Source: Nannocystis bainbridge (GTDB taxonomy: Bacteria > Myxococcota_A > Polyangia > Nannocystales > Nannocystaceae). From it: a stretch of DNA of 64,000 bases. The notes beneath the pieces were generated by a model. It did no database searches. It had not been told where the DNA came from and saw nothing but the letters and a program-made list of their open reading frames with translations. Position 1 is the first letter of the stretch, and the number at the start of each line of letters is the position of its first letter. Position numbers and translations under genes: made by a program. This document shows positions 1 to 64,000 of the stretch, in pieces. The stretch spans positions 992,001 through 1,056,000 of the forward strand of contig NZ_JAQNDL010000001.1 of the NCBI RefSeq assembly GCF_028368995.1, given 5' to 3'.

Positions 1-67
1 CGGGCACGGACCCCGAGGCCCGGGTCACCAGCGCCGCCGCCCACAGGGTCGCAAGCAAGGACGACAT
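1..67 (-). CDS. Possible N-terminus of a secreted protein running off the window edge
   Basis: ATG at 67 (minus) opens MSSLLATLWAAALVTRASGSVP, which looks like a signal peptide; only 22 codons are visible. Confidence 0.3.
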   Translation of the reverse strand, partial: MSSLLATLWAAALVTRASGSVP

Positions 68-266
68 GCCGGCGCCAACGCAGGAGGGCCCGATCCTATT
101 CAGCGCCGGCGACCGAGCCGCGGCCTGGTCGCCGCCCTGACCTGCAACCGTCACGCGAGCCGCCGCGCCTCGCCGTGAACCGGATCACGCGGCCCGTCTT
201 CCTCGCCGCGCGCCCGCGCGCGCCTGCACGGACCCACGTTTGTACCGAAATTGTTACCCTGCGCGC

Positions 267-1487
267 ATGAAAGAACTTCCCATGAACCGCTCTGCGTGGG
301 CTCTGGCCGTCCTGCTCGTCGGCTGCGGCGACAACGGCGGCGTCACCGGCGCGGTCACCGACGGCGCCACCGGCACCACCACCGACACCACGACCTCCAC
401 CACCAACAACCCCAGCACGCCCGCCACCGACACCGATGAGCCGACCGTGGGGACCATGGGACAGACCGAGTCGCAGGGCACGAGCGAGGGCACGACGGTG
501 ACCCCGCCCACCTCGACCACCACTGACGCGACGACTGACACCACGACGATGGGCGTCGACACGACCACCACCGAGCCCGGCACCACCACCTCGACGACCG
601 ACACCACGGCCACCACCGACACCACCACGAGCACCTCGACCACCGAGGGCACCTCGACCACCGACGACACCACCTCGACCACCGGCGACTTGCCCGACCT
701 GTGCGCCTGTCCCGACATCGAGGTCCCGCTCGACGACGGCATCTTCGTCCTCTCGGACGACGCGGAGCTGTGGAAGTACTACCCCGAGAGCAACACCTTC
801 ACGATGCTGGGCAGTTTCAGCTGCGGCGGCATGACCAACACCTTCTCGATGGCCGTCGACCGCCTCGGCTTCGCGTGGGTCATGCTCAACAACCCCGCCG
901 GCGACATCTGGAAGATCGACGTCACCGACCCCGGCAACTGCATCGACCCCGGCTACAACCCCAACCAGCAGGGCATCGGCTACTTCGGCATGGCGTTCGT
1001 GTCGAACAGCCAGTTCGACCAGTGTGACCGCATGTACGGCAACTCGTTCGACGGCTTCGGCGGCTTCAGCGAGGGCCCGAACTTCGGCGATTTCCTCAGC
1101 GTCGACCCCGACAGCCTGCTCATCGACATCATCTCGCCGACCGACTTCAACGGCGCCGAGATGACCGGCACCGGCGACGGCCGCGTGTTCTCGTTCGGCG
1201 GCGTGCCCTCGAAGCTGGTCGAGCGCGACAAGGACTCGGGCGCGGTGATCGACACCTTCCCGCTGCAGAACCTGCCGCTGACCAACGCCTTCGCCTTCGC
1301 CTTCTTCGGCGGCGATTTCTACTTCTTCACCGAGAGCGCCAACCCGCTGGTCAGCAAGGTCACCCACCTCGACTACGACGACAGCGACATGGATGGCCAG
1401 CAGCAGCTGACCACCATCAACATGGCCGCCCCGATCCGCATCGTCGGCGCCGGCGTCTCCACCTGCGCCCCGTTCGCGCCGATGTAG
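267..1487 (+). CDS. Myxobacterial lipoprotein with Thr-rich linker and probable beta-propeller-like C-terminal domain
   Basis: Lipobox LLVGC, long T/D-rich linker, strong GC3 codon bias; ends IVGAGVSTCAPFAPM; TACCCT 6 nt before ATG 267. Confidence 0.85.
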   Translation: MKELPMNRSAWALAVLLVGCGDNGGVTGAVTDGATGTTTDTTTSTTNNPSTPATDTDEPTVGTMGQTESQGTSEGTTVTPPTSTTTDATTDTTTMGVDTTTTEPGTTTSTTDTTATTDTTTSTSTTEGTSTTDDTTSTTGDLPDLCACPDIEVPLDDGIFVLSDDAELWKYYPESNTFTMLGSFSCGGMTNTFSMAVDRLGFAWVMLNNPAGDIWKIDVTDPGNCIDPGYNPNQQGIGYFGMAFVSNSQFDQCDRMYGNSFDGFGGFSEGPNFGDFLSVDPDSLLIDIISPTDFNGAEMTGTGDGRVFSFGGVPSKLVERDKDSGAVIDTFPLQNLPLTNAFAFAFFGGDFYFFTESANPLVSKVTHLDYDDSDMDGQQQLTTINMAAPIRIVGAGVSTCAPFAPM

Positions 1488-1581
1488 TCCGCGCGCCCCA
1501 GGCCCGCGTCCCTCCCCCGCGCGGCGGCCCCGTCGCGCGGGGGAGGGACGCCCGCCCGCGCCCGCGTGCTACACCGCGGGC
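1425..1581 (+). repeat. Direct repeat copy 1 (157 bp; 3' end of lipoprotein gene plus spacer), duplicated at 2634-2790
   Basis: Near-identical from gccgccccgatccgcatcgtc to gtgctacaccgcgggc in both places; the copies differ only in the hairpin's 3' arm. Confidence 0.95.
1506..1551 (+). terminator. GC-rich stem-loop after lipoprotein stop
   Basis: GCGTCCCTCCCCCGCGCGGCGG / CCGTCGCGCGGGGGAGGGACGC inverted repeat of about 22 bp; no U-tract. Confidence 0.6.
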
Positions 1582-1589
1582 CGACGTGC

Positions 1590-1827
1590 ACGCTCGCAAG
1601 CGGACCCACCGGCCCTTCCTTGAGGATCAGCCGAGCGTCGAGACGCATCGGCCACGAGCTGTCCCTTTGGACATGAGCCGCGAGGTCCACGCCAAGAGCG
1701 TCGCCAACCCGCTGATGTTCCGCAAGCTGCGGCGCGAGGACGAACCCAGAAGCAGCCGCGCGCCGCCGACCTCTCGTGGCTGCTGACCGCGGCTACAGCG
1801 ACGAGGCGGCGCTCAACCTGGTCGGCG
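1590..1827 (+). pseudogene. Collapsed remnant of a duplicated Rieske gene 3' end and DUF434 gene 5' part
   Basis: About 1591-1738 matches 3600-3747, about 1739-1764 matches 3781-3805, and about 1765-1827 matches 3915-3978, with substitutions and deletions. Confidence 0.85.
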
Positions 1828-1898
1828 GACGGTGGATACGAATTTGTTGGTGCGACACGGTCACGGGTTGAGTCCAGACCGGAGAGTATTCTTTCACC

Positions 1899-2696
1899 GT
1901 GCAAGGCACCCTCAAGATCGCCATCCTTTCCCTTCTCCTCGGGGGATGCAAAGGTGCGAGACCCATTCCCCCCGAGTCCGTTCCGACATGCGGTGCCCCC
2001 GGCGAGTCGTTCGCCCAGCTCCGATGGCTACCGAGTGAGCTCGACACTCTCGTATCTGTCAAACTCTACGACTCTCGGCTGCCGATTTCTCTCGCCAGCC
2101 TGCAGGCCTTTCAGAGCGGTCCCTTCCTGAAGGACGAGCCTTGGACCCGCTTCGCCGCCGAGCTCCCGGAGTTCCGTTCGCGTCTGGCGAAAGTCCCGCT
2201 CGAGCGGGACGAGGCCATCTGGTTTCTCGTCGCCGAACGAACGAGCGTCTGGGCGGTATCAGGGGTCTGCGACCGGAAGGATTTCGATCGCATCGTTGCC
2301 ATCCTCGGACTTCGAGCGCGTAACAACGAAGAGGGAGAACTCTGGGTGGCAGACGCTCCATCCAGCGGGGAGGAGCTCGCTGTCTTGCAATTTGGGGCAG
2401 GCGGTCCGTTATGGCTCGTCCAAGCTGGACGAATCGACTCCCTTCTCCTCTGGCTCAAGAATCTGAGCGGAACGCCTCACTCTTTTTTCATCGAACACTT
2501 GGAGGACGAGCATCCCGGCGCCACGCTACGAGTCCTCCGCCTGTTGAGAGATCAGGGATTTTCACAGTACAGCGTCACCGGCACGGAGATCTTCAAGTCC
2601 GGGTTTGTTTCACACGAGCCATCACGGATGAACGCCGCCCCGATCCGCATCGTCGGCGCCGGCGTCTCCACCTGCGCCCCGTTCGCGCCGATGTAG
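1899..2696 (+). CDS. Lower-GC hypothetical lipoprotein, chimeric at its C-terminus
   Basis: Lipobox LLLGGC; many A/T-ending codons; last 20 aa (AAPIRIVGAGVSTCAPFAPM) come from repeat copy 2. Confidence 0.65.
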   Translation: MQGTLKIAILSLLLGGCKGARPIPPESVPTCGAPGESFAQLRWLPSELDTLVSVKLYDSRLPISLASLQAFQSGPFLKDEPWTRFAAELPEFRSRLAKVPLERDEAIWFLVAERTSVWAVSGVCDRKDFDRIVAILGLRARNNEEGELWVADAPSSGEELAVLQFGAGGPLWLVQAGRIDSLLLWLKNLSGTPHSFFIEHLEDEHPGATLRVLRLLRDQGFSQYSVTGTEIFKSGFVSHEPSRMNAAPIRIVGAGVSTCAPFAPM

Positions 2697-2790
2697 TCCG
2701 CGCGCCCCAGGCCCGCGTCCCTCCCCCGCGCGGCGGCCCGTCCGCCGCGCGGCGTGGCGCCCGCCCGCGCCCGCGTGCTACACCGCGGGC
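2634..2790 (+). repeat. Direct repeat copy 2 of 1425-1581
   Basis: Direct comparison; leads straight into the Rieske GTG start. Confidence 0.95.
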
Positions 2791-3831
2791 GTGCTGCAGA
2801 ACTTCTGGTACGCCTGTCACCGCGCGTCCGAGATCGGCACCCAACCGGTCCGCTTGCGCGCGCTCGGCCACGAATTCGTGCTGTGGCGCGACGGCGACGG
2901 CCGGGTCGTCGCCCTCGACGACCGCTGCCCGCACCGCGGCGGCTCCCTGTCTCAAGGGACATGCTCGAACGGACACGTCGTATGCCCGTACCACGGCTGG
3001 GCCTTCGCCGCCGACGGCGCCTGCGTGCACATCCCGGCCAACACCGGCGACGCCCGCATCCCTCGCAAGGCCCAGGTCCGCAGCTACCCGACCGAAGAGC
3101 GCCACGGCTGGGTGTGGCTGTTCGTCGGCGACCTGCCCGAGGCCGAGCGCCCGCCGATCCCGCCGCTGCCCGAGTACGGCCAGCCGGGCTGGAAGGCCAT
3201 CCACGGCGAGTTCCTCTGGCACGCGCACTACACCCGCGTGGTCGAGAACGGCATGGACATCGCCCACGCCCCGTTCGTCCACTCGCGCTCGTTCGGCAAC
3301 CCCGCGCACCCCGAGGTCGCCGACTACACCGTCGAGCCGCACCCGTGGGGCGCCAGCGCCTCCGTCGAGTTGGTCGCCCCGCCGCCGAGCGGCCTGTGGT
3401 CGCTGGTGCTGCCGAAGCAGCGCCCGCCGGTCAAGACCCGCGTCGCCTTTTACATGCCCTGCTACACCCGCCTCGACCTCGACCTCGGCGGCATGAAGAT
3501 GATCGTCTTCAACAGCAACATCCCGGTCGACGACGAGCACACCCTGACCCGCTGGATCATGCTGCGCGACTTCTTCACCGGCGCCTGGGCCGACGGCAAC
3601 GCCCGCAAGCGGACCCACCGGATCTTCCTCGAGGACCAGCCGATCGTCGAGGCGCAGCGGCCACGAGCTGTCCCTTTGGACATGAGCCGCGAGGTCCACG
3701 CCAAGAGCGACGCCATCCCGCTGGTGTTCCGCAAGCTGCGGCGCGAGTGCCTGGTCGAGCGCGGCTGGGGCCTGCGCTGGGACGAACCCGAAGCCGCCGC
3801 GCCCGCGCCCCTGGTCGCCCTCCGCACATGA
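2791..3831 (+). CDS. Rieske non-haem iron oxygenase alpha subunit (VanA/KshA-like)
   Basis: Rieske motif CPHRG...CPYHGW and mononuclear iron motif ENGMDIAHAPFVH. Confidence 0.92.
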   Translation: MLQNFWYACHRASEIGTQPVRLRALGHEFVLWRDGDGRVVALDDRCPHRGGSLSQGTCSNGHVVCPYHGWAFAADGACVHIPANTGDARIPRKAQVRSYPTEERHGWVWLFVGDLPEAERPPIPPLPEYGQPGWKAIHGEFLWHAHYTRVVENGMDIAHAPFVHSRSFGNPAHPEVADYTVEPHPWGASASVELVAPPPSGLWSLVLPKQRPPVKTRVAFYMPCYTRLDLDLGGMKMIVFNSNIPVDDEHTLTRWIMLRDFFTGAWADGNARKRTHRIFLEDQPIVEAQRPRAVPLDMSREVHAKSDAIPLVFRKLRRECLVERGWGLRWDEPEAAAPAPLVALRT

Positions 3832-4613
3832 CCGAGCTCCACCGCCGCGCCCGCGCCACCGGCGACGATCGCCTGTTCGGCGAACCCGCCCGCCCGGCCC
3901 TGCGCGCCGCCGTCGCCGACCTCTCGTGGCTGCTGACCCGCGGCTACAGCGGCGACGCGGCGCTCAAGCTGGTCGGCGACAGACATGTCCTTTCAGCCAG
4001 GCAGCGCATGGCGGTGCTGCGCTCGGCCTGCAGCGACGAGGCGCAGGCGCGGCGCCGCGCCGCCCGCATCGACCTGGCCGATCTCGCCGGCACCCACCTC
4101 GCCATCGACGGCCTCAACGCGCTCATCACCGTCGAGTCGGCGCTGTCGCACGGCGTCGTGCTGCGCGGGCGTGACGGAGCGCTGCGCGACCTCGCCGCCG
4201 TCCACGGCGCCTACGAGCAGGTGCTCGAGACCCGCTTCGCCGTCGATGCGATCGCTCGCCTCCTGCACGGCGACGGCGCGCCTGCGCCCGCGCAGGTCGT
4301 GTGGTACCTGGACCGACCTGTCGCCGGCAGCGGTCGTCTCCGCGCGTTGTTGGAGGCGCGCGCCGAAGAGCGTCGGCTGCCGTGGACCGTCCAGTTGGTG
4401 CTCCACCCCGATCCTCTGCTGGCGCAGCACGACGGCGTCGTCGCCACCAGCGACGCCTGGATCCTCGATCGCTGCGCGCGCTGGATCGACCTCCTCGGCG
4501 CGCTCCTTCGGGGACCCACCGAATCCACGCACGCGTCGTCGCGCGAGGGCCCGGTGCTCGCCGCGAGGCCCGACCTGTGGCTGCTCGACCTCTCCGATAC
4601 CGCCGCGCCGTGA
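3828..4613 (+). CDS. DUF434/DUF5616-like protein (PIN/NYN-like)
   Basis: DLSWLLTRGYS...LKLVGDRH, AIDGLN.LIT.ESAL, GRDG.LRDLA, VVATSDAWILD; ATGA overlap with the Rieske gene. Confidence 0.75.
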   Translation: MTELHRRARATGDDRLFGEPARPALRAAVADLSWLLTRGYSGDAALKLVGDRHVLSARQRMAVLRSACSDEAQARRRAARIDLADLAGTHLAIDGLNALITVESALSHGVVLRGRDGALRDLAAVHGAYEQVLETRFAVDAIARLLHGDGAPAPAQVVWYLDRPVAGSGRLRALLEARAEERRLPWTVQLVLHPDPLLAQHDGVVATSDAWILDRCARWIDLLGALLRGPTESTHASSREGPVLAARPDLWLLDLSDTAAP

Positions 4614-4669
4614 CCGACCTCTGCCGACCTTCTGAAGCGACTGCACTTCGGGTATACCGATCGTTCGTG

Positions 4670-5914
4670 ATGGTCGCTTCTCTTCGGCTCCCCCTCGTCC
4701 GCTCGTTCTTCCTCGCCGCGGCCGTGCTCGTGCCTGGCTGTCAGGACACGTCCGCCGTCTACGCCCTGATCGGGCCCGAAGGCGGCGAGCTGGCGATGGA
4801 AGAGGGCCCCACGATCAAGTTCCCCGCCGGCGCGCTGGTCACGACCCGCCAGATCGTCATCCGCCCGGTCGACGACGACCTCTCGCGCGGCGACTTCAAG
4901 CAGTCCGGCGGCGCCTATCGCCTCGAGCCGACCGACCTCGATCTGCGGATCCCCGCCGAGGTCACCTTCGCCGGCGACGCGCCCAAGCAGCCCTCGATCC
5001 TGTGGCAGCGCGGCGAGGGCCGCGTCGTCTCGCACGCCGCCTCCGACGAGCGCGCCCTCGCGTACATCGGCGCGCTCGGCGTCATCGCCCTCGCGACCGG
5101 CGGCGAGATCAAGGCCGCCGTCGACGAGCCGACGCTCGCGCGGGCGCCCGGCGACGTCGACTACGCCAAGCCGCTCATCGACATCGCCACCGTCAAGGTC
5201 TCGCCGAAGGGCACCTCGATGCTCGACATCGGCTTCACCGTGTACGACCCGATGGGCATGTCCAACCGGCCGCTCAACGGCGACGGCAGCCGCTACTGCG
5301 GCCTCAAGTTCGCCGGTGTGCAGGGCGGCAGCATCAGCGCTGGCTGTTCGGGCGGCCTCGCCACCGGCTCGGTGATCGTCAGCAGCGCCCAGGTGACGGT
5401 CAACGCGGTGCCGTTCCTGCTCGGCAAGGTCCAGGGCGCGACGCTGGTCGAGGTCCAGGTCGGCGGCGGAGATCTCGCGCACAGCGTCGGCTACCTGCCG
5501 TTCGTCACCGGCTCGTGTTACCTCGAGAGCTGTTCGGGCCACGGCGCGTGCGACAGCTCGAGCGGCGCGCCCGTGTGCATGTGCGACGACGGCTACGCCT
5601 CGCCGATGGAAGACGCCCTGGCCTGCGAATGCGTGCCGAACTGCGACGGCCGGGCGTGCGGCGACGACGGCTGCGGCGGCTCGTGCGGCGGCTGCGGCGA
5701 GGGTCAGAACTGCAACGAGGGCCAGTGCCAGGGCGAGCCGCCGCCGGACACGACCGGCCCCGACACGACCAGCACCACGGGTCCGGACACCACGACCAGC
5801 ACCACGGGTCCCGACACCACGACCGACGATTCGACGACGACGTCCTCGACCACCGACGACTCGTCGACCACCGACGACACTTCGTCGTCGTCGACGACCA
5901 CGTCCACCACATAG
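4670..5914 (+). CDS. Lipoprotein with ZU5-like N-terminus, EGF-like/Cys-rich repeats and Thr-rich tail
   Basis: LVPGC lipobox; IGPEGGEL...FPAGAL; CSGHGAC..CMCDDGY; CVPNCDGRACGDDGCGGSCGGC; PDTT repeats. Confidence 0.8.
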   Translation: MVASLRLPLVRSFFLAAAVLVPGCQDTSAVYALIGPEGGELAMEEGPTIKFPAGALVTTRQIVIRPVDDDLSRGDFKQSGGAYRLEPTDLDLRIPAEVTFAGDAPKQPSILWQRGEGRVVSHAASDERALAYIGALGVIALATGGEIKAAVDEPTLARAPGDVDYAKPLIDIATVKVSPKGTSMLDIGFTVYDPMGMSNRPLNGDGSRYCGLKFAGVQGGSISAGCSGGLATGSVIVSSAQVTVNAVPFLLGKVQGATLVEVQVGGGDLAHSVGYLPFVTGSCYLESCSGHGACDSSSGAPVCMCDDGYASPMEDALACECVPNCDGRACGDDGCGGSCGGCGEGQNCNEGQCQGEPPPDTTGPDTTSTTGPDTTTSTTGPDTTTDDSTTTSSTTDDSSTTDDTSSSSTTTSTT

Positions 5915-6233
5915 CGCGACGATCTCCACGGCGGTGAGCTCCACCGTCGTCGCCAGCCCGCAGCGCATCGTGGGCGAGCCTTCGACCGTCATGGTCGCGC
6001 AACCCCAAGCGCGCGTGACGGTCGCTTCGCGCCCGAATCACGGGCTTTCAGTTGACATGTCTTTTCGGTCAGCTCGCAATTCTCGTCCGCGAGCGCCCCC
6101 GCCGGCCCCTAGGCCGGCGCCCCTGGATCGGATTCGCCCGCCTGCAGCGCTTGCAGCGGCTGCGCAAACGCCTTTACGATGGCCACGTGGCGAGCATGCG
6201 TCTCGCCTCCCCCTTAGCACGAGGAGTCGCACG

Positions 6234-8528
6234 ATGACCCGTTCACACCCGAAACGAACCAGCGAGCTGGTCACCCGCGCGGCGCTCATCGCCGTGACCG
6301 GCGTCGGCTCTGGCCTCGGAATGTCCGCCTGTTCCGAAGTCACCGACGGCGAGTGCGTCCCCACCGACGTGTTCTTCCGCGAGAAGGTCTGGGCACCGAC
6401 CCTGGCTGCCACCTGCAGCTCGTGTCACAGCTCGGCCGGCGCCGCCAAGCACACCAAGTTCGTGCTGACCCCCAAGGAGGTGCCCGGCTACCTCGAGGCC
6501 AACATGAAGTTGGTCCAGGACCTGGCCCGCTACGAGGTCGACGGCCTGCCGCTCATCCTGGCCAAGCCTTCGATGCGCGTCGAGCACGAGGGCGGCCTCC
6601 AGCTCAAGCCCGACAGCCAGGAGTACAACGACCTCCAGGCGCTGCTGAAGCGCTTCAACAACCCGGTCGAGTGCGAGGGCGCGGTCAACCTCGGCAACTA
6701 CTTCGACGACGTCGAGCTGCTCGACGAGGTCGACACCCTGCGCAAGGCCACCCTCGCCCTGACCGGCCGCCTGCCGACGCCCGAGGAGTACGAGGCCGTC
6801 CGCGGCTTCGGCATCGACCAGCTCGATCCGGTCCTCGACGCGGTGATGAAGGAGGACAAGTTCGTCGACCGCGTCGTCGAGATCTTCAACGACGTGTTCC
6901 TGACCGACCGCTACATCGGCGGCAACCGGGCGGTCGAGCTGCTCAACGGCGAGAAGTACCCGAACGCCTACTGGTTCGAGGGCCAGCCGGAGGACGTGCG
7001 CGAGCAGTACCGCTGGTACACCAACACCGGCGTCGCCCGCGAGGCGCTCAACCTGGTCGCGTGGATCGTCAAGAACGACCTCTCGTACAAGGACATCGTC
7101 GAGGCCGACTACATGGTCTTCACGCCGTTCTCGGCCAAGGCCTACGGTGTCGACGTCACCTTCAAGGATCCCAACGACTGGAAGGAGCTCGCCGTCGGCA
7201 AGCTCCCCGGCATCCCGCACGCCGGCGTGCTGACCTCGGTGATGTGGCTGAACCGCTTCCCGACCACGCCGACCAACCGCAACCGTCACCGCTCGCGGAT
7301 GGCCTACAAGCTGTTCCTCGCCACCGACGTGCTGCGGCTCGGCGAGCGTCCGATCGACCCGACCGCGATCAAGACGCCGAACGCGACGCTGAACAACCCC
7401 AACTGCAACGTCTGCCACAACGTCATCGACCCGGTCGCCGGCGCCTTCCAGAACTTCAACGAGCGCGGCGACTACGAGCCGTGGGCCGGCAAGGAGGCGA
7501 TGGTCTGGTACCAGGAGATGTTGCTGCCCGGGTTCGGCGAGACCAAGATGCCCGAGGGCGACACCGCCACTGCGGAGCAGTGGCTGGCCAAGCAGCTGAC
7601 CGCCGACGACCGCTTCGCCCAGTCGGCCGTCAACGTCATCTGGCGCGGCCTGACCGGCAACGAGCCGCTCAGCGAGCCGTTCGACGCCGCCATGCCCGGC
7701 TTCGAGGAGGCGCTCAAGGAGTTCGAGGTCCAGGACCGCGTCATCAAGGGCATCGCCAAGAAGTTCAAGGAGAGCAACTTCAACCTCAAGGTCGTGTTCC
7801 GCGAGATCATCAAGACCGACTTCTTCCGCGCCAAGAACGTGCGCGGTGAGGTCGACGAGTCCCGCGCCCGCGAGCTGTCCGAGCTCGGCACGGCGCAGTA
7901 CCTGTCGCCCGAGCAGCTGTCGCGCAAGATCGAGGCGGTCACCGGCTACCCGTGGCGCTACGGCGTCAACGACTCCGACCTGCTGCTCAACTCCAACGAG
8001 TACAAGATCTTCTACGGCGGCATCGACTCCGACTCGATCGTCAACCGGATCACCGAGCCGAACGGCATCATGGCCAACATCGGCCTGCGCATGTCGAACG
8101 AGATGTCCTGCCGGGCCACCTCGCGCGACTTCGCCAAGGACCCGTCGGACCGCCTGCTGTTCCCGTACGTCGAGACCAGCTTCGTCCCCCAGGACGACAA
8201 CGGCTTCGCCGTCCCGGCCGTCAACGACGCCATCCGGGCCAACATCCAGCACCTGTACGACCACGTGCTGGGCGAGCACTACGACATCGGCGACCCCGAG
8301 GTCGACGCCGCGTACAACCTGTTCTTCGAGATCTGGCAGGACGGCAAGGCGGGCCTCGCCGCCGGCACGTACTCGGCCGACCCGCCGTGCCGCGTCGAGA
8401 ACGACTGGTGGACCGGCAACCCGCTGCCGGAAGAGAACCGGATCACCCAGGATCACGACTACACCATTCGCGCGTGGATGGGCGTCCTCGCCTACATGCT
8501 GTCGGATTACCGCTTCCTGCACGAATAG
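6234..8528 (+). CDS. Large lipoprotein with two CxxCH motifs, DUF1588/DUF1592-type cytochrome c-like protein
   Basis: GMSAC lipobox; CSSCH and CNVCH; LRKATLALTGRLPT; HAGVLT...RFPTTPTNRNRHRSR; very strong codon bias. Confidence 0.8.
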   Translation: MTRSHPKRTSELVTRAALIAVTGVGSGLGMSACSEVTDGECVPTDVFFREKVWAPTLAATCSSCHSSAGAAKHTKFVLTPKEVPGYLEANMKLVQDLARYEVDGLPLILAKPSMRVEHEGGLQLKPDSQEYNDLQALLKRFNNPVECEGAVNLGNYFDDVELLDEVDTLRKATLALTGRLPTPEEYEAVRGFGIDQLDPVLDAVMKEDKFVDRVVEIFNDVFLTDRYIGGNRAVELLNGEKYPNAYWFEGQPEDVREQYRWYTNTGVAREALNLVAWIVKNDLSYKDIVEADYMVFTPFSAKAYGVDVTFKDPNDWKELAVGKLPGIPHAGVLTSVMWLNRFPTTPTNRNRHRSRMAYKLFLATDVLRLGERPIDPTAIKTPNATLNNPNCNVCHNVIDPVAGAFQNFNERGDYEPWAGKEAMVWYQEMLLPGFGETKMPEGDTATAEQWLAKQLTADDRFAQSAVNVIWRGLTGNEPLSEPFDAAMPGFEEALKEFEVQDRVIKGIAKKFKESNFNLKVVFREIIKTDFFRAKNVRGEVDESRARELSELGTAQYLSPEQLSRKIEAVTGYPWRYGVNDSDLLLNSNEYKIFYGGIDSDSIVNRITEPNGIMANIGLRMSNEMSCRATSRDFAKDPSDRLLFPYVETSFVPQDDNGFAVPAVNDAIRANIQHLYDHVLGEHYDIGDPEVDAAYNLFFEIWQDGKAGLAAGTYSADPPCRVENDWWTGNPLPEENRITQDHDYTIRAWMGVLAYMLSDYRFLHE

Positions 8529-8545
8529 GCCCGAAGGAGGACATC

Positions 8546-9865
8546 ATGGACCGTCGTAATTTCTTCAAGCTCATGTCCCTCGCGGGCCTCGCGGCCGTGT
8601 CCCCGACCGTGTTCGCGGGCCGGCGCCCGGACACCCTCAAGAACCCCAACCTGCCGCCGCTCGCCGAGACCTACGGCGGCCCGCTGTGGGTGTTCCTCAA
8701 CGCCGGCGGCGGCTGGGACCCGACCTCGCTGTGCGATCCGAAGGGCGGCAAGGGCCCCGAGGACCCGGAGGCGATGAACCGGGCCTTCACCACCGACCAG
8801 ATCGAAGCCGCGGGCAACATCCGTTACCCGAACATCGGCACGATGGACAGCCCGACCGCGTACCAGGACTTCTTCCAGAAGCACTACAAGCGGCTGCGCG
8901 TGATCAACGGCCTCGACATGCAGTCGAACGGCCACGACAGCGGCTCGCGCCACTGCTGGTCGGGTCGCCTCGCCGAGGGCTACCCCAGCCTCGCCGCGCT
9001 GGTCGCCGCCGTGCACGGCCACGCCCTGCCGATGAGCTACCTCAGCTTCGGCGGCTACGACGACACGCAGGGCCAGGTCGCCCGCACGCGCTCGGGCAAC
9101 ACCGCCGCGCTGGCTCGCATCGCCTACCCCGACCGCGCCAACCCCGAGGACGAGACCAGCCTGTTCCACTCCCCGGTCGCCGGCGACCTGATCAAGAAGG
9201 CCCAGGAGGCGCGCAAGGAGCGGCTCCTCGCCACCGAGCAGCTGCCGCGCGTGCAGAACGCGATCGGCAACCTCTACGCCTCGCGCACCGGCAGCAACGA
9301 GCTGAAGAAGCTGCAGCAGTACCTGCCGGACATGCTCGACAACGGCCCGAACCCGCTGCGGCGCCAGATCCAGGTCGCGCTGGCCGCCTTCCGCGCCGGC
9401 ATCTCGATCTCCGTCAACCTCGACATCGGCGGCTTCGACACCCACGGCAACCACGACGACAGCCACATCCCGCGGCTGGCCCAGATCCTCGACGGCCTCG
9501 ATTTCCTGTGGAGCGAGTCCGAGGTGCAGGGCATCGGCGACAACTTCGTCGTCCTGTGCGGCTCCGACTTCGGCCGCACGCCCGGCTACAACGACACCAA
9601 CGGCAAGGACCACTGGGCCATCACCAGCCTCATGATGATGGGCAAGGGCATCAAGGGCGACAAGGTCATCGGCGCCTCCGACGACCGCCACAACGCCTTC
9701 AACTGGGACCCCAAGTCGCTCAAGCAGAGCGAGTCGGGCATCCACATCGAACCGCGCCACGTCCACGCCAACCTGCGGCGCCTGGCCGGCATCGACGGCC
9801 ACGACCTCATGAAGCAGTACCCGATCGCCATCGAAAAGGGCGACGAGATGGACCTCCTGGCCTGA
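8546..9865 (+). CDS. DUF1501 family Tat-exported protein (alkaline phosphatase/sulfatase-like fold)
   Basis: GGAGG RBS; Tat motif DRRNFFK; GGWDPT.LCDPK, GGFDTH, SDFGRTP...GKDHW. Confidence 0.88.
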   Translation: MDRRNFFKLMSLAGLAAVSPTVFAGRRPDTLKNPNLPPLAETYGGPLWVFLNAGGGWDPTSLCDPKGGKGPEDPEAMNRAFTTDQIEAAGNIRYPNIGTMDSPTAYQDFFQKHYKRLRVINGLDMQSNGHDSGSRHCWSGRLAEGYPSLAALVAAVHGHALPMSYLSFGGYDDTQGQVARTRSGNTAALARIAYPDRANPEDETSLFHSPVAGDLIKKAQEARKERLLATEQLPRVQNAIGNLYASRTGSNELKKLQQYLPDMLDNGPNPLRRQIQVALAAFRAGISISVNLDIGGFDTHGNHDDSHIPRLAQILDGLDFLWSESEVQGIGDNFVVLCGSDFGRTPGYNDTNGKDHWAITSLMMMGKGIKGDKVIGASDDRHNAFNWDPKSLKQSESGIHIEPRHVHANLRRLAGIDGHDLMKQYPIAIEKGDEMDLLA

Positions 9866-9890
9866 TCCTCCGGGCCCCGGCCCCCCCAGG

Positions 9891-9937
9891 CGCGAGCGGC
9901 GTCCAGCGAGCCTAGCGGGCTCCTGGAGCCGCTCGCG
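9891..9937 (+). terminator. Imperfect GC-rich stem-loop after the DUF1501 gene
   Basis: cgcgagcggc...gccgctcgcg arms with inner pairing, followed by gcgcttttgt. Confidence 0.5.
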
Positions 9938-10001
9938 GCGCTTTTGTGGGCCTGCCCGCGGCGCGGTGCGGCTGTGATAAGGTGACCGCTTACGGGAACC
10001 C

Positions 10002-11870
10002 ATGGCCACGCCGCAGCCGACCGCCTGCCTCCTCGTCCTCGCCCTCGCCGCGTGCCCTGGCGGTGACTCGCCCGGCGACTCTGCCACCGAGCCCGGGACC
10101 ACCGGCGGCGACGGCCCCACCACGACCTCGCCCGGCACCGACACCGACGCGCCGACCACCACCGGCGTCGACGGCTTCGGCCCCGAGCGGGAGTTCGTCC
10201 TCCGGCTCAACGACGACCCCGCGCCGCCGCTCAAGCTCAGCCTGAACAAGGCCGACGCCGCCGCGCTGTTCGGCGCCACCGCCGGCGAGATCAAGCTGCT
10301 CGACATCGAGTCGGGCACGCTGCTGAAGAACACCCTCGACACCATCAAGAGCGCCTGCGGCACCGGCTGGAAGGCCGACGACGCCGACCCGAAGCACGAC
10401 TGCTCGGGCACCGACTTCAAGGGCCCCGACAACACCTGGAAGACCAGCGCCGAGTACTCGCTGATCCGGATCCTCACCATGACCCCGGCCAACGCCAGGG
10501 TCGCCGGCACCTCGATCGCCGGCATGCAGGGCCTCGCCGACGGCCTCGGGATCGGCGGCGGCTTCAGCCAGATGCTCTCCGAGACCCTCGGCATCCAGCG
10601 CACCGAGGAGTTCATCACCACCCCGGAGCTGGTGGTCGCGCTCCAGCGCAACCTGCTCGCCACCCACCCGCACATCGGCGGCGACGGCAAGTCGCTGCCG
10701 CTCTACCTCGACGACGCGCTGCAGGACCTCACCACCCTCGCCACCAAGCTCGGGCCCACGGGCGACCACCCCGGCATCGTCGACCCCAGCTTCCCGATCA
10801 CCAGCGAGTGCCTCACCCCCGAGTTCGCCATGAACATCGAGGCCGAGAGCAACCTCCGCCTGCTCGACGGCATCGACCTGTCCGAAGGGAAAGATTACAT
10901 GTCGACCGTCGTCGACGTGGCCGGCCCGACCTTCGGCGACCCGCTCGAGTTCGACTTCAACGACCCGGCCAAGTTCTCGATCGTCGGCGTCGCCGACGCG
11001 CCGCGCGTCGACCTGCGCTTCGCCATCTCCGAGCACGACGACTTCATCAACTCGTGCGCCGGCGACCCCGCCTGCAAGCAGAACCTGCCGGAGAACGTCG
11101 ACCTGGTGAAGGCGACCTGGCCCGGCTCGGCGTGGGCCATCGACCCGTGGCTGCTCGAGAGCGTGATCGTGGCCGGCGGGCGCGAGAAGTACAAAAACCG
11201 CATCTTCGACAAGTGCTACGAGGTGCTGTTCTCCTGCAACCTCGGCGCCCACGTCTACGTCGGCCCCGACCCGCCCGGCTGGGCCCTGTTCGACATCTTC
11301 CTCAACCTCGGCAACCCGCCCAAGGACCAGTACGTCTGGGAGCTGATCAACGAGGTCGCCCAGATCGCCCTGCACACCCCGCCGAACATCGCCATCCCCG
11401 AGGGCTCGGCCGACGTCGCCTTTACCCTGCGCGACATCGACATCGGCGTCACCGGCCCGCAGATCGCCGAGTCGGTGCGGCCCTACTTGCAGGCGCAGGC
11501 GCCCAAGATCGCCGACCTGCTGCTCGGCGACTACTGGAAGAACAACGGCCCCGTCGACTTCTACTACCGCCGCGGCGGCGACGGCCTGCCCTACCTGTTC
11601 TACGTCGCGCCCGACGACCTGCCGCCGAACGCCGAGTACAAGCACCCCAACCCCGGCTTCTTCACCTGTCCCGAAGTACAGCCGAGCTGCAAGGCCTCGG
11701 CGACCGAGCTCGCCGGCGCCGGCGACGACATCCGCGAGAAGGTGCGCCTCGACGCCGGCGAGACCGTCCTCTACGTCCAGGACGACGCCGGCGTCCTTTA
11801 CCGCGCCCGCTTCCTCGTGCCCGAGGGCGACGCCAAGGAGATCACCGTGCGCGTCGCCGCCTTCGAGTGA
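10002..11870 (+). CDS. Hypothetical lipoprotein, co-oriented with the cytochrome/DUF1501 genes
   Basis: LALAAC lipobox, Thr/Gly linker, 622 aa, strong GC3 bias. Confidence 0.85.
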   Translation: MATPQPTACLLVLALAACPGGDSPGDSATEPGTTGGDGPTTTSPGTDTDAPTTTGVDGFGPEREFVLRLNDDPAPPLKLSLNKADAAALFGATAGEIKLLDIESGTLLKNTLDTIKSACGTGWKADDADPKHDCSGTDFKGPDNTWKTSAEYSLIRILTMTPANARVAGTSIAGMQGLADGLGIGGGFSQMLSETLGIQRTEEFITTPELVVALQRNLLATHPHIGGDGKSLPLYLDDALQDLTTLATKLGPTGDHPGIVDPSFPITSECLTPEFAMNIEAESNLRLLDGIDLSEGKDYMSTVVDVAGPTFGDPLEFDFNDPAKFSIVGVADAPRVDLRFAISEHDDFINSCAGDPACKQNLPENVDLVKATWPGSAWAIDPWLLESVIVAGGREKYKNRIFDKCYEVLFSCNLGAHVYVGPDPPGWALFDIFLNLGNPPKDQYVWELINEVAQIALHTPPNIAIPEGSADVAFTLRDIDIGVTGPQIAESVRPYLQAQAPKIADLLLGDYWKNNGPVDFYYRRGGDGLPYLFYVAPDDLPPNAEYKHPNPGFFTCPEVQPSCKASATELAGAGDDIREKVRLDAGETVLYVQDDAGVLYRARFLVPEGDAKEITVRVAAFE

Positions 11871-11891
11871 GCCCGGCGCGCCCCGGCCGGC

Positions 11892-12500
11892 TCACGCGCC
11901 GATGCGCGCCATCCGGTCGTACGCCTTCTGGCCGTCGTAGTGTGAGACCAGCCGGCGCAGCGCGTCCTCGAACAGCGTCTGCAGGGCCGGCTGCGTCGAG
12001 TTGGTGGCCGCGATCGGCACCGTGCTCTCGGCCGTGCCCTGGTAGATGAACGCGTCGGCCGGGGCCCCGTAGGCGCGGATGCGGAAGCTCCATTGCATGC
12101 GCACGTACACCCCCGAGGGCGTGCCCGGGCCGCGCGTGCCCACGAAGCTCGACAGCGAGTTCACCAGCACCTCGCCGGTGAGGAAGATCCCGCTCGGCGC
12201 CGGCAGCGACGGCGGCCCCACGGTCACCGTCGAGAACAGCTGCGTCATCGTGCGCTGCAGGTCGCGCTCGACGAACGTGTGAAGCCCGTCGACCTCGATC
12301 GGCTTCACCCCCGGCCCCAGCGCCGTCATCGTGTCGGGCAGCTTGGCCGGGTCGAGGATGATGAACAGCGGGTGCTCGATCCGCCGCAGCTCGCCGGGCT
12401 GGGGGATCTTCGTCTCCATCTCGGCGACGTGCACCGGCTGCATCGAACAGCCGGCCAGGGCCAGGGCCAGAGCCAACAGGGTCGGTCGGAGCGGACGCAT
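11892..12500 (-). CDS. Hypothetical lipoprotein
   Basis: MRPLRPTLLALALALAGC lipobox; TAGCCT 8 nt upstream of the start. Confidence 0.75.
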   Translation of the reverse strand: MRPLRPTLLALALALAGCSMQPVHVAEMETKIPQPGELRRIEHPLFIILDPAKLPDTMTALGPGVKPIEVDGLHTFVERDLQRTMTQLFSTVTVGPPSLPAPSGIFLTGEVLVNSLSSFVGTRGPGTPSGVYVRMQWSFRIRAYGAPADAFIYQGTAESTVPIAATNSTQPALQTLFEDALRRLVSHYDGQKAYDRMARIGA

Positions 12501-12619
12501 GACCGGAGAGGCTAACAGATCCTGCCCGCGCGGTCGCATTCGCCGCCGGCCCTCCGGCGCGGCGCGACCAAAACAAGAAGGCCAGGGGTCTTTTGGACCT
12601 CTGGCCTTCTATTTTCCTG

Positions 12620-12692
12620 TGAGCCCGGTAGGAATCGAACCTACAACCCAGGGATTAAGAGTCCCTTGCTCTACCAATTGAGCTACGAGCCC
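12620..12692 (-). tRNA. tRNA-Lys(CTT), CCA not encoded
   Basis: Reverse complement GGGCTCGTAGCTCAATTGGTAGAGC-AAGGGA-CTCTTAA-TCCCT-GGGTT-GTAGGTTCGATTCCTAC-CGGGCTCA folds as a cloverleaf with anticodon CTT. Confidence 0.96.
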
Positions 12693-12890
12693 GAACGGGC
12701 CCCCCTTCTACACGATCCCCATGGGGACGCAAGAGGTATTTTCGCCGCGAGCGAGGCCTGTTCCCCCCTACGGCGCGCGGAATAGCGACGAACCGGCCCC
12801 TGTTCATGCTTCTGGAGCCTTTCTCCGAGGAACCGACCGAAAAACCGTGCGCTGACGCATGGACCGCGGCCGCCCATCTGACCCTTCGCC

Positions 12891-13700
12891 ATGCGCCAAC
12901 CCCGACCTTTCTTCGCCCTCCTATCCCTCATTTTGGCCTGCGGCCCCGACAATTCCGGCGGCTCCGACACCGAGCCCCTCCCTGAAACCGGGGGCGACGC
13001 CACCGGCACCGCCCCCGCCGAATGTCCGGCGGACCTCGAGCCTTTCGCCAGCCCCGACGCGTACGCCGAGACACTCGCGCAGGCCACCTGCGCCAAGCTC
13101 GCGGCCTGCGACTGCACCGAAGTGCCGGACACCTGCGTCGCCGACCACACCGAGGTCAACCGCGGCCGCAACGCCGTCTACCTCGCGGCCGGCAGCGTGT
13201 TCGACCCGCTATGCGCCCGCAAGCTGGTCCTGCGCCACGAGTGGACCGCCTGCGGCCTCGACTCGGCCGACCCGTGCGGCTTCTGCGAAGACTTCGTCGG
13301 CACCCGCGCCGAGGGCGACGCATGCCAGCTCATCGCCGGCACCGTCGACCCGTGCGGCCCCCGCCTGTTCTGCAACGGCGGCACCTGCACGGGCCCCGTG
13401 CCCTGGCTCGGCGAGGACGCCCCCTGCCGCGACGGCGACGTGGCGCTCGGCGCCTGCGAGGCCGACCTGCTCTGCGACTTCGACCAGGACATCTGCGTGC
13501 CCGTGCCGAAGCTCGGCGAACCCTGCCGCGACCTGATCTGCGGCCCAGGCGCGTGGTGCAGCACCAGCGACAGCCCCACCGGCGTGTGCCTGGCGACCCG
13601 CCCCGGCGGCGGCCCCTGCAGCCACCCGATCCAGTGCGAGAGCCGCGTCTGCGAGCAGAGCGTCTGCAGCGACGAGCCCCTGTACTGCCTGTACCGCTGA
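12891..13700 (+). CDS. Cys-rich lipoprotein (Dickkopf-like myxobacterial Cys repeats)
   Basis: LILAC lipobox; repeated GDAC/GEPC...C.PG..C units. Confidence 0.8.
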   Translation: MRQPRPFFALLSLILACGPDNSGGSDTEPLPETGGDATGTAPAECPADLEPFASPDAYAETLAQATCAKLAACDCTEVPDTCVADHTEVNRGRNAVYLAAGSVFDPLCARKLVLRHEWTACGLDSADPCGFCEDFVGTRAEGDACQLIAGTVDPCGPRLFCNGGTCTGPVPWLGEDAPCRDGDVALGACEADLLCDFDQDICVPVPKLGEPCRDLICGPGAWCSTSDSPTGVCLATRPGGGPCSHPIQCESRVCEQSVCSDEPLYCLYR

Positions 13701-13793
13701 ACGAGGCCGCTCCGCGCCCGCTCCCGAGCGCGGAGCGTCCCCGCCTCCGCGTCGGCCCACGACCCTGGCCGGCGCATCGCGTACCATCGCCGC

Positions 13794-14009
13794 ATGTCGC
13801 CCGTGGCGCATCAGCGGCTGTTCGCCGTCCTCACGGCCGCGCTGATCGTCCTCCACATCGACCCCTGGAACGCCGGCCCCGGCCCGCTCCTGTTCGGCTG
13901 GTTGCCGTGGGACCTCGCCTACCACCTGGCGTGGATGGCCGCAGGCACCCTCCTGGTGCTCTACATGACCTCGCGCGCGATCTGGCCCGACGACCCGGAC
14001 GACCCATGA
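13794..14009 (+). CDS. Small two-TM membrane protein (DUF3311-like SSS partner)
   Basis: LH.DPW...PLLFGWLP..LAYH..W; lies directly upstream of a solute symporter. Confidence 0.75.
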   Translation: MSPVAHQRLFAVLTAALIVLHIDPWNAGPGPLLFGWLPWDLAYHLAWMAAGTLLVLYMTSRAIWPDDPDDP

Positions 14010-14094
14010 CCGCGCACATGTCCCCAAGGACATATAACATGTCCGAAAGACCATCCCCGTTCGCTCCCGGGACGCCGCGCCCGCAGGACCGTCC

Positions 14095-15558
14095 ATGAGC
14101 TCGCTCGCCGCGATCGGCCTGGTCGTCGCCGTCTACCTCGCGATCACCCTCGTGATCGGCGTCGTCGCCTATCGCCGCACCGCCGGCACCCCCGAGGACT
14201 ATTTCCTCGGCGGTCGGGCTGCTCGCACCTTCGTCCTCTTCATGGCCCTGTTCGGCACCAACGTCACCCCGTTCGTGCTGCTCGGCATCCCCGGCCTCGC
14301 CTATCACCAGGGCGTCGCCGTGTTCGGCCTCAACGCCGCGATCGTCGGCCTCGGCATCCCGCTCACCTTCTACTTGATCGGTGAACCTGCCCGGCGCGCC
14401 GCCCGTCGCCTCGGCGCCATCACCCCGGCCGAGCTCTACGCCGAGCGGCTCGCCTCGCCCGCGGTCGGCCTGGCCCTGTTCGCCGCCTTCTTCCTCTACA
14501 CCCTCCCGTACATGGTCACCGCGGTGATCGGCGCCGGCCTCACCGCCGAGGTCCTGACCGACGGCCACCTGTCCTTTGGAGCAGCCGCCGCCCTCATCCT
14601 CGCCATCACGATCGCCTACACCGCGCTCGGCGGCATGCGGGCCACCATGTGGACCAACGTGTTTCAGGGCGCGACCTTCCTCGGCTTCATCGTCGCCGCC
14701 TTCTTCCTGATCGCCGACCGCCTCGGGGGCTTCGCCGCCGCCACCACCGCCGTACAGGCACGCGCCCCGCACCTGCTCGAGAAGACCACCGCCGGCGCCT
14801 TCGCCCCCGGTCCGTGGGCCTCGTGGGCGCTGGCCATCTCGCTGACCGTGATCGCCTTCCCGCACATGCTCGTGCGGGTGTTCGCCGCCCGCGACGCGAC
14901 CGCGCTCAAGAACGTGTGCCGCCTCTACCCCGTCGTGCTGGTGGTTCTGTGGCTGCCCGCGGTCCTGTTCGGCGTGTGGGGTGCCGCCGAGATCGGCGGC
15001 CTCCAGGGCAAGGCCAGCGACGCCATCTTCCCGCTGCTGGTCGCGCGTCACCTCGGACCTGTCCTTCAGGGCATGGCGCTCGCCGGCGTGCTCGCGGCCG
15101 TGATGTCGACCCTCGACGCCCAGCTGCTCACCCTCTCCTCGATGCTCACCCGCGACGTCCTGCGCCGCCTCCTGCCCGGCCTCGCCCCCGCGCGCGAGGT
15201 CGTGGCCGCGCGGCTGTTCACGCTCGCGCTCTCGGCGGCCGTGTTCGTCCTCGTGCTCGCGCGCCCGGCCTCGCTGTTCGACATCGCCGCCTTCAGCTTC
15301 TCCGGCTACGTCACCCTCACCCCCACCCTGCTGCTCGGCGTCCGCTGGCGCCGCTTCACCGCCGCCGGCGCCATCGCCTCGATCGCCGCCGGCAACCTCG
15401 CCCTCGCCCTCGCCTTCGCCGGCATCCTGCCCGCGCCCTTCGGCGTCCTCCCGGTCGCCTGGGGTCTGGTCGCGGCCATCGCCGGCGCCCTCGTCGGCTC
15501 CGCGCTGTCCCGGCCTCCGCCCGCGCACGTGATCACCCGCGCCCTCGGCCCCGCGTGA
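14095..15558 (+). CDS. Sodium:solute symporter family protein
   Basis: EDYFLGGR, YTALGGMRATMWTNVFQ, AAVMSTLDAQLL; about 13 hydrophobic segments. Confidence 0.92.
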   Translation: MSSLAAIGLVVAVYLAITLVIGVVAYRRTAGTPEDYFLGGRAARTFVLFMALFGTNVTPFVLLGIPGLAYHQGVAVFGLNAAIVGLGIPLTFYLIGEPARRAARRLGAITPAELYAERLASPAVGLALFAAFFLYTLPYMVTAVIGAGLTAEVLTDGHLSFGAAAALILAITIAYTALGGMRATMWTNVFQGATFLGFIVAAFFLIADRLGGFAAATTAVQARAPHLLEKTTAGAFAPGPWASWALAISLTVIAFPHMLVRVFAARDATALKNVCRLYPVVLVVLWLPAVLFGVWGAAEIGGLQGKASDAIFPLLVARHLGPVLQGMALAGVLAAVMSTLDAQLLTLSSMLTRDVLRRLLPGLAPAREVVAARLFTLALSAAVFVLVLARPASLFDIAAFSFSGYVTLTPTLLLGVRWRRFTAAGAIASIAAGNLALALAFAGILPAPFGVLPVAWGLVAAIAGALVGSALSRPPPAHVITRALGPA

Positions 15559-15732
15559 GGCCCTCGAGGACCGCGCTTGCCCTTCCGCCTCGTCCTCGCG
15601 GCCTGTCGCGCACACGATCGCCCGCGCTCTCGACCGCCGCTCGGGCCCCTCGCGCCGCACCACGCTCCTGTCAACCGCCGGTCCCAGGGACGTCAGACGG
15701 CCAGCCGCGCCCGCCCGGCGTATGCTGCCCTG

Positions 15733-17004
15733 GTGAAGCCGCGCGTCCTCGTCGCCCTCCTCGTCGGCTGCACCCCGACCGCGCCCGCCGGCAGCGACGG
15801 CGCGCCTGACAGCGCCGGCACCACGAGCACTTCGGGACATGTCCCCGGGACCAGCTCCGGATCGCCGACCTCGACGACGACCACCACCAGCACCGCCGAG
15901 CCGACCACCAGCACCACCGGCACCACCGGTCCCGTCGCCATGTGCGGCGACGGCCTGCGTCAACCCGGCGAGTTCTGCTTCGCCCCTGGCGTCCGCCTGT
16001 CGACCGGCCCGCGCCCCGTCGCCGTGGCGATCGCCGACCTCGATCACGACGGCGACCTCGACCTCCTGCTCGCCGACTTCGAGGCCGGCGAGCTGACCCT
16101 TCAGACAGGTGACGGCAGCGGCCAGTTCGTCGCTGGCCCGTCCCTCCCGACCTTCCTCCGCCCGCGCGACGCCCTCGCCGGCGACTTCGACGGTGACGGC
16201 CGCCTCGACCTCGCATTCGCCGACCCGGGCCTCGGCCTCGTCGGCGTCTACCGCCACGTCGGCCCCGGCCTCGCCTACGCCCCGCCGCAGCCGGTCAAGG
16301 CCGGCATACAGCCGCGGGCCCTCGCCGCCGCCGACCTCGACGACGACGGCTTGCTCGACCTCGCCGTCGCCGACGAGGCCGGCGACGCCGTGCTCGTCCT
16401 GCTCGGCGCCGGCGGCGGCGAGTTCGCGGACGCCGTCGTCTACCCTGTCGGCGACGAGCCCTACGACGTCGTCATCGCCGATGTCGATCACAACGGCCGC
16501 CTCGACCTCGTCAGCGCCGACCAGAACCAGGCCCGCGTCACCATCCTCCTGGCCGATGGGACAGGTGCCTTCGTCGACGCCGGGCAGCAGTTCGTCAACC
16601 CCGAGCCGCGCCGCCTCGTCGCCGCCGACCTCAACCTCGACGGCCTGCTCGACCTCGCGACCGCCAGCTTCACCGCCGATCACCTGTCGATCCTGCCCGG
16701 CCAGGGCGACGGCGAGTTCGGCGAGTACATCCCGATCGCCCTCGGCGAGGGCCTCTACGCGGTGATCGGCGCCGACCTCGACGGCGACGGCCCGCCCGAG
16801 CTCGTCGCAGTCGACCACACCCGGGGCGAGCTCGTCGTCATCGCCGGCCTCGGCCTGCAGGACATCATCACGATCGCGCGCTTCGAGATCGGCGCCGGGC
16901 CGATGGACCTCGCCGCTGCCGACCTCGACGGTGACGGTGCGCTCGACATCGTCACCGCGGACGCCTTCGGCGCCGGCGCGACCGTGCTCCTCGCCGATCC
17001 GTGA
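15733..17004 (+). CDS. FG-GAP/VCBS repeat lipoprotein
   Basis: Seven ADLDGDGxLDL repeats; LLVGC lipobox; TATGCT 6 nt before GTG. Confidence 0.88.
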   Translation: MKPRVLVALLVGCTPTAPAGSDGAPDSAGTTSTSGHVPGTSSGSPTSTTTTTSTAEPTTSTTGTTGPVAMCGDGLRQPGEFCFAPGVRLSTGPRPVAVAIADLDHDGDLDLLLADFEAGELTLQTGDGSGQFVAGPSLPTFLRPRDALAGDFDGDGRLDLAFADPGLGLVGVYRHVGPGLAYAPPQPVKAGIQPRALAAADLDDDGLLDLAVADEAGDAVLVLLGAGGGEFADAVVYPVGDEPYDVVIADVDHNGRLDLVSADQNQARVTILLADGTGAFVDAGQQFVNPEPRRLVAADLNLDGLLDLATASFTADHLSILPGQGDGEFGEYIPIALGEGLYAVIGADLDGDGPPELVAVDHTRGELVVIAGLGLQDIITIARFEIGAGPMDLAAADLDGDGALDIVTADAFGAGATVLLADP

Positions 17005-17168
17005 TCGGCCGGCCGCGGGCCGACAACCGACCTCGAAGCAGGTTCCCGGGCGCTCCGCAGGTCGTCGCCGACACCTGCTTCCCCGCACTTCCACGCGAAG
17101 TTTTTTTGCCGCGAGGAACCGGGGGCCATCGCCCCTGTCTCGGCCCCCGTCGATTTCGGAGAGCCGTC

Positions 17169-19169
17169 ATGCTTCGCACCTCGCCCGTCCGTCCCGTCGC
17201 CCCGTCCTACTTCGTCCTCCCCCAGCGCGCCCGCCTCGCGCGCTTGCTGCCCGCCGCGGTGGCCCTCCTGGGCGCGCTCCTCCCCGCCTGCGCCCCCGAG
17301 CCGACCATCGACGAGATCGTCAGCGACGGCGGCTACGCCAACAACCGCTTCCTCCGCGCGATCGCCAAGCCCGACGCGATCGAAGAGGAAGCCCCGCCCC
17401 AGGACCTCGAGAACAGCGGCGACGAGGCCGCCGGCACCGGCCAGCGGCACAAGGGCGAGGAGGGCAAGATGGGCAGGCCCACCTCGAAGAACAAGTCGGG
17501 CCTCTACGCGATGAAGGGCCCGAAGGACGCGATCCCGCAGATGGACGCCTGGGGCGGCCTGACGGGCACCGAGATCGGTGAAGCGTACGGCGTCGGCGGC
17601 CTCGGCCTGGTCGGCACCGGCCGCGGCGGCGGCGGCACCGGCGAGGGCACGATCGGCAGCGCCTACGCCGTCGGCAAAGACGACGACGCCGTGTGGGGCG
17701 GCCTCGTCGCCCACGACACCGCCGGCGCTCCGGGCGGCGATCGCTACGCGAAGGTGCAAGAGGCCGCGTGGACGCTGACCCACGCCGCGCCGCTTTCGAC
17801 CTTCTCGATCGACGTCGACACCGCCAGCTACAGCAACGTCCGCCGGTTCCTGAGCGACAACTACTTGCCGCCGCCCGACGCGGTCCGTGTCGAGGAGATG
17901 ATCAACTACTTCGACTACGCCTACCCCGCGCCCGACGGCGATCATCCGCTCGGCGTCGGCGCCGAGGTCGCTCCGTGTCCGTGGAAGAAGGGCCACCAGC
18001 TGGTGCGCGTGCACCTGCAGGCCAAGAAGATCGAGACCACCCAGGTGCCCGCGCGCAACCTCGTGTTCCTGGTCGACACCTCGGGCTCGATGAGCGACGA
18101 CGACAAGCTCGGCCTGGTCCGCAAGGGCCTGTCGCTGCTCACCGAGCAGCTGCGTCCCGAAGATCGCATCTCGCTCGTCACCTACGCCGGCGACACCCGC
18201 GTGGTCCTGCCGACCACTTCCGGCAGCGACAAGGCGACGATCTTGCGCGCCATCGATCGCCTCGGCGCCAACGGCGGGACCAACGGCGGCGCCGGCATCG
18301 CCCTCGCCTACGCCGAGGCTCACAAGCACTTCGTGAAGGGCGGCATCAACCGGATCCTGCTCGCCACCGACGGCGACTTCAACCTCGGCCTCACCGATCA
18401 CGACGACCTGATCAAGCTGATCGAGAAGGAGCGGCAGACCGGCGTGTTCCTGACCGTGCTGGGGGTCGGCCGCGGCAACTACAACGACCGGACGATGGAG
18501 CAGATCGCCGACCACGGCAACGGCAACTACGCCTACCTCGACTCCGAGAAGGAGGCGCGCAAGGTCCTGGTCGCCGAGGCGAGCGGCACGCTCGTCACCG
18601 TCGCCAAGGACGTCAAGCTGCAGGTCGAGTGGAACCCCAACCGCGTGGCCGGCTACCGCCTGATCGGCTACGAGAACCGCACCCTGACCGCCGAGCAGTT
18701 CAACGACGACAAGAAGGACGCCGGCGAGCTCGGCGCGGGCGACAGCGTCACCGCGCTGTACGAGGTCGTGCCCGCCGGCCGTCCGGTGCCCGGGGTCGCG
18801 GTCGACAACCTCAAGTACCAGCGCCCCGCCGGCCCCGCCGACGCCGAGCTGCTGACGATCAAGGTCCGCTACAAGCAGCCCGAGGGCGACAAGAGCACCA
18901 AGTTCGAGTCCCCCGTCCAGGACGCCCGCACCGAGTGGGCCGAGGCCTCGCCGCAGCTGCGCCTCGCCGCCGCCGTCGCCGCCTTCGGCCTCAAGCTGCG
19001 CGGCTCGCCGAGCCTCGACAACTTCGACCTCGCCGCCGCCCGCGCCTGGGCCCACTCGGCCGAGCTGCCCGACCCCGAGGGTCACCGCCGCGAGTTCGTC
19101 GCGCTGGTCGACAAGGCCCGCCAGCTGATGGACCGCGAGACCGTGCACAGCCGCAGCGCCCTGCCCTGA
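17169..19169 (+). CDS. YfbK-type von Willebrand factor A lipoprotein (vWF_A, VWA, DUF3520)
   Basis: PLSTFSIDVDTASYSNVRR, VRVEEMINYF, MIDAS DTSGS, ATDGDFN, YRLIGYENR, DAGELGAG. Confidence 0.93.
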   Translation: MLRTSPVRPVAPSYFVLPQRARLARLLPAAVALLGALLPACAPEPTIDEIVSDGGYANNRFLRAIAKPDAIEEEAPPQDLENSGDEAAGTGQRHKGEEGKMGRPTSKNKSGLYAMKGPKDAIPQMDAWGGLTGTEIGEAYGVGGLGLVGTGRGGGGTGEGTIGSAYAVGKDDDAVWGGLVAHDTAGAPGGDRYAKVQEAAWTLTHAAPLSTFSIDVDTASYSNVRRFLSDNYLPPPDAVRVEEMINYFDYAYPAPDGDHPLGVGAEVAPCPWKKGHQLVRVHLQAKKIETTQVPARNLVFLVDTSGSMSDDDKLGLVRKGLSLLTEQLRPEDRISLVTYAGDTRVVLPTTSGSDKATILRAIDRLGANGGTNGGAGIALAYAEAHKHFVKGGINRILLATDGDFNLGLTDHDDLIKLIEKERQTGVFLTVLGVGRGNYNDRTMEQIADHGNGNYAYLDSEKEARKVLVAEASGTLVTVAKDVKLQVEWNPNRVAGYRLIGYENRTLTAEQFNDDKKDAGELGAGDSVTALYEVVPAGRPVPGVAVDNLKYQRPAGPADAELLTIKVRYKQPEGDKSTKFESPVQDARTEWAEASPQLRLAAAVAAFGLKLRGSPSLDNFDLAAARAWAHSAELPDPEGHRREFVALVDKARQLMDRETVHSRSALP

Positions 19170-19231
19170 AGGACATGCCGCCAGAGACATGAGCCTCGGG
19201 ACAGGCCCTTCGGGGCATGTCCCGAGGTTCA
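19162..19231. repeat. Phased 14-bp palindrome array, 5 units
   Basis: TGCCCTGAAGGACA TGCCGCCAGAGACA TGAGCCTCGGGACA GGCCCTTCGGGGCA TGTCCCGAGGTTCA; fills the gap between convergent genes. Confidence 0.9.
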
Positions 19232-19232
19232 G

Positions 19233-20348
<1,116 letters not shown>

Positions 20349-20560
20349 TCAGCGCAGGTGCCGGTGGCGACGCAAGCCCTCGCGCGTCGCTCCGCCCCGC
20401 GGGTTGATTTCGAGCCTCGCTAATGCTCGCGCGCGGAGGCCCGTTTGCCGCGTCGAACCCCGTTCCTCGATGGCGCGCTCAAAACCCGCGAAGCGCCGGC
20501 GGAGGCTCCGTCGGGGATCGCGCAAGCCTGCGGCGCCTGCGCAGCGCGCCGGGCTGGCCC

Positions 20561-22006
20561 TCATCCCCCGACCTCCGCAAGTCCCGCCCGGATGTCCGCG
20601 AGCGCGAGGTCGATGCGGTCCCGGTGGGTGCGAAACGAGAGCACGCAGATCCGCAGCACGAAGCCGCCGCGCACCATCGTGCCCGTCAAGTACACGCGGC
20701 CGCGACGGTTGATCGCCGCCAACCACCGGCGGTTGTGCGCGTCGAGCTCGGGCCCCTCGCCGGCGCCCGCGGGCACGTGGCGAAACGCGAGCAGCGACAG
20801 CTGCGGCGGCGCGACCATCTCGACGCCCGGCAGCTCGCGCAGAGCCGCGGCGCACACCTCGGCGAGGTCGAGCTTCTCGTCGAGCGCCCGCGCGAACACC
20901 CGCGCCCCGAGCAGCTTGAGCGGTAGCCACACCCGCAGCCCGCGAAAGTCCCGCGACAGCTCGGGCGACAACTCGCAGTAGTCGACGAATTCGGGGTCTT
21001 CCTGCATCGGCGGCAAGTACTCGGCGGGCGAGCCGTGGGCCCGCCGCAGCGCCGCGGGGTCGCGGGCGAGCAGACAACCTGTCCCATAGGGCAGGAACAT
21101 TCCCTTGTGCGGATCGAGCGTGACCGAGTCGGCGCGCTCGATGCCGGCCAGCGCCGCCCGCCCGCGCCCGGTGAGGCAGAAGAACCCGCCGTACGCGGCG
21201 TCGACGTGCAACCACAGGCGCTCACGCGCGGCCAGCTCCGCCAGCGCGTCGAGGTCGTCGACCGCCCCGGTGTTGGTGGTGCCGGCGTGACCGACGATCA
21301 GGCACGGCCGCAAGCCTCGGGCCCGATCGGCGGCGATCGCCGCGGCCATCGCCGCCACGTCGACGCGAAACTGTCCGTCGACGCCGATCTCCCGCACCTG
21401 ATCGCGACGAAACCCGGCCAGCCGCGCGGCCCGCTGGACCGAGTGATGCGCCTGCTCCGAGGTGTAGATCACACCGTCGTCGAAGCGCTCGCCGAGCCGC
21501 TCGCTGCGGGCCGTCACCACCGCGGAGAAGGTCGCCAGCGATCCACCCGTGGTCAGAAACCCGCCGCTGCCCGCCGGCAAGCCGACGATCTCCGCCAGCC
21601 AGCGGACCGCGTTGGTCTCGAGCTGCACCAGCCCCGGCGCCGCCTGCCACACCCCGACGTAGCGGTTGGTCGCGTCGGCGATCAAGTCGGCCACGGCCGC
21701 CAGGAACAGCCCGCCGCCGGGGACATAGGCCAGGTAGCCCGGGCCCGCGGTGTTGAAGCTGCACGGGACTGCCCGATCGAACAGGACCCCGAGGACATGT
21801 TCAAAAGGGCTGCCGCTCTCCGGCAGCCCCTCGCGCAGCTCGCGGGCCAGCGCCGCCCCGCCCTCGACGTCGCAGGCGAGCATGCCGGGCAACGCCTCGA
21901 TGTGCGCCCCGATCCGCGCCATCGCGGCGGCCACCAGCGCCTGCATCGCCGCCGCGTCGGGTTCGAGCTCGGGCGTCGGAGAGTCGGGCGGGGGCGTCGC
22001 GCGCAC
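20561..22006 (-). CDS. Group II PLP-dependent (aromatic L-amino acid) decarboxylase
   Basis: GYLAYVPGGG, GFLTTGGS.A, GTTNTGAVD, WLHVDAAYGG, DSVTLDPHKGMF; GTG start chosen from composition. Confidence 0.92.
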   Translation of the reverse strand: MRATPPPDSPTPELEPDAAAMQALVAAAMARIGAHIEALPGMLACDVEGGAALARELREGLPESGSPFEHVLGVLFDRAVPCSFNTAGPGYLAYVPGGGLFLAAVADLIADATNRYVGVWQAAPGLVQLETNAVRWLAEIVGLPAGSGGFLTTGGSLATFSAVVTARSERLGERFDDGVIYTSEQAHHSVQRAARLAGFRRDQVREIGVDGQFRVDVAAMAAAIAADRARGLRPCLIVGHAGTTNTGAVDDLDALAELAARERLWLHVDAAYGGFFCLTGRGRAALAGIERADSVTLDPHKGMFLPYGTGCLLARDPAALRRAHGSPAEYLPPMQEDPEFVDYCELSPELSRDFRGLRVWLPLKLLGARVFARALDEKLDLAEVCAAALRELPGVEMVAPPQLSLLAFRHVPAGAGEGPELDAHNRRWLAAINRRGRVYLTGTMVRGGFVLRICVLSFRTHRDRIDLALADIRAGLAEVGG

Positions 22007-22207
22007 GCCACGGACGTACGCCAAGCGCCGCCAAAACACCAGCGCCGCCGGCGACGCCACGAGCCGAGCCCGCCGCCTGCCTGTCCCTTCGGCCATGCTC
22101 ACCGGCCGCCGTCGCCGCCCGGGCCGCGGGCCCCGTCGTCGTGACGCGCCGCGTCGCCCGTGAGATCGCGTAGCCCGGCCGCCGCCGTCTTCCTCTATCC
22201 TTCGCCC

Positions 22208-22876
22208 GTGTCCGAACCTCCTCCGCGGCGCGAAGTCGTGCACGGCGACGCTGTCGCCTGGCTCGCCGAACGACCTGACCAAAAAGACAGCTCGGTGCTC
22301 GCCACCATCCCGGACGTGAGCGAGATCGGCGTCAGCATGGAGCGCTGGCGCGAGTTCTTCCTCGGCGCCGCGCGGGCGGCCCTGCTGGCCACCCCCGCCG
22401 ACGGGCTCACCGTGTTCATGCAGACCGACATCAAGCACGAGGGCCGGTGGGTCTCGAAGGCCGGCATGGTCCTGCGGGTCGCCGACGAGCTCGAGGTCCC
22501 GCTGTTGTTCCACAAGATCGTCTGCCGCCGCCCGCCCGGCAGCCTCATGCACGGCCGGCCCGGCTACTCGCACATCCTCGCGTTCTCTCGCCTGGCCCGC
22601 GACGACAGGGCCTACCCGACGCCCGACGTCCTGCCCGACCTCGGGGTGATGCCGTGGAGTCACAGCATCGGCACGCGCGCCGCCGAGACCGCCGTCACCG
22701 CGGTGCGCCGGCTGGCCCCCGCCTCCACCCGCATCGTCGTCCCGTTCTGCGGCATCGGCACGATCCTCGCCGTCGCCAACGCTCACGGCTTCACCGTCGT
22801 CGGCATCGAGCGCAACCGCAAGCGCGCCGAGGCGGCCCGCACCTTCGAGCTCGATCCGACCCCCGCGGCGACGTGA
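22208..22876 (+). CDS. SAM-dependent methyltransferase resembling beta-class N4/N6 DNA methylases, with non-canonical catalytic motif
   Basis: VVHGDA at N-terminus, ATIPD at the motif IV position, C-terminal VVPFCGIGT...GIE (motif I). Confidence 0.7.
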   Translation: MSEPPPRREVVHGDAVAWLAERPDQKDSSVLATIPDVSEIGVSMERWREFFLGAARAALLATPADGLTVFMQTDIKHEGRWVSKAGMVLRVADELEVPLLFHKIVCRRPPGSLMHGRPGYSHILAFSRLARDDRAYPTPDVLPDLGVMPWSHSIGTRAAETAVTAVRRLAPASTRIVVPFCGIGTILAVANAHGFTVVGIERNRKRAEAARTFELDPTPAAT

Positions 22877-22879
22877 ACG

Positions 22880-22949
22880 CGCTCTCGGGGACATGTCCCC
22901 GTGGACATGTCCCTGTGGACATGCCCCGGTGGGCATGTCCGAAGAAACA
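22880..22949. repeat. Phased 14-bp palindrome array, 5 units
   Basis: CGCTCTCGGGGACA TGTCCCCGTGGACA TGTCCCTGTGGACA TGCCCCGGTGGGCA TGTCCGAAGAAACA; between convergent genes. Confidence 0.92.
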
Positions 22950-22965
22950 TCTCCTCGAACCGCCG

Positions 22966-23769
22966 CTACTCGGGGTCGCGGAACACCGCGGCGCGCCGGC
23001 CGAGCACCGCCTGCACGGCCTCCAGCTGGTTCGCGCTGCCGAGCAGCGGCAGCTGCAGCTCGGTCTCACGGCGGAACGCGGCGGCCGTGTCGAGCTCGGG
23101 GGCCTCGTTGCACAGCGCCTTGGCGGCGCGCACGGCCTCCGGCGACTGCCCCGCGATCGTGCGCGCCAGCTCGCGGGCAGCGGCCAGCGGGTCGACCTCG
23201 ACGCGGGTGACGAGCCCGAGCCGGCCGGCCTCCTCGCCGGAAACGCTGCGGGCGGTGTAGATCAGCTCGCGCGCGATGTCGGGGCGGACCAGCCGCAGCA
23301 GCGTCTTCGACGCGCTCATGTCGGGGATGAGGCCGTAGCGCAGCTCCATCACCGCCAGTTGGGCGTCGGGCGCGGCGATCCGGAGGTCGCAGGCGAGCGC
23401 GAGCTGCAGGCCGCCGCCGACCGCGGCGCCGTGGATCGCGGCGATCACCGGCACGGGCACCTCGGACCAGATCCAGCACGCGAGCTGGGCCAGGTTGGCG
23501 GGCGAGCCGGCGTCGCGCGCGAGCAGTTTTTGCCCGATCTCCGGCGCCGCCAAAAAGGCCCCCCAGTCGAGCCCGGCGCAGAACGCCTTGCCCTCGCCGT
23601 GCAGCACCACCGCGCGCACGCGCCGATCGGCGGCGACCTGTCGTCCCGCGGCGATCAGCGCCTCGAACATCGCCAGGTCGAGGCCGTTGCGCTTGTCGGC
23701 GCGATTGAGGCGGACTTCGGCGACTCCGGCGTCGACGGACACGATCACGCGCGGCGGGCTCTCGCTCAT
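22966..23769 (-). CDS. Enoyl-CoA hydratase/crotonase family protein
   Basis: LNRADKRNGL, AFCAGLD, PVIAAIHGAAVGGGLQLALACDLRIA, E..YGLIPDM. Confidence 0.93.
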   Translation of the reverse strand: MSESPPRVIVSVDAGVAEVRLNRADKRNGLDLAMFEALIAAGRQVAADRRVRAVVLHGEGKAFCAGLDWGAFLAAPEIGQKLLARDAGSPANLAQLACWIWSEVPVPVIAAIHGAAVGGGLQLALACDLRIAAPDAQLAVMELRYGLIPDMSASKTLLRLVRPDIARELIYTARSVSGEEAGRLGLVTRVEVDPLAAARELARTIAGQSPEAVRAAKALCNEAPELDTAAAFRRETELQLPLLGSANQLEAVQAVLGRRAAVFRDPE

Positions 23770-24566
23770 GCGCGCGAGTGTAGCCGATCGCGCGCGAGCC
23801 AGCGGAACACGATCACGTGGCCGGCGAGCGCCGCCCCGACGCAGAACGGCGCGATCCACCCGTACGGAAAGTGGAACACCAGCAGCACCGCCGGCTCGTC
23901 GGTGAACACGCGGAACGGCACCGGCGACGACAGCACCGCGATCGCGCCGACGTTGACGAGCAACGCGGTGCCGAGCAGGTTGAAGGCCCACACCAGCGGG
24001 CGCGAGGGCCCGCGCCGCCACAGCCACAGCCCCGCGAGCACCGCGGCCACGCCGGTGACGATGTCGAGGTTGCAGGCCTCGTAGGTCATCTGGATCGGCA
24101 CGGTGCCCTGGCGGTACCAGCTGTGCAGCACCAGCTCGAGCGGCAGGCGAAACGCCTGAAACCCGACCAGCGCGGCGATCGGCAGCCCGTCCGCGAGGCG
24201 GGCCCCGGGCCGCGTCAGCGCGAACCCGAGAGCGACCCCCAGCGAGCCGGCGAAGAAGAACAGCGCCCGCGGCGGCAGAGTGTCGGCCGCGAGCACCCCC
24301 GACGCCGACACCAGCCCCGTGATCACCAGCCATGCGATCGCCCCGAGCGCAGTGCCGAGGGTCCACCGCCGCACCCGCGCCGGCGACTCGCCCAGCCGCT
24401 GCCCGGCCCGCGCGGTGGCGACGACCAGCGCGCCGACGACGGCGGCGACGATGACGACGAAGGCCGCGGTGCTGACCGCGCTGGGGATGTGCATCGACGG
24501 GACCGGCACGGCGTCGCCGAGCGTAGCAAGGAATCCTCTGAAATCGGGGCGATCGGGCATGTCCAT
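23766..24566 (-). CDS. Integral membrane protein
   Basis: About 7 TM segments; LVGFQAFRL..E, NLDIVTG, FPYGWIAPFCV; start uncertain (24566 or 24494). Confidence 0.75.
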   Translation of the reverse strand: MDMPDRPDFRGFLATLGDAVPVPSMHIPSAVSTAAFVVIVAAVVGALVVATARAGQRLGESPARVRRWTLGTALGAIAWLVITGLVSASGVLAADTLPPRALFFFAGSLGVALGFALTRPGARLADGLPIAALVGFQAFRLPLELVLHSWYRQGTVPIQMTYEACNLDIVTGVAAVLAGLWLWRRGPSRPLVWAFNLLGTALLVNVGAIAVLSSPVPFRVFTDEPAVLLVFHFPYGWIAPFCVGAALAGHVIVFRWLARDRLHSRA

Positions 24567-24568
24567 GA

Positions 24569-24653
24569 TGTCTCGTCACGCATGTCCCGCTCGCCATACG
24601 CCCTCGATCCGCCCAGGCCGCGACATGTCCATTCGGACATGTCCTGATCGCCA
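24569..24653. repeat. Two pairs of 14-bp palindrome units in a divergent promoter region
   Basis: TGTCTCGTCACGCA TGTCCCGCTCGCCA (24569-24596) and TGTCCATTCGGACA TGTCCTGATCGCCA (24626-24653). Confidence 0.75.
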
Positions 24654-24831
24654 TGCGCCCCGCGAGCCATGCACCGCCTCGGCTCGCTCTCGCAGCTGTT
24701 CCCGCCCACCGGCGAGCGGCCCGCGCCGCCTGCGCGAACCCGCCCCCGCGCCCTCTTGAACGCCCTTCCCGTCCCTCTCGGCTCCGCGCGCTCGCCCCTG
24801 CGTCCGGGCCGGTCTATCGTCTCCTGGGAGC

Positions 24832-27045
24832 ATGCCGGCCGTCCGAGTCCACGACGCCTCGCCCGACGACGACCTGTTCGCCTACCTCGCGCGCACCGGC
24901 GGCGACGACGTTCGCCGGGCCCAGCTGATCGGCGCTGCCAACGCCTTCAAGGAGGGTGACGCCGCGCTCGGCCTCGCCGCGGCCGACATGTCCTCGCGGA
25001 CAGCCGCGCGCCGGCTCCTCGCCGCCACCGCCGTCGGCCGGCTCGCCGCCGCCCCGCTGTTCCGCGACGGGCTCCACGACGCCCTCGCCGCCGCCCTCGA
25101 CCCACGCGCCGCGGCCCACGTCTCGACCTGGTCTTTGGGCCAGCTCAAGACCTTCGTGCTGACCGCCGACGAGGCCGAGGTCAACCAGCTGCTGCCCGGC
25201 CTCGCCAGCGACGTCGTCGCCTGCCTGGTCAAGATCATGAGCGACGCCGAGCTCGTCGCTCTCGGCGCGCGGCTGTTCCACCCGCTGCCCGGCAGCCGGC
25301 TCGGCGCGCGCGGCTACCTCGGCGCACGGATCCAGCCCAACAGCCCGACCGACCACCCCGACGACATCCGCTGGCAAGTGCTGGCCGGCTGGTCCTACGC
25401 CGTCGGCGACGTCGTGCTCGGCACCAACCCCGTGTCGTCCGACCCGCGCTCGGTGGCCGCGGTCGAGGCTGTCCTTTGGGACATCCTGGTCGATTTCGGC
25501 CTGCAGGACACCCTGCCCCACTGCGTGCTCGCCCACATCGAGGTCCAGGCCGCGGTCGAGCGCGCCGCCCCCGGCACCACCGGGATCTGGTTCCAGAGCA
25601 TCGCCGGCTCCGACGCCGCCAACGCCACCTTCGGCCTCGACCTCGAGGGTCTGCGCCGCCACGCTCGCGGCCGCACCGGTCGCTGGGGCCTGTACTTCGA
25701 GACAGGTCAGGGCGCCGACTTCACCAACGGCCACGGCCGCGGCGTCGACATGGTCGTCCACGAGGCCCGCAAGTACGGCCTCGCCCGCCTGCTGCGGGCC
25801 GACGTCGCCGACGCTCGCCGCCGCCTCGGCCTCTACCCGGAGCCGTGGGTCCACGTCAACGACGTCGCCGGCTTCATCGGCCCCGAGGTGTTCCGCACCC
25901 GCGACCAGCTGGTGCGCTGCTGCCTCGAGGACATCGCCATGGCCAAGCTGCACGGCCTGATGATCGGCCTCGACGTGTGCGCCACCCTGCACATGGACAT
26001 CGGCCTCGACGACCTCGACTGGTGCCTCGAGCGGATCGCCCCGGCCTGCCCGGGCTACCTCATGGCCCTGCCGACCAAGAGCGACCCGATGCTCGGCTAC
26101 CTCACCACCGCCTTTCAGGACCACGTGCGCCTGCGCGAGCGGTTCGGCACCCGCGTCGACGATCGCATGTGGGAGTTCTTCCGCGACCGCCTCGGCGTCG
26201 TCGATGCGCGCGGCCGGCCGACCGCGCGCTTCGGCGATCCGGTGTGGGTCCACCTCCAGCTGTGCCGCGCCCGCGGCGACGTCCGCCCGGACGACGTCAT
26301 CGCCGGCGAGGGTCGGGCCGCGCTCGCGGCCGTGCGCGCCCGCGGCGTGGCGATCGGCGAGGGCCACGGCGACCGCCCCTGGGACCTCCCGCCTGCCCTC
26401 GACGCCGAAGTCCGCGGCCTCTGCGACGACGCCAAGCACAGCCTGCGCGCCGAGTGGCGCGCCGAGTTCGTCAGCAAGATCCCCGGCGCCCGGCGCCTCG
26501 CCACCTGCGCCGGCGACCGCGACGAATACATCCTCCACCCGCCCACCGGCGAGGCGCTGAGCCCCGCCGCGCTCACCGAATTACATGTCCTTAAGGACAG
26601 CTACGCCGGCCGCTTCGACACCGTCCTGGTCGTGTCCGACGGCCTCAACGCCCGCGCGCTGATGGACGACGAGCACCTGTTCCCGTTCCTCGATGTCCTG
26701 GTCCCCGAGCTGCGCGCCGCCGGCTTCGCGCCCGCGCCCGACGTGTTCGTGCTCGCCGGCGGCCGCGTCCGCGCCGGCTACGCCCTCGGCGCGGCCCTGT
26801 TCGCCGATCTGCCCGGCCCGCGGCGCCTCGTCCACGTCATCGGCGAGCGCCCCGGCACCATGCACCACGCCTTCTCCGTCTACCTCAGCGCCGCCGACGG
26901 CCTGGCCTGGGCCCGGCCGCGCGGCGTCGACCACCACCTCACCCGCGTGATCTCCGGCGTCGCCGACACCGCCTATCTACCGGCCCGGGCCGCGCGCGAG
27001 GCCGTCGCCATCCTCCAGGACATGCCCTCGAGGACATGCCCCTGA
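24832..27045 (+). CDS. eutB: Ethanolamine ammonia-lyase, fused large (EutB) and small (EutC) subunits
   Basis: EutB: RIQPNSPTD, GDVVLGTNP, CVLAH, FQSIAG, YFETGQG, NDVAGFIGPE, GLDVC. EutC: DRDEYILHPPTG, VSDGLN, GRVRAG, IGERPG. Confidence 0.88.
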   Translation: MPAVRVHDASPDDDLFAYLARTGGDDVRRAQLIGAANAFKEGDAALGLAAADMSSRTAARRLLAATAVGRLAAAPLFRDGLHDALAAALDPRAAAHVSTWSLGQLKTFVLTADEAEVNQLLPGLASDVVACLVKIMSDAELVALGARLFHPLPGSRLGARGYLGARIQPNSPTDHPDDIRWQVLAGWSYAVGDVVLGTNPVSSDPRSVAAVEAVLWDILVDFGLQDTLPHCVLAHIEVQAAVERAAPGTTGIWFQSIAGSDAANATFGLDLEGLRRHARGRTGRWGLYFETGQGADFTNGHGRGVDMVVHEARKYGLARLLRADVADARRRLGLYPEPWVHVNDVAGFIGPEVFRTRDQLVRCCLEDIAMAKLHGLMIGLDVCATLHMDIGLDDLDWCLERIAPACPGYLMALPTKSDPMLGYLTTAFQDHVRLRERFGTRVDDRMWEFFRDRLGVVDARGRPTARFGDPVWVHLQLCRARGDVRPDDVIAGEGRAALAAVRARGVAIGEGHGDRPWDLPPALDAEVRGLCDDAKHSLRAEWRAEFVSKIPGARRLATCAGDRDEYILHPPTGEALSPAALTELHVLKDSYAGRFDTVLVVSDGLNARALMDDEHLFPFLDVLVPELRAAGFAPAPDVFVLAGGRVRAGYALGAALFADLPGPRRLVHVIGERPGTMHHAFSVYLSAADGLAWARPRGVDHHLTRVISGVADTAYLPARAAREAVAILQDMPSRTCP

Positions 27046-27078
27046 GACCATGCCCCCGGGGACATGTCCCCCGGGCCA
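27009..27078. repeat. Phased 14-bp palindrome array, 5 units, overlapping the eutBC stop
   Basis: CATCCTCCAGGACA TGCCCTCGAGGACA TGCCCCTGAGACCA TGCCCCCGGGGACA TGTCCCCCGGGCCA. Confidence 0.9.
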
Positions 27079-27462
27079 TCACCGGCCGAACATCGGCAAG
27101 CCGAGCAGCACGAACGCCATCGACGCGGTCAGCAGCAGCAGCAGCACCGCCTTGATGACGAACACCAGGCACAGCGCCCGCAGCCCGCGGACCAGCGCGG
27201 CGACGGTGCCGGCGCGCGCGACCTGGAAGAACACGACGCCGCCGACGAGCAAGCCGAGGCCGAGCGCGACCTCGACGGCGGCGAACACGGCCGCGCCGAC
27301 CAGCGGCCACGCCTGCACCACCGCCAGGATCGGCAGCAGATCGAGCAGCGCGGCCACGCCGCTCCACAGCTCGAGCAGGCCGATCGGCAGCATCAGGAGG
27401 CCGCAGCCGCGGATCGTCGCCCGCTGAGGGTCCGTGAAGGGGATCGTTCGCGCGTCGCTCAT
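27079..27462 (-). CDS. Small membrane protein
   Basis: Three hydrophobic segments; GGAGG RBS upstream on the minus strand. Confidence 0.7.
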   Translation of the reverse strand: MSDARTIPFTDPQRATIRGCGLLMLPIGLLELWSGVAALLDLLPILAVVQAWPLVGAAVFAAVEVALGLGLLVGGVVFFQVARAGTVAALVRGLRALCLVFVIKAVLLLLLTASMAFVLLGLPMFGR

Positions 27463-27472
27463 ACAACCTCCG

Positions 27473-27865
27473 TCACAGCAGCTTCCGCACCACCGGCCAC
27501 AGCGCCAGGATCAGCTCGACGATGAACACCACGCGCAGGCGACGAAACGCCGACGCGAGGTACTCCTGGTCGTCCTCGTCGGAGCCCGCGACCTTGCCGA
27601 TCGCCTCGCCCGCCTCGCGCAGCAGCATCCCCTGCCACACCGGCAGCGCGACGTAGATCACCCCCAACAACGCGACGAGCAGCAGGATCGGATGGGCCCC
27701 GCTCTGCACGACGAGGAGGAGCGCGAGCACCACGCCGATCCCGCCCAGCAACATCTGCAGCAGCCCGACGAGCCCCATCGCCGTGGCCAGCCGCTCCAGG
27801 CCGCGCTCCTCGGCCTCGTCGAACTCGACGCGCGCCACCCCGATCGGCTCGTCGGCATCATCCAT
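27473..27865 (-). CDS. Small membrane protein (DUF5362-like), probable paralog of the downstream gene
   Basis: EFDEAE...LATAMGLVGLLQ, three TM segments, LASAFRRLR. Confidence 0.7.
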   Translation of the reverse strand: MDDADEPIGVARVEFDEAEERGLERLATAMGLVGLLQMLLGGIGVVLALLLVVQSGAHPILLLVALLGVIYVALPVWQGMLLREAGEAIGKVAGSDEDDQEYLASAFRRLRVVFIVELILALWPVVRKLL

Positions 27866-27922
27866 CCCGCCGAGGCTAGCGGACCGCCGGGCGGCCGACA
27901 ACGCTCGCCCACGCGCGCTACA

Positions 27923-27949
27923 TGTCCTTCAAAACATGTCCTGCGGACA
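27923..27949. repeat. 14-bp palindrome pair (second unit 13 bp)
   Basis: TGTCCTTCAAAACA TGTCCTGCGGACA. Confidence 0.75.
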
Positions 27950-28017
27950 TCCATTCGCGGCGCCTGCCCGCGACGCCGCGGCCTACGCTGTTCAACGCCG
28001 GTTCGCGCGGGACCGGC

Positions 28018-29265
28018 TCACCGCCGCCGCTTGACCGGCTCGCTCGGGCGCGAATGGGTGATCGCCCCCGTGTCGCCGAGCCGGCGCTGGCTCCCGGCCT
28101 CGGCGGGGAACAGCGCCTGGTGGCCGTGACGCTCGCGCACGGCCGAGAGCACCGCCTGCAGGGCCGCGCTGCGCGGCGGTGGCTCGCTGACCGCCGCCGC
28201 CGCCAGCAGGTCGAGCTGGACCTCGCGCTCGGGCGCCTCGAATTGGCTCACGCTGACGCCGGTCAGGCGGAAGCCGCGGCCGTCGGTGTCGACCGCCTCG
28301 AGCAGGCGACAGGCGGCGCCGTGGATCTCGCGATAATCGTCGGTGCCCCGCGGCAGGGTCGTCTGGCGGGTCTCGGTGACAAAATCACCGTCGCGGATCT
28401 TGAGGCACACGCAGCGCGCCTTCAGGCCCTGGGCGACCAGCCGATCGGCCACGCGGGTCGCCTGCGACAGCAGGCTGCGGCGCAGCGCCGGCACACCGAC
28501 GATGTCGTCGGCGTAGGTGTCTTCGTGCCCGAGCGACTTGGCCGCGCGGTCGGGCACCACCGCGCGGTCGTCGAGCCCGAGGCTGAGCCGGTGCATGTGC
28601 AGCCCGTGCGCCCCGAACATCTCGACCAGCCGCGCCTCGCCGAGCCGCCGCAGATCGCCGACGGTCGCCACCCCGAGCCGGTGCAGCTTCTCCTGCGTGC
28701 GCGGCCCGACACCCCACAGCTCGCCGATCGGCAGCGGCGTCAGGAACTCGAGCTCGGTGCCCGCCGGGATCTCCGTCAACCCGTCGGGCTTGTTGGCCCC
28801 GCTGGCGATCTTGGCCAAAAACTTCACGCTCGCCAGCCCGACCGAGCACGTCAGCCCGACCTCCTCGTGGACCGCGACCCGCAGCGCCTCGGCCACCCCG
28901 CGCGGCGGCCCCCACAGCCGCTCGGTACCGGCCAGGTCGATGAACGCCTCGTCGATCGACAGCCCCTCGACCAGCGGCGAGAACCGCTCGAACACCGCGA
29001 ACACCGCCCGCGACACCTCGCTGTACAGCGCGTGCCGCGGCGGCACCACCACCGCCTGCGGGCACATCCGCAGCGCCACCGCCATCGGCTGGGCCGAGCG
29101 GCAGCCGAACTTGCGCGCCTCGTAGCTGGCCGCCGCCACCACCCCGCGCCGCCCGGCCCCGCCCACCAGCACCGGCTGCCCGCGCAGCCGCGGGTCCTCG
29201 CGCACCTCGACCGAGGCGAAGAACGCGTCCATGTCGACGTGCAGGATGGCCCGGTCGCCGCTCAC
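28018..29265 (-). CDS. dinB: DNA polymerase IV (Y family)
   Basis: ILHVDMDAFFASVE, AASYEARKFG, SIDEAFID, KFLAKIAS..NKPDG, LWGVG. Confidence 0.96.
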   Translation of the reverse strand: MSGDRAILHVDMDAFFASVEVREDPRLRGQPVLVGGAGRRGVVAAASYEARKFGCRSAQPMAVALRMCPQAVVVPPRHALYSEVSRAVFAVFERFSPLVEGLSIDEAFIDLAGTERLWGPPRGVAEALRVAVHEEVGLTCSVGLASVKFLAKIASGANKPDGLTEIPAGTELEFLTPLPIGELWGVGPRTQEKLHRLGVATVGDLRRLGEARLVEMFGAHGLHMHRLSLGLDDRAVVPDRAAKSLGHEDTYADDIVGVPALRRSLLSQATRVADRLVAQGLKARCVCLKIRDGDFVTETRQTTLPRGTDDYREIHGAACRLLEAVDTDGRGFRLTGVSVSQFEAPEREVQLDLLAAAAVSEPPPRSAALQAVLSAVRERHGHQALFPAEAGSQRRLGDTGAITHSRPSEPVKRRR

Positions 29266-29348
29266 GCGACCTCAGCCTAGCGCGCCCGCGCCCCTGCGTC
29301 ACGGCGCGCGAACGCGCGCATCGGCGCCTTCGCCGCCGCAATTCTGCA

Positions 29349-29515
29349 TGACCTTACGGACATGCTCCAATCGCCATGCCTCGATGGACATGACCTCAAG
29401 GGCATGTCCGGGCGACCATGTTCGCCCGCCACGGATCAGCTCGGCTCGCCGTCGAGCCCTGATACTGGTGACATGCTCCCGAGGACATGGCCGATCGGCC
29501 ATGTCCCGGGCGCCG
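29349..29515. repeat. Longest phased 14-bp palindrome array (about 12-unit register, 9-10 recognisable units), upstream of dinB
   Basis: Units start at 29349, 29363, 29377, 29391, 29405, 29419 (13 bp), then two decayed units, then 29460, 29474, 29488, 29502. Confidence 0.88.
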
Positions 29516-29524
29516 CCGAACGGC

Positions 29525-30487
29525 TCAGTCCGGCTTCGGCTCGACCTCGAGCTCCGGCAGCCCCTCGAGCTTGCGCTCGTCGCAGCTGCCCGACGGCGGC
29601 GGCGCGGGCACCAGCACCCGCAGGCTGCGGGGCACGCACTCAACGGTCACGGGCGTCTCGCCGACGTCTTCGCCGTCGACGAGCACCGGCTGCGGTGGGT
29701 CGGCGCGGATCGTCACGCGCTTGACCGGCAGGTAGCCGATGTCGTCGCGCGTCGCGGCGTTCTGGCTGAGCCCGGAGCGGTACAGGTGCAGCGCCGTGCC
29801 GATGCCGGACACCAGGCCGTCGAATGCGACCAGCGTGACGTCGAGCTGGCCGTCGTCGCCGCACACCGCCGTCGGCCCCTGCGCGAACAGGGTGTGCAGC
29901 GGCGCGAGGTTGGCCACCGCCACGTTGGTGAGCTTGCAGCGGATGACCTCGCTCTCCGTCTCGAGCTCGACCGCGAACGGCTCGAGCTCGGAGATCCGCT
30001 GCAGACCGGTGGCGATGTACGCCAGCAGGCCCCAGCGGTTCTTGGCCTCGCGCGTGGTCTCGCCGATCGCCGCGGCGTGGAAGCCCACCGAGGCGAACAG
30101 CAGCACCGCACGGCCCGCCGCGCGGGCGGTGTCGATCGCGTGCGGCTGACCCTTGCAGGCGTTCTCGAGCGCGCCCTCGAGGTCGAGCGGGATCGCCAGC
30201 GCGCGGGCGAAGCTGTTGGCAGTACCGCGCGGCAGCACGGCCAGCGGAATTTCGCCGCCGATCAGCCGCGACGCCACCAGCGAGACCGTACCGTCGCCGC
30301 CGGCCGCGATCACGACGCTCGGCTCGCTGGCCAGCGCCGCCGCGGCGCAGGCGTCCGCGTCGCGCTCGGGGCTGGTCTCGAACACCGTGAGCTCGTACGT
30401 CTGCTCCAGCGCGGCGACGACCTCGGGCAGCTCGTCGCGGGCCACGCCAGACACGGGATTCCACACCAGGGCGGCGCGCGGCTTCAC
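29525..30487 (-). CDS. Diacylglycerol/lipid kinase, YegS/BmrU family
   Basis: NPVSG, AAGGDGTV, LPRGTAN.FAR.L.IP, VDGE. Confidence 0.92.
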   Translation of the reverse strand: MKPRAALVWNPVSGVARDELPEVVAALEQTYELTVFETSPERDADACAAAALASEPSVVIAAGGDGTVSLVASRLIGGEIPLAVLPRGTANSFARALAIPLDLEGALENACKGQPHAIDTARAAGRAVLLFASVGFHAAAIGETTREAKNRWGLLAYIATGLQRISELEPFAVELETESEVIRCKLTNVAVANLAPLHTLFAQGPTAVCGDDGQLDVTLVAFDGLVSGIGTALHLYRSGLSQNAATRDDIGYLPVKRVTIRADPPQPVLVDGEDVGETPVTVECVPRSLRVLVPAPPPSGSCDERKLEGLPELEVEPKPD

Positions 30488-30629
30488 GAACTCCTCCCGC
30501 GCGCGACGACACGAGCGTCCTGCGCACGCCGCTCGCCCGGTGAATCATGGAGGTCGAGGCGAGGGAGCACGGGCCGCGTCGTCCGCGGCGTAGCGGTGTT
30601 CATCCCCGGAGTGTGCCACGCTTCCCCGC

Positions 30630-31253
30630 GTGAGCGGCGACCTCGACATCGACGCGCTCCTGGCCGAACACGGGCTGCGTAGCGGCGAAGCGCGCGAACT
30701 GGGCCGCGCCGCGCTCGAGGGCGCCGGGCTCACCCGCCCCGGCAAGCGCAACCTGGCCGCCGGCAAACGCCCGCGGGTCGAGGAGGTCATCGCCGCCCAG
30801 TTCGTCCGCACATGCGCGCGACCTCACTGTCGCGAGGCCGCCGCGGGCGACGGCCGGATCGTCGTCGACCTCGACGCGCCCGCGGCCCGCCTGTGCGAGT
30901 TCTGCGGCGGCTCGACCAACCGCAGCGCGTGGGAGCGAGCCCTCGTCGCCATGGCCCGGCGCGACTGGCATCGCCTCGTCGTCGTCGGCGGCTCGCCCCC
31001 GCTCCACCACGAGCTGCGGGCGCTCGTCGGCGGCCGCATCGATCTCCGGCTCGTCGACGGCACCGCCCGCCGCACCGCCCACGACGCCGCGCACGACCTC
31101 GCCTGGGCCGATCGCATCGTCGTCTGGGGCGCCACCCTGCTCGACCACAAGGTCTCGCAGCTCTACACCGATCGCCGCTCGCCCAAGGTCGTCACCGTCG
31201 CCAAGCGCGGGCTCACGGCGCTGGCCGAGACGATCATCAAGACCGCCGAGTGA
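30630..31253 (+). CDS. Hypothetical protein with putative Zn-binding Cys pairs and DUF2325-like C-terminus
   Basis: CARPHC and CEFC; LVVVGG...AD.IVVW..T.LDH. Confidence 0.7.
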   Translation: MSGDLDIDALLAEHGLRSGEARELGRAALEGAGLTRPGKRNLAAGKRPRVEEVIAAQFVRTCARPHCREAAAGDGRIVVDLDAPAARLCEFCGGSTNRSAWERALVAMARRDWHRLVVVGGSPPLHHELRALVGGRIDLRLVDGTARRTAHDAAHDLAWADRIVVWGATLLDHKVSQLYTDRRSPKVVTVAKRGLTALAETIIKTAE

Positions 31254-31374
31254 GCCGGCCCGGCGTGGGCCCGCACTTGTTGCCCCATACAGAGCCCGGA
31301 CCGCTCAGGTCGACGAAGCGCCCCTCCGATGTCGCACGCCCTCGGCGTGATGGGCCGTCCCGAGCGGCACGGCA

Positions 31375-31444
31375 TGACCATCACGACATGTCCGAAAGAA
31401 CATGCTCATTCGAACATCATCTTTATGACATGTTCGTGCGGCCA
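31375..31444. repeat. Phased 14-bp palindrome array, 5 units (AT-rich variants)
   Basis: TGACCATCACGACA TGTCCGAAAGAACA TGCTCATTCGAACA TCATCTTTATGACA TGTTCGTGCGGCCA; between convergent genes. Confidence 0.88.
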
Positions 31445-31476
31445 GCGACCGGGCTCCGGCCGATCCTTCGCCGCGG

Positions 31477-32823
31477 CTACGGCGAGAACACGGCCAGCCA
31501 CAGATCGCTGACCTGCGTCTCCGAAGCCATGCTGCCGCCGGCGACGATCCGGTCGCCGGCGCCGATCGCCACCGCGTAGCCGATGTCGGTCCCGAAGCCG
31601 CCGTCGATGTCCTTGCCCCACCGCAGCTCGCCCTCCGGCGAGAACTTGCAAAGGCGAATGTTAAGGCCGGTCGCGCCGGGGCCGTCGCCGATGGCGACCA
31701 CGTCGCCCTGGCTGTCGACCGCGATGTCGCGGCCGTACGTGCCCGTGCACGCGTCGCTCGACCACACCCCGGCGCCCGTGCTCGTCACCCGGCGCACCGT
31801 CATCGCCTCGCCGACCCTGCCGGCGAGCGCCAGGTCGCCTCCCGGTTCACGCGCGAGCGCCTGGATCACCGCGTTCTCGCCGGCGTACTCGAGCGTCCAG
31901 CTCGGGTCGCCACCGCCGCCGACCGGGAACGCGACGAGCAACCCCGGGCTCGTCCCGTCGAGGGGCCGCGACCAGCCGAGCACCGCGTGCTCCGGCGTCA
32001 CCACCAGCCCGGGGCCCAGGGGCCAGATCTTGCTCTGGATGCCCAGCGAGAAGCCGCTGGTCCACAGCGCGATCCCGTCGGCGGCATAGCGCCGGGCCCA
32101 CAGCTCATGGAGGCCGTCCTCGCCGACCACGAAGCCGGAGACGATCAGCTCGTCCTCGCCGACGATCGCAACGTCGGTGAGATAGTCCTCGCCGAGGCCG
32201 CTGCCGAGGGTGTCCTCCCACACCACCGCGCCCGAGGGATCGAGGCGCGCCAGCCAGACGTCGTGGGCGTCATCGTCGGTGGCAAATCCGCCCGCGGCGT
32301 AGATGCCGCCAGCGAACGTCGCCACGCCGGTGACGAGCCCGAATTCTGCGCCGTAGGACTGCGACCACTGCGGCTCGAGCGTATCGCTGAAGCGACCGAC
32401 CCAGCGGGTGAACCCGGGATCGAGCCCGCCGGCGACGATGCTGCCGTCGGCGTCCACCGCCAGCGCGTTCACCACGTCCGAACCGCGGGTGGGCGGGCGA
32501 AGCTCGACCAACAGTTGGCCCGACGGCTGACAATCGTTGTTGCAGCCGTCGCCGTTGAGGTCGTTGCCGTCGTCGCACGCCTCGCCTTCGTCGAGGTCGC
32601 CGTCAGGGCACGGCGCCGCCGGTTCGGTCGTCGCCGCCGTCCCGGTCGGCTCGTCCGTCGTCGTCGTCGTCGTCGGACCCGGCCCGGCCGTCTCCGGCTC
32701 GAGGGTCGTCCCCGTCGTCTGCGGCTCGTCGCCCGACGCAGTCTCCGGCTCTGGCGCCTCCGGCCCCGCCGGGCACGCGCTCAGCACCCACAAGATACCC
32801 AAACTCGCATGAATCACTCTCAT
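31477..32823 (-). CDS. Lipoprotein with myxococcal Cys-rich repeat (DUF4215-like) and beta-propeller repeats
   Basis: VLSAC lipobox; GEACDDGNDLNGDGCNNDC; repeated A(L/I)AVD..G.(I/V)VAGG. Confidence 0.85.
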   Translation of the reverse strand: MRVIHASLGILWVLSACPAGPEAPEPETASGDEPQTTGTTLEPETAGPGPTTTTTTDEPTGTAATTEPAAPCPDGDLDEGEACDDGNDLNGDGCNNDCQPSGQLLVELRPPTRGSDVVNALAVDADGSIVAGGLDPGFTRWVGRFSDTLEPQWSQSYGAEFGLVTGVATFAGGIYAAGGFATDDDAHDVWLARLDPSGAVVWEDTLGSGLGEDYLTDVAIVGEDELIVSGFVVGEDGLHELWARRYAADGIALWTSGFSLGIQSKIWPLGPGLVVTPEHAVLGWSRPLDGTSPGLLVAFPVGGGGDPSWTLEYAGENAVIQALAREPGGDLALAGRVGEAMTVRRVTSTGAGVWSSDACTGTYGRDIAVDSQGDVVAIGDGPGATGLNIRLCKFSPEGELRWGKDIDGGFGTDIGYAVAIGAGDRIVAGGSMASETQVSDLWLAVFSP

Positions 32824-32900
32824 GATCGATCGACCTCCAATGAACAACATGCATTGCACACACCGCCCAATGCGGCGTGCTCCTCGACTCGTTACTTCGC

Positions 32901-35900
32901 TTACTCGGTGCGCGCCATCAGCCAGCGCGTCAGACCATCTCTGTCTCTCGGGACATCCGCGGCCCGGCCCAGCGCCTCTGTGAACGGCCCGGGGGCGTCC
33001 CCACGGGTCGGCGCCAGCAGGCCCAGGCCGAGCGACCTGACGTGGAGCTCCTGCTGCAGCACGACGATCTCGCCGAGCACGAGGTCGAGCCGCAGCACCG
33101 AGTCGTCGACGTCGTGGATCAGCAGCTCGTCCTCGGCGACGAACGCGAGCTCCTGGGCCCCTGCGGGCAGCAGGTGCTCGCGGCCCGGGTCGTCCGCGCC
33201 CGCGAGCACCTGCACCCCGTAGCCCGCGGTCGTCACCGCCACGAGCGCGCCGCTCGGGCTGAACGCCAGGCGAGGGTACGGCTCCAATAGCAGCGACCGG
33301 CGCGTCACCACGCCGTCCTCGTAGAACGCCAGGGTGTCCGTCCCCTGCAGCGCGATCGCGGCTGCCGAACCGCGCGGGTCGAGGGCCACGATCGGCGGGG
33401 TTCCGCTTCGCACGCCACGCACGCCGCCGATCAGCACCGGCGCGCCGTCGCCGACGTGCAGGCCGAACACCATGTCCGAGCTCGTGTGCGCGATCAGGTC
33501 GGTGCCCGTCGCGGTGGCCCACAGCTGCAGGACCTCACCGTCGAGCTGCCAGCGCGCCGGCGGGCCCGCGCCGGTGAACGCGAGCACGGTGCCGTCGGCC
33601 AATCCGAGCGCGTACGTGTCCCCCGACTCGGCCAGCGCGACCGCCCGGACCGGGTCATCGGCGGCGATGATCGAGCCGACGCCGTCGCCCTCGATCAGGC
33701 AGGCGCCACGCTCGCGGCCGACGATCAGCGCCCGGCCGCGGCCGTCGCAGGCCCGACGTGACGGCCGCCCATAGTCTTGGACCAGATCGAGCTGCAGGGG
33801 ACACATCACGCGGCTGCGGCGGCCGTCGCGGATCCGCACGAGCTCGGGCTCGCCGCGGCCCCCGAGCGAGACGGCGATGGCGTGGCTGTCGTCGGGCGCA
33901 GCCGCGAGCCACCTGTCCTTCCGGACATGTGGTAAAGGCTCGGGCCGCCACCACCATAGATCACGGCCCCGCGTGCCGACGAACCCCCCGTCAGTCGTGA
34001 ACGCGCCGCGCTCGTGCTCGCCGCCGGCCAGCGCGCGGAAGATCCGCCCGCTCTCCACCGACCACAACAACCAGCGACCGTCATAGCGGCTCGCAAACCG
34101 ATCGCCGGCGTCGGCCACCGTGAGCTCGCTCTGGCTCTCGGCGAACGCCTGCCGCTGCGCGAAGGAGCGGTAAAGGTCGGTCTCCCACAGCGACTCCCCT
34201 GACTCGAGATCGATCCGCACCAGCTGCGGCTCGTCCATGCTCGGGGGGAGGTCCGGCCGCTTGCGCAGCACGAGCGCCCGATCGTCGCGCGAGATCGCCA
34301 GCGGGCGGCCTTCGAGCGGCCGCGTGGTGCCGTCGCGCAGAGACAGCGCCTTGCCGGGCTCGAGCAGCCACAGCCCGCTGGGCGCGAACATCGTCGGAAT
34401 GCGCAGGTCAGGGAGCGGTGTGATCTCGTCGCCCGTCACCAGGAGGGCCGTCTGCTGCACACCGCTGACGGCGATCGAGCGCCCATCGGGGCTCATCGCG
34501 GCCCGGAGGGACCGCGGGAACGGCAGCGCGGTCATCGGCGCCGGCCGCATCGTCAGGTCCCAGGTGTAGGCCGCCGCCGGGTCGAGCCACCCGAGTCCCA
34601 TCACCCCGAGCGACGCCAGGGTCTCGCCGCCCCGCGACATCTCCCATCGGTGCGACGTGAGCCCGGCGCCGATCGGCAGCGACGACAGATCGATCGCCTC
34701 CGGCGCCTCCTCGCCGCGGACGATCACGCCGTGCGATCCGGCCAGCGCCGCCCACACGGGCGCCTCGGCGGCGGCGACCACCGAGCCGAACGGCGCCGCC
34801 AGATCGATCACCGATTCGCCGCGACCTGTCCCCAAGTTCCAGCGCCGCACGACCCCGCCGCCGTCGATGCTCACGAGCCCGCCGTCGGCCAGCGGCGCCA
34901 CGCGCTCGACCCGCCGCGCGTGCCCGCGGAGCACCCGATCCGGCGCGCCGCGGACGATCGCCGCGACGGCGACGGCGCGGGCCCTCCGAAGGTCGAGCGG
35001 ATCGCTCAGGTCGACCTCTCGCAACAGTCGCAGCGCCTCGGCCGGATCGTCGTCGAGGCCGCCGCGCGCCTGCGCCAGCACCGCGTCGTTGGCTCGCCGC
35101 CGCGCCTCGGCCTCGGCTGCCTCCGCGCGCGACCTGGCGGCCTCGAGCCCGCGCACGTACACGATCGACCCCGCCGCCACGGCCACCAGCACCGCCGCGG
35201 CCGCCGTCACCGCGACGCGATGACGCCTGAGCCACAAGCGCAGCAGCTCGCCCGCCTGATAGCGGTGCGCGTCGACCAGCCGCCCGGCCGCGAACCGCCG
35301 CAGATCGTCGGCCAGCGCCGCCGCCCCGGGATAGCGATCACCTGGCCGCGGGGACATGGCCTTTTGTGCGATCGCCACCAGCTCGCGCGGCGCCTCGGCG
35401 GCCAGCGGACGCAGGTCCTCGACCTCCTCGGCGAGCAGGCGCTCCAGCAGCTGCGACGCCTCCAGCGACGCGTGCGGCGGGCGCCCGGCCAGCACGTGGA
35501 ACAGCACCGCGCCGAGCGCATAGACATCGGTGCGAGCATCGACCGTCGCGCCGCGGGCCTGCTCCGGCGGCATGTAGCGCAGCGTGCCGACGACCGCCCC
35601 GACGCCCGTCGCGTCGCCCGCCGCGGCTGCGCCCTCGCCCGCCGACTCGCCGGGCTGCGCCGCTCGGGTGTCCTTGGCCAGGCCCCAGTCGATCACCACC
35701 GTCTCGCCGTGCGGGCCGATCAGGATGTTGCTCGGCTTGAGGTCGCGGTGGACCACCCCGTGCTGGTGCGCGTACGCGATCGCGTCGGCGGCCGCGAGCA
35801 CGTGCGCCACCAGGCCGATGCGCCCGCGCAGGCTCGGCTCGTCGGCGATCACCCGCGCCAGCGACTCGCCCTCGACCAGCTTCATGCAGTAATAGGGCTC

Positions 35901-36317
35901 GCCGTCGGCGAAGGAGCCCACGTCGTGCAGCGGCACGATCCCCGGGTGCTGCAGCCGCGCCGTGATGCGGGCCTCGAGCGCGAACCGCCGCGCCGCCTCC
36001 GGGTCGCGCCGCCGCAGCGTCTTGATCGCCACCGTGCGTCCCAGATGGCGATCGTATGCGCGCCGGATCACCCCCAACCCGCCGGCCGCGAACACCTCGC
36101 CGATCGCGTAGCGCTCGTCGCCCTCCGGCCCGTCCGCCGCCTCGGACGCGTCACTCAGGCGATCGACGCGCGCCAGCAGCCGCGCCCGTGCTTCGCGGAT
36201 CGCCGTCGAGGGCGCGGGGTCGGGGTGGAGTGCGAGCGCGGGCACGTCGGATGGGGCCTCGCTGGACATGTGCCGCGACGGCGGCTCGTGATCCCCGCCC
36301 CCCGATCTTTTTTTCAC
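32901..36317 (-). CDS. Ser/Thr protein kinase with TM segment and WD40-like propeller
   Basis: VAIK, ARLQHPGIV, HRDLKPSN, DWGLAK, GTLRYMPPEQ, DVYALG; VLRGH repeat; GTGA overlap with the sigma gene. Confidence 0.92.
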   Translation of the reverse strand: MKKRSGGGDHEPPSRHMSSEAPSDVPALALHPDPAPSTAIREARARLLARVDRLSDASEAADGPEGDERYAIGEVFAAGGLGVIRRAYDRHLGRTVAIKTLRRRDPEAARRFALEARITARLQHPGIVPLHDVGSFADGEPYYCMKLVEGESLARVIADEPSLRGRIGLVAHVLAAADAIAYAHQHGVVHRDLKPSNILIGPHGETVVIDWGLAKDTRAAQPGESAGEGAAAAGDATGVGAVVGTLRYMPPEQARGATVDARTDVYALGAVLFHVLAGRPPHASLEASQLLERLLAEEVEDLRPLAAEAPRELVAIAQKAMSPRPGDRYPGAAALADDLRRFAAGRLVDAHRYQAGELLRLWLRRHRVAVTAAAAVLVAVAAGSIVYVRGLEAARSRAEAAEAEARRRANDAVLAQARGGLDDDPAEALRLLREVDLSDPLDLRRARAVAVAAIVRGAPDRVLRGHARRVERVAPLADGGLVSIDGGGVVRRWNLGTGRGESVIDLAAPFGSVVAAAEAPVWAALAGSHGVIVRGEEAPEAIDLSSLPIGAGLTSHRWEMSRGGETLASLGVMGLGWLDPAAAYTWDLTMRPAPMTALPFPRSLRAAMSPDGRSIAVSGVQQTALLVTGDEITPLPDLRIPTMFAPSGLWLLEPGKALSLRDGTTRPLEGRPLAISRDDRALVLRKRPDLPPSMDEPQLVRIDLESGESLWETDLYRSFAQRQAFAESQSELTVADAGDRFASRYDGRWLLWSVESGRIFRALAGGEHERGAFTTDGGFVGTRGRDLWWWRPEPLPHVRKDRWLAAAPDDSHAIAVSLGGRGEPELVRIRDGRRSRVMCPLQLDLVQDYGRPSRRACDGRGRALIVGRERGACLIEGDGVGSIIAADDPVRAVALAESGDTYALGLADGTVLAFTGAGPPARWQLDGEVLQLWATATGTDLIAHTSSDMVFGLHVGDGAPVLIGGVRGVRSGTPPIVALDPRGSAAAIALQGTDTLAFYEDGVVTRRSLLLEPYPRLAFSPSGALVAVTTAGYGVQVLAGADDPGREHLLPAGAQELAFVAEDELLIHDVDDSVLRLDLVLGEIVVLQQELHVRSLGLGLLAPTRGDAPGPFTEALGRAADVPRDRDGLTRWLMARTE

Positions 36318-36943
36318 GCGCCCTCGACCCGCACCCGGCCGAAGCGGGCCTCGATGTCGGCGCGGATGCTGGCCAGGCAGCTGTCGAGGTCACGCAGCGC
36401 CGGCGCGTGCGAGGTCCCGGCCGCCAGCGCGTCCACTGCGGCCCGCAGGCGGCCGCGCGCGCGTTGCAGCCGGCGCGCCACCGTCGGTTGCGGCACCTTG
36501 AACAGCGCTGCCAGCTCCGCCTGCGCCAGCCCCTCCCAGTCCTTGAGCTCGATGAGGATCTGGTCGTCGAGGTCGAGCCCGCGCAGCGCCGTCGCCACCA
36601 GCCGCAGCGTCTCTTGCTGGGCCAGCGTCCCGCTCGGCGACGGATCGGCCGCCGGCAATGCGCTGTCGTCGATCGCCTCGAAGCGGCGCTCGCGGCGGCT
36701 CCAGCCCATCAGGACGAAGCGGGCCACCCCGAGCAAGTAGGCGCGGAACGAGCCCTCGCCGCGGAACCCCTCCTGCCGCCGGCACAGCGTCTCGAACGTC
36801 TTCTGCGCCAGGTCCTCGCACACCGGCGGCGGCGCCTTGCCGTGGAAGAACCGGAACACCGCCGCGTAGTGGCGCTCGATCAGCGCCTGCCCGGCCTCGC
36901 GCCGCCCCGCCCGCCAGCTCGTCAGCAGCGCGTCGTCATCCAC
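36314..36943 (-). CDS. ECF RNA polymerase sigma factor (kinase-associated)
   Basis: DDALL..WRAG...AG..L.ERHY, EDLAQ.TF, SFRAYL.G.AR; region 4 HTH TVARRLQRAR..L. Confidence 0.92.
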   Translation of the reverse strand: MDDDALLTSWRAGRREAGQALIERHYAAVFRFFHGKAPPPVCEDLAQKTFETLCRRQEGFRGEGSFRAYLLGVARFVLMGWSRRERRFEAIDDSALPAADPSPSGTLAQQETLRLVATALRGLDLDDQILIELKDWEGLAQAELAALFKVPQPTVARRLQRARGRLRAAVDALAAGTSHAPALRDLDSCLASIRADIEARFGRVRVEGA

Positions 36944-37007
36944 CCCAGCACGATCGCAAGCCGCCCGGGGCCGGTCAAGCGCGCGCCTCGCTCACCGCAC
37001 GAAACCG

Positions 37008-37091
37008 CGCCCAACGGGACATGTCCGCCTCGACATGCTCCGAAGCACATGCCCGATGAGACATGCCCCTTACGACATGTCCTTCGCGCCA
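37008..37091. repeat. Phased 14-bp palindrome array, 6 units, upstream of the ECF sigma gene
   Basis: CGCCCAACGGGACA TGTCCGCCTCGACA TGCTCCGAAGCACA TGCCCGATGAGACA TGCCCCTTACGACA TGTCCTTCGCGCCA. Confidence 0.92.
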
Positions 37092-37137
37092 TCACGGCGA
37101 AGCTTCTTCGCCGCCCGTGCCCGCGGCGCTCGACGTC

Positions 37138-38655
37138 TCACTCGCGCCCGAGCGGAGGCAGCTCGCCGCACACCAGCTCTTCCGCGTACAGGTAGCCGAA
37201 GAAGCGCGCGCGGCCCGTCTCCGTGTCCGCCACCAGCACGGACATCGGCCGTGGGTCGTGACCTGCACGGCATTGCGCGCGGGACAGCACGAACTCGCGC
37301 AGCGCCCTCGCCTCGGTCGCGATCGTCTGGTTGACCGCGGCCGGCCCCGGGTCGAAGCGGGCCAGCTGGTGCATCGGCCCCGCGCCTGGCACGAACAGAT
37401 CGGCCTCCTCCACGCGCCAGCCTGCTTGTGGCTGGGCCAGCTCCGGGCTGGCCAGCAGGTCGCCGACGCTGGCCAGGCGGCTGCGGGCCTCGAGCAGGTC
37501 GGCGCCGGTGAAGCGCCAGCGGCGGGGCGTGCAGATATCCTCGAGCACGGCATGCACCTCGGCCACTGCGCCGAGGCGGTCGGCCAGGGTCGACCAGTCG
37601 CGGTCGAGCGCCGCCGTCGCGGCCTCCGCCGCATCGCGGCCGAGCTGGCGCAGCTCGCCTGGATAATCGCGGCCGACCAGCATCGGGCAGCGCTCGGACA
37701 GCGCCAGCCCCGGCTCGGGCGCCGCCACCCGGGCCCCGCCGGCCGACAGCACCACCCGCGGCGCCACCGGGCAGCGGTCGGCCGACGCGCAGGTCGCGTA
37801 TGGCTGCACGTACTCCCAGTAGGCCCGGCCGCACTCGTACCTGGCCCTCGCGTCAGGTTCGCTCGGCGCCTCGGCCCCGGCGAAGGCCCGCAGCTCCGCG
37901 TGGATCTCCGGCACGAACGCCGCCAGCTCCGCGCTGTAGTAGCGCCACAGCAGCGCGTCCGCGTGGTTGAGGAAGCCCTCGAGCTGCGCCAGCCCCTGCT
38001 CCTGGCCCTCCGCCAGGGCCCGGATCGCCGGCTCGCAGCCGCCGACGCGCGCGGCCGGCAGCGCCTTCCAGGCCGTCAGGTCGATCGGCGCCGCGTCGAC
38101 GCTGACGATCGATATGGCGCTCGGGTCATGTCTTTGCAGCCATGTCCTTTGGAGCAGGATCCCATCGGCCCGGTAGCGCGGGCGGCCGGCCCCCGGCTCG
38201 CGCGCGGCGGTCAGCGCCGCCGGCTGGGCCACGATCGCCGCCTGCTCGGCCTGGCGCACGCTGGAGATCCGCAGCGCCGGGCTCAACGCCTGCAGCGCCG
38301 GGCCCACGCGCGCGTCCCAGCCGGCCAGGCCCGGGCCGAGCAGCACCTCGACCGTCGGCGAGGCCGTCAGCGCGGTCGCCAGCGCCTCCGCGTCGCCGGC
38401 CGTCAGCGTCGGCGGCGACCAGGCCACCGCCAGGCTCGGCAGGCCGAGCCCGGTGCGCGGCGGCGGTGGCCCGCCTGGAAGCTGACTCTGGCTGCCGAGC
38501 GCTGGCACGGCCGCCCCGGTGCCTGGCCGCGGCCCGCACGTCAGCGTCGCCACGCCGGCCAGGATCACCCCTGCCGCGCGCGTGCCCGACCTGCGGGGCG
38601 CGCCGCGGCGTCGCGCGTCCGCGCGAGCGAGGCGATGGGAGGAGCCGCCAGCCAC
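37138..38655 (-). CDS. Hypothetical exported protein
   Basis: 505 aa ORF with plausible composition and Cys pairs; start uncertain; contains three motif units at 38115-38156. Confidence 0.7.
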   Translation of the reverse strand: MAGGSSHRLARADARRRGAPRRSGTRAAGVILAGVATLTCGPRPGTGAAVPALGSQSQLPGGPPPPRTGLGLPSLAVAWSPPTLTAGDAEALATALTASPTVEVLLGPGLAGWDARVGPALQALSPALRISSVRQAEQAAIVAQPAALTAAREPGAGRPRYRADGILLQRTWLQRHDPSAISIVSVDAAPIDLTAWKALPAARVGGCEPAIRALAEGQEQGLAQLEGFLNHADALLWRYYSAELAAFVPEIHAELRAFAGAEAPSEPDARARYECGRAYWEYVQPYATCASADRCPVAPRVVLSAGGARVAAPEPGLALSERCPMLVGRDYPGELRQLGRDAAEAATAALDRDWSTLADRLGAVAEVHAVLEDICTPRRWRFTGADLLEARSRLASVGDLLASPELAQPQAGWRVEEADLFVPGAGPMHQLARFDPGPAAVNQTIATEARALREFVLSRAQCRAGHDPRPMSVLVADTETGRARFFGYLYAEELVCGELPPLGRE

Positions 38656-38845
38656 GACCCTCTTACTCTACGGTCGGTCCACGCATGCAGCGGTGATCTG
38701 GCGCACTCGCGCCCGGACCGCCAGAAATCGGCGCGAACGAGGCGCAGCCGGCGAATTGCGCCTGCCGCGCAAAACCGTTCCCGACGCGCGCGCGGCTCCA
38801 GGCGCGGGCGGATGGGCCGGTACCCTGGCGTGATATGCTGCCGCC

Positions 38846-40651
38846 GTGCCCGCCTCGCGCCCCTGGACTGTCCTGAGCGTCCTCGCCGTGTCAGCCGGTC
38901 TTTTGGGCCTGGCGCGCGAGGCCGCCGCCGACGAGCCGATCCTCGTCGAGTTCCACTACACCCCGGTGCCCGACGTCCAGATGGCGATCTGGCTCGAGGA
39001 TCAGGACGGCAACTTTGTGCAAGACGTCCTCGTCACGCAGGCCACCGGCAAGTACGGCATCGGCAACCGGCCCGGCATCTGGAACTTCGTGTCGAGCTGG
39101 CGCGCGCCCTACGGCCCGCGGCAGAACGTGCTGCCGGTGTGGTCGCACCGGCGCGGCAAGAAGTACCCGCGGATCGTCTTCCACGACGACAACCCGGCCG
39201 ACCTCGAGTCGCTCGGCTGGCACGAGAACAGCAGCTCCGCCGAGAACTACTACTGCCGGCCGCTGACCGCCTCCGAGCACGAGACCATCTCCGTCGACAC
39301 CAAGACCTGCCCCTCGCCCAAGGTCTTTCAGTCCGACAAGGGCCGCTTCGATCCCAAGGGCAACCAGGTGTTCTACCCGCCGCGCAACGACCTCGTCGAC
39401 TTCGAGGCCGGCGGCGACCACGAGGACATCAAGCAATACGCCGACATCAATGACCTCGACGCCGTCACCGCCGCCACCCCGGTCGGCGACATGGCCGAGT
39501 TCACCACCCTGCTGCTGTCGCCCGAGGCGGTCGCCAAGGGCCCGCTGACCGCCTACGTCGAGGTCAACCTCGAGCGCGACGAGAACGCCGACTTCGACTA
39601 CGACCGCGAGGACGACCACTTCGTCGACACCCGCCTCGAGAACTACGGCATCGAGTTCCTCGGCCAGCCCTCGGTCGTCTACAAGGTCGCGTTCGACCCG
39701 CGCGAGCGCGAATTCGTCGGCACCACCCAGTACCTCGGCTACGGCGACTGGAACGGCGCCACCGGCTCGCTGCACCCCGCCGACGGCAAGCTCAGCGAGT
39801 CGAACGGCAGCGGCGCCGACCGCCTGCGGATCATGAGCAAGAACGGCGACACGTTCCGCTGGGGCGTGTTCTCGTACGGCAAGGACAGCGGCGGCACCAC
39901 CACCAGCGACGGCTCGGACACCGGCGACGGCACCGGCGACGGCACCGGCGACGGCACTGGCGCCACCGGCGAGCAGACCACCGACAGCGACAGCGGCGAC
40001 GACAGCGACGGCTGGGGCCAGTGCGGCCAGATCGCCCCGCTGGCCCCGATCGACGACCTCGCGCTCGCCGGCATGTCGTTCGACCGCGTCCAGCTCAGCT
40101 TCCGCATGCCCGCGCAGCCGGACCCCGACTTCTCGCTGACCAAGATCCACGTCTATCACATCACCGGCGACAACCCGCTGACCGACGAGCTGCTCGGCGC
40201 GGCCTTCCTCAAGACCTTCAGCGCCGCCGAGCTCGCGGCCACCGAGGGCCTGGTGACGCTCGAGATCGGCGAGCTGTGGGGCGACTACACCTACCAGTTC
40301 GCGGTCGTGTACGAGGACAAGTGCACCAACCGCAGCCCGATCGTCGGCGCCGAGATCACGACCCAGGCGCAGGAGTTCCAGACCGTCGACAGCTTCTGCT
40401 TCGTCGCCACCGCCGCCTGGGGCGCCCCGTGGGCCGCCCAGGTCGCCGCGCTGCGCTCGTTCCGCGACGCCTACCTCAAGACCACCCCCACCGGCATCGA
40501 CCTGGTCCGCTTCTACTACGCCTACAGCCCGCCGCTGGCCCGCGTCATCCAGCACGAGCCGCTGCTCCGCGGCCTCGCCCGCGTCGTCCTCCAGCCGGTC
40601 GCCGACGCCGCCGGCCTGGCCACCCGCGCCCAGCCGACCCATGGCGGTTAG
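38846..40651 (+). CDS. Secreted protein with DUF2271-like N-terminus, FN3-like domain and CFI-box-CTERM tail
   Basis: Signal peptide; QMAIWLEDQDGNFV; C-terminal CFVATAAWG...V..LRSFRD..L....G...VRFYY..SPPLA. Confidence 0.85.
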   Translation: MPASRPWTVLSVLAVSAGLLGLAREAAADEPILVEFHYTPVPDVQMAIWLEDQDGNFVQDVLVTQATGKYGIGNRPGIWNFVSSWRAPYGPRQNVLPVWSHRRGKKYPRIVFHDDNPADLESLGWHENSSSAENYYCRPLTASEHETISVDTKTCPSPKVFQSDKGRFDPKGNQVFYPPRNDLVDFEAGGDHEDIKQYADINDLDAVTAATPVGDMAEFTTLLLSPEAVAKGPLTAYVEVNLERDENADFDYDREDDHFVDTRLENYGIEFLGQPSVVYKVAFDPREREFVGTTQYLGYGDWNGATGSLHPADGKLSESNGSGADRLRIMSKNGDTFRWGVFSYGKDSGGTTTSDGSDTGDGTGDGTGDGTGATGEQTTDSDSGDDSDGWGQCGQIAPLAPIDDLALAGMSFDRVQLSFRMPAQPDPDFSLTKIHVYHITGDNPLTDELLGAAFLKTFSAAELAATEGLVTLEIGELWGDYTYQFAVVYEDKCTNRSPIVGAEITTQAQEFQTVDSFCFVATAAWGAPWAAQVAALRSFRDAYLKTTPTGIDLVRFYYAYSPPLARVIQHEPLLRGLARVVLQPVADAAGLATRAQPTHGG

Positions 40652-41369
40652 CCCCCTCGCCGCGGCCCTCGCCGCGCTCGCGCTGGCCGCCGCGCCGGCT
40701 GCCCCTGCGAACATGTCCCCTGCGCCAGGTCCCTGGGAACCTGTCGCTGTGGACATGTCCCCTGAGACACCCTTCGGCCCGCTGCCCGCGACCTCGGGCC
40801 AGCCGCGCCCGGCCCCGAGCCCGCCCGGCCCCGCGGCTCAGCCCGCGAACGGCCCCGCGAACGGCTCCGCGCCCCCGCCTGGTCCGGGCCCCGCCGCCGG
40901 GCCTGGCGCGCGCACGCCGACGGCGACCTCGCCCGGCCTGGCGACCCCCGGCATGCCCGGCCCCGCCTCTGCGCCTGTCCCTTCGGACAGGCCCACCGAA
41001 GCTGTCCACCCGGCCAGCCCGCCGGTGCCCGCCGAGGCCGTCGCCGGGCCGCCGCTGGTCGAGGGCCCCGCCCCGGCCCCCGGCGGCCGCCTGTGCCACG
41101 GCTCGGGCGCCTGTCGTCGCCTGCTGATCCTCGGCGGCGTGGCGGGCGGCCTCGGCCTCGGCGCCATCGCCACCGGCGTCGCCCTGCTGGCCCGACCGCT
41201 CGCGCTCGATCCCGAGGACCCGACCGCGCTCGTCACCTACCGCCCCGCCGGCGCCGCCCTCCTGGCCGTCGGCGCCGGCCTGGCCGCCACCTGGCTCCTC
41301 ACCCTGCTCGCCGCCCGCAAGGCCGGCCGCCTGGCCCAGCGCCTGCGCGCCGCAGTGGCTGTCCCGTGA
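40641..41369 (+). CDS. Pro-rich hypothetical membrane protein
   Basis: Signal-like N-terminus, Pro/Ala linker, two C-terminal TM segments; overlaps the upstream stop. Confidence 0.6.
   Translation: MAVSPLAAALAALALAAAPAAPANMSPAPGPWEPVAVDMSPETPFGPLPATSGQPRPAPSPPGPAAQPANGPANGSAPPPGPGPAAGPGARTPTATSPGLATPGMPGPASAPVPSDRPTEAVHPASPPVPAEAVAGPPLVEGPAPAPGGRLCHGSGACRRLLILGGVAGGLGLGAIATGVALLARPLALDPEDPTALVTYRPAGAALLAVGAGLAATWLLTLLAARKAGRLAQRLRAAVAVP
40700..40769. repeat. Phased 14-bp palindrome array, 5 units, inside a CDS
   Basis: TGCCCCTGCGAACA TGTCCCCTGCGCCA GGTCCCTGGGAACC TGTCGCTGTGGACA TGTCCCCTGAGACA. Confidence 0.85.
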
Positions 41370-41528
41370 GCCATCTCCTCGCATTCTCTCGGCGCGCCGT
41401 CGCACCTGACCCATGAGCCATGTCTCACCATTCCCGCGGCCCGATGCGTCTGCCCCTCGCCGGCGCGCGCCCTGTCCCATGAGACATCTACCCGCAATCC
41501 CGGCCCCGCGCCGCGCCGGACCTGTCCC

Positions 41529-41789
41529 ATGAGGCCGCTTCTGTTCGTGCTCGCCTTCCTCGCCGGGGCCTGCCGGATCCCCAACCCCGACCACTGCGTC
41601 CACCGGGACGTCCACAGCGACGCCTGGTGCGCCGACAACAGCCCGGCGCGGCCCTACTGTTCGCCCTGCGTCGCCGAGGGGCACGGCTGCGTCGCCGACC
41701 CGCCCGACTCTGACGACTGCCCCGCCTACGCGCCCGACGGCACCACCGGCACCACCGGCACCGCCGGCGACGACAGCACCACCGGCTGA
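41529..41789 (+). CDS. Small Cys-rich lipoprotein
   Basis: FLAGAC lipobox, six further Cys, TTG tail. Confidence 0.7.
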   Translation: MRPLLFVLAFLAGACRIPNPDHCVHRDVHSDAWCADNSPARPYCSPCVAEGHGCVADPPDSDDCPAYAPDGTTGTTGTAGDDSTTG

Positions 41790-41949
41790 CGGTCGCTCAC
41801 GGGTCCTCGCCACGACCCCGCGGCGGCGACCCGCGAGCCTCGCATTCTGTCTCAGAATGCGCTGGCTCGGATCGACTCACGCGAATCACTGGCTGCGCAG
41901 CGACGGCCGCCGCGCTTTCGAAAAGAGGTGAGCCGTCGCGCCCTTGCCG

Positions 41950-42507
41950 TCACCCGCCCGCGTTCATGCAGAAGCACGCCTCGTGGCCCGGGCTCGCCAT
42001 CTCGATCTCGTAGCAGCTCTGCCACGCGTCGCTCTTGGGCGTCCCGCAGTCCCAGCGGGCGAACACGACCTCACCCGGCTCCGGCTCGCGCCAGAACCCG
42101 AAGCAACCGGCGCCGCCCTCCGCGAAGTTGGCCAGCACGCACGCCCCGCCGGCCGGTTCGAAGCTGCAGCCCTCGCCGCCCATGCCTGCCACGAAGCGCT
42201 GCACCGTCGCCCAGCGGCAGCGCAGCCCGAGCTCCTCGTCCATCTCGGTCGCCGCCATGCACTCCGCCTCCGACCCCGCGTCGGCGCACAGCGTCGGCGC
42301 ATCGCCCGTGCTCGTCGAATTGTCCGTCGTCGCCGCGTCGGTCGTCGGCGCCGCGGTCGTCGGCGTCTCGGTCGTCCCGATGCCCGTCGAGGGGTCCGCC
42401 GTCGTGCTCGAATCGGTGGTGTCGGTCGATTTCGAATCGCTCGGACCGCAGGCCGTGAGCGTGGCGACCAGAGTGAAGGCGAGGCGACGAAGGTAGAAAT
42501 CAAGCAT
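41950..42507 (-). CDS. Cys-rich lipoprotein with Thr linker
   Basis: TLTAC lipobox; TAGGGT 6 nt before ATG. Confidence 0.75.
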   Translation of the reverse strand: MLDFYLRRLAFTLVATLTACGPSDSKSTDTTDSSTTADPSTGIGTTETPTTAAPTTDAATTDNSTSTGDAPTLCADAGSEAECMAATEMDEELGLRCRWATVQRFVAGMGGEGCSFEPAGGACVLANFAEGGAGCFGFWREPEPGEVVFARWDCGTPKSDAWQSCYEIEMASPGHEACFCMNAGG

Positions 42508-42565
42508 GCCGCGACCCTATGCAAACGCGGGCTCGCGCGCCAGCGCTCCCGGGCCGAGCGATACA

Positions 42566-42661
42566 TGACTCCAAGGACATGTCTCGAGAGACATCCATTC
42601 CCTCGCCGCCGCGAGCGCCCGCTGTCGGGTCCCCCGCCGCCACGACATGTCCTTGAAGACA
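42566..42661. repeat. 14-bp palindrome units in a divergent intergenic region
   Basis: TGACTCCAAGGACA TGTCTCGAGAGACA (42566-42593) and TGTCCTTGAAGACA (42648-42661). Confidence 0.8.
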
Positions 42662-43091
42662 GACCGCATCCTGCTCGCGTGAGCCGCCGCGGGCGACCTC
42701 GACCTCGGGCCGCGCGTGGGATCGGTCCACCAATTGCCCGTCGCGGTGGTCCTCACGCGGACGCTCGCGCGGACGCCCGCGGCAGGGCTCGCCCGCGCGC
42801 CGGCAACCGCTGCGCCGCTCGCTGCCACGAACCGCGAGTCGCCCGCGCCGGAGCAGCCGAACACCGCCCAGGACCGGCCTCGTCGTGCCACGGGGCACAC
42901 GGCGCCCGCCCCGCCCGACCTGTCCTTTGAGACTGGTCTCGATGCCTGCCACTGAAGGCCCGAGCACGCCCTCAGTGGACGCCCCGGGGGCTGCTCCGCC
43001 GATCTCCGCGCGCGGACCCCCACATTTCGCGCGCGTGGGGCCGCCCGGCCGCGTTTGCAGCGGCAGCGACCGGTGCGAGAATCCCACGGGC

Positions 43092-44279
43092 GTGGAGGCG
43101 CTGCTCATCGTCGTCGCCGAGCTCATGGCAGTGCCGCTGCTGGTCGCGGCGGCCCTGTTGTTCGAGCTGGTCGGCGCGGCGCTCCTCGGCGCGGGCTCTC
43201 TGGTGCTGTGGCGCAGTCGCCAGCGGCCGACCCGCCTGCTGCGCTGGTGGCGACGCGCGGTGTGGACGTTGACCGGCGTCCTCGGCCTCGTGCTCACCAC
43301 CCTCGTGTTCGTCGACCTGGTCCTCTACGAGCCCGGCCTGCGCCTGCTGCTCGACCAGGTCGAGCGGACCAGCGGCGTCGACGTGTGCTTCGAGCGCGCG
43401 CGCGGCAATATCTTCACCGGCCACGTCCACCTCGAGGGCGTGACGATCCGCCACCGCAATGGCGCCGACCTCGCCCTCTCGATCGATCGCCTCGACATCG
43501 ACATCGCCATGCTGCGATTGCTCGAGCGCGAGGTCCCGATCACGTCGCTGCAATTGCACGGGGTGCGCGGTGCGATCGTCCGCAACCGGGCGCTCGGCGT
43601 CGGTCAGCCGGGCGGTCGCGGCTTCGTCATCGAGCAGTTGGTCGTCGACGCCCTCGCGGTCGAGTTCGAGGATCTGGCCGCCGCCCCGACCACGCGGGTG
43701 TTGCCGCTGGCGCTCGAGCACTTCGAGGTCGCGCCGCTGCGCAGCGAGTACGCGCTGGTCGATGTCCTGTGTCACGCGCGGGCCCGCGGCCGCGCCCGCG
43801 GCAACGCCTTTGTCGCCGAGCCGGGCAGCTGGACCGTGCGCGCCGTCCCGCTCGCGCCGCAGGGCTCGGCCGGGCTCGGCGCCGTCGGTCGATGGCTGCG
43901 CGACGGCAACCTCGACATCGGCGTCACCTGCGTCGACCCCGAGAGCGACCCATTGCGGCTGCGCGTCGACCTCGACCTGACCGGCTTCCGCGTCTCGCCG
44001 CCGGCCGGCGACCGCCGCTCGGCCATCCAGCGGATCGCCGCCGCGTTTTCGCACCTCGGCAGCCGGCTGCAGCTCCAGTTCGAACTCGAGCTCGAGCGCG
44101 GCCGCCTGCGCGGCGTAGCCTCGGCGGCGCAGGTCGGCCTGTGGGACCTCGGAGTCCATCAGTACAACCTCCAGCTCGGCCGCAAGCTCGGCCTCGACGC
44201 CGACGACATGCAGCTGCTCGGCCTCGGCTCCAGAGCCCTCGACGCCGCCCACCAGCGGCTGCACGCGCGCCAACGTTGA
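43092..44279 (+). CDS. Membrane-anchored AsmA-like beta-rich protein
   Basis: Two N-terminal TM segments then GNIFTGHVHLEGVTI...IDRLDIDI beta-taco-like strands; start uncertain. Confidence 0.65.
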   Translation: MEALLIVVAELMAVPLLVAAALLFELVGAALLGAGSLVLWRSRQRPTRLLRWWRRAVWTLTGVLGLVLTTLVFVDLVLYEPGLRLLLDQVERTSGVDVCFERARGNIFTGHVHLEGVTIRHRNGADLALSIDRLDIDIAMLRLLEREVPITSLQLHGVRGAIVRNRALGVGQPGGRGFVIEQLVVDALAVEFEDLAAAPTTRVLPLALEHFEVAPLRSEYALVDVLCHARARGRARGNAFVAEPGSWTVRAVPLAPQGSAGLGAVGRWLRDGNLDIGVTCVDPESDPLRLRVDLDLTGFRVSPPAGDRRSAIQRIAAAFSHLGSRLQLQFELELERGRLRGVASAAQVGLWDLGVHQYNLQLGRKLGLDADDMQLLGLGSRALDAAHQRLHARQR

Positions 44280-44311
44280 CCTGTCCGAAAGGTCGGGCGT
44301 ACGCTCGGCCC

Positions 44312-45112
44312 ATGCTTGGCCTACGCTTCAGCCGACTGGTTCACGCCGCGATCGCCAGCGGCGCGCTCTATCTCGGCGCCTGCTCCGACACGCCCGGTGA
44401 CACCGAGACCGACACCGACACCGAGACCGACACCGGCGGGCACGACACCGACACCACTTCCGGGCCCGATCCGACCACCGATGCGCCGCCGCCTCCGCCG
44501 CCCCCGCCGGGCGACATCACCCCGCCGGCGCTCACGGCCGTCACGATCATCGACCCGGTCACCCTGCAGCTGAGCTTCACCGAGGCGATCGCGCCGGTCG
44601 ACACCGTCAACCCCAAGCGCTTCCGCCTCAGCCTCGCGCGCGGCTACTTCGGCACCTACGGCGGCCAGCCCGGCACCTACCTGCGCGAGCCGCACTACTA
44701 CAATCTCGTCGAGACTTGCCAGCCGCTGCCGCCTGGCTGCTACTACGAGCCGATCCCGTCCTACTGTTATTATTACAGCAACTGTTATTATCAGCCGTCC
44801 CCGGAGCTCGAGGTCGCCGACCTCTTCAATCATTACGCCGACCCGACGCAGGTGATCCTGTCGCTGACCTTCCCGATCCAGCGCTCGCTGTGCGACGTCA
44901 TCAACGCGCCGGATGATCCCCTCGTCGACTTCGTGCTGCACCTCCACTACGCCGCCGGCGGCCTGGCCCAGGTCACCGACCTCGCCGGCCTGCCGCTCGC
45001 GCCGCTGTCCGACGCGTGGATCAAGCAAGACGCCGTCTACTACAGCTACGTGAACGCGGCCCCGTTCAGCAACTTCAACCCGTTCCTGCCGATCCCCTGC
45101 GGCCTGTTCTGA
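44312..45112 (+). CDS. Lipoprotein with Ig-like domain and Cys/Tyr-rich insert (paralog A)
   Basis: YLGAC lipobox; PPALTAV...TLQLSFTE.I; CQPLPPGCYYEPIPSYCYYYSNCYYQ. Confidence 0.82.
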   Translation: MLGLRFSRLVHAAIASGALYLGACSDTPGDTETDTDTETDTGGHDTDTTSGPDPTTDAPPPPPPPPGDITPPALTAVTIIDPVTLQLSFTEAIAPVDTVNPKRFRLSLARGYFGTYGGQPGTYLREPHYYNLVETCQPLPPGCYYEPIPSYCYYYSNCYYQPSPELEVADLFNHYADPTQVILSLTFPIQRSLCDVINAPDDPLVDFVLHLHYAAGGLAQVTDLAGLPLAPLSDAWIKQDAVYYSYVNAAPFSNFNPFLPIPCGLF

Positions 45113-45531
45113 TGCACCCCGCGCTGCACCCCGGCTCGCCGCCGCCGACCGACGACGAAGACGTCGAGATCGTCCTGCGGGCCGTGCCCGAGCTGGCCTT
45201 TTTGCCCGAGCTGGCCGACTGCGTGCCGGCGGCGACGATCGTCGGCGCGTGGCCCCCGAGCCGCGAGGCCTTCGCCGCCGCCGACCTCGATCACCTGCGG
45301 GCCCGGGTGCTTCGCGGCCTCGAGGCCCTGGGTGAGAGGGCGGAGCGCGAGCGCAGCGGCGGCCTCGGATTCCTGGTCCGCACCCTCACCTATTTTTTGG
45401 TGGGTTCCGCCGCCTTGCCTGCGGTCGAACACCCCCTATTGGTCGCGCTATTGCTGCGGGCCGCCGCCCGCGACCACGACGGCGCCGACACGGCGCTTGA
45501 GATCGCCCGGGCCATGGATCGATGGGGATGA
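45112..45531 (+). CDS. Hypothetical protein between the two paralogs
   Basis: TGATG coupling to paralog A; 139 aa. Confidence 0.6.
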   Translation: MHPALHPGSPPPTDDEDVEIVLRAVPELAFLPELADCVPAATIVGAWPPSREAFAAADLDHLRARVLRGLEALGERAERERSGGLGFLVRTLTYFLVGSAALPAVEHPLLVALLLRAAARDHDGADTALEIARAMDRWG

Positions 45532-45610
45532 CCCAAAGGACAGGTCTGATCCGCGGCCGTCCACAGCCGCCGACCTCGGCGTATCGGGACGGCGCGCGTA
45601 CCCTCGGCCC

Positions 45611-46471
45611 ATGCTTGGACTACGCTTCAGCCGGCTCGTGCACGCCGCCATCGCCAGCGGCGCGCTGATCCTCGCCGCCTGCCCGCAAGGCGGCAAGGGC
45701 GACACCGACACCGATACTGACACCGGGACCGCGAGCGACGGCTCGACCACCGACGATCCGACCGGCCCGCCGATCGATCCCACGCCGCTGCCGCCGGACC
45801 CGACCAACCCGCTGCCGCCGCCCGATCCGCCGCCCGCCGACGTACCGCCCGCGCTGCTCGCCGTCAAGCTGCTCGACCCCTCGACCCTGCAGCTCAGCTT
45901 CACCGAGCCGCTCGCGCCGGTCGGCACCGTCAACCCCAAGCGCTTCCGCCTCAGCGTGGCCCAGGGATATTTCGGCAGCTACGGCGGCCAGCCGAACACT
46001 ACCCTCGTCGACCCGCGCTACTACAACCTCGAGGCCTACTGCCCGCCAGAGCCGCCGCCCTGCTACTACGAACCCCCTTATTATTGCTACTACACGCCCG
46101 GTTGTTATTATCAGAGCACCGGCGCGGTCGAGGCCATCGGCGTGGCCCCGCTGGACGGCGACCCGAGCTCGCTCCTCATCGCGCTCGGCACCCCGATCCA
46201 GCCGTCGCTGTGCTCGACCCTCGACGTGTTCAAGGACGACCCCAACTTCAAGATGGTGCTGCACCTCCACTACGCCGCCGGCGGCCTGTCGCAGCTGCAG
46301 GACCTCGGCGGCCAGGCCGTGCCTTCTCTCGGCGACGCGTGGGTCAAGTACGACGGCGGCTTCTACAGCTACGCGGGCGTGGTGTTCTCGACCCTCGACC
46401 CGTTCTTGCCGATCCCCTGCGAGCTGTCCGACGTCCCCCAGCCTCCCGACATCCCCGAGTCGAACGACTGA
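45611..46471 (+). CDS. Lipoprotein with Ig-like domain and Cys/Tyr-rich insert (paralog B)
   Basis: Same first 18 aa as paralog A (MLGLRFSRLVHAAIASGA); TVNPKRFRLS, LHLHYAAGGL and PFLPIPC are shared. Confidence 0.82.
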   Translation: MLGLRFSRLVHAAIASGALILAACPQGGKGDTDTDTDTGTASDGSTTDDPTGPPIDPTPLPPDPTNPLPPPDPPPADVPPALLAVKLLDPSTLQLSFTEPLAPVGTVNPKRFRLSVAQGYFGSYGGQPNTTLVDPRYYNLEAYCPPEPPPCYYEPPYYCYYTPGCYYQSTGAVEAIGVAPLDGDPSSLLIALGTPIQPSLCSTLDVFKDDPNFKMVLHLHYAAGGLSQLQDLGGQAVPSLGDAWVKYDGGFYSYAGVVFSTLDPFLPIPCELSDVPQPPDIPESND

Positions 46472-46624
46472 CAGCGAGCGTCATGGGACTCGATGCGAGG
46501 CGAGGACCGCGTCGCCGGCAGGGCGAGCTGCCCGACGTCCCCCAGCCTCCCGACATCCCCGAGTCGAACGACTGACAACGAACTTCGTGGGACTCGATGC
46601 GAGACGAGGACCGTCGCCGGCAGG
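46419..46624 (+). repeat. Tandem duplication of about 104 bp including the paralog B 3' end
   Basis: 46419-46522 versus 46523-46624, gcgagctg(t/c)ccgacgtccccc...gtcgccggcagg, few mismatches. Confidence 0.92.
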
Positions 46625-46739
46625 CGGATCGGGCCGTCGCCCCTCGCTCCGAGGCGCGCCGCACCGCGCCCGTGACCGCGCGCTGCGGGGCCGCGGGCCA
46701 CGATTGACGGGCCCGCACGCGCGTGGTCGACTGGCGGCG

Positions 46740-47786
46740 ATGCGTCGCACGTGGACGGGGTTGGGGCTCGGCGTGGCGCTGTTCGTCGCGCCGTGGGGCT
46801 ATGCGCGGGCGTGCTCGTGCGGGCGCGACATCGTCGGCGCCGGGCGCCTCTACCTCGGGGCCGGCGACGTGCTCCCGCCCGACGCGACCGGGTTCCCGTG
46901 GTTCGGCCCGGAGTCGCTCGTCGGCGCGCCCGAGCGCGTGAAGCTGGTGCGCATCGACGGCAAGCGACGGGTGCCGGTGAAGTTCACGATCGTCAAACAG
47001 AGCGAGATCGAATTCATCGTCCCGGCGCAGCGGCTCGAACCGGGCCAGATCTTCGAGGTCACGGTGCGCGAGAGCGACAGGGCCACCGACTCGCGGCAGT
47101 ACTGGCGCGACAAGAGCGAGCTGCCGCCGATCGACTTCACGACCCGCGTGACGATCGGCGCCGAGCCGCTGCGGCTCACCGGGGTCAGCCTGCGCGTCGG
47201 TGAGCCGACGAACGGGACCGCGAAGGTCGCCGCCTCCGGCTCGTGCTGGGAGGAGTTCGCCGCGGTCGAGAAGCCGCTCCGCGTCGAGCTGCCGCCGGAG
47301 CTCGAGCCGATGCGCGACTACCTGCTCTACACCACCAGCGTCGACGGCCTCACGTGGGACCACGCGCCCAGCCTGTGCGCCTCGATCGATCCGGGGCGCA
47401 CCTGGGCTGGCGAGGCCGGCACCGACAAGCTGTTCGCCGTCTGCGGCCCGCGCGACAAGCACGCGGTCGACGACACCAAGTTGCTCGGCAGACAGCGCCA
47501 GTTCCCGCAGCCGGGCCCGCACCGCGTCGAGGTCCGGGTGGCCACGCCCGACTACGCCCAGGTGCTCACGACGGCGGCGATCACGGTCGAATTCTCGTGC
47601 CCGGCGAAAGAGGCCGCGCCCGCCCAGCCGGCGGCGTCGACCCCCCCGCCGAGGCCGGCGAACGAGCCGGCCCAGCAGCCCGAGCCTCCCGCCCGCGAGG
47701 CGCGTGGCTGCGCGATCGGTGAGCCCGGGTTCGCGTGGGTCCTGGGCCTGCTGGGGCTCGGGCGTCGGCGTCGGCGTCGGCGCTGA
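46740..47786 (+). CDS. Secreted protein with MYXO-CTERM-like tail
   Basis: Signal peptide ending ARACSC; C-terminal GCAIG...hydrophobic...RRRRRRR. Confidence 0.85.
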   Translation: MRRTWTGLGLGVALFVAPWGYARACSCGRDIVGAGRLYLGAGDVLPPDATGFPWFGPESLVGAPERVKLVRIDGKRRVPVKFTIVKQSEIEFIVPAQRLEPGQIFEVTVRESDRATDSRQYWRDKSELPPIDFTTRVTIGAEPLRLTGVSLRVGEPTNGTAKVAASGSCWEEFAAVEKPLRVELPPELEPMRDYLLYTTSVDGLTWDHAPSLCASIDPGRTWAGEAGTDKLFAVCGPRDKHAVDDTKLLGRQRQFPQPGPHRVEVRVATPDYAQVLTTAAITVEFSCPAKEAAPAQPAASTPPPRPANEPAQQPEPPAREARGCAIGEPGFAWVLGLLGLGRRRRRRR

Positions 47787-47795
47787 GTCAAGACC

Positions 47796-47823
47796 TGGCC
47801 ATCACGACATGTCCCTCTGGACA
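47796..47823. repeat. 14-bp palindrome pair at a convergent gene junction
   Basis: TGGCCATCACGACA TGTCCCTCTGGACA followed by TGTTCC. Confidence 0.8.
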
Positions 47824-48320
47824 TGTTCCTCGCTAGCCCCGCCGGCCTGCGCGTCGGCGAGGCCGAGGAATTCGCGCAGCGCCACGGCCCTGGAGATCAG
47901 GTCGTCGGTGGTCGAGGTCGAGGTCAGCGGGTGACGCTCCTCGCCCAGCACGATCACGATGCGCGCCGTGCCGTCGTCGGTCTCGACCGCGACATCGGTG
48001 ATCGCCGCGCGCCGCAGCGTCCGCCGCTCGGGCGCGCGGCGCAGCCGGTGATACGTCAACACCACCTCGTCGCCCACGAGCGCGACCTCGACTCGAAGCA
48101 CCCACGTGGCGAGCCCGAGCCCGCCGAACGCGGCGCAGAAACCGGCGGTGATCAGGGTGCCGAACAGGTTGCGTATGGACGGCTCGGCGAAGAACTTCCC
48201 CACCGACACGAAGATCAGCGGGACGAGCACCAGGCCCACGAGCATGAACACCACGCTCGTCGAGCCGCGCTGCGGGTGCAGGGTGAGCACGCGCGGGGAC
48301 GTGGTCGCCAGCTCCGTCAT
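47802..48320 (-). CDS. Membrane protein with two TM segments and a PH-like C-terminus
   Basis: Two hydrophobic segments; ITDVAVE...RIVIVL...PLT. Confidence 0.7.
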   Translation of the reverse strand: MTELATTSPRVLTLHPQRGSTSVVFMLVGLVLVPLIFVSVGKFFAEPSIRNLFGTLITAGFCAAFGGLGLATWVLRVEVALVGDEVVLTYHRLRRAPERRTLRRAAITDVAVETDDGTARIVIVLGEERHPLTSTSTTDDLISRAVALREFLGLADAQAGGASEEHVQRDMS

Positions 48321-48514
48321 GGCCGCATGATGCCAGGCGTCGCGCCCCGGGCCGAGGATCGAACTCGCGCGAGCCTTCACGCGAGTTCGAGGGTTTCGCG
48401 ACCGTCGCCCGGCCTGCGGACGCGATGCCCCTCGCTGCCGGGCTGGTGTTATGCTGACGAGCCGAGCTCACCGTGATGGCGGCGCGTCAACACCTCTCGT
48501 ACGGTCCTCGTTCA

Positions 48515-49387
48515 ATGAAGACATCGTGGTTGTTCGTCCTCGTCGTCGGCGCGAGCTGCAGCAAGCCGCCGGGCGCCCCGCAGGAGACGACGGAAGACAC
48601 CGCGGCGACGGCGAGCGAGACGGGTGGCACGACCCAAGCGACCGCGTCGGACACGCTCGGCACGAGCACGAGCACGAGCACGACTTCATCCTCGACGGCC
48701 GGCCCCGAGCCCACCACGTCGAGCACGGGCGAGCCTCCTCGACCGCCCGAGGAGGTATGCGCACAAGCGAAGTCCCACGACGAGTGCGTCGCGCTGTGGC
48801 CCAGCGAAGAGCTGACGTGCATCTGGGGCGAGACGGTCGAGGTCGAGGTCGTCGACGGCGAATGCGTCCTCGGGACCGCCGAGACGCTCTGCGCCCCTGC
48901 GCCGGCGGGCGGCGGCCAGGGGTGCTTCGACCACGGCCCTTCGGAGTGCCTCGCGCCTGGCTTCGATCTCTATGTATATTTTAAAGAGACGCGCGGCGCG
49001 ACCTGGCTCTGGCATCAATTGCCGGGCGGCTGCGTCCCGCCGACGAATGCGGACTGGACCACATCGTGGACCGCTTGTCCTCCCGAGGAGTTCGAGGAAG
49101 TGCCGGACGTTGCTACTGCCTCTGCGGCGGTCTGCCCGACGACCCTGGCACCGGCCCCTGAGCCGCGCGGCCGTACGAGCCTATCCGACGACGCAATAAC
49201 ATTCGGGGTCTCCCCCGGCGTTGCCGCAGACCTCGCGGTGCTGCATGTCGAGGCCCAGGGCGTCCAGCTTCGCGTGAACGGCGGCTGCGTCGACACGTGC
49301 GAGCCATGCGCCTGGTGGCGACCGCCCGCGGCAGGAGGTGTCGCCCGCGGAGGTCGCCCGCGGTTATGGTTCGGGGAGCGAGTATAA
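48515..49387 (+). CDS. Cys-rich lipoprotein; C-terminal third possibly degenerate or chimeric
   Basis: VGASC lipobox, Thr linker; codon usage becomes AT-richer after about 48960. Confidence 0.6.
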   Translation: MKTSWLFVLVVGASCSKPPGAPQETTEDTAATASETGGTTQATASDTLGTSTSTSTTSSSTAGPEPTTSSTGEPPRPPEEVCAQAKSHDECVALWPSEELTCIWGETVEVEVVDGECVLGTAETLCAPAPAGGGQGCFDHGPSECLAPGFDLYVYFKETRGATWLWHQLPGGCVPPTNADWTTSWTACPPEEFEEVPDVATASAAVCPTTLAPAPEPRGRTSLSDDAITFGVSPGVAADLAVLHVEAQGVQLRVNGGCVDTCEPCAWWRPPAAGGVARGGRPRLWFGERV

Positions 49388-49501
49388 AACCTCGTCGCGC
49401 GGGCCGGCGAGAGGGCGCTGTGCCCCGCCTGGCCGAGAAATTCCGCGCCCCGGCAATTTTTCCGCCGGCTGCGGCGACTCCAGCTCCGGACGGTGACGCT
49501 C

Positions 49502-49963
49502 ATGCCCCAGACCTTCCTACCGCGGCGCTTCCGGTACGCCGCCGCGCTCGCCCTCTCCCTCGCCTGCGACAGCGGCTACAGCCTCCAGATCGTCATCGAG
49601 ATCCCCGACGACATCGTCGCCCGGTACGACGAGGAACAGCGCGGGGTCCTCTACGTCGAAGTTCGCCCGCAGGGCTTCGACCCGGTGTACCGCGCCGCCG
49701 CGGTGGTCTGCGGCGAGACGACGACCTACCGCCTCGACAACTACGGCGACGGTGAAGTCCCGAACACCGGGATTCTCGCCTGGATCGAGCCCGTGACCGG
49801 CGGCGGCGAGTGCGGCCCGAACGCGGACACCCAGTGGATGACCTCGGAGGGTAAGAAGGTCTACCCCGACGCCGAGGAGCCGCAGGCCGAGGCGATGATC
49901 CAGGAGACTTCCAGCTGCAATCACAGCGAGGACGTCGAGCTCGTGATCGACGACCTCGAGTGA
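49502..49963 (+). CDS. Hypothetical lipoprotein
   Basis: LSLAC lipobox; acidic mature domain. Confidence 0.7.
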   Translation: MPQTFLPRRFRYAAALALSLACDSGYSLQIVIEIPDDIVARYDEEQRGVLYVEVRPQGFDPVYRAAAVVCGETTTYRLDNYGDGEVPNTGILAWIEPVTGGGECGPNADTQWMTSEGKKVYPDAEEPQAEAMIQETSSCNHSEDVELVIDDLE

Positions 49964-49981
49964 CGTCCTCGCTCGCCTCGC

Positions 49982-52354
49982 TCAGCCCGGCGGGCGCGGG
50001 CACTTGCCTGTGCCCGACGCGCGGTTGTTGTCGACCCGGCACTCGTGCCACGCGTGCATCGGCATCGCGTCGTCGACGACCACCCACACCACCGAGCTGC
50101 CGTCGACGATCCCCGGCGGCGGGTTCGGCAGCAGCAGCACGACCTCCTCGGCCTCGGCGGGGTACAGCACCTTCGTCGTCACCGCCGACCCGAGCGGCAC
50201 CCCGGCGTTGTCGGGGTCGCCCTCGAAGAAATACACCGGCACGCCGACCGGCACCGACGCCGCGCCGATGTTGCGGACCCGCGCGGTCAGCCCGTAGGCC
50301 TCGGGCGCGCACTGCAGGCGCAGGTCGACGATCAGGTCGGGCGCCGCGAACTCGCCCTCGGGCTGGACGTTCTGGCGGAAGTTGTTGAGCCCCGGCACCT
50401 TCCAGTTGGTCGCCTCGACCTTCGGGGTGACGCCGCTCTCCTCGGTGTTGGTCACGTGATACGTGTGTTGATTCCACACCCGGCGGGTCCGCACCCAGCT
50501 GCCGAGGCTGTCGCCGAAGATGCGCACCCCGGTCTGCTGGGTCCCGTCGCAGGTGATGCCCGAATAATCATTCGACACGGCGACGATGTCCGCGTGCCCG
50601 TCGCCGTCGACGTCGGCGACCAGCGGGTACTCGACCAGCGTGCCGGTGGTGTTGCAGGTGCTCCACAGCACCGTCCCGTCGCTGCCCTTGTAGACCCGCA
50701 GCGTCGTCTCGTCGGAGTAGATGACCTCGGCCGAGCCGTCGCCGTCGAAGTCGAACACCGACGAACCGGTCGCGGCCGATGAGCAGTCCTGGGTCTGCTT
50801 GATCCACAAGAAGGTGTCCGCGTCGGCCACGTTCGGGTCCATCAGCTTCTTGCCGTCGAACACCGCGTAGCCGACCCCGCCGGCGACCGCGACGTCGGGC
50901 GTGCCGTCGCCGTTGAAGTCGGCGATCGTCTGCGGGCCGCCGCCGACGGTGTTGCCGGCCGAGCCGGGCGGGCACAGGTCCGGCGACAGCGCGCCGTTGA
51001 TGTCGATGCCGGCGCGGATGATCTGGACCCCGTTCGCGGCCATCGGATCGTGGCGCCAGATGATCAGGTGGTGCGGCAGCAGGGCCCCGCCGTTGGCGAT
51101 CGTCGCCACCTCGGCCTTGCCATCGAGGTCGAGGTCGGCGACCGCGCTCCACGCCCCCTCGAGGCCGGTCGTCGCCATCACCCCGCCGGCCGCGTTGTAG
51201 GCGCCCTGGGCGTGCACGATGTCGAGCTGGCCGTCGCCGTCGAGGTCGGCGGCGGTGTTGACGTGCCCCGCGAGCATGGTCTCGATCGCGCCGGTCTTGC
51301 CGTCGAGCACGGCGCTCGGGGTCAGCACCTCGGGGTTGCCGTCCTGGTCGAGGTCGACGATCGAGACGAACACGCCCGAGCCCTGCGCCGGCGAGGTCCA
51401 CAGGATGCTGCCGTCGCCGCGGAAGGCGATGACCTTGCCGGTGGTGGTGGTGGCCAGGACCTCGTTGCCGGGCAGCCCGTCGATGTCCCCGCCCGCGAGC
51501 TCGCGCCCGGGCGCGATCGGGTCGACCGCGGCGTCGTTGTAGGTCCACTTCTCGACGATCTGGCCGTCGACGATCGAGATGACGCGGACCGTGCCGTTGT
51601 TGGTGTAGTCGCCGCCGTCGAAGGTGGAGAACACGATCTCGGGGATGTCGCGCTCGTCGACGATCTGGTCGCAGTTGTCGTCGTCGAGCTGGACGACGAT
51701 CGGCGTCATCATCACGTCGCCCTTGTCCCAGTGATACTTGACCACCGGCGTGAAGGTCCCGGGCGGCGGCTTGTACTCGCAGCTGGCGAGGCAGGTCGGC
51801 GGATCGCCGGGGTCCTGGCCGTCGAGGCAGATCGGCGGCGCCGGCAAGCACTTGCCGGTCGCCGGGGTCACGCCGCCCTGGCACATGCCGCCCATCATCT
51901 CCGGCTCGCCGAGCGAGTACTCGCAGTATTCGTCGTCGGTGCACTCGCTGGCGTCGATGCAGGGGGCGCCGGGGGTGACGCAGGTGTTGAACGAGCAGAA
52001 GCCGCCTTCGGGGCAGCAGGTGTCGCCGCAGGCCTGATCCTCGGTCGGGCAGCACTCGCCGCCGATGCATGTGCCGCCCTGGTCGGCGCAGTCGGCCGGA
52101 CACACCGGCTCCGCAGTGGTGCTGTCGGTGCCGTCCGAGTCGCTCGTCTTCGTGGTCGAGGTCGGCGTCGGCTCACCCGTGGTGTCGGTGACGCCGTCGG
52201 TGCCGGCCTCGGTCGGGCCCGCGGTGGCCTCGGTCGCGACGGTCATGGGCGAGGTCGAGGTGAGGTTCTCGGTGGCCGACTCGCGGGCATCGTCGCCGCA
52301 GGCCGCGCCGAGCGCGAGACCCCAGCACAGGAGCATCGTCGGGGTGGACTTCAT
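49982..52354 (-). CDS. FG-GAP repeat lipoprotein with Cys-rich region and C-terminal CARDB-like Ig domain
   Basis: LGAAC lipobox; D.DGDG repeats; SSVFDFDGDGSAE; W..TRRVWNQHTY; APDLIV...VRNIGA..VP. Confidence 0.9.
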   Translation of the reverse strand: MKSTPTMLLCWGLALGAACGDDARESATENLTSTSPMTVATEATAGPTEAGTDGVTDTTGEPTPTSTTKTSDSDGTDSTTAEPVCPADCADQGGTCIGGECCPTEDQACGDTCCPEGGFCSFNTCVTPGAPCIDASECTDDEYCEYSLGEPEMMGGMCQGGVTPATGKCLPAPPICLDGQDPGDPPTCLASCEYKPPPGTFTPVVKYHWDKGDVMMTPIVVQLDDDNCDQIVDERDIPEIVFSTFDGGDYTNNGTVRVISIVDGQIVEKWTYNDAAVDPIAPGRELAGGDIDGLPGNEVLATTTTGKVIAFRGDGSILWTSPAQGSGVFVSIVDLDQDGNPEVLTPSAVLDGKTGAIETMLAGHVNTAADLDGDGQLDIVHAQGAYNAAGGVMATTGLEGAWSAVADLDLDGKAEVATIANGGALLPHHLIIWRHDPMAANGVQIIRAGIDINGALSPDLCPPGSAGNTVGGGPQTIADFNGDGTPDVAVAGGVGYAVFDGKKLMDPNVADADTFLWIKQTQDCSSAATGSSVFDFDGDGSAEVIYSDETTLRVYKGSDGTVLWSTCNTTGTLVEYPLVADVDGDGHADIVAVSNDYSGITCDGTQQTGVRIFGDSLGSWVRTRRVWNQHTYHVTNTEESGVTPKVEATNWKVPGLNNFRQNVQPEGEFAAPDLIVDLRLQCAPEAYGLTARVRNIGAASVPVGVPVYFFEGDPDNAGVPLGSAVTTKVLYPAEAEEVVLLLPNPPPGIVDGSSVVWVVVDDAMPMHAWHECRVDNNRASGTGKCPRPPG

Positions 52355-52513
52355 CCCGGCGAGGGTAACGAAGCCCGCCGGCCGACGATAGCGCGAGGCC
52401 GACGCGATCGCGTCTGCGCAGGCAATCGCGCGCAGCGTCCGCGCATGACGCCCGCGTGAACACGCGCGTGTTCGCGGCCTGCGAACCCGCGCGCGTTCGT
52501 CGATGCGATCGGC

Positions 52514-53056
52514 TCAGCCGCGCGGCGGGGCCGTCCAGGATGGGTCGAGCGTGGTGCACGGCGACTGCAGGTCACCCTGGATCGGCTGCGCGTGGAGCTT
52601 GGTGCACTCCTCGCGCGTCGAGAAGCAGAAGGTCCTGCCCGTGTCGCCGCGGTAGATCGTGTAGCACGTGACCTCCTTGTGCTCCTTGCAGGCGCCGAGG
52701 ATGTCCATGCCCTTCTCCTTGGTGCGCTTCAGCTCGTCCGCGCAATACGGCTGGACCTCGTGACACGAGCTGGCCTGGTTGGACGAGCGCGTCATGTGCT
52801 CGAAGCAGAAGTACGGGGTGCCGGGTTGGTGGTTGAGGTCGCGCCCGTCGAAGATCGGCAGGCCGTCGGGACCCAGAGTGGGCTTGTTCGCCTTGATCTC
52901 GAAGGGAAACAGGCTGGCCGTGGTGGCCCGTGCGTCGGACACGCCCTTCGACCCCGCGGCCTCGAACGCGGCGGCGGTCACCGGGGGCGACGTGATGGTT
53001 CTCTGGGGAAAGCAGGCAGCAAGCAGGCACGTGGCGAGGCACACCATTCGAGTCAT
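52514..53056 (-). CDS. Cys-rich lipoprotein with two short internal repeats
   Basis: LLAAC lipobox; FCF...SCH...YC and TCY...FCF...EC repeat pattern. Confidence 0.7.
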   Translation of the reverse strand: MTRMVCLATCLLAACFPQRTITSPPVTAAAFEAAGSKGVSDARATTASLFPFEIKANKPTLGPDGLPIFDGRDLNHQPGTPYFCFEHMTRSSNQASSCHEVQPYCADELKRTKEKGMDILGACKEHKEVTCYTIYRGDTGRTFCFSTREECTKLHAQPIQGDLQSPCTTLDPSWTAPPRG

Positions 53057-53113
53057 GACGGTCGGTCTCCTGGGCTCGCAGGGACCGGACACAGGCAGTT
53101 CGGGAATGTCGCG

Positions 53114-54628
53114 TCAACGGTCGCACTCGGCGGCGACCCGCGCGAGTTCGAGCGCCGGCGTGGTCGCGCGGAGCTTCGCCAGCACGCCGGCCTGCTCGCG
53201 CGCCGCGGCGCAATCACCGATGCCGGCGAAGCACTGGATCGCGTTCATGGCGAACTTCTCGGCGTCCTCTGGCGTGCCGGCGAGCGTCGTGACCCACGTC
53301 GCGCGGTCAGCACAGGCCGCCGGTGAACGCCCGCGCTTGCCTTGCCCGAGCGCCCGATCGGCGCGCTCCTCGGGGATGTCGCCGTCGGCCGGGCAATAGT
53401 CGAAGACCGTGCTCGCGGCCGCGGCCCGGACCGCGGGCGACAGCATGGCGACCCCCGCCTTGCAGCGCCCGGCCAGCATCTCGCAGATCGCTCGGTGCCC
53501 CTCGTACTTCTCCTTGTCGATGGCGACGAGCCCGGTGACCACGACGGCGCACCGGTCGGCGTCGTTTTCATGCATGGCCTCGGTCCAGGCGACCAGGAGC
53601 GTCGATTCGTCGGCGCCGGCAACCTCCGGCGCGACGACCTCCGGCTCGGCGACGACCGGCGGAGCCACCGGCCACGCGAGCACGGCGATCGCTGCGATCG
53701 CGGCGAGGCCGAGCCCGGCCGCGGCGAGCCGCCAGCGCCGCTGCGGCGCCTCGAGAGCCGACGCGAGATCGGCGACGCGATCGAAGCGATCGTTCGGCCG
53801 CACGGCGATGGCGCGCGCCAGCACCTCGCGCGCAGCGGCAGGGATCGTCCGCGGCAGCGCGGCCGCGGCGGTGCCCGCAGGCACGACCGTGCCCGCGACC
53901 GCGTGGATCATCGCCATCGCCAACCCGAACTGATCGGCGCGCACGTCGATCGGCGCGCCGGCGGCCTGCTCGGGCGCCATGAACCCGGGCGTGCCGCCGA
54001 GCGCCGCGGTGCCGTCGCCGACGAGCCCGAAGTCACCGAGCCGCGCGCGCCCGTCGCGACCGACGAACACGTTGGCGGGCTTGACGTCGCGGTGCAGCAG
54101 CCCGCGGGCGTGCACCGCCACGAGCCCGCGCGCGACCTGCAGGTAGAGCGCCTGGACCTGCGGCCAGGTCGGCCGCGTGCGCCGGCACCACACGTCGGCA
54201 GGATCGCCGTCGACGAGCTCGGTGACGAGGCAGACCCCGCGCTCGCTGTCGACGACGTCGTGGAGGGTGAGGATGTGCGGGTCGGCGAGCAGCGCGAGGC
54301 CGCGGGCCTCGGCCAGCAAGCGCGCACGCGCGAGCGGACGATCGGGTCGCACGATCTTGACGGCGACGCGGCGCGCCAGCAGCGGATCGAACGCCTCGAG
54401 CACGAGGCCCATGCCGCCGCTGCCGAGCGGCCCGGCGAGCTCGTAGCGGCCGATCGTCGCGGTCGCAGCGGCGGCTTCGTCCGGCGCGACCAGCCTGGCC
54501 AGCTCGGCCACGATCGCGGCGCACGCCGGGCAGCCGGCGATGTGCAGCTCGAGCGCCCCGCGCTCGTCCTCGACCAGCGCCCCCTCGACGAGGGCCGCGA
54601 TCGTCTCGTCGCTCGGGCAGGTCGTCAC
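53114..54628 (-). CDS. Ser/Thr protein kinase with N-terminal zinc anti-sigma (zf-HC2) domain and TM segment
   Basis: HIAGCPAC; GSGGMG.V, VAVK, HRDVKPAN, DFGL, GTPGFMAPEQ. Confidence 0.92.
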   Translation of the reverse strand: MTTCPSDETIAALVEGALVEDERGALELHIAGCPACAAIVAELARLVAPDEAAAATATIGRYELAGPLGSGGMGLVLEAFDPLLARRVAVKIVRPDRPLARARLLAEARGLALLADPHILTLHDVVDSERGVCLVTELVDGDPADVWCRRTRPTWPQVQALYLQVARGLVAVHARGLLHRDVKPANVFVGRDGRARLGDFGLVGDGTAALGGTPGFMAPEQAAGAPIDVRADQFGLAMAMIHAVAGTVVPAGTAAAALPRTIPAAAREVLARAIAVRPNDRFDRVADLASALEAPQRRWRLAAAGLGLAAIAAIAVLAWPVAPPVVAEPEVVAPEVAGADESTLLVAWTEAMHENDADRCAVVVTGLVAIDKEKYEGHRAICEMLAGRCKAGVAMLSPAVRAAAASTVFDYCPADGDIPEERADRALGQGKRGRSPAACADRATWVTTLAGTPEDAEKFAMNAIQCFAGIGDCAAAREQAGVLAKLRATTPALELARVAAECDR

Positions 54629-55368
54629 GCCCCGGTCTCCGCGAGCAGGCGCGACAGCGTGACCTCGACCTGGCCGTCGACCTCGCGCTGCAGCGACGCG
54701 AGCTCGTCGTCGTCGAGCGCGAGCGACGACTTGAGCCCGGCGATCGTGCGCTCGATCAGCCGCTCGCGCGCCCTGGCCAGCCGACGCGCCGCGGTGGCGC
54801 GGTGGATCCCGAGCGCCACCCCGAGCTGATCGATCGTCAATCGATGCACGACCCCGAGGCGGAGCACCGCGCGCTCGGACCGGTCGAGCGCGCCCACGGC
54901 CGCGGTCAGGGCAGCGCGGAAGGCCTCGCGGTACTCCGCCCGGAGGAACCTCAGCTCGATGTCGTCACCGCCGTCGACGAGCTCGGCGAGGCCACCGGTC
55001 GAGGCCGCCGGTCGCGCCGGATCGTGCCCGCGCTGGGCGTTGAGGCAGATCCGCAGGGCGGCGACGCGCAGCCAGTTTTCGAAGTGACCGCGTCCCGTGT
55101 ACTGGGCGATCCGCGGCGGCGCGCCGGTCAGCAGGCGCTCGCGGATCCGCTGCCGCAGCTCGTCGGCGTGCTGCGGATCGGTGGCGAAGCGGGCCGTCAC
55201 CGTCCGCAGCACCGGGCCGAACTTCGCCTCGAAGGTGGCGATCGCTTTGGCATCACCGGCGGCGCACGCCGTGGCCAGCGCGAGGTCCCCCGCGTGTTCG
55301 TCGACCGCTCCCATGGCTGCCACGAGCCTAGACTCCGCGCGCGGAGAAGTCGAAGGATCGCCCGTCAT
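54625..55368 (-). CDS. Myxobacterial ECF-type sigma factor, kinase-coupled
   Basis: DLALATACAAGD..A...F, Y.GRG....WLRVAA.R, LTIDQLG...GIHRATAARRLARAR; ATGA overlaps on both sides. Confidence 0.88.
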   Translation of the reverse strand: MTGDPSTSPRAESRLVAAMGAVDEHAGDLALATACAAGDAKAIATFEAKFGPVLRTVTARFATDPQHADELRQRIRERLLTGAPPRIAQYTGRGHFENWLRVAALRICLNAQRGHDPARPAASTGGLAELVDGGDDIELRFLRAEYREAFRAALTAAVGALDRSERAVLRLGVVHRLTIDQLGVALGIHRATAARRLARARERLIERTIAGLKSSLALDDDELASLQREVDGQVEVTLSRLLAETGA

Positions 55369-57206
55369 CGCCGCCGGCCACGGCGACGCAGCAGCCCCGC
55401 CGCCACGAACACCACCAGCCAGCCGGAGCGACCGTCGCCGTCGCTGGCGCAGCCGCAGCCGCTGCTGTCGGTCATGCCCGGGCCGGTGGCGCTGCCCGCC
55501 GAGTCGTCGCCGCTGCTGCCGTCCGACGAGCCGCCCTCGGTGGCCGGACCGGTGGTCGGACCGGTGGTCGGCGCCCCGCCGGTGGTCCCGGATGCGCCGG
55601 TCATGTCGTCGCCGGTCGTCGCCGTGGAGTCGCCGCCGGTGCCGTCGTCGCTGGTCGTGCCCGGGTCCTCGCTCGCCTCATACGCCTGATCGACCGCGCA
55701 GGCGGTGTTGCCACGGGGGTCCTCTGCACATACGCGAAAGACCACGGTCCCACGCGCGGGCGGGAGGACCACGCGGAACAGATCGCCGCCCATGAAGGTG
55801 GCGTCGACCTCGGTGGCGGCGCCCTCCGGGTCGATCACCGCATAAGCGCGAGCGAGCCGCGGGCCCTCGTCGGTGACGGTGCGATCGCTGACGGCGAAGC
55901 GGACCACGGGGGCGGCGTCGAAATCGACCGGGCCGGCGACCGTCTCGACGGCGAGCAGCTTCGGCGGCTGGGCGTCGATCGGGTCGCCATCCCCGGCCAA
56001 ATAGACCTCGTCGGCGCTGCTGCACTCGCCCTGGCCGGTGACGAGGTCGAGGCGGCCGTCGCCGTCGAGGTCGCCGAACTCGGCCCACAGGCTGCAATCG
56101 GTCGGTCCGGGGAACACCCCGGGCATGCTCGTGAAGTGGCCGGCGCCGTCGTTGATCAGGGTGCGCTCGGGGCTGGACAGCGAGACGACGACCGCGTCGA
56201 AGTCGCCGTCGTCGTCGATGTCGGCGCACACGACCCCGTTGTCGTCGCTGCCGCTGTCATTGCCGGTCACGCGCGCGGCGGTCTCGTCGGTGAAGCCGCC
56301 GGCGCCGTCGTTGATCAGCAGCTGCTCGTTGTAACCACCGCCGATGTTGTCGATCCAGACGTCGAGGTCGCCGTCGCCGTCGACGTCGCAGACGCCCGGG
56401 TTGTAATGAAAGCCGCTGTTGCCCGCCGGCGGGAACTCGGCGGCGGTGAAGCCACCGGCGCCGTCGTTTTTCCACAAGTTGCCGCCGCCGTCCGCGTGAG
56501 GGTTGACGAGCACGTCGAGGTCGAAGTCGCGGTCGACGTCGAGGAGGTCGAAGTCGTCGACCTCCTCGCCCTGCAGCGCGGCCGGCAGCGCGCCGTCGAT
56601 CTCCTCGAATTGGCCGCTGCCGTCGTTGCGGTAGAGCCGGGCGAACCGGGCCGCGCCGGCGCCCTGCGAGTAGCCGTCGCCGGCGAGGATGTCGAGGTCA
56701 CCGTCGCTGTCGAAGTCACCCATGCGGGCCGCGCCGCCCTGCGGGAACGAGCCGGCCGGCAGGCGCCCCGCGGCCTCGTCGACGAACACGCCGGCGCCGT
56801 CGTTGATGAAGAGGACGTGCGGGCCGCCGGCGCCGTCGGGCGCGTAGAGGTCGAGGTCACCGTCGCCGTCGATGTCGCCGACAGCGACCTGGCGGTGGTT
56901 GCCGGCATGATCGGCGACGGCGGCGGCCGACTCGTTGCTGAACCCGGCCACGCCGTTGTTGAGGTAGACGACCAGCGGCTCCGGCTCGTCGGCGCCGGCG
57001 AAAAAGTCGGGGTAGTTGACGAGCAGGATGTCGAGGTCGCCGTCGCCGTCGACGTCGGTGACGCGCAGGTAATTGGTCCAGCAGCCCTGGCCCTGGCACG
57101 CCTGCGGATCGAGGGCGCCGGGGACGAGCTGGTAGGCCGAGGCCGAGGTCGAGCCCAGGGCCGCGAGGCCGGCGGTGAAGGCAAGGGTGATTCGCGTCAA
57201 GGTCAT
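55365..57206 (-). CDS. FG-GAP/VCBS repeat protein with MYXO-CTERM
   Basis: Seven D.DGDGDLD repeats; tail SGCGCA...LVVFVAAGLLRRRGRRR. Confidence 0.9.
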   Translation of the reverse strand: MTLTRITLAFTAGLAALGSTSASAYQLVPGALDPQACQGQGCWTNYLRVTDVDGDGDLDILLVNYPDFFAGADEPEPLVVYLNNGVAGFSNESAAAVADHAGNHRQVAVGDIDGDGDLDLYAPDGAGGPHVLFINDGAGVFVDEAAGRLPAGSFPQGGAARMGDFDSDGDLDILAGDGYSQGAGAARFARLYRNDGSGQFEEIDGALPAALQGEEVDDFDLLDVDRDFDLDVLVNPHADGGGNLWKNDGAGGFTAAEFPPAGNSGFHYNPGVCDVDGDGDLDVWIDNIGGGYNEQLLINDGAGGFTDETAARVTGNDSGSDDNGVVCADIDDDGDFDAVVVSLSSPERTLINDGAGHFTSMPGVFPGPTDCSLWAEFGDLDGDGRLDLVTGQGECSSADEVYLAGDGDPIDAQPPKLLAVETVAGPVDFDAAPVVRFAVSDRTVTDEGPRLARAYAVIDPEGAATEVDATFMGGDLFRVVLPPARGTVVFRVCAEDPRGNTACAVDQAYEASEDPGTTSDDGTGGDSTATTGDDMTGASGTTGGAPTTGPTTGPATEGGSSDGSSGDDSAGSATGPGMTDSSGCGCASDGDGRSGWLVVFVAAGLLRRRGRRR

Positions 57207-57292
57207 GCCTCGTGGTTCAAGCGGCCGCAGTGGAGCACGAATCTCCGACAGTGTGGATCGGGCCCGCTCGCGCCGGCCGCCGCGCCGCGAGG

Positions 57293-59128
57293 TCACAGCG
57301 CGAACGCGCCGCGGTCCCACGATCCCTGCGGCGGCCGCAGCTGCTGGGCGATGTCGGTGGTGACGAAGCCGTGGTCGGGCAGCCCGAACACGTTGACGCC
57401 GGTGCCCGCGCCCTGCCCGTCCGGCTTGAGGTGGAAATCACCGTTCGCGGCGTCGACGAACACCGAGGTCGGCGTGGCCGCGCCGCTCACGTCGTCGCCG
57501 GCGCTCATCAGCGGCGCCGGGAGGATCGCATTGTCGACGAAGCCGAAGCTGAGGTTGCCCTCGCTGCTGGTGATCTCGACCCCGACGTCGCCGGCGTGCA
57601 CCGCCGCCTGCCCGCCGCTGGTGCTGAGGAAGACGTTGTTGGTCAGCCGCCAGCGCATCGTCACCGCGGGGTCGCCGGAGCCGTGGATCGCCGCGCTGGC
57701 GCCGATCACCGTGTTGTTGGTCAGCGTCAACGCCATGTCGTCGTTGCCGCAGCTGTAGAAATCGATCGCGCTGCCGCCGGCGCTGGCCTTTTCGATCACA
57801 TTGTTGCGCATCACCAGCGACACCGGGTCGGCGCCGCACGAGCCGTAGCCGCCGACGACGTCGGTGGCGAAGCCGCCGCCCTCCTGGCAGATCCGGTTGG
57901 CGTCGAGCACGCCCTGGCCGGCGTGCAGGGCGTGGTTGCCGTATTCGACCGCGCTGACGACGAACGTCTGCGGCGCGTCGGAGCGGACGTAGATGTCGTT
58001 GCAGCGCAGCACCGAGACGCCGCCGGGGCACGCGCTGGCGATGATGCCGTAGAGGTTGAGGGTGTTCATGTCGCCGCCGGAGGTGGCGACGATCTCGACG
58101 TAGTTGCGCACCAGCGTGCCGGCGCCCACGAAGTGATGCGGGTAGCTCCACGCGTCGGCGTGCAGCGGGTTGGCGATCATGCGAAACCCGCCGAACACCG
58201 CGTTGTTGTGATCGAGGTTGAGCCGGCCGTAAAACATCGAAGGGTGCGCGTCGGGATCCCAGGTGGCGAACGCATCGTCGAAGCCGCCCTTGATCGTCAA
58301 CTCCTTGCCGACGTAGACCTCGGCCGAGGCGTAGTCGCCCTCGGCGACGCGCAGCGTGCTGCCGGGCGGGGCGGCGTCGACGGCGTGACACAGGGTCCGC
58401 CACGCGGTCTCGGGGGTGGTGCCGTCGCCCGCGTCGTCGCCGTTGGCGGCGCTGACGTGAAACACCGGGCCCGGCTCGGCGATCGGACACGGCAAGCCCT
58501 GGGCCGGCGGGAACTGCTGGCGGCAGCCGGACACGAGCGGCTGCGGAGCGGGGATCGCCAGCTCGAAGCAGGCGCCGCCGCCCCCGCTGCAGCTGCCCGG
58601 ACCGCACACACCCGGGCCGTCGGCGACGCCGTCGCAGTCGTTGTCGAGCCCGTCACACAGCTCGGGCCCGGGCGAGACGCACTCGATGCAGCCGACCCCG
58701 TCGACGCACAAGTGCCCGCACTCCTCCATCGACGGGACCTCGCCCTCGCAGACGATGGCGACGTTGCCGTCGCAGACGATGCCCTCGACGCACAGCTCGC
58801 CGGTGGTGCCGGTGGTCGTGCCGGTGGTCGTGGTCGTGTCCGTGGTCGTGTCCGTCGTCTCGTCGGTGGTCGAGGTCGAGACCTCGACGCCGGTGGTGCT
58901 TGACGGATCGGTGGTGCTGGTGGTGCCGGTCAGCGAGTCGGAGCCGCCGCTGTCGGTCGTCGTCGGCTCGAGGGACGTCGAGCCGGTGCTGCTGCCGGTG
59001 CTGCTGCCGGTGCTCGCGGAGGACGACTCGGAGGCGGTGCCTGCAGTTCCCGCAGATTCGTCGCTGCAGCCGGCGAGCAGCGCCGCGAGCGGCCATGCGA
59101 GGGTGCGAGCGGCGACGAGGATGCGCAT
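57293..59128 (-). CDS. Lipoprotein with Cys-rich metal-binding repeat and right-handed beta-helix (DUF1565/pectin-lyase-like)
   Basis: LLAGC lipobox; ELCDGLDNDCDG; HVSAANGDD..DGT....W.TL..AV; NNVI/NNTV/NNVF ladders; DFHL...DRGAF. Confidence 0.85.
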   Translation of the reverse strand: MRILVAARTLAWPLAALLAGCSDESAGTAGTASESSSASTGSSTGSSTGSTSLEPTTTDSGGSDSLTGTTSTTDPSSTTGVEVSTSTTDETTDTTTDTTTTTGTTTGTTGELCVEGIVCDGNVAIVCEGEVPSMEECGHLCVDGVGCIECVSPGPELCDGLDNDCDGVADGPGVCGPGSCSGGGGACFELAIPAPQPLVSGCRQQFPPAQGLPCPIAEPGPVFHVSAANGDDAGDGTTPETAWRTLCHAVDAAPPGSTLRVAEGDYASAEVYVGKELTIKGGFDDAFATWDPDAHPSMFYGRLNLDHNNAVFGGFRMIANPLHADAWSYPHHFVGAGTLVRNYVEIVATSGGDMNTLNLYGIIASACPGGVSVLRCNDIYVRSDAPQTFVVSAVEYGNHALHAGQGVLDANRICQEGGGFATDVVGGYGSCGADPVSLVMRNNVIEKASAGGSAIDFYSCGNDDMALTLTNNTVIGASAAIHGSGDPAVTMRWRLTNNVFLSTSGGQAAVHAGDVGVEITSSEGNLSFGFVDNAILPAPLMSAGDDVSGAATPTSVFVDAANGDFHLKPDGQGAGTGVNVFGLPDHGFVTTDIAQQLRPPQGSWDRGAFAL

Positions 59129-59393
59129 GCGACCGCGAGCCTACCGCGCCCGCCCGCCGCCAGCGCGTGCGCCGACACGAGGTCGAGCGACACCCTCGCA
59201 TCGAGGTCGTCGTTCATCCGCGCTCTCGATCCAGCGGCCGAGCGTAACCGACGCGAAGCCCCGGCGGTTCGTCGCGCCACCGCGACCTTCACGGCCCGCG
59301 CCGCGTCGGGACGAGTTCGATGTTCTGCTCGCTGCACGCGAGGGCGTCGCCGGCGCAGGCCTCTGTGGGCCTCTGGCCGGCGTTCCGCGAGCC

Positions 59394-59423
59394 TTGACAG
59401 GACTTCATGAAGATGAAAAGTAT
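59394..59423 (+). promoter_or_regulatory. Possible sigma70 promoter/operator of the peroxiredoxin gene
   Basis: Perfect TTGACA at 59394-59399 in an AT-rich patch containing the palindrome CTTCATGAAG; -10 is weak. Confidence 0.4.
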
Positions 59424-59452
59424 TTCACCGCTCTGAACAAGGACGGCACTCC

Positions 59453-60094
59453 ATGACGCTTCGTCTCGGCGATACGGCCCCGAATTTCCAGGCAGACACC
59501 ACCCAAGGCCCCATCGACTTCTACCAGTGGAAGGGCGACAGCTGGGCGATCCTGTTCTCGCACCCCAAGGACTTCACGCCGGTCTGCACGACCGAGCTCG
59601 GATACACGGCCAAGCTGCGGCCCGAGTTCGAGAAGCGCGGGGTCAAGGTCCTCGGCCTGTCGGTCGACCCGGTCGAGTCGCACCATCGGTGGGAGAAGGA
59701 CATCGAGGAGACCCAGGGCACGGCCGTGAACTTCCCGGTGATCGGCGACGCGGACCGCAAGGTCAGCGAGCTCTACGGGCTCATCCACCCCAACGCCAGC
59801 GACACGCTGACGGTGCGCTCGGTGTACGTCATCGGGCCCGACAACAAGGTCAAGCTGTCGATCACGTACCCGGCCTCGACCGGCCGCAACTTCGACGAGA
59901 TCCTGCGCGTGATCGACTCGCTGCAGCTGACCTCCGAGCACAAGGTGGCGACGCCGGTGAACTGGCGCGACGGCGAGGACGTGATCATCGTGCCGTCGGT
60001 CAGCGACGACGAGGCCCGTCAGCGCTTCCCCGGCGGCTGGAACACGGTGAAGCCGTACCTGCGCCTGGTGCCCCAGCCGAAGTCGAAGGGCTGA
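59453..60094 (+). CDS. 1-Cys peroxiredoxin (Prx6 family)
   Basis: FSHPKDFTPVCTTE, YPASTGRNFDEILRVIDSLQL, ATPVNW. Confidence 0.96.
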   Translation: MTLRLGDTAPNFQADTTQGPIDFYQWKGDSWAILFSHPKDFTPVCTTELGYTAKLRPEFEKRGVKVLGLSVDPVESHHRWEKDIEETQGTAVNFPVIGDADRKVSELYGLIHPNASDTLTVRSVYVIGPDNKVKLSITYPASTGRNFDEILRVIDSLQLTSEHKVATPVNWRDGEDVIIVPSVSDDEARQRFPGGWNTVKPYLRLVPQPKSKG

Positions 60095-60260
60095 GCCCGC
60101 GAGCCCGCGCGCGCGGCTCGAACGCCCGCGCGCGGCCGTGACCGAGCCTGCGGGTGCTCGCACCCGATCTGTCCGAAAGGACAGGCCACACCGGCGCGTC
60201 GGCGACCGGGTGCGCGGACGCGACTGCGCCGCGGCGTCGCCTCGTGATAGCGTCGCGCGC

Positions 60261-61646
60261 ATGTCCTTCTTCGCTTGCTCGCTGGAACGCGCCGTCCTCG
60301 TCGCCGCGGTCCTGTCCCCGACCTTCGCCGCGGCCGCCGTGCCGATCGGCGAGCCGGTCGGCATGCTGACGAACCACGACGAGCGGGTCCTCGGCTTCAT
60401 GACCAACCGGATCCGCCGCGACCCGGCCGCTGCCGACGCCCTGCCGAGCATGGACGGCAAGACCCCGTCGGGGCGCCCGATCCCCCCGGCCTCGCCCCCG
60501 CTCGAGCTCGTCGCCGACCTCGCGCGCGCCGCCAACTTTCAAGCGACGCACATCGCCACCACCGAGTGTCCGCTGTGCGCCGACCACTCGACCTGCTGCG
60601 TGCTCGCCGGTATGGACGCAGACACCCACTGCGACGGCCCGGTGACCGTCTGCGGCGTCACCAGCATGGGCGAGCGCTTCAGCCACTTCTCCGACCGGGC
60701 CCACGCCGAGAACGGCTCGGAGGGCGGCGCCTCGGCCGAGCTGATCATGCTGGCGTGGATCGAGTCCGACGCTCATTGGGGCTCGATCAACGGCGCCAGC
60801 AGCACCGCGCTCGGCACCGGCTCGGCGCAGGGCTTCGGCAAGCCGGTGCGCCACCTGGTCTTCGGGACAGGTGGAACCTACCCGGTCGCCGGCGACGGCG
60901 TGCACTTCCGCGACATCATCCACGAGGGCGGCCCCGGGCCGAAGATGCAGCCGATGGAGACCCCGACCTTCGGCATCACCTACGCCCTGCCCGGCGGCGG
61001 TCCGCCCGAGGTCGCCCAGGTCGTGCACTACACCGACGGCGTCACGCCCGTGTGCGAGCCGCTGGCGCTGCGGTACGGTCAGCCCGATCTGGGCACCTAC
61101 GAGACCGTGCTCTCGCCTGGTCCCGGCTGTCACCGCTACTTCTTCCACATCGTCGACGGCCAGGGCGTCGAGCACCTCTACCCGACCACCGGCACGCTCG
61201 GCTTCCCGCTGCTCCCGCTCGGCGCCGACCCGGCCACCTGCCCCGATTTCGAGCCGATGCGCGCCGAGGCCCCGTGCGCCGGCACGGTCCCCCAGGACAC
61301 CACCGGCAGCGACACCACCGGCAGCGACGACAGCGGCGACGACAGCGGTGATCCCAGCGGTGATACCAGCGCGAGCAGCGACGCGAGCGCGACCAATCCC
61401 ACCGGTGACCCGACCAGCGAGGGCCCGACCAGCGCCGCGACCGGCGACGAGCCCACCACGGGCGCCTCGACCGGCGCCGCGACCTCGGCCAGCACGACCG
61501 ATCCGGCGACCGCGGGCGAGCCCGCGAGCGGCGACAGCGATGCGGGCTGCGGTTGCCGCACCGACGATCGCGCGCCCGGCCAGGGCATCGCGTTCACCTC
61601 GCTGCTCGTGCTCACCGGCTGGCTGCTCCGCCGCCGCCGCGCCTGA
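60261..61646 (+). CDS. CAP/SCP-like domain protein with MYXO-CTERM
   Basis: TNRIR...L..AA..Q/H...AEN...W..S..H pattern; tail GCGCRT...LLVLTGWLLRRRRA. Confidence 0.8.
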   Translation: MSFFACSLERAVLVAAVLSPTFAAAAVPIGEPVGMLTNHDERVLGFMTNRIRRDPAAADALPSMDGKTPSGRPIPPASPPLELVADLARAANFQATHIATTECPLCADHSTCCVLAGMDADTHCDGPVTVCGVTSMGERFSHFSDRAHAENGSEGGASAELIMLAWIESDAHWGSINGASSTALGTGSAQGFGKPVRHLVFGTGGTYPVAGDGVHFRDIIHEGGPGPKMQPMETPTFGITYALPGGGPPEVAQVVHYTDGVTPVCEPLALRYGQPDLGTYETVLSPGPGCHRYFFHIVDGQGVEHLYPTTGTLGFPLLPLGADPATCPDFEPMRAEAPCAGTVPQDTTGSDTTGSDDSGDDSGDPSGDTSASSDASATNPTGDPTSEGPTSAATGDEPTTGASTGAATSASTTDPATAGEPASGDSDAGCGCRTDDRAPGQGIAFTSLLVLTGWLLRRRRA

Positions 61647-61660
61647 GCCCACGTCCAAAC

Positions 61661-61690
61661 GTCGAGCTCGCCAGCGCAGGCGAGCTCGAC
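61661..61690. terminator. Stem-loop / REP-like element
   Basis: GTCGAGCTCGCC-agcgca-GGCGAGCTCGAC perfect 12-bp stem after the stop codon. Confidence 0.6.
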
Positions 61691-61751
61691 ACTGCGTCCC
61701 GAACCCCGACGCGCCCGCGCTTGCTAGACTCGGCCCAGGGAAGTCGCGCGC

Positions 61752-62681
61752 ATGACGATCGAGATCTTGCAGACCGGCCCGCTGCCCGAATCATGCGAGC
61801 GAGCGCTGGCCCAGCGCTTCACGCTGCACCAGCTGCACGCCCAGCCCGATGCGCGGGCGTGGCTCGCCGCTCACGGCCCGCGCATCCGCGCCCACGCCGG
61901 CGCGGGCGTGCAGGCGTCCCTGCTGGAGAGACTGCCCAACCTCGAGATCATCGCCGGCTTCGGCGTGGGCGTCGACAGTATCGACATTGTCGCCGCCAGG
62001 GCCCGCGACATTCGTGTCACCAACACGCCCGACGTCCTCGACGACGCGGTCGCCGAGCTGACCCTCGGCCTGATGATCGCCCTCGCGCGACGGATCCCCC
62101 AGGCCGATCGCCACGTGCGCGCCGGCCTGTGGCAGCGCGGCAATTTCGGCCTGTGCTCCGAGCTGACCGGCAAGACCGTCGGCATCCTCGGCCTCGGCAG
62201 GATCGGCAAGGAGATCGCCGCGCGCGCCCAGGCCATGAAGATGCGCGTCGTCTATCACGGCCGCCACCGCCAGCCGAGCGTGCCGTACATCTATTATGAC
62301 GTGCTCGAGGACATGGCCCGCGACAGCGAATGGCTGGTGGTCATCGCCCCGGGCGGCAAGGGCACCGAGCGGATCGTCTCTCGTCGGGTGCTGGAAGCGC
62401 TCGGCCCGAAGGGCATGCTCGTCAATGTCGCCCGCGGCTCGCTGGTCGACGAGCCGGCCATGATCGAGCTGCTGCAAAACGGCGGCCTCGGCGGCGCCGC
62501 GCTCGACGTGTTCGAGCACGAGCCGCAGGTCCCGGCGGCCCTGCTCGCCCTCGACAACGTCGTGCTCTCGCCGCATCAGGGCAGCGCCACCCGGCAGACG
62601 CGCGAGGCCATGGGCGCGCTGCTGGTCGCCAACCTCGAGCGGCATTTTGCAGGGGAGCCGCTGCTCACCGCGGTGGTGTGA
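61752..62681 (+). CDS. D-isomer-specific 2-hydroxyacid dehydrogenase (hydroxyphenylpyruvate/glyoxylate reductase-like)
   Basis: GVGVDSID, VTNTPDVL, GILGLGRIG, VNVARGS.VDE, ALDVFE.EP, SPHQGS. Confidence 0.95.
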   Translation: MTIEILQTGPLPESCERALAQRFTLHQLHAQPDARAWLAAHGPRIRAHAGAGVQASLLERLPNLEIIAGFGVGVDSIDIVAARARDIRVTNTPDVLDDAVAELTLGLMIALARRIPQADRHVRAGLWQRGNFGLCSELTGKTVGILGLGRIGKEIAARAQAMKMRVVYHGRHRQPSVPYIYYDVLEDMARDSEWLVVIAPGGKGTERIVSRRVLEALGPKGMLVNVARGSLVDEPAMIELLQNGGLGGAALDVFEHEPQVPAALLALDNVVLSPHQGSATRQTREAMGALLVANLERHFAGEPLLTAVV

Positions 62682-62736
62682 CCGGCTCGCGTTTGGCCCA
62701 GGGGCGCGGCGGCGGCCGAGGTGGTACGAATGGCCC

Positions 62737-63567
62737 ATGCGAATTTATTATGCGTGGATCTTTCTTGCAGCGGCCGCCTGCGGACCCAAGACCCCGAGCG
62801 GCGAGACCGACGGCGATGCTTCGACCGGCACCGTGACGACCGGTGACGCCGAGCCGACCACCACGACCTCCGCGAGCACGACGACCGAGGGCGACGAGAC
62901 GACCGGCGCGAGCGAGACCGGCGAGCCGCTGCCGATGTGTCCGGCGGCACAGACCCCCGAGGTGATGTTCGCCGTCGAGGGCTTCGGCGACGAATTTCAG
63001 GGTCACGTCCGGGCCTCGTGCACCGTCGAGGGCGGCTCGATCGGCGACGCGATGGATGCGGTCGAGCTGGCGTGCGACGTCGACGGCACCGAGGTCCAGG
63101 TCGCGGTGCGCTTCCTCAACGCTGTCGTGACGCTGCCCGCGGCTCTGCAGCAGCCCGAGGCCCCGGTGTCGCTGCGGTACGTCCGCGCCGACTACGAGTA
63201 CCGCGGCGAGTGGCTGGCGCTCGGCGATTTCCGCGACGTGTTGCTGCTCGGCCTGGCCGCCGGCAACAGCCCGCTGCCGTTCGTCGAGGGCGAGGGGCAG
63301 ATCCAGGACATGTTCGCGCCGGTCACCGTCGAGGCGCAGGGCGGCTTCTGTCCCAAGGGACAGGGGAGCTGCTTCGCTCTCGGCGAGCCGGCGGCGCTGC
63401 AATTCTCCAGCGGCGACGACATGACCGAGGTGCTGCCGCTGCAAGCGGGAGCGCTCGGTCCTTACGCGATCCAGGCCGGCGCCTCGTGGCTGTCCGACCC
63501 CGAGAGCGCGTACGAGTGCGACGGCCCGGGCGACGACTGGGCGGCCTTCGCCCTGGTGCGCCCGTGA
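62737..63567 (+). CDS. Hypothetical lipoprotein with Thr linker
   Basis: FLAAAAC lipobox; Cys-containing mature domain. Confidence 0.78.
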   Translation: MRIYYAWIFLAAAACGPKTPSGETDGDASTGTVTTGDAEPTTTTSASTTTEGDETTGASETGEPLPMCPAAQTPEVMFAVEGFGDEFQGHVRASCTVEGGSIGDAMDAVELACDVDGTEVQVAVRFLNAVVTLPAALQQPEAPVSLRYVRADYEYRGEWLALGDFRDVLLLGLAAGNSPLPFVEGEGQIQDMFAPVTVEAQGGFCPKGQGSCFALGEPAALQFSSGDDMTEVLPLQAGALGPYAIQAGASWLSDPESAYECDGPGDDWAAFALVRP

Positions 63568-64000
63568 GGCGGAGCGACACGATGCACAGGGCTCGAGCGA
63601 CGACCGCAGCGTTCGTCGACGACACCTGCACCGGCGATGCCCCGCGCTTCCCTCGCCGAACCGATCACCAGCCCGAGCGGATGTCCGGCTTGCTGGCCGA
63701 TCCCGTCCGCGGGCTCGAACACGGCATGAGCAAACACCCGATCCACGCGAACGCAGAGCCGGCCCGTCGCCTGCAGCGGAGGTCTCCCCGCGCACGACCC
63801 GCGCTCATGCGATGCCCGGCGCAGCGCAGCACCCTTCGCCTGCATGCGCTCGCTCGCCACGCACGAGCCTGCGCTAGGCGAGCTCGAGCTCGCCCGTAGG
63901 GAGGTCGCCGAGCTCGACGGACGAGCCGCCCGCAAACCGGGCGGAAACGGGCCGGAAGCGGCCTCAACGTCGCGTCGACGGGCTGCGCCCGGGCCCCCGA

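Follow-up and report, generated by a model that had tools for sequence, protein, structure and literature searches.

A genus-specific palindromic repeat with a strict 14-bp period gathers past stop codons in Nannocystis and resembles a protein docking code

The palindrome TGTCC-N4-GGACA is the commonest register of a strict 14-bp-period repeat, (GGR-CATG-YCC-N4)n, that is present genus-wide in thousands of copies in Nannocystis, a genus of soil bacteria, and that lineage comparison restricts to this single genus. The motif's features suggest a docking code for a DNA-binding protein. Our leading, though tentative, explanation from the sequence is that the repeat may be read as a duplex by a symmetric protein that binds cooperatively, with arrays at gene ends serving as platforms.

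In the window (the whole 64,000-nucleotide stretch of DNA that was analyzed), all 14 perfect copies of TGTCCNNNNGGACA claimed in a preliminary description were located at their exact starts, compared with a mean of 0.07 and a maximum of 1 in dinucleotide-preserving shuffles of the window (n = 100). The variants listed there as carrying one to three mismatches (16/16) have one or two at the positions given. With up to one mismatch allowed, the window contains 38 sites versus 1.84 ± 1.35 in shuffles. The 11,048,555-bp genome holds 1987 perfect copies, or one per 5.6 kb, while alternative spacers (N0 to N3 and N5 to N12) yield 0 to 16 copies each (N3, 16; N5, 5). The enrichment also stands well above the codon-aware null that had been proposed for it: coding DNA contains 804 perfect copies versus 16 to 33 (∼24) in synonymous-codon shuffles (n = 8; 8184 called genes), single sites within genes being over-represented 33 times against this null. 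The relaxed form TGNCY-N4-RGNCA occurs 3016 times in coding DNA versus 564 to 614 times in such shuffles. Genes were called with a crude codon-statistics caller made for the analysis, in which stop codons are exact and start codons approximate. As for the A/T-rich, "bendable" spacer of the preliminary description, its count of 33/56 (59%) is correct for the window, but the bias is weaker genome-wide (39.6% versus a background of ∼28.5%), and the base preference is Y-Y-R-R more than plain A/T. A literature search turned up no description of the motif, in line with the earlier statement that none of the established analogues was known to have this consensus.

The preliminary description had missed the CATG-centered period, of which the 14-mer is one register. 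CATG-N10-CATG occurs 3736 times and CATG-N24-CATG 2073 times, versus 62 to 476 times for the remaining spacings from 0 to 30. Runs of at least three units number 801 at period 14 and 0 to 8 at periods 12, 13, 15, 16, and 17; 691 of the 801 are intergenic and 51 lie in coding DNA. Arrays comprise 3 to 12 units with half-sites alternating in orientation. CATG is the best-kept part of the repeat, sequence conservation ends ∼20 bp out, and array ends are undefined. Of 10 variable bases, 4.48 are common to neighboring units and 4.18 to random ones, and adjacent units are identical in 1.2% of cases, versus 0.01% of random pairs. Because neighboring units are hardly alike, yet GG and CC are kept at ∼75% within arrays and array positions are kept in relatives, constraint is favored over recent copying. 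In one relative (G010), matched spacers carry a run of at least two units in 25/28 cases where the run here is at least three, versus 3/129 where it is 0 or 1. Within aligned orthologous arrays, CATG identity is 0.76, versus 0.75 in array-free spacers; thus, what is conserved is the array and not clearly each unit. No region-specific (ori/ter) density pattern was seen along the genome.

The genome-wide distribution contradicts the earlier impression that sites are placed without distinction between promoters, convergent junctions, and gene interiors. Per kilobase, perfect sites number 1.63 in convergent spacers, 0.62 to 0.70 in tandem spacers, 0.20 in divergent spacers, and 0.086 in genes. Array density in convergent spacers is 27 times that in divergent ones (1.54 versus 0.057 per kb; tandem, 0.30 to 0.33). 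Among spacers of 50 to 300 bp, the motif is borne by 667/984 (68%) of convergent, 521/2192 of tandem, and 64/828 (8%) of divergent ones. In 2358/8183 genes, a relaxed site follows the stop by no more than 150 bp; 796/8182 have one ahead of the start. The sites also lie outside promoters, and to that extent the earlier view that this does not look like an ordinary regulon operator holds. Isolated units do occur within genes: 804 of the 1987 perfect copies (40%) are gene borne and evenly distributed along genes, with intragenic density dropping from 0.191 to 0.016 per kb over codon-bias deciles. No orientation of the spacer tetramer relative to transcription was found.

Convergent junctions in the window carry two CATG at the 14-bp period 4 bp past a stop (19174 to 19191; relatives have CAGG for the first CATG), a 4-CATG array (22892 to 22937) with perfect sites at 22894 and 22908 and a relaxed site at 22922, where four relatives have different arrays, and a 3-CATG array (31373 to 31404). 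Another 4-CATG array (27021 to 27066) spans a convergent junction and the 3' end of gene 24832 to 27045; its four CATG are identically placed in 2/2 relatives with located anchors, and the bases between them differ. Tandem (−−) spacers contain a 2-CATG run (27921 to 27938), a 5-CATG array (37020 to 37079; arrays of 4 to 5 units at the same gene end in 3/3 relatives with anchors), and a 6-CATG array (29347 to 29420), closer to the downstream gene's stop, that shares its spacer with a 3-CATG array (29472 to 29503) and is matched by 4- to 6-unit arrays of other sequences in 4/4 relatives. Nine base pairs past the stop of called gene 13794 to 14009 (+) is a perfect 14-mer (14019 to 14032), in a spacer that is indel rich in relatives; 24 bp past the stop of 46773 to 47786 (+), a 2-CATG run with perfect site 47810 (47808 to 47825) overlaps the last codons of called gene 47802 to 48320 (−). 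Intergenic (++) perfect 14-mers are found at 1660 to 1673 (TGTCCCTTTGGACA, tandem, in an ∼80-bp stretch recurring at 3669), at 40976 to 40989 (of the CCTG/CAGG-flanked class; relatives 2/4 perfect, two with one mismatch), and at 60170 to 60183. A 3-CATG run with perfect site 24626 (24624 to 24655) falls in a divergent spacer according to the gene calls; 3/4 relatives have an extra gene there, which places their sites after a gene end. A 2-CATG run at 42564 to 42581 has relaxed sites at 42566 and 42580.

Intragenic copies arise by point substitution (synonymous, with some amino-acid changing) and not by insertion. Gene 24832 to 27045 (+) contains three perfect 14-mers: 24989 to 25002 (frame 1; relatives 2/4 perfect, two with TGGCC), 25470 to 25483 (frame 2; 0/4 relatives perfect, with TGCCC or TGCTC differing by point substitutions), and 26586 to 26599, where ACATGTCCTTAAGGACA is the product of a substitution cluster relative to three relatives, one substitution being amino-acid changing. 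The copy at 3669 to 3682, within called gene 2791 to 3831 (+), is perfect in 3/3 alignable same-genus relatives, and that at 63349 to 63362, within 62737 to 63567 (+) in frame 0, is perfect in the one alignable relative. In called gene 32901 to 36269 (−), the copy at 33914 to 33927 is perfect in 1/3 relatives and has one mismatch in two. A 2-CATG run (38127 to 38144) lies within called gene 37138 to 38568 (−).

In the explanation we tentatively prefer, a symmetric, probably dimeric, sequence-specific protein would recognize the double-stranded repeat, with cooperative binding between neighbors and one copy for every 14 bp. High-occupancy platforms would then form at arrays of 3 to 12 units right past stop codons, chiefly at converging genes, and these may act like a protein-bound BIME, as a roadblock, insulator, or supercoil-handling point where transcription units end. 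Isolated intragenic units would be weak single sites of the same protein, sites that genes with weak codon bias tolerate and those with strong bias avoid. The statistics fit the dimeric protein on two half-sites suggested in the preliminary description, with strict spacing, independent half-sites, and no pairing covariation; within the half-site, the G of TG is nearly invariant and the middle base is free. The two roles put forward there, an abundant chromosome-organizing protein or a mark for uptake or self-DNA recognition, are both candidates. A search for the binding protein found none, the PadR family giving 0 matches in the genome. Against protein reading, an after-stop location is typical of terminators and REP elements, some intergenic pairing signal exists (double variants, the first flank, and G-U at pair 3), CATG is no better kept in aligned orthologous arrays than in array-free spacers, and a roadblock role alone leaves the 33-fold intragenic excess unexplained. 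The two bases flanking CATG are less complementary than expected (0.316 versus 0.418), a shortfall not anticipated for a simple symmetric dimer bound to the decamer.

It is unlikely, although worth weighing, that the repeat instead forms REP- or terminator-like hairpins, that is, stem-loops of RNA or of single-stranded DNA (ACAUGUCC-N4-GGACAUGU) that terminate transcripts bidirectionally or protect mRNA 3' ends, with intragenic copies as by-products. The strong bias toward after-stop DNA and convergent junctions agrees with such a role; so do the short distance (at most 20 bp) to the upstream stop at 141/614 tandem-spacer sites and the near absence of arrays from genes. Canonical hairpin-plus-T terminators are scarce at 19000 to 38999 of the window (8 versus 3.0 ± 2.1 in shuffles), with none at an array-bearing gene end. 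Symmetric double variants in intergenic DNA exceed independence (122 versus 47, 105 versus 63, and 34 versus 7.7), and the first flanking pair there is complementary at 0.60 versus 0.50 expected (0.69 versus 0.52 in convergent spacers); coding DNA has neither excess. At pair 3 in the sense orientation, G-U forms are more frequent than C-A forms (96 versus 60). However, across all one-mismatch variants within 150 nt after stops (sense RNA), G-U-paired and C-A forms number 236 and 207, showing no strand asymmetry. A loop fixed at 4 is not a hairpin requirement, the stem sequence (CATG, GG, CC) is kept whereas pairing is not, and one-sided mismatches are common in the middle of a 5- to 8-bp stem. 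At intergenic pair 3/12, 1165 sites are perfect, and one-sided C or G changes (251 + 218) compare with 122 compensatory ones, one-sided transversions (118 + 173 and 104 + 73) with 28 and 9. The 2471 array unit pairs lack covariation across the spacer (observed/expected complementarity, 0.43/0.41, 0.58/0.56, 0.57/0.58, 0.31/0.27, and 0.28/0.27), and no complementarity outside the core extends past ∼5 bp. Median best 44-nt fold energies do not differ between spacers with and without the motif (−24.1 versus −23.9 kcal/mol), no T-run was found beside arrays, and the 804 intragenic copies are evenly placed along genes. Strict spacing, independent half-sites, and the lack of covariation and of a T-tract thus disfavor hairpins and favor duplex recognition.

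Somewhat less probable again is that molecular drive has spread the motif as a signal for uptake or self-recognition, like DUS/USS or Chi; a receptor or nuclease would favor motif-bearing DNA and recombination would enrich it where tolerated, gene ends being the most tolerant. Thousands of genus-wide copies, entry into genes through point substitutions, depletion in apparently newly acquired stretches of low GC and low skew (r with GC, 0.59), a density resembling that of Chi in Escherichia coli, a ComEC homologue, and a different iterated palindrome in another genus of the family are all consistent with this. Nevertheless, the motif is palindromic, unlike Chi and the known uptake signals, which lack such symmetry, and drive alone predicts neither strict 14-bp arrays held at the same junctions across species nor the 27-fold convergent/divergent difference. 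ComEC is near universal and uninformative on competence, and we know of no natural transformation in Nannocystis. We consider it improbable that the motif is a HIP1-like by-product of a methyltransferase or mismatch-processing enzyme that recognizes CATG or the 14-mer and skews mutation or repair in the motif's favor. Over-representation across the genome including genes, CATG as the best-kept element, a solitary D12-class N6-adenine methyltransferase with no adjoining nuclease gene, and about ten N6_N4 methyltransferase genes would suit it, but close D12 homologues occur in 16/18 family genomes searched, motif-free genera included, so the enzyme does not track the motif. A Vsr-type endonuclease was sought and not found, and repair bias leaves the periodic arrays and gene-end bias unexplained. 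Least credible is that a transposase has copied the motif around the genome as a miniature mobile element of the REP/RAYT or MITE type: high copy number, intergenic clusters, BIME-like alternation of half-sites, and some identical adjacent units recall such an element, yet a Y1/RAYT transposase was sought and not found, conservation stops by ∼20 bp and arrays lack defined ends, and units in one array are as dissimilar as random units. Moreover, arrays are positionally conserved between species instead of present or absent, and intragenic copies did not arrive by insertion.

Among known systems, the REP/BIME elements of enterobacteria and pseudomonads comprise hundreds to thousands of short palindromes after genes, clustered and alternating, and are thought to bind gyrase and IHF and to influence transcript ends. 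The Nannocystis repeat shares the after-gene placement, clustering, and alternating orientation but differs in its 14-bp unit, strict period, free 4-bp spacer, lack of pairing covariation, 40% intragenic share of perfect copies, and genome without a detected RAYT. HIP1 (GCGATCGC) of cyanobacteria is likewise a lineage-specific palindrome in great excess, also in genes via codon choice and of unknown cause; the Nannocystis motif, in contrast, has two halves around a spacer, recurs in periodic arrays, and shows a strong gene-end bias. DUS of Neisseria and USS of Pasteurellaceae are genus or family specific, with thousands of copies, in genes and enriched at terminators, and scarce in foreign DNA. 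The repeat resembles them in lineage limits, copy number, intragenic and gene-end sites, and depletion in apparently foreign DNA, although they are asymmetric and without fixed-period arrays. MetJ metboxes and omega-protein heptads are short abutting units in strict register, with a dimer per unit, cooperation between neighbors, and alternating orientation allowed. The Nannocystis arrays share the abutting units, the register, and the alternating orientation and, in the preferred explanation, would share the cooperating dimers, whereas MetJ and omega sites are few and lie in promoters or plasmid centromeres, versus ∼800 arrays at gene ends chromosome-wide.

ATGTCC-N4-GGACAT is exactly ATGT-N8-ACAT, and PadR-family operators are described as ATGT/ACAT inverted repeats 8 to 10 nt apart (PMC3506622); unlike those, the Nannocystis sites are not promoter confined, and 0 PadR-family genes were matched. 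CdbA, a nucleoid-associated protein of Myxococcus xanthus, is described as preferring GC-rich sequence at >500 sites in genes and spacers, with a motif of direct repeats 4 bp apart (PMC7156744). Compared by description, the CdbA motif is direct where that of Nannocystis is inverted, but both are myxobacterial and GC rich, with many sites in genes and spacers and a 4-bp separation.

All 14 perfect copies of TGTCCNNNNGGACA reported for the window by the preliminary description are in place, where 100 dinucleotide-preserving shuffles predict a mean of 0.07 perfect 14-mers. The 16 variants that it listed were likewise recovered, each with one or two mismatches, and sites with at most one mismatch number 38 (1.84 expected). 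In the whole genome (G000; 11,048,555 bp in 5 contigs, 71 to 72% GC, with the window at C1:992001-1056000), TGTCC-N4-GGACA occurs 1,987 times, and every other spacer from 0 to 12 gives 0 to 16 copies each. When every 5-mer inverted repeat with a spacer of 0 to 12 was ranked blind, this motif came first, and the ranks just below it were shifted registers of the same repeat. Genes were called with our own codon-statistics caller (8,186 genes covering 83 to 86% of the DNA; stops exact, starts approximate), and synonymous codons were shuffled inside each of 8,184 genes in 8 rounds. Genes contain 804 perfect copies, compared with 16 to 33 (about 24) after shuffling, and 3,016 copies of the relaxed form TGNCY-N4-RGNCA, compared with 564 to 614. 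The preliminary description had named a lack of enrichment over a codon-aware null as the outcome that would count against it; because the coding copies lie far above that null, this outcome did not occur. Like HIP1, a short palindrome is overrepresented throughout the genome, within genes by way of codon choice.

The perfect sites proved to be part of a larger periodic element. Their surroundings follow the logo (A/G)C(A/C)-TGTCC-YYRR-GGACA-(T/G)G(T/C), and GGACA directly adjoins TGTCC in 956 cases. Pairs of CATG are most frequent at separations of 10 (n = 3,736) and 24 (n = 2,073) nucleotides, compared with 62 to 476 at the remaining spacings from 0 to 30; thus, the element repeats strictly every 14 bp. 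Each unit consists of GGR-CATG-YCC and four nearly free bases, and the 14-mer originally noticed is the register that reads across one such spacer. Period-14 runs contain two (n = 1,265), three (n = 328), four (n = 213), five (n = 159), six (n = 75), seven (n = 22), or more (n = 4) units, and runs of at least three CATG at periods of 12, 13, 15, 16, and 17 number 0 to 8. Counts of one-mismatch half-sites indicate an almost invariant G in TG and a strong T and first C; T is accepted at the second C, and the middle T is nearly free. The relaxed form occurs 6,858 times in the genome, compared with 242 to 540 with other spacers. At least one side of the perfect site carries CATG in 752 of 1,165 intergenic cases and in 332 of 804 coding cases.

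The claim that sites lie in promoters, convergent junctions, and genes alike did not survive, as the densities of both sites and arrays depend on context. Intergenic DNA, about 15% of the genome, holds 1,165 of the 1,987 perfect sites (804 are coding and 18 cross a gene edge) and 691 of the 801 arrays of at least three units. Convergent spacers are richest (1.63 perfect sites and 1.54 arrays of three or more units per kb), followed by tandem spacers (0.62 to 0.70 and 0.30 to 0.33) and divergent spacers (0.20 and 0.057), with genes poorest at 0.086 perfect sites per kb. Among spacers of 50 to 300 bp, a site or CATG pair is present in 667/984 convergent, 521/2,192 tandem, and 64/828 divergent cases. 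Within tandem spacers, 454 sites are closer to the upstream stop and 158 to the downstream start, and a stop codon lies at most 20 bp upstream of 141 of 614 sites. A relaxed site occurs within 150 bp past the stop in 2,358 of 8,183 genes and within 150 bp ahead of the start in 796 of 8,182. Coding sites are spread evenly along gene length, and their density is 12-fold lower in the most codon-biased decile of genes than in the least biased one. The motif thus belongs to gene ends, with single copies scattered as a halo through genes.

On the scale of the chromosome, relaxed sites occur at 62 ± 22 per 100 kb over all five contigs (variance, 507). No ori or ter pattern was found along them, unlike nucleoid landmarks (parS, matS, Noc, and SlmA sites), which number in the tens and are restricted to such a domain or kept out of one. 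The only site-poor 100-kb bins are those of low GC and low skew. These bins (C1:1,100,000-1,300,000, C1:500,000-600,000, C2:1,800,000-1,900,000, and C5:400,000-500,000; GC, 0.686 to 0.707) hold 11 to 19 relaxed sites compared with the mean of 62, and they are probably recently acquired DNA. Two loci have unusual local structure. At C1:3253270-3253760, a convergent spacer is filled by tandem units of about 38 bp, each combining TGACC-N4-GGACA with a second GC-rich inverted repeat. A called gene of 1,486 amino acids (C2:2066053-2070511) has ten relaxed sites in the codons of a Pro/Glu/Ala-rich repeat region; they multiplied as the protein repeat was duplicated and did not arise independently.

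Positions 1 to 46,500 of the window are syntenic with four same-genus genomes at approximately 84 to 91% identity. Coding sites differ among these relatives by point substitution: site 25470 reads TGCCC or TGCTC elsewhere, and site 26586 (ACATGTCC-TTAA-GGACA) was built by a cluster of substitutions, one of which changes an amino acid. At intergenic arrays, the junction is kept and the sequence is turned over. The array at 27021 has four CATG positions identical in two relatives with different intervening bases, and those at 29347 and 37020 have 4 to 6 units of other sequence in every relative with located anchors. Over approximately 450 kb compared with the same-genus genome G010, 278 spacers were examined and orthologues were found for 174. 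Where G000 has a run of at least three units (n = 28), the orthologue has at least three in 16 cases, two in 9, and one in 3; where G000 has a run of 0 or 1 (n = 129), the orthologue has three in none and two in 3. Aligned identity per position is 0.76 for CATG, 0.67 for its flanks, 0.50 for the spacer, and 0.68 for other bases of the same spacers, compared with 0.75 in array-free spacers. The array persists, with single units not clearly better conserved than ordinary intergenic DNA. Conservation per unit is weak, and because alignment of periodic DNA is unreliable, we used the presence and position of arrays as evidence instead. Of 10 variable bases, adjacent units have 4.48 in common and random units 4.18, and 1.2% of neighbors are identical; neighbors being nearly as unlike as random units, the arrays are not products of recent slippage. 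Either constraint or continuing conversion keeps their positions fixed.

Two other local differences from the relatives were seen in the window. Perfect sites 1660 and 3669 lie inside two near-identical stretches of about 80 bp, 2 kb apart, and the alignment to relatives leaps from 1581 to 2636 where the subject coordinates overlap. This pattern suggests that roughly 1 kb was duplicated or inserted locally at 1581-2790 in this genome. At 24540-24850, three of the four relatives have an additional gene, about 700 bp long, that is missing from G000 and G005; this spacer, divergent by our own gene calls, is post-gene-end DNA in those three.

Among 30 relatives searched, the 14-mer is present in 114 to 2,090 copies in all 10 same-genus genomes (1 to 6 for the reversed-pattern control), in 87 and 161 copies in two other genera of the family, and in 0 to 7 copies in the remaining 18 genomes. 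Triple-CATG runs number 1,670 in G000, 1,005 to 1,162 in five large same-genus genomes (G001, G003, G005, G007, and G010), 2 to 62 in five smaller, fragmented ones (G002, G004, G006, G008, and G009), and 0 to 4 in the 20 genomes outside the genus. The D12 methyltransferase of the array-rich five is 93 to 96% identical to the G000 copy; that of four array-poor genomes is 66 to 71% identical, and the fifth has no match. Judged by this identity, the array-poor genomes form a more distant clade. Arrays may have expanded after the 14-mer arose, or they may have dropped out of the fragmented assemblies. A wider scan for GGACATGTCC-N4-GGACATGTCC, covering 185,579 species by one genome apiece, gave 78 matches: records titled Nannocystis account for 64, one Nannocystaceae MAG for 9, one Myxococcales MAG for 2, and other records for 3. 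With 75 of 78 matches in these groups, the repeat marks the genus sharply. G013, a relative outside the genus, was rejected as a second host of arrays, since it has only 4 triple-CATG runs and its moderate counts are partly transposon-borne. The transposon in question (loci L063, L067, L068, and L071) is at least 2.8 kb long and multicopy, its copies being 96 to 99.8% identical, with genes for a Mu/Tn7-like transposase (rve, Mu-transpos_C) and an AAA_22 ATPase. It holds 8 of the 22 copies of ATGTCC-N4-GGACAT in G013, with an identical spacer in all 8. G011, of another genus in the family (61.7% GC), has an iterated palindrome of its own (e.g., L027 to L036). There, 46 copies of TGCA-NN-TGCA were counted in 200 kb, about one every 4 kb, where other spacers give a median of 3; TTGCANNTGCAA occurs 280 times in the whole genome, compared with 5 for the reversed control and 0 to 20 in 30 other genomes. 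G011 lacks CATG arrays.

How the repeat is read could depend on the DNA duplex or on a hairpin. A REP-like function based on hairpins is unlikely in our assessment, even with three observations that point toward pairing: symmetric double changes are 1.6 to 4.4 times more frequent than under independence in intergenic, not coding, sites; complementarity at the first flanking pair exceeds expectation; and G-U outnumbers C-A at pair 3 (96 versus 60). Spacing and the 14-bp period are strict and half-sites vary independently, which points toward duplex reading. One-sided variants far outnumber compensatory ones, with 468 intergenic mid-stem transversion mismatches compared with 1,165 perfect and 37 compensatory sites. 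No covariation across the spacer was found in 2,471 array unit pairs, no complementarity beyond about 5 bp, and no orientation of spacer tetramers with transcription. Variants that would pair as G-U in sense RNA are not more common than C-A ones (236 versus 207). No T-run accompanies the arrays as at an intrinsic terminator (A and T are each 0.09 to 0.18 at 16 to 45 bp), the canonical terminator scan was uninformative and gave no match at an array, and fold energies do not distinguish spacers with the motif from those without it. Apparently stand-alone GGACATGTCC decamers were dropped as proof of duplex recognition, as degenerate partners accompany most of the 327. On balance, these sequence patterns favor reading of the duplex by a symmetric protein whose neighbors would abut at CATG, with pairing playing at most a minor part. 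One oddity is that, across CATG, the two adjoining bases are complementary less often than expectation (0.316 versus 0.418), which a simple symmetric dimer on the decamer would not predict.

A drive for uptake or self-recognition, to which we give a rather low probability, fits copies that number in the thousands and are limited to one genus; a ComEC homologue is encoded, which proves nothing, and the palindromic form is not that of DUS or USS. A bias of methylation or repair is very improbable. G000 has one solitary D12 methyltransferase and other methyltransferase genes; the D12 enzyme was rejected as a lineage-matched CATG methylase because genera that lack the motif also encode homologues of it, and a Vsr endonuclease was not found in G000. 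Spread as a mobile element we regard as scarcely credible: a six-frame search of G000 (90.5% complete) gave 0 matches to the RAYT/Y1 transposase family PF01797 at an E value of ≤0.001. Several known DNA-binding proteins were considered as readers. The 16-mer ATGTCC-N4-GGACAT, as ATGT-N8-ACAT, has the geometry of a PadR operator as given in the part of PMC3506622 consulted; PadR was rejected, with 0 matches to PF03551 in G000. This result and the poverty of divergent spacers bear out the earlier view that the motif is not an ordinary regulon operator. A total of 319 perfect sites fall no more than 150 bp ahead of a called start, 93 of them preceding genes of at most 260 amino acids, and no shared theme, which might have offered an autoregulation lead, was apparent by eye among genes with a promoter site. 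CdbA of Myxococcus, for which the consulted part of PMC7156744 describes a direct repeat, was rejected against the palindrome here. A histone-fold protein of Nannocystis exedens is listed with those of Plesiocystis and Enhygromyxa among bacterial histones in a figure legend of bioRxiv 10.1101/2023.02.26.530074; being family-wide on that account, it does not track the motif.

The reading that we prefer, at somewhat less than an even chance, is that the arrays are cooperative protein-binding sites that would mark the ends of transcription units. A fuller version is distinctly more tentative: a sequence-specific protein may polymerize in 14-bp register on arrays at about two-thirds of the convergent junctions of an 11- to 13-Mb chromosome, punctuating transcription units by roadblock termination, insulation, or supercoil relief, with thousands of single genic sites serving nucleoid organization or self-recognition. 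If a protein does read the arrays, most convergent transcription-unit ends would be marked in a manner undescribed for bacteria, with a bearing on how transcription is ended and insulated in very large GC-rich genomes that lack obvious T-tract terminators. We know of no general array-based gene-end code in bacteria. Engineering of the natural-product producers in the genus could also draw on the repeat as a candidate terminator or insulator.

No published description of the motif or of Nannocystis repeats was found in the literature outside subscription journals and supplements. Among known systems, REP/BIME elements share the preference for extragenic DNA after genes (1.54 versus 0.057 arrays per kb in convergent versus divergent spacers) and the clustering; they differ in that no RAYT was found and no pairing constraint is present here. 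Their near-absence from coding DNA is also not reproduced, with 804 of 1,987 perfect copies in genes compared with about 24 under the null. HIP1 likewise spreads into genes against codon bias; the Nannocystis motif differs from it in strong positional bias and periodic arrays. It offers a second, independent instance of the HIP1 problem of how a palindrome can be fixed at thousands of places in the face of codon bias, with a clearer positional signal. DUS and USS resemble it in their lineage limits, but they are asymmetric 9- to 12-mers found in both orientations, whereas the motif here is a palindrome with a fixed spacer. We class the motif outside all of these families, as a new form of interspersed palindromic repeat.
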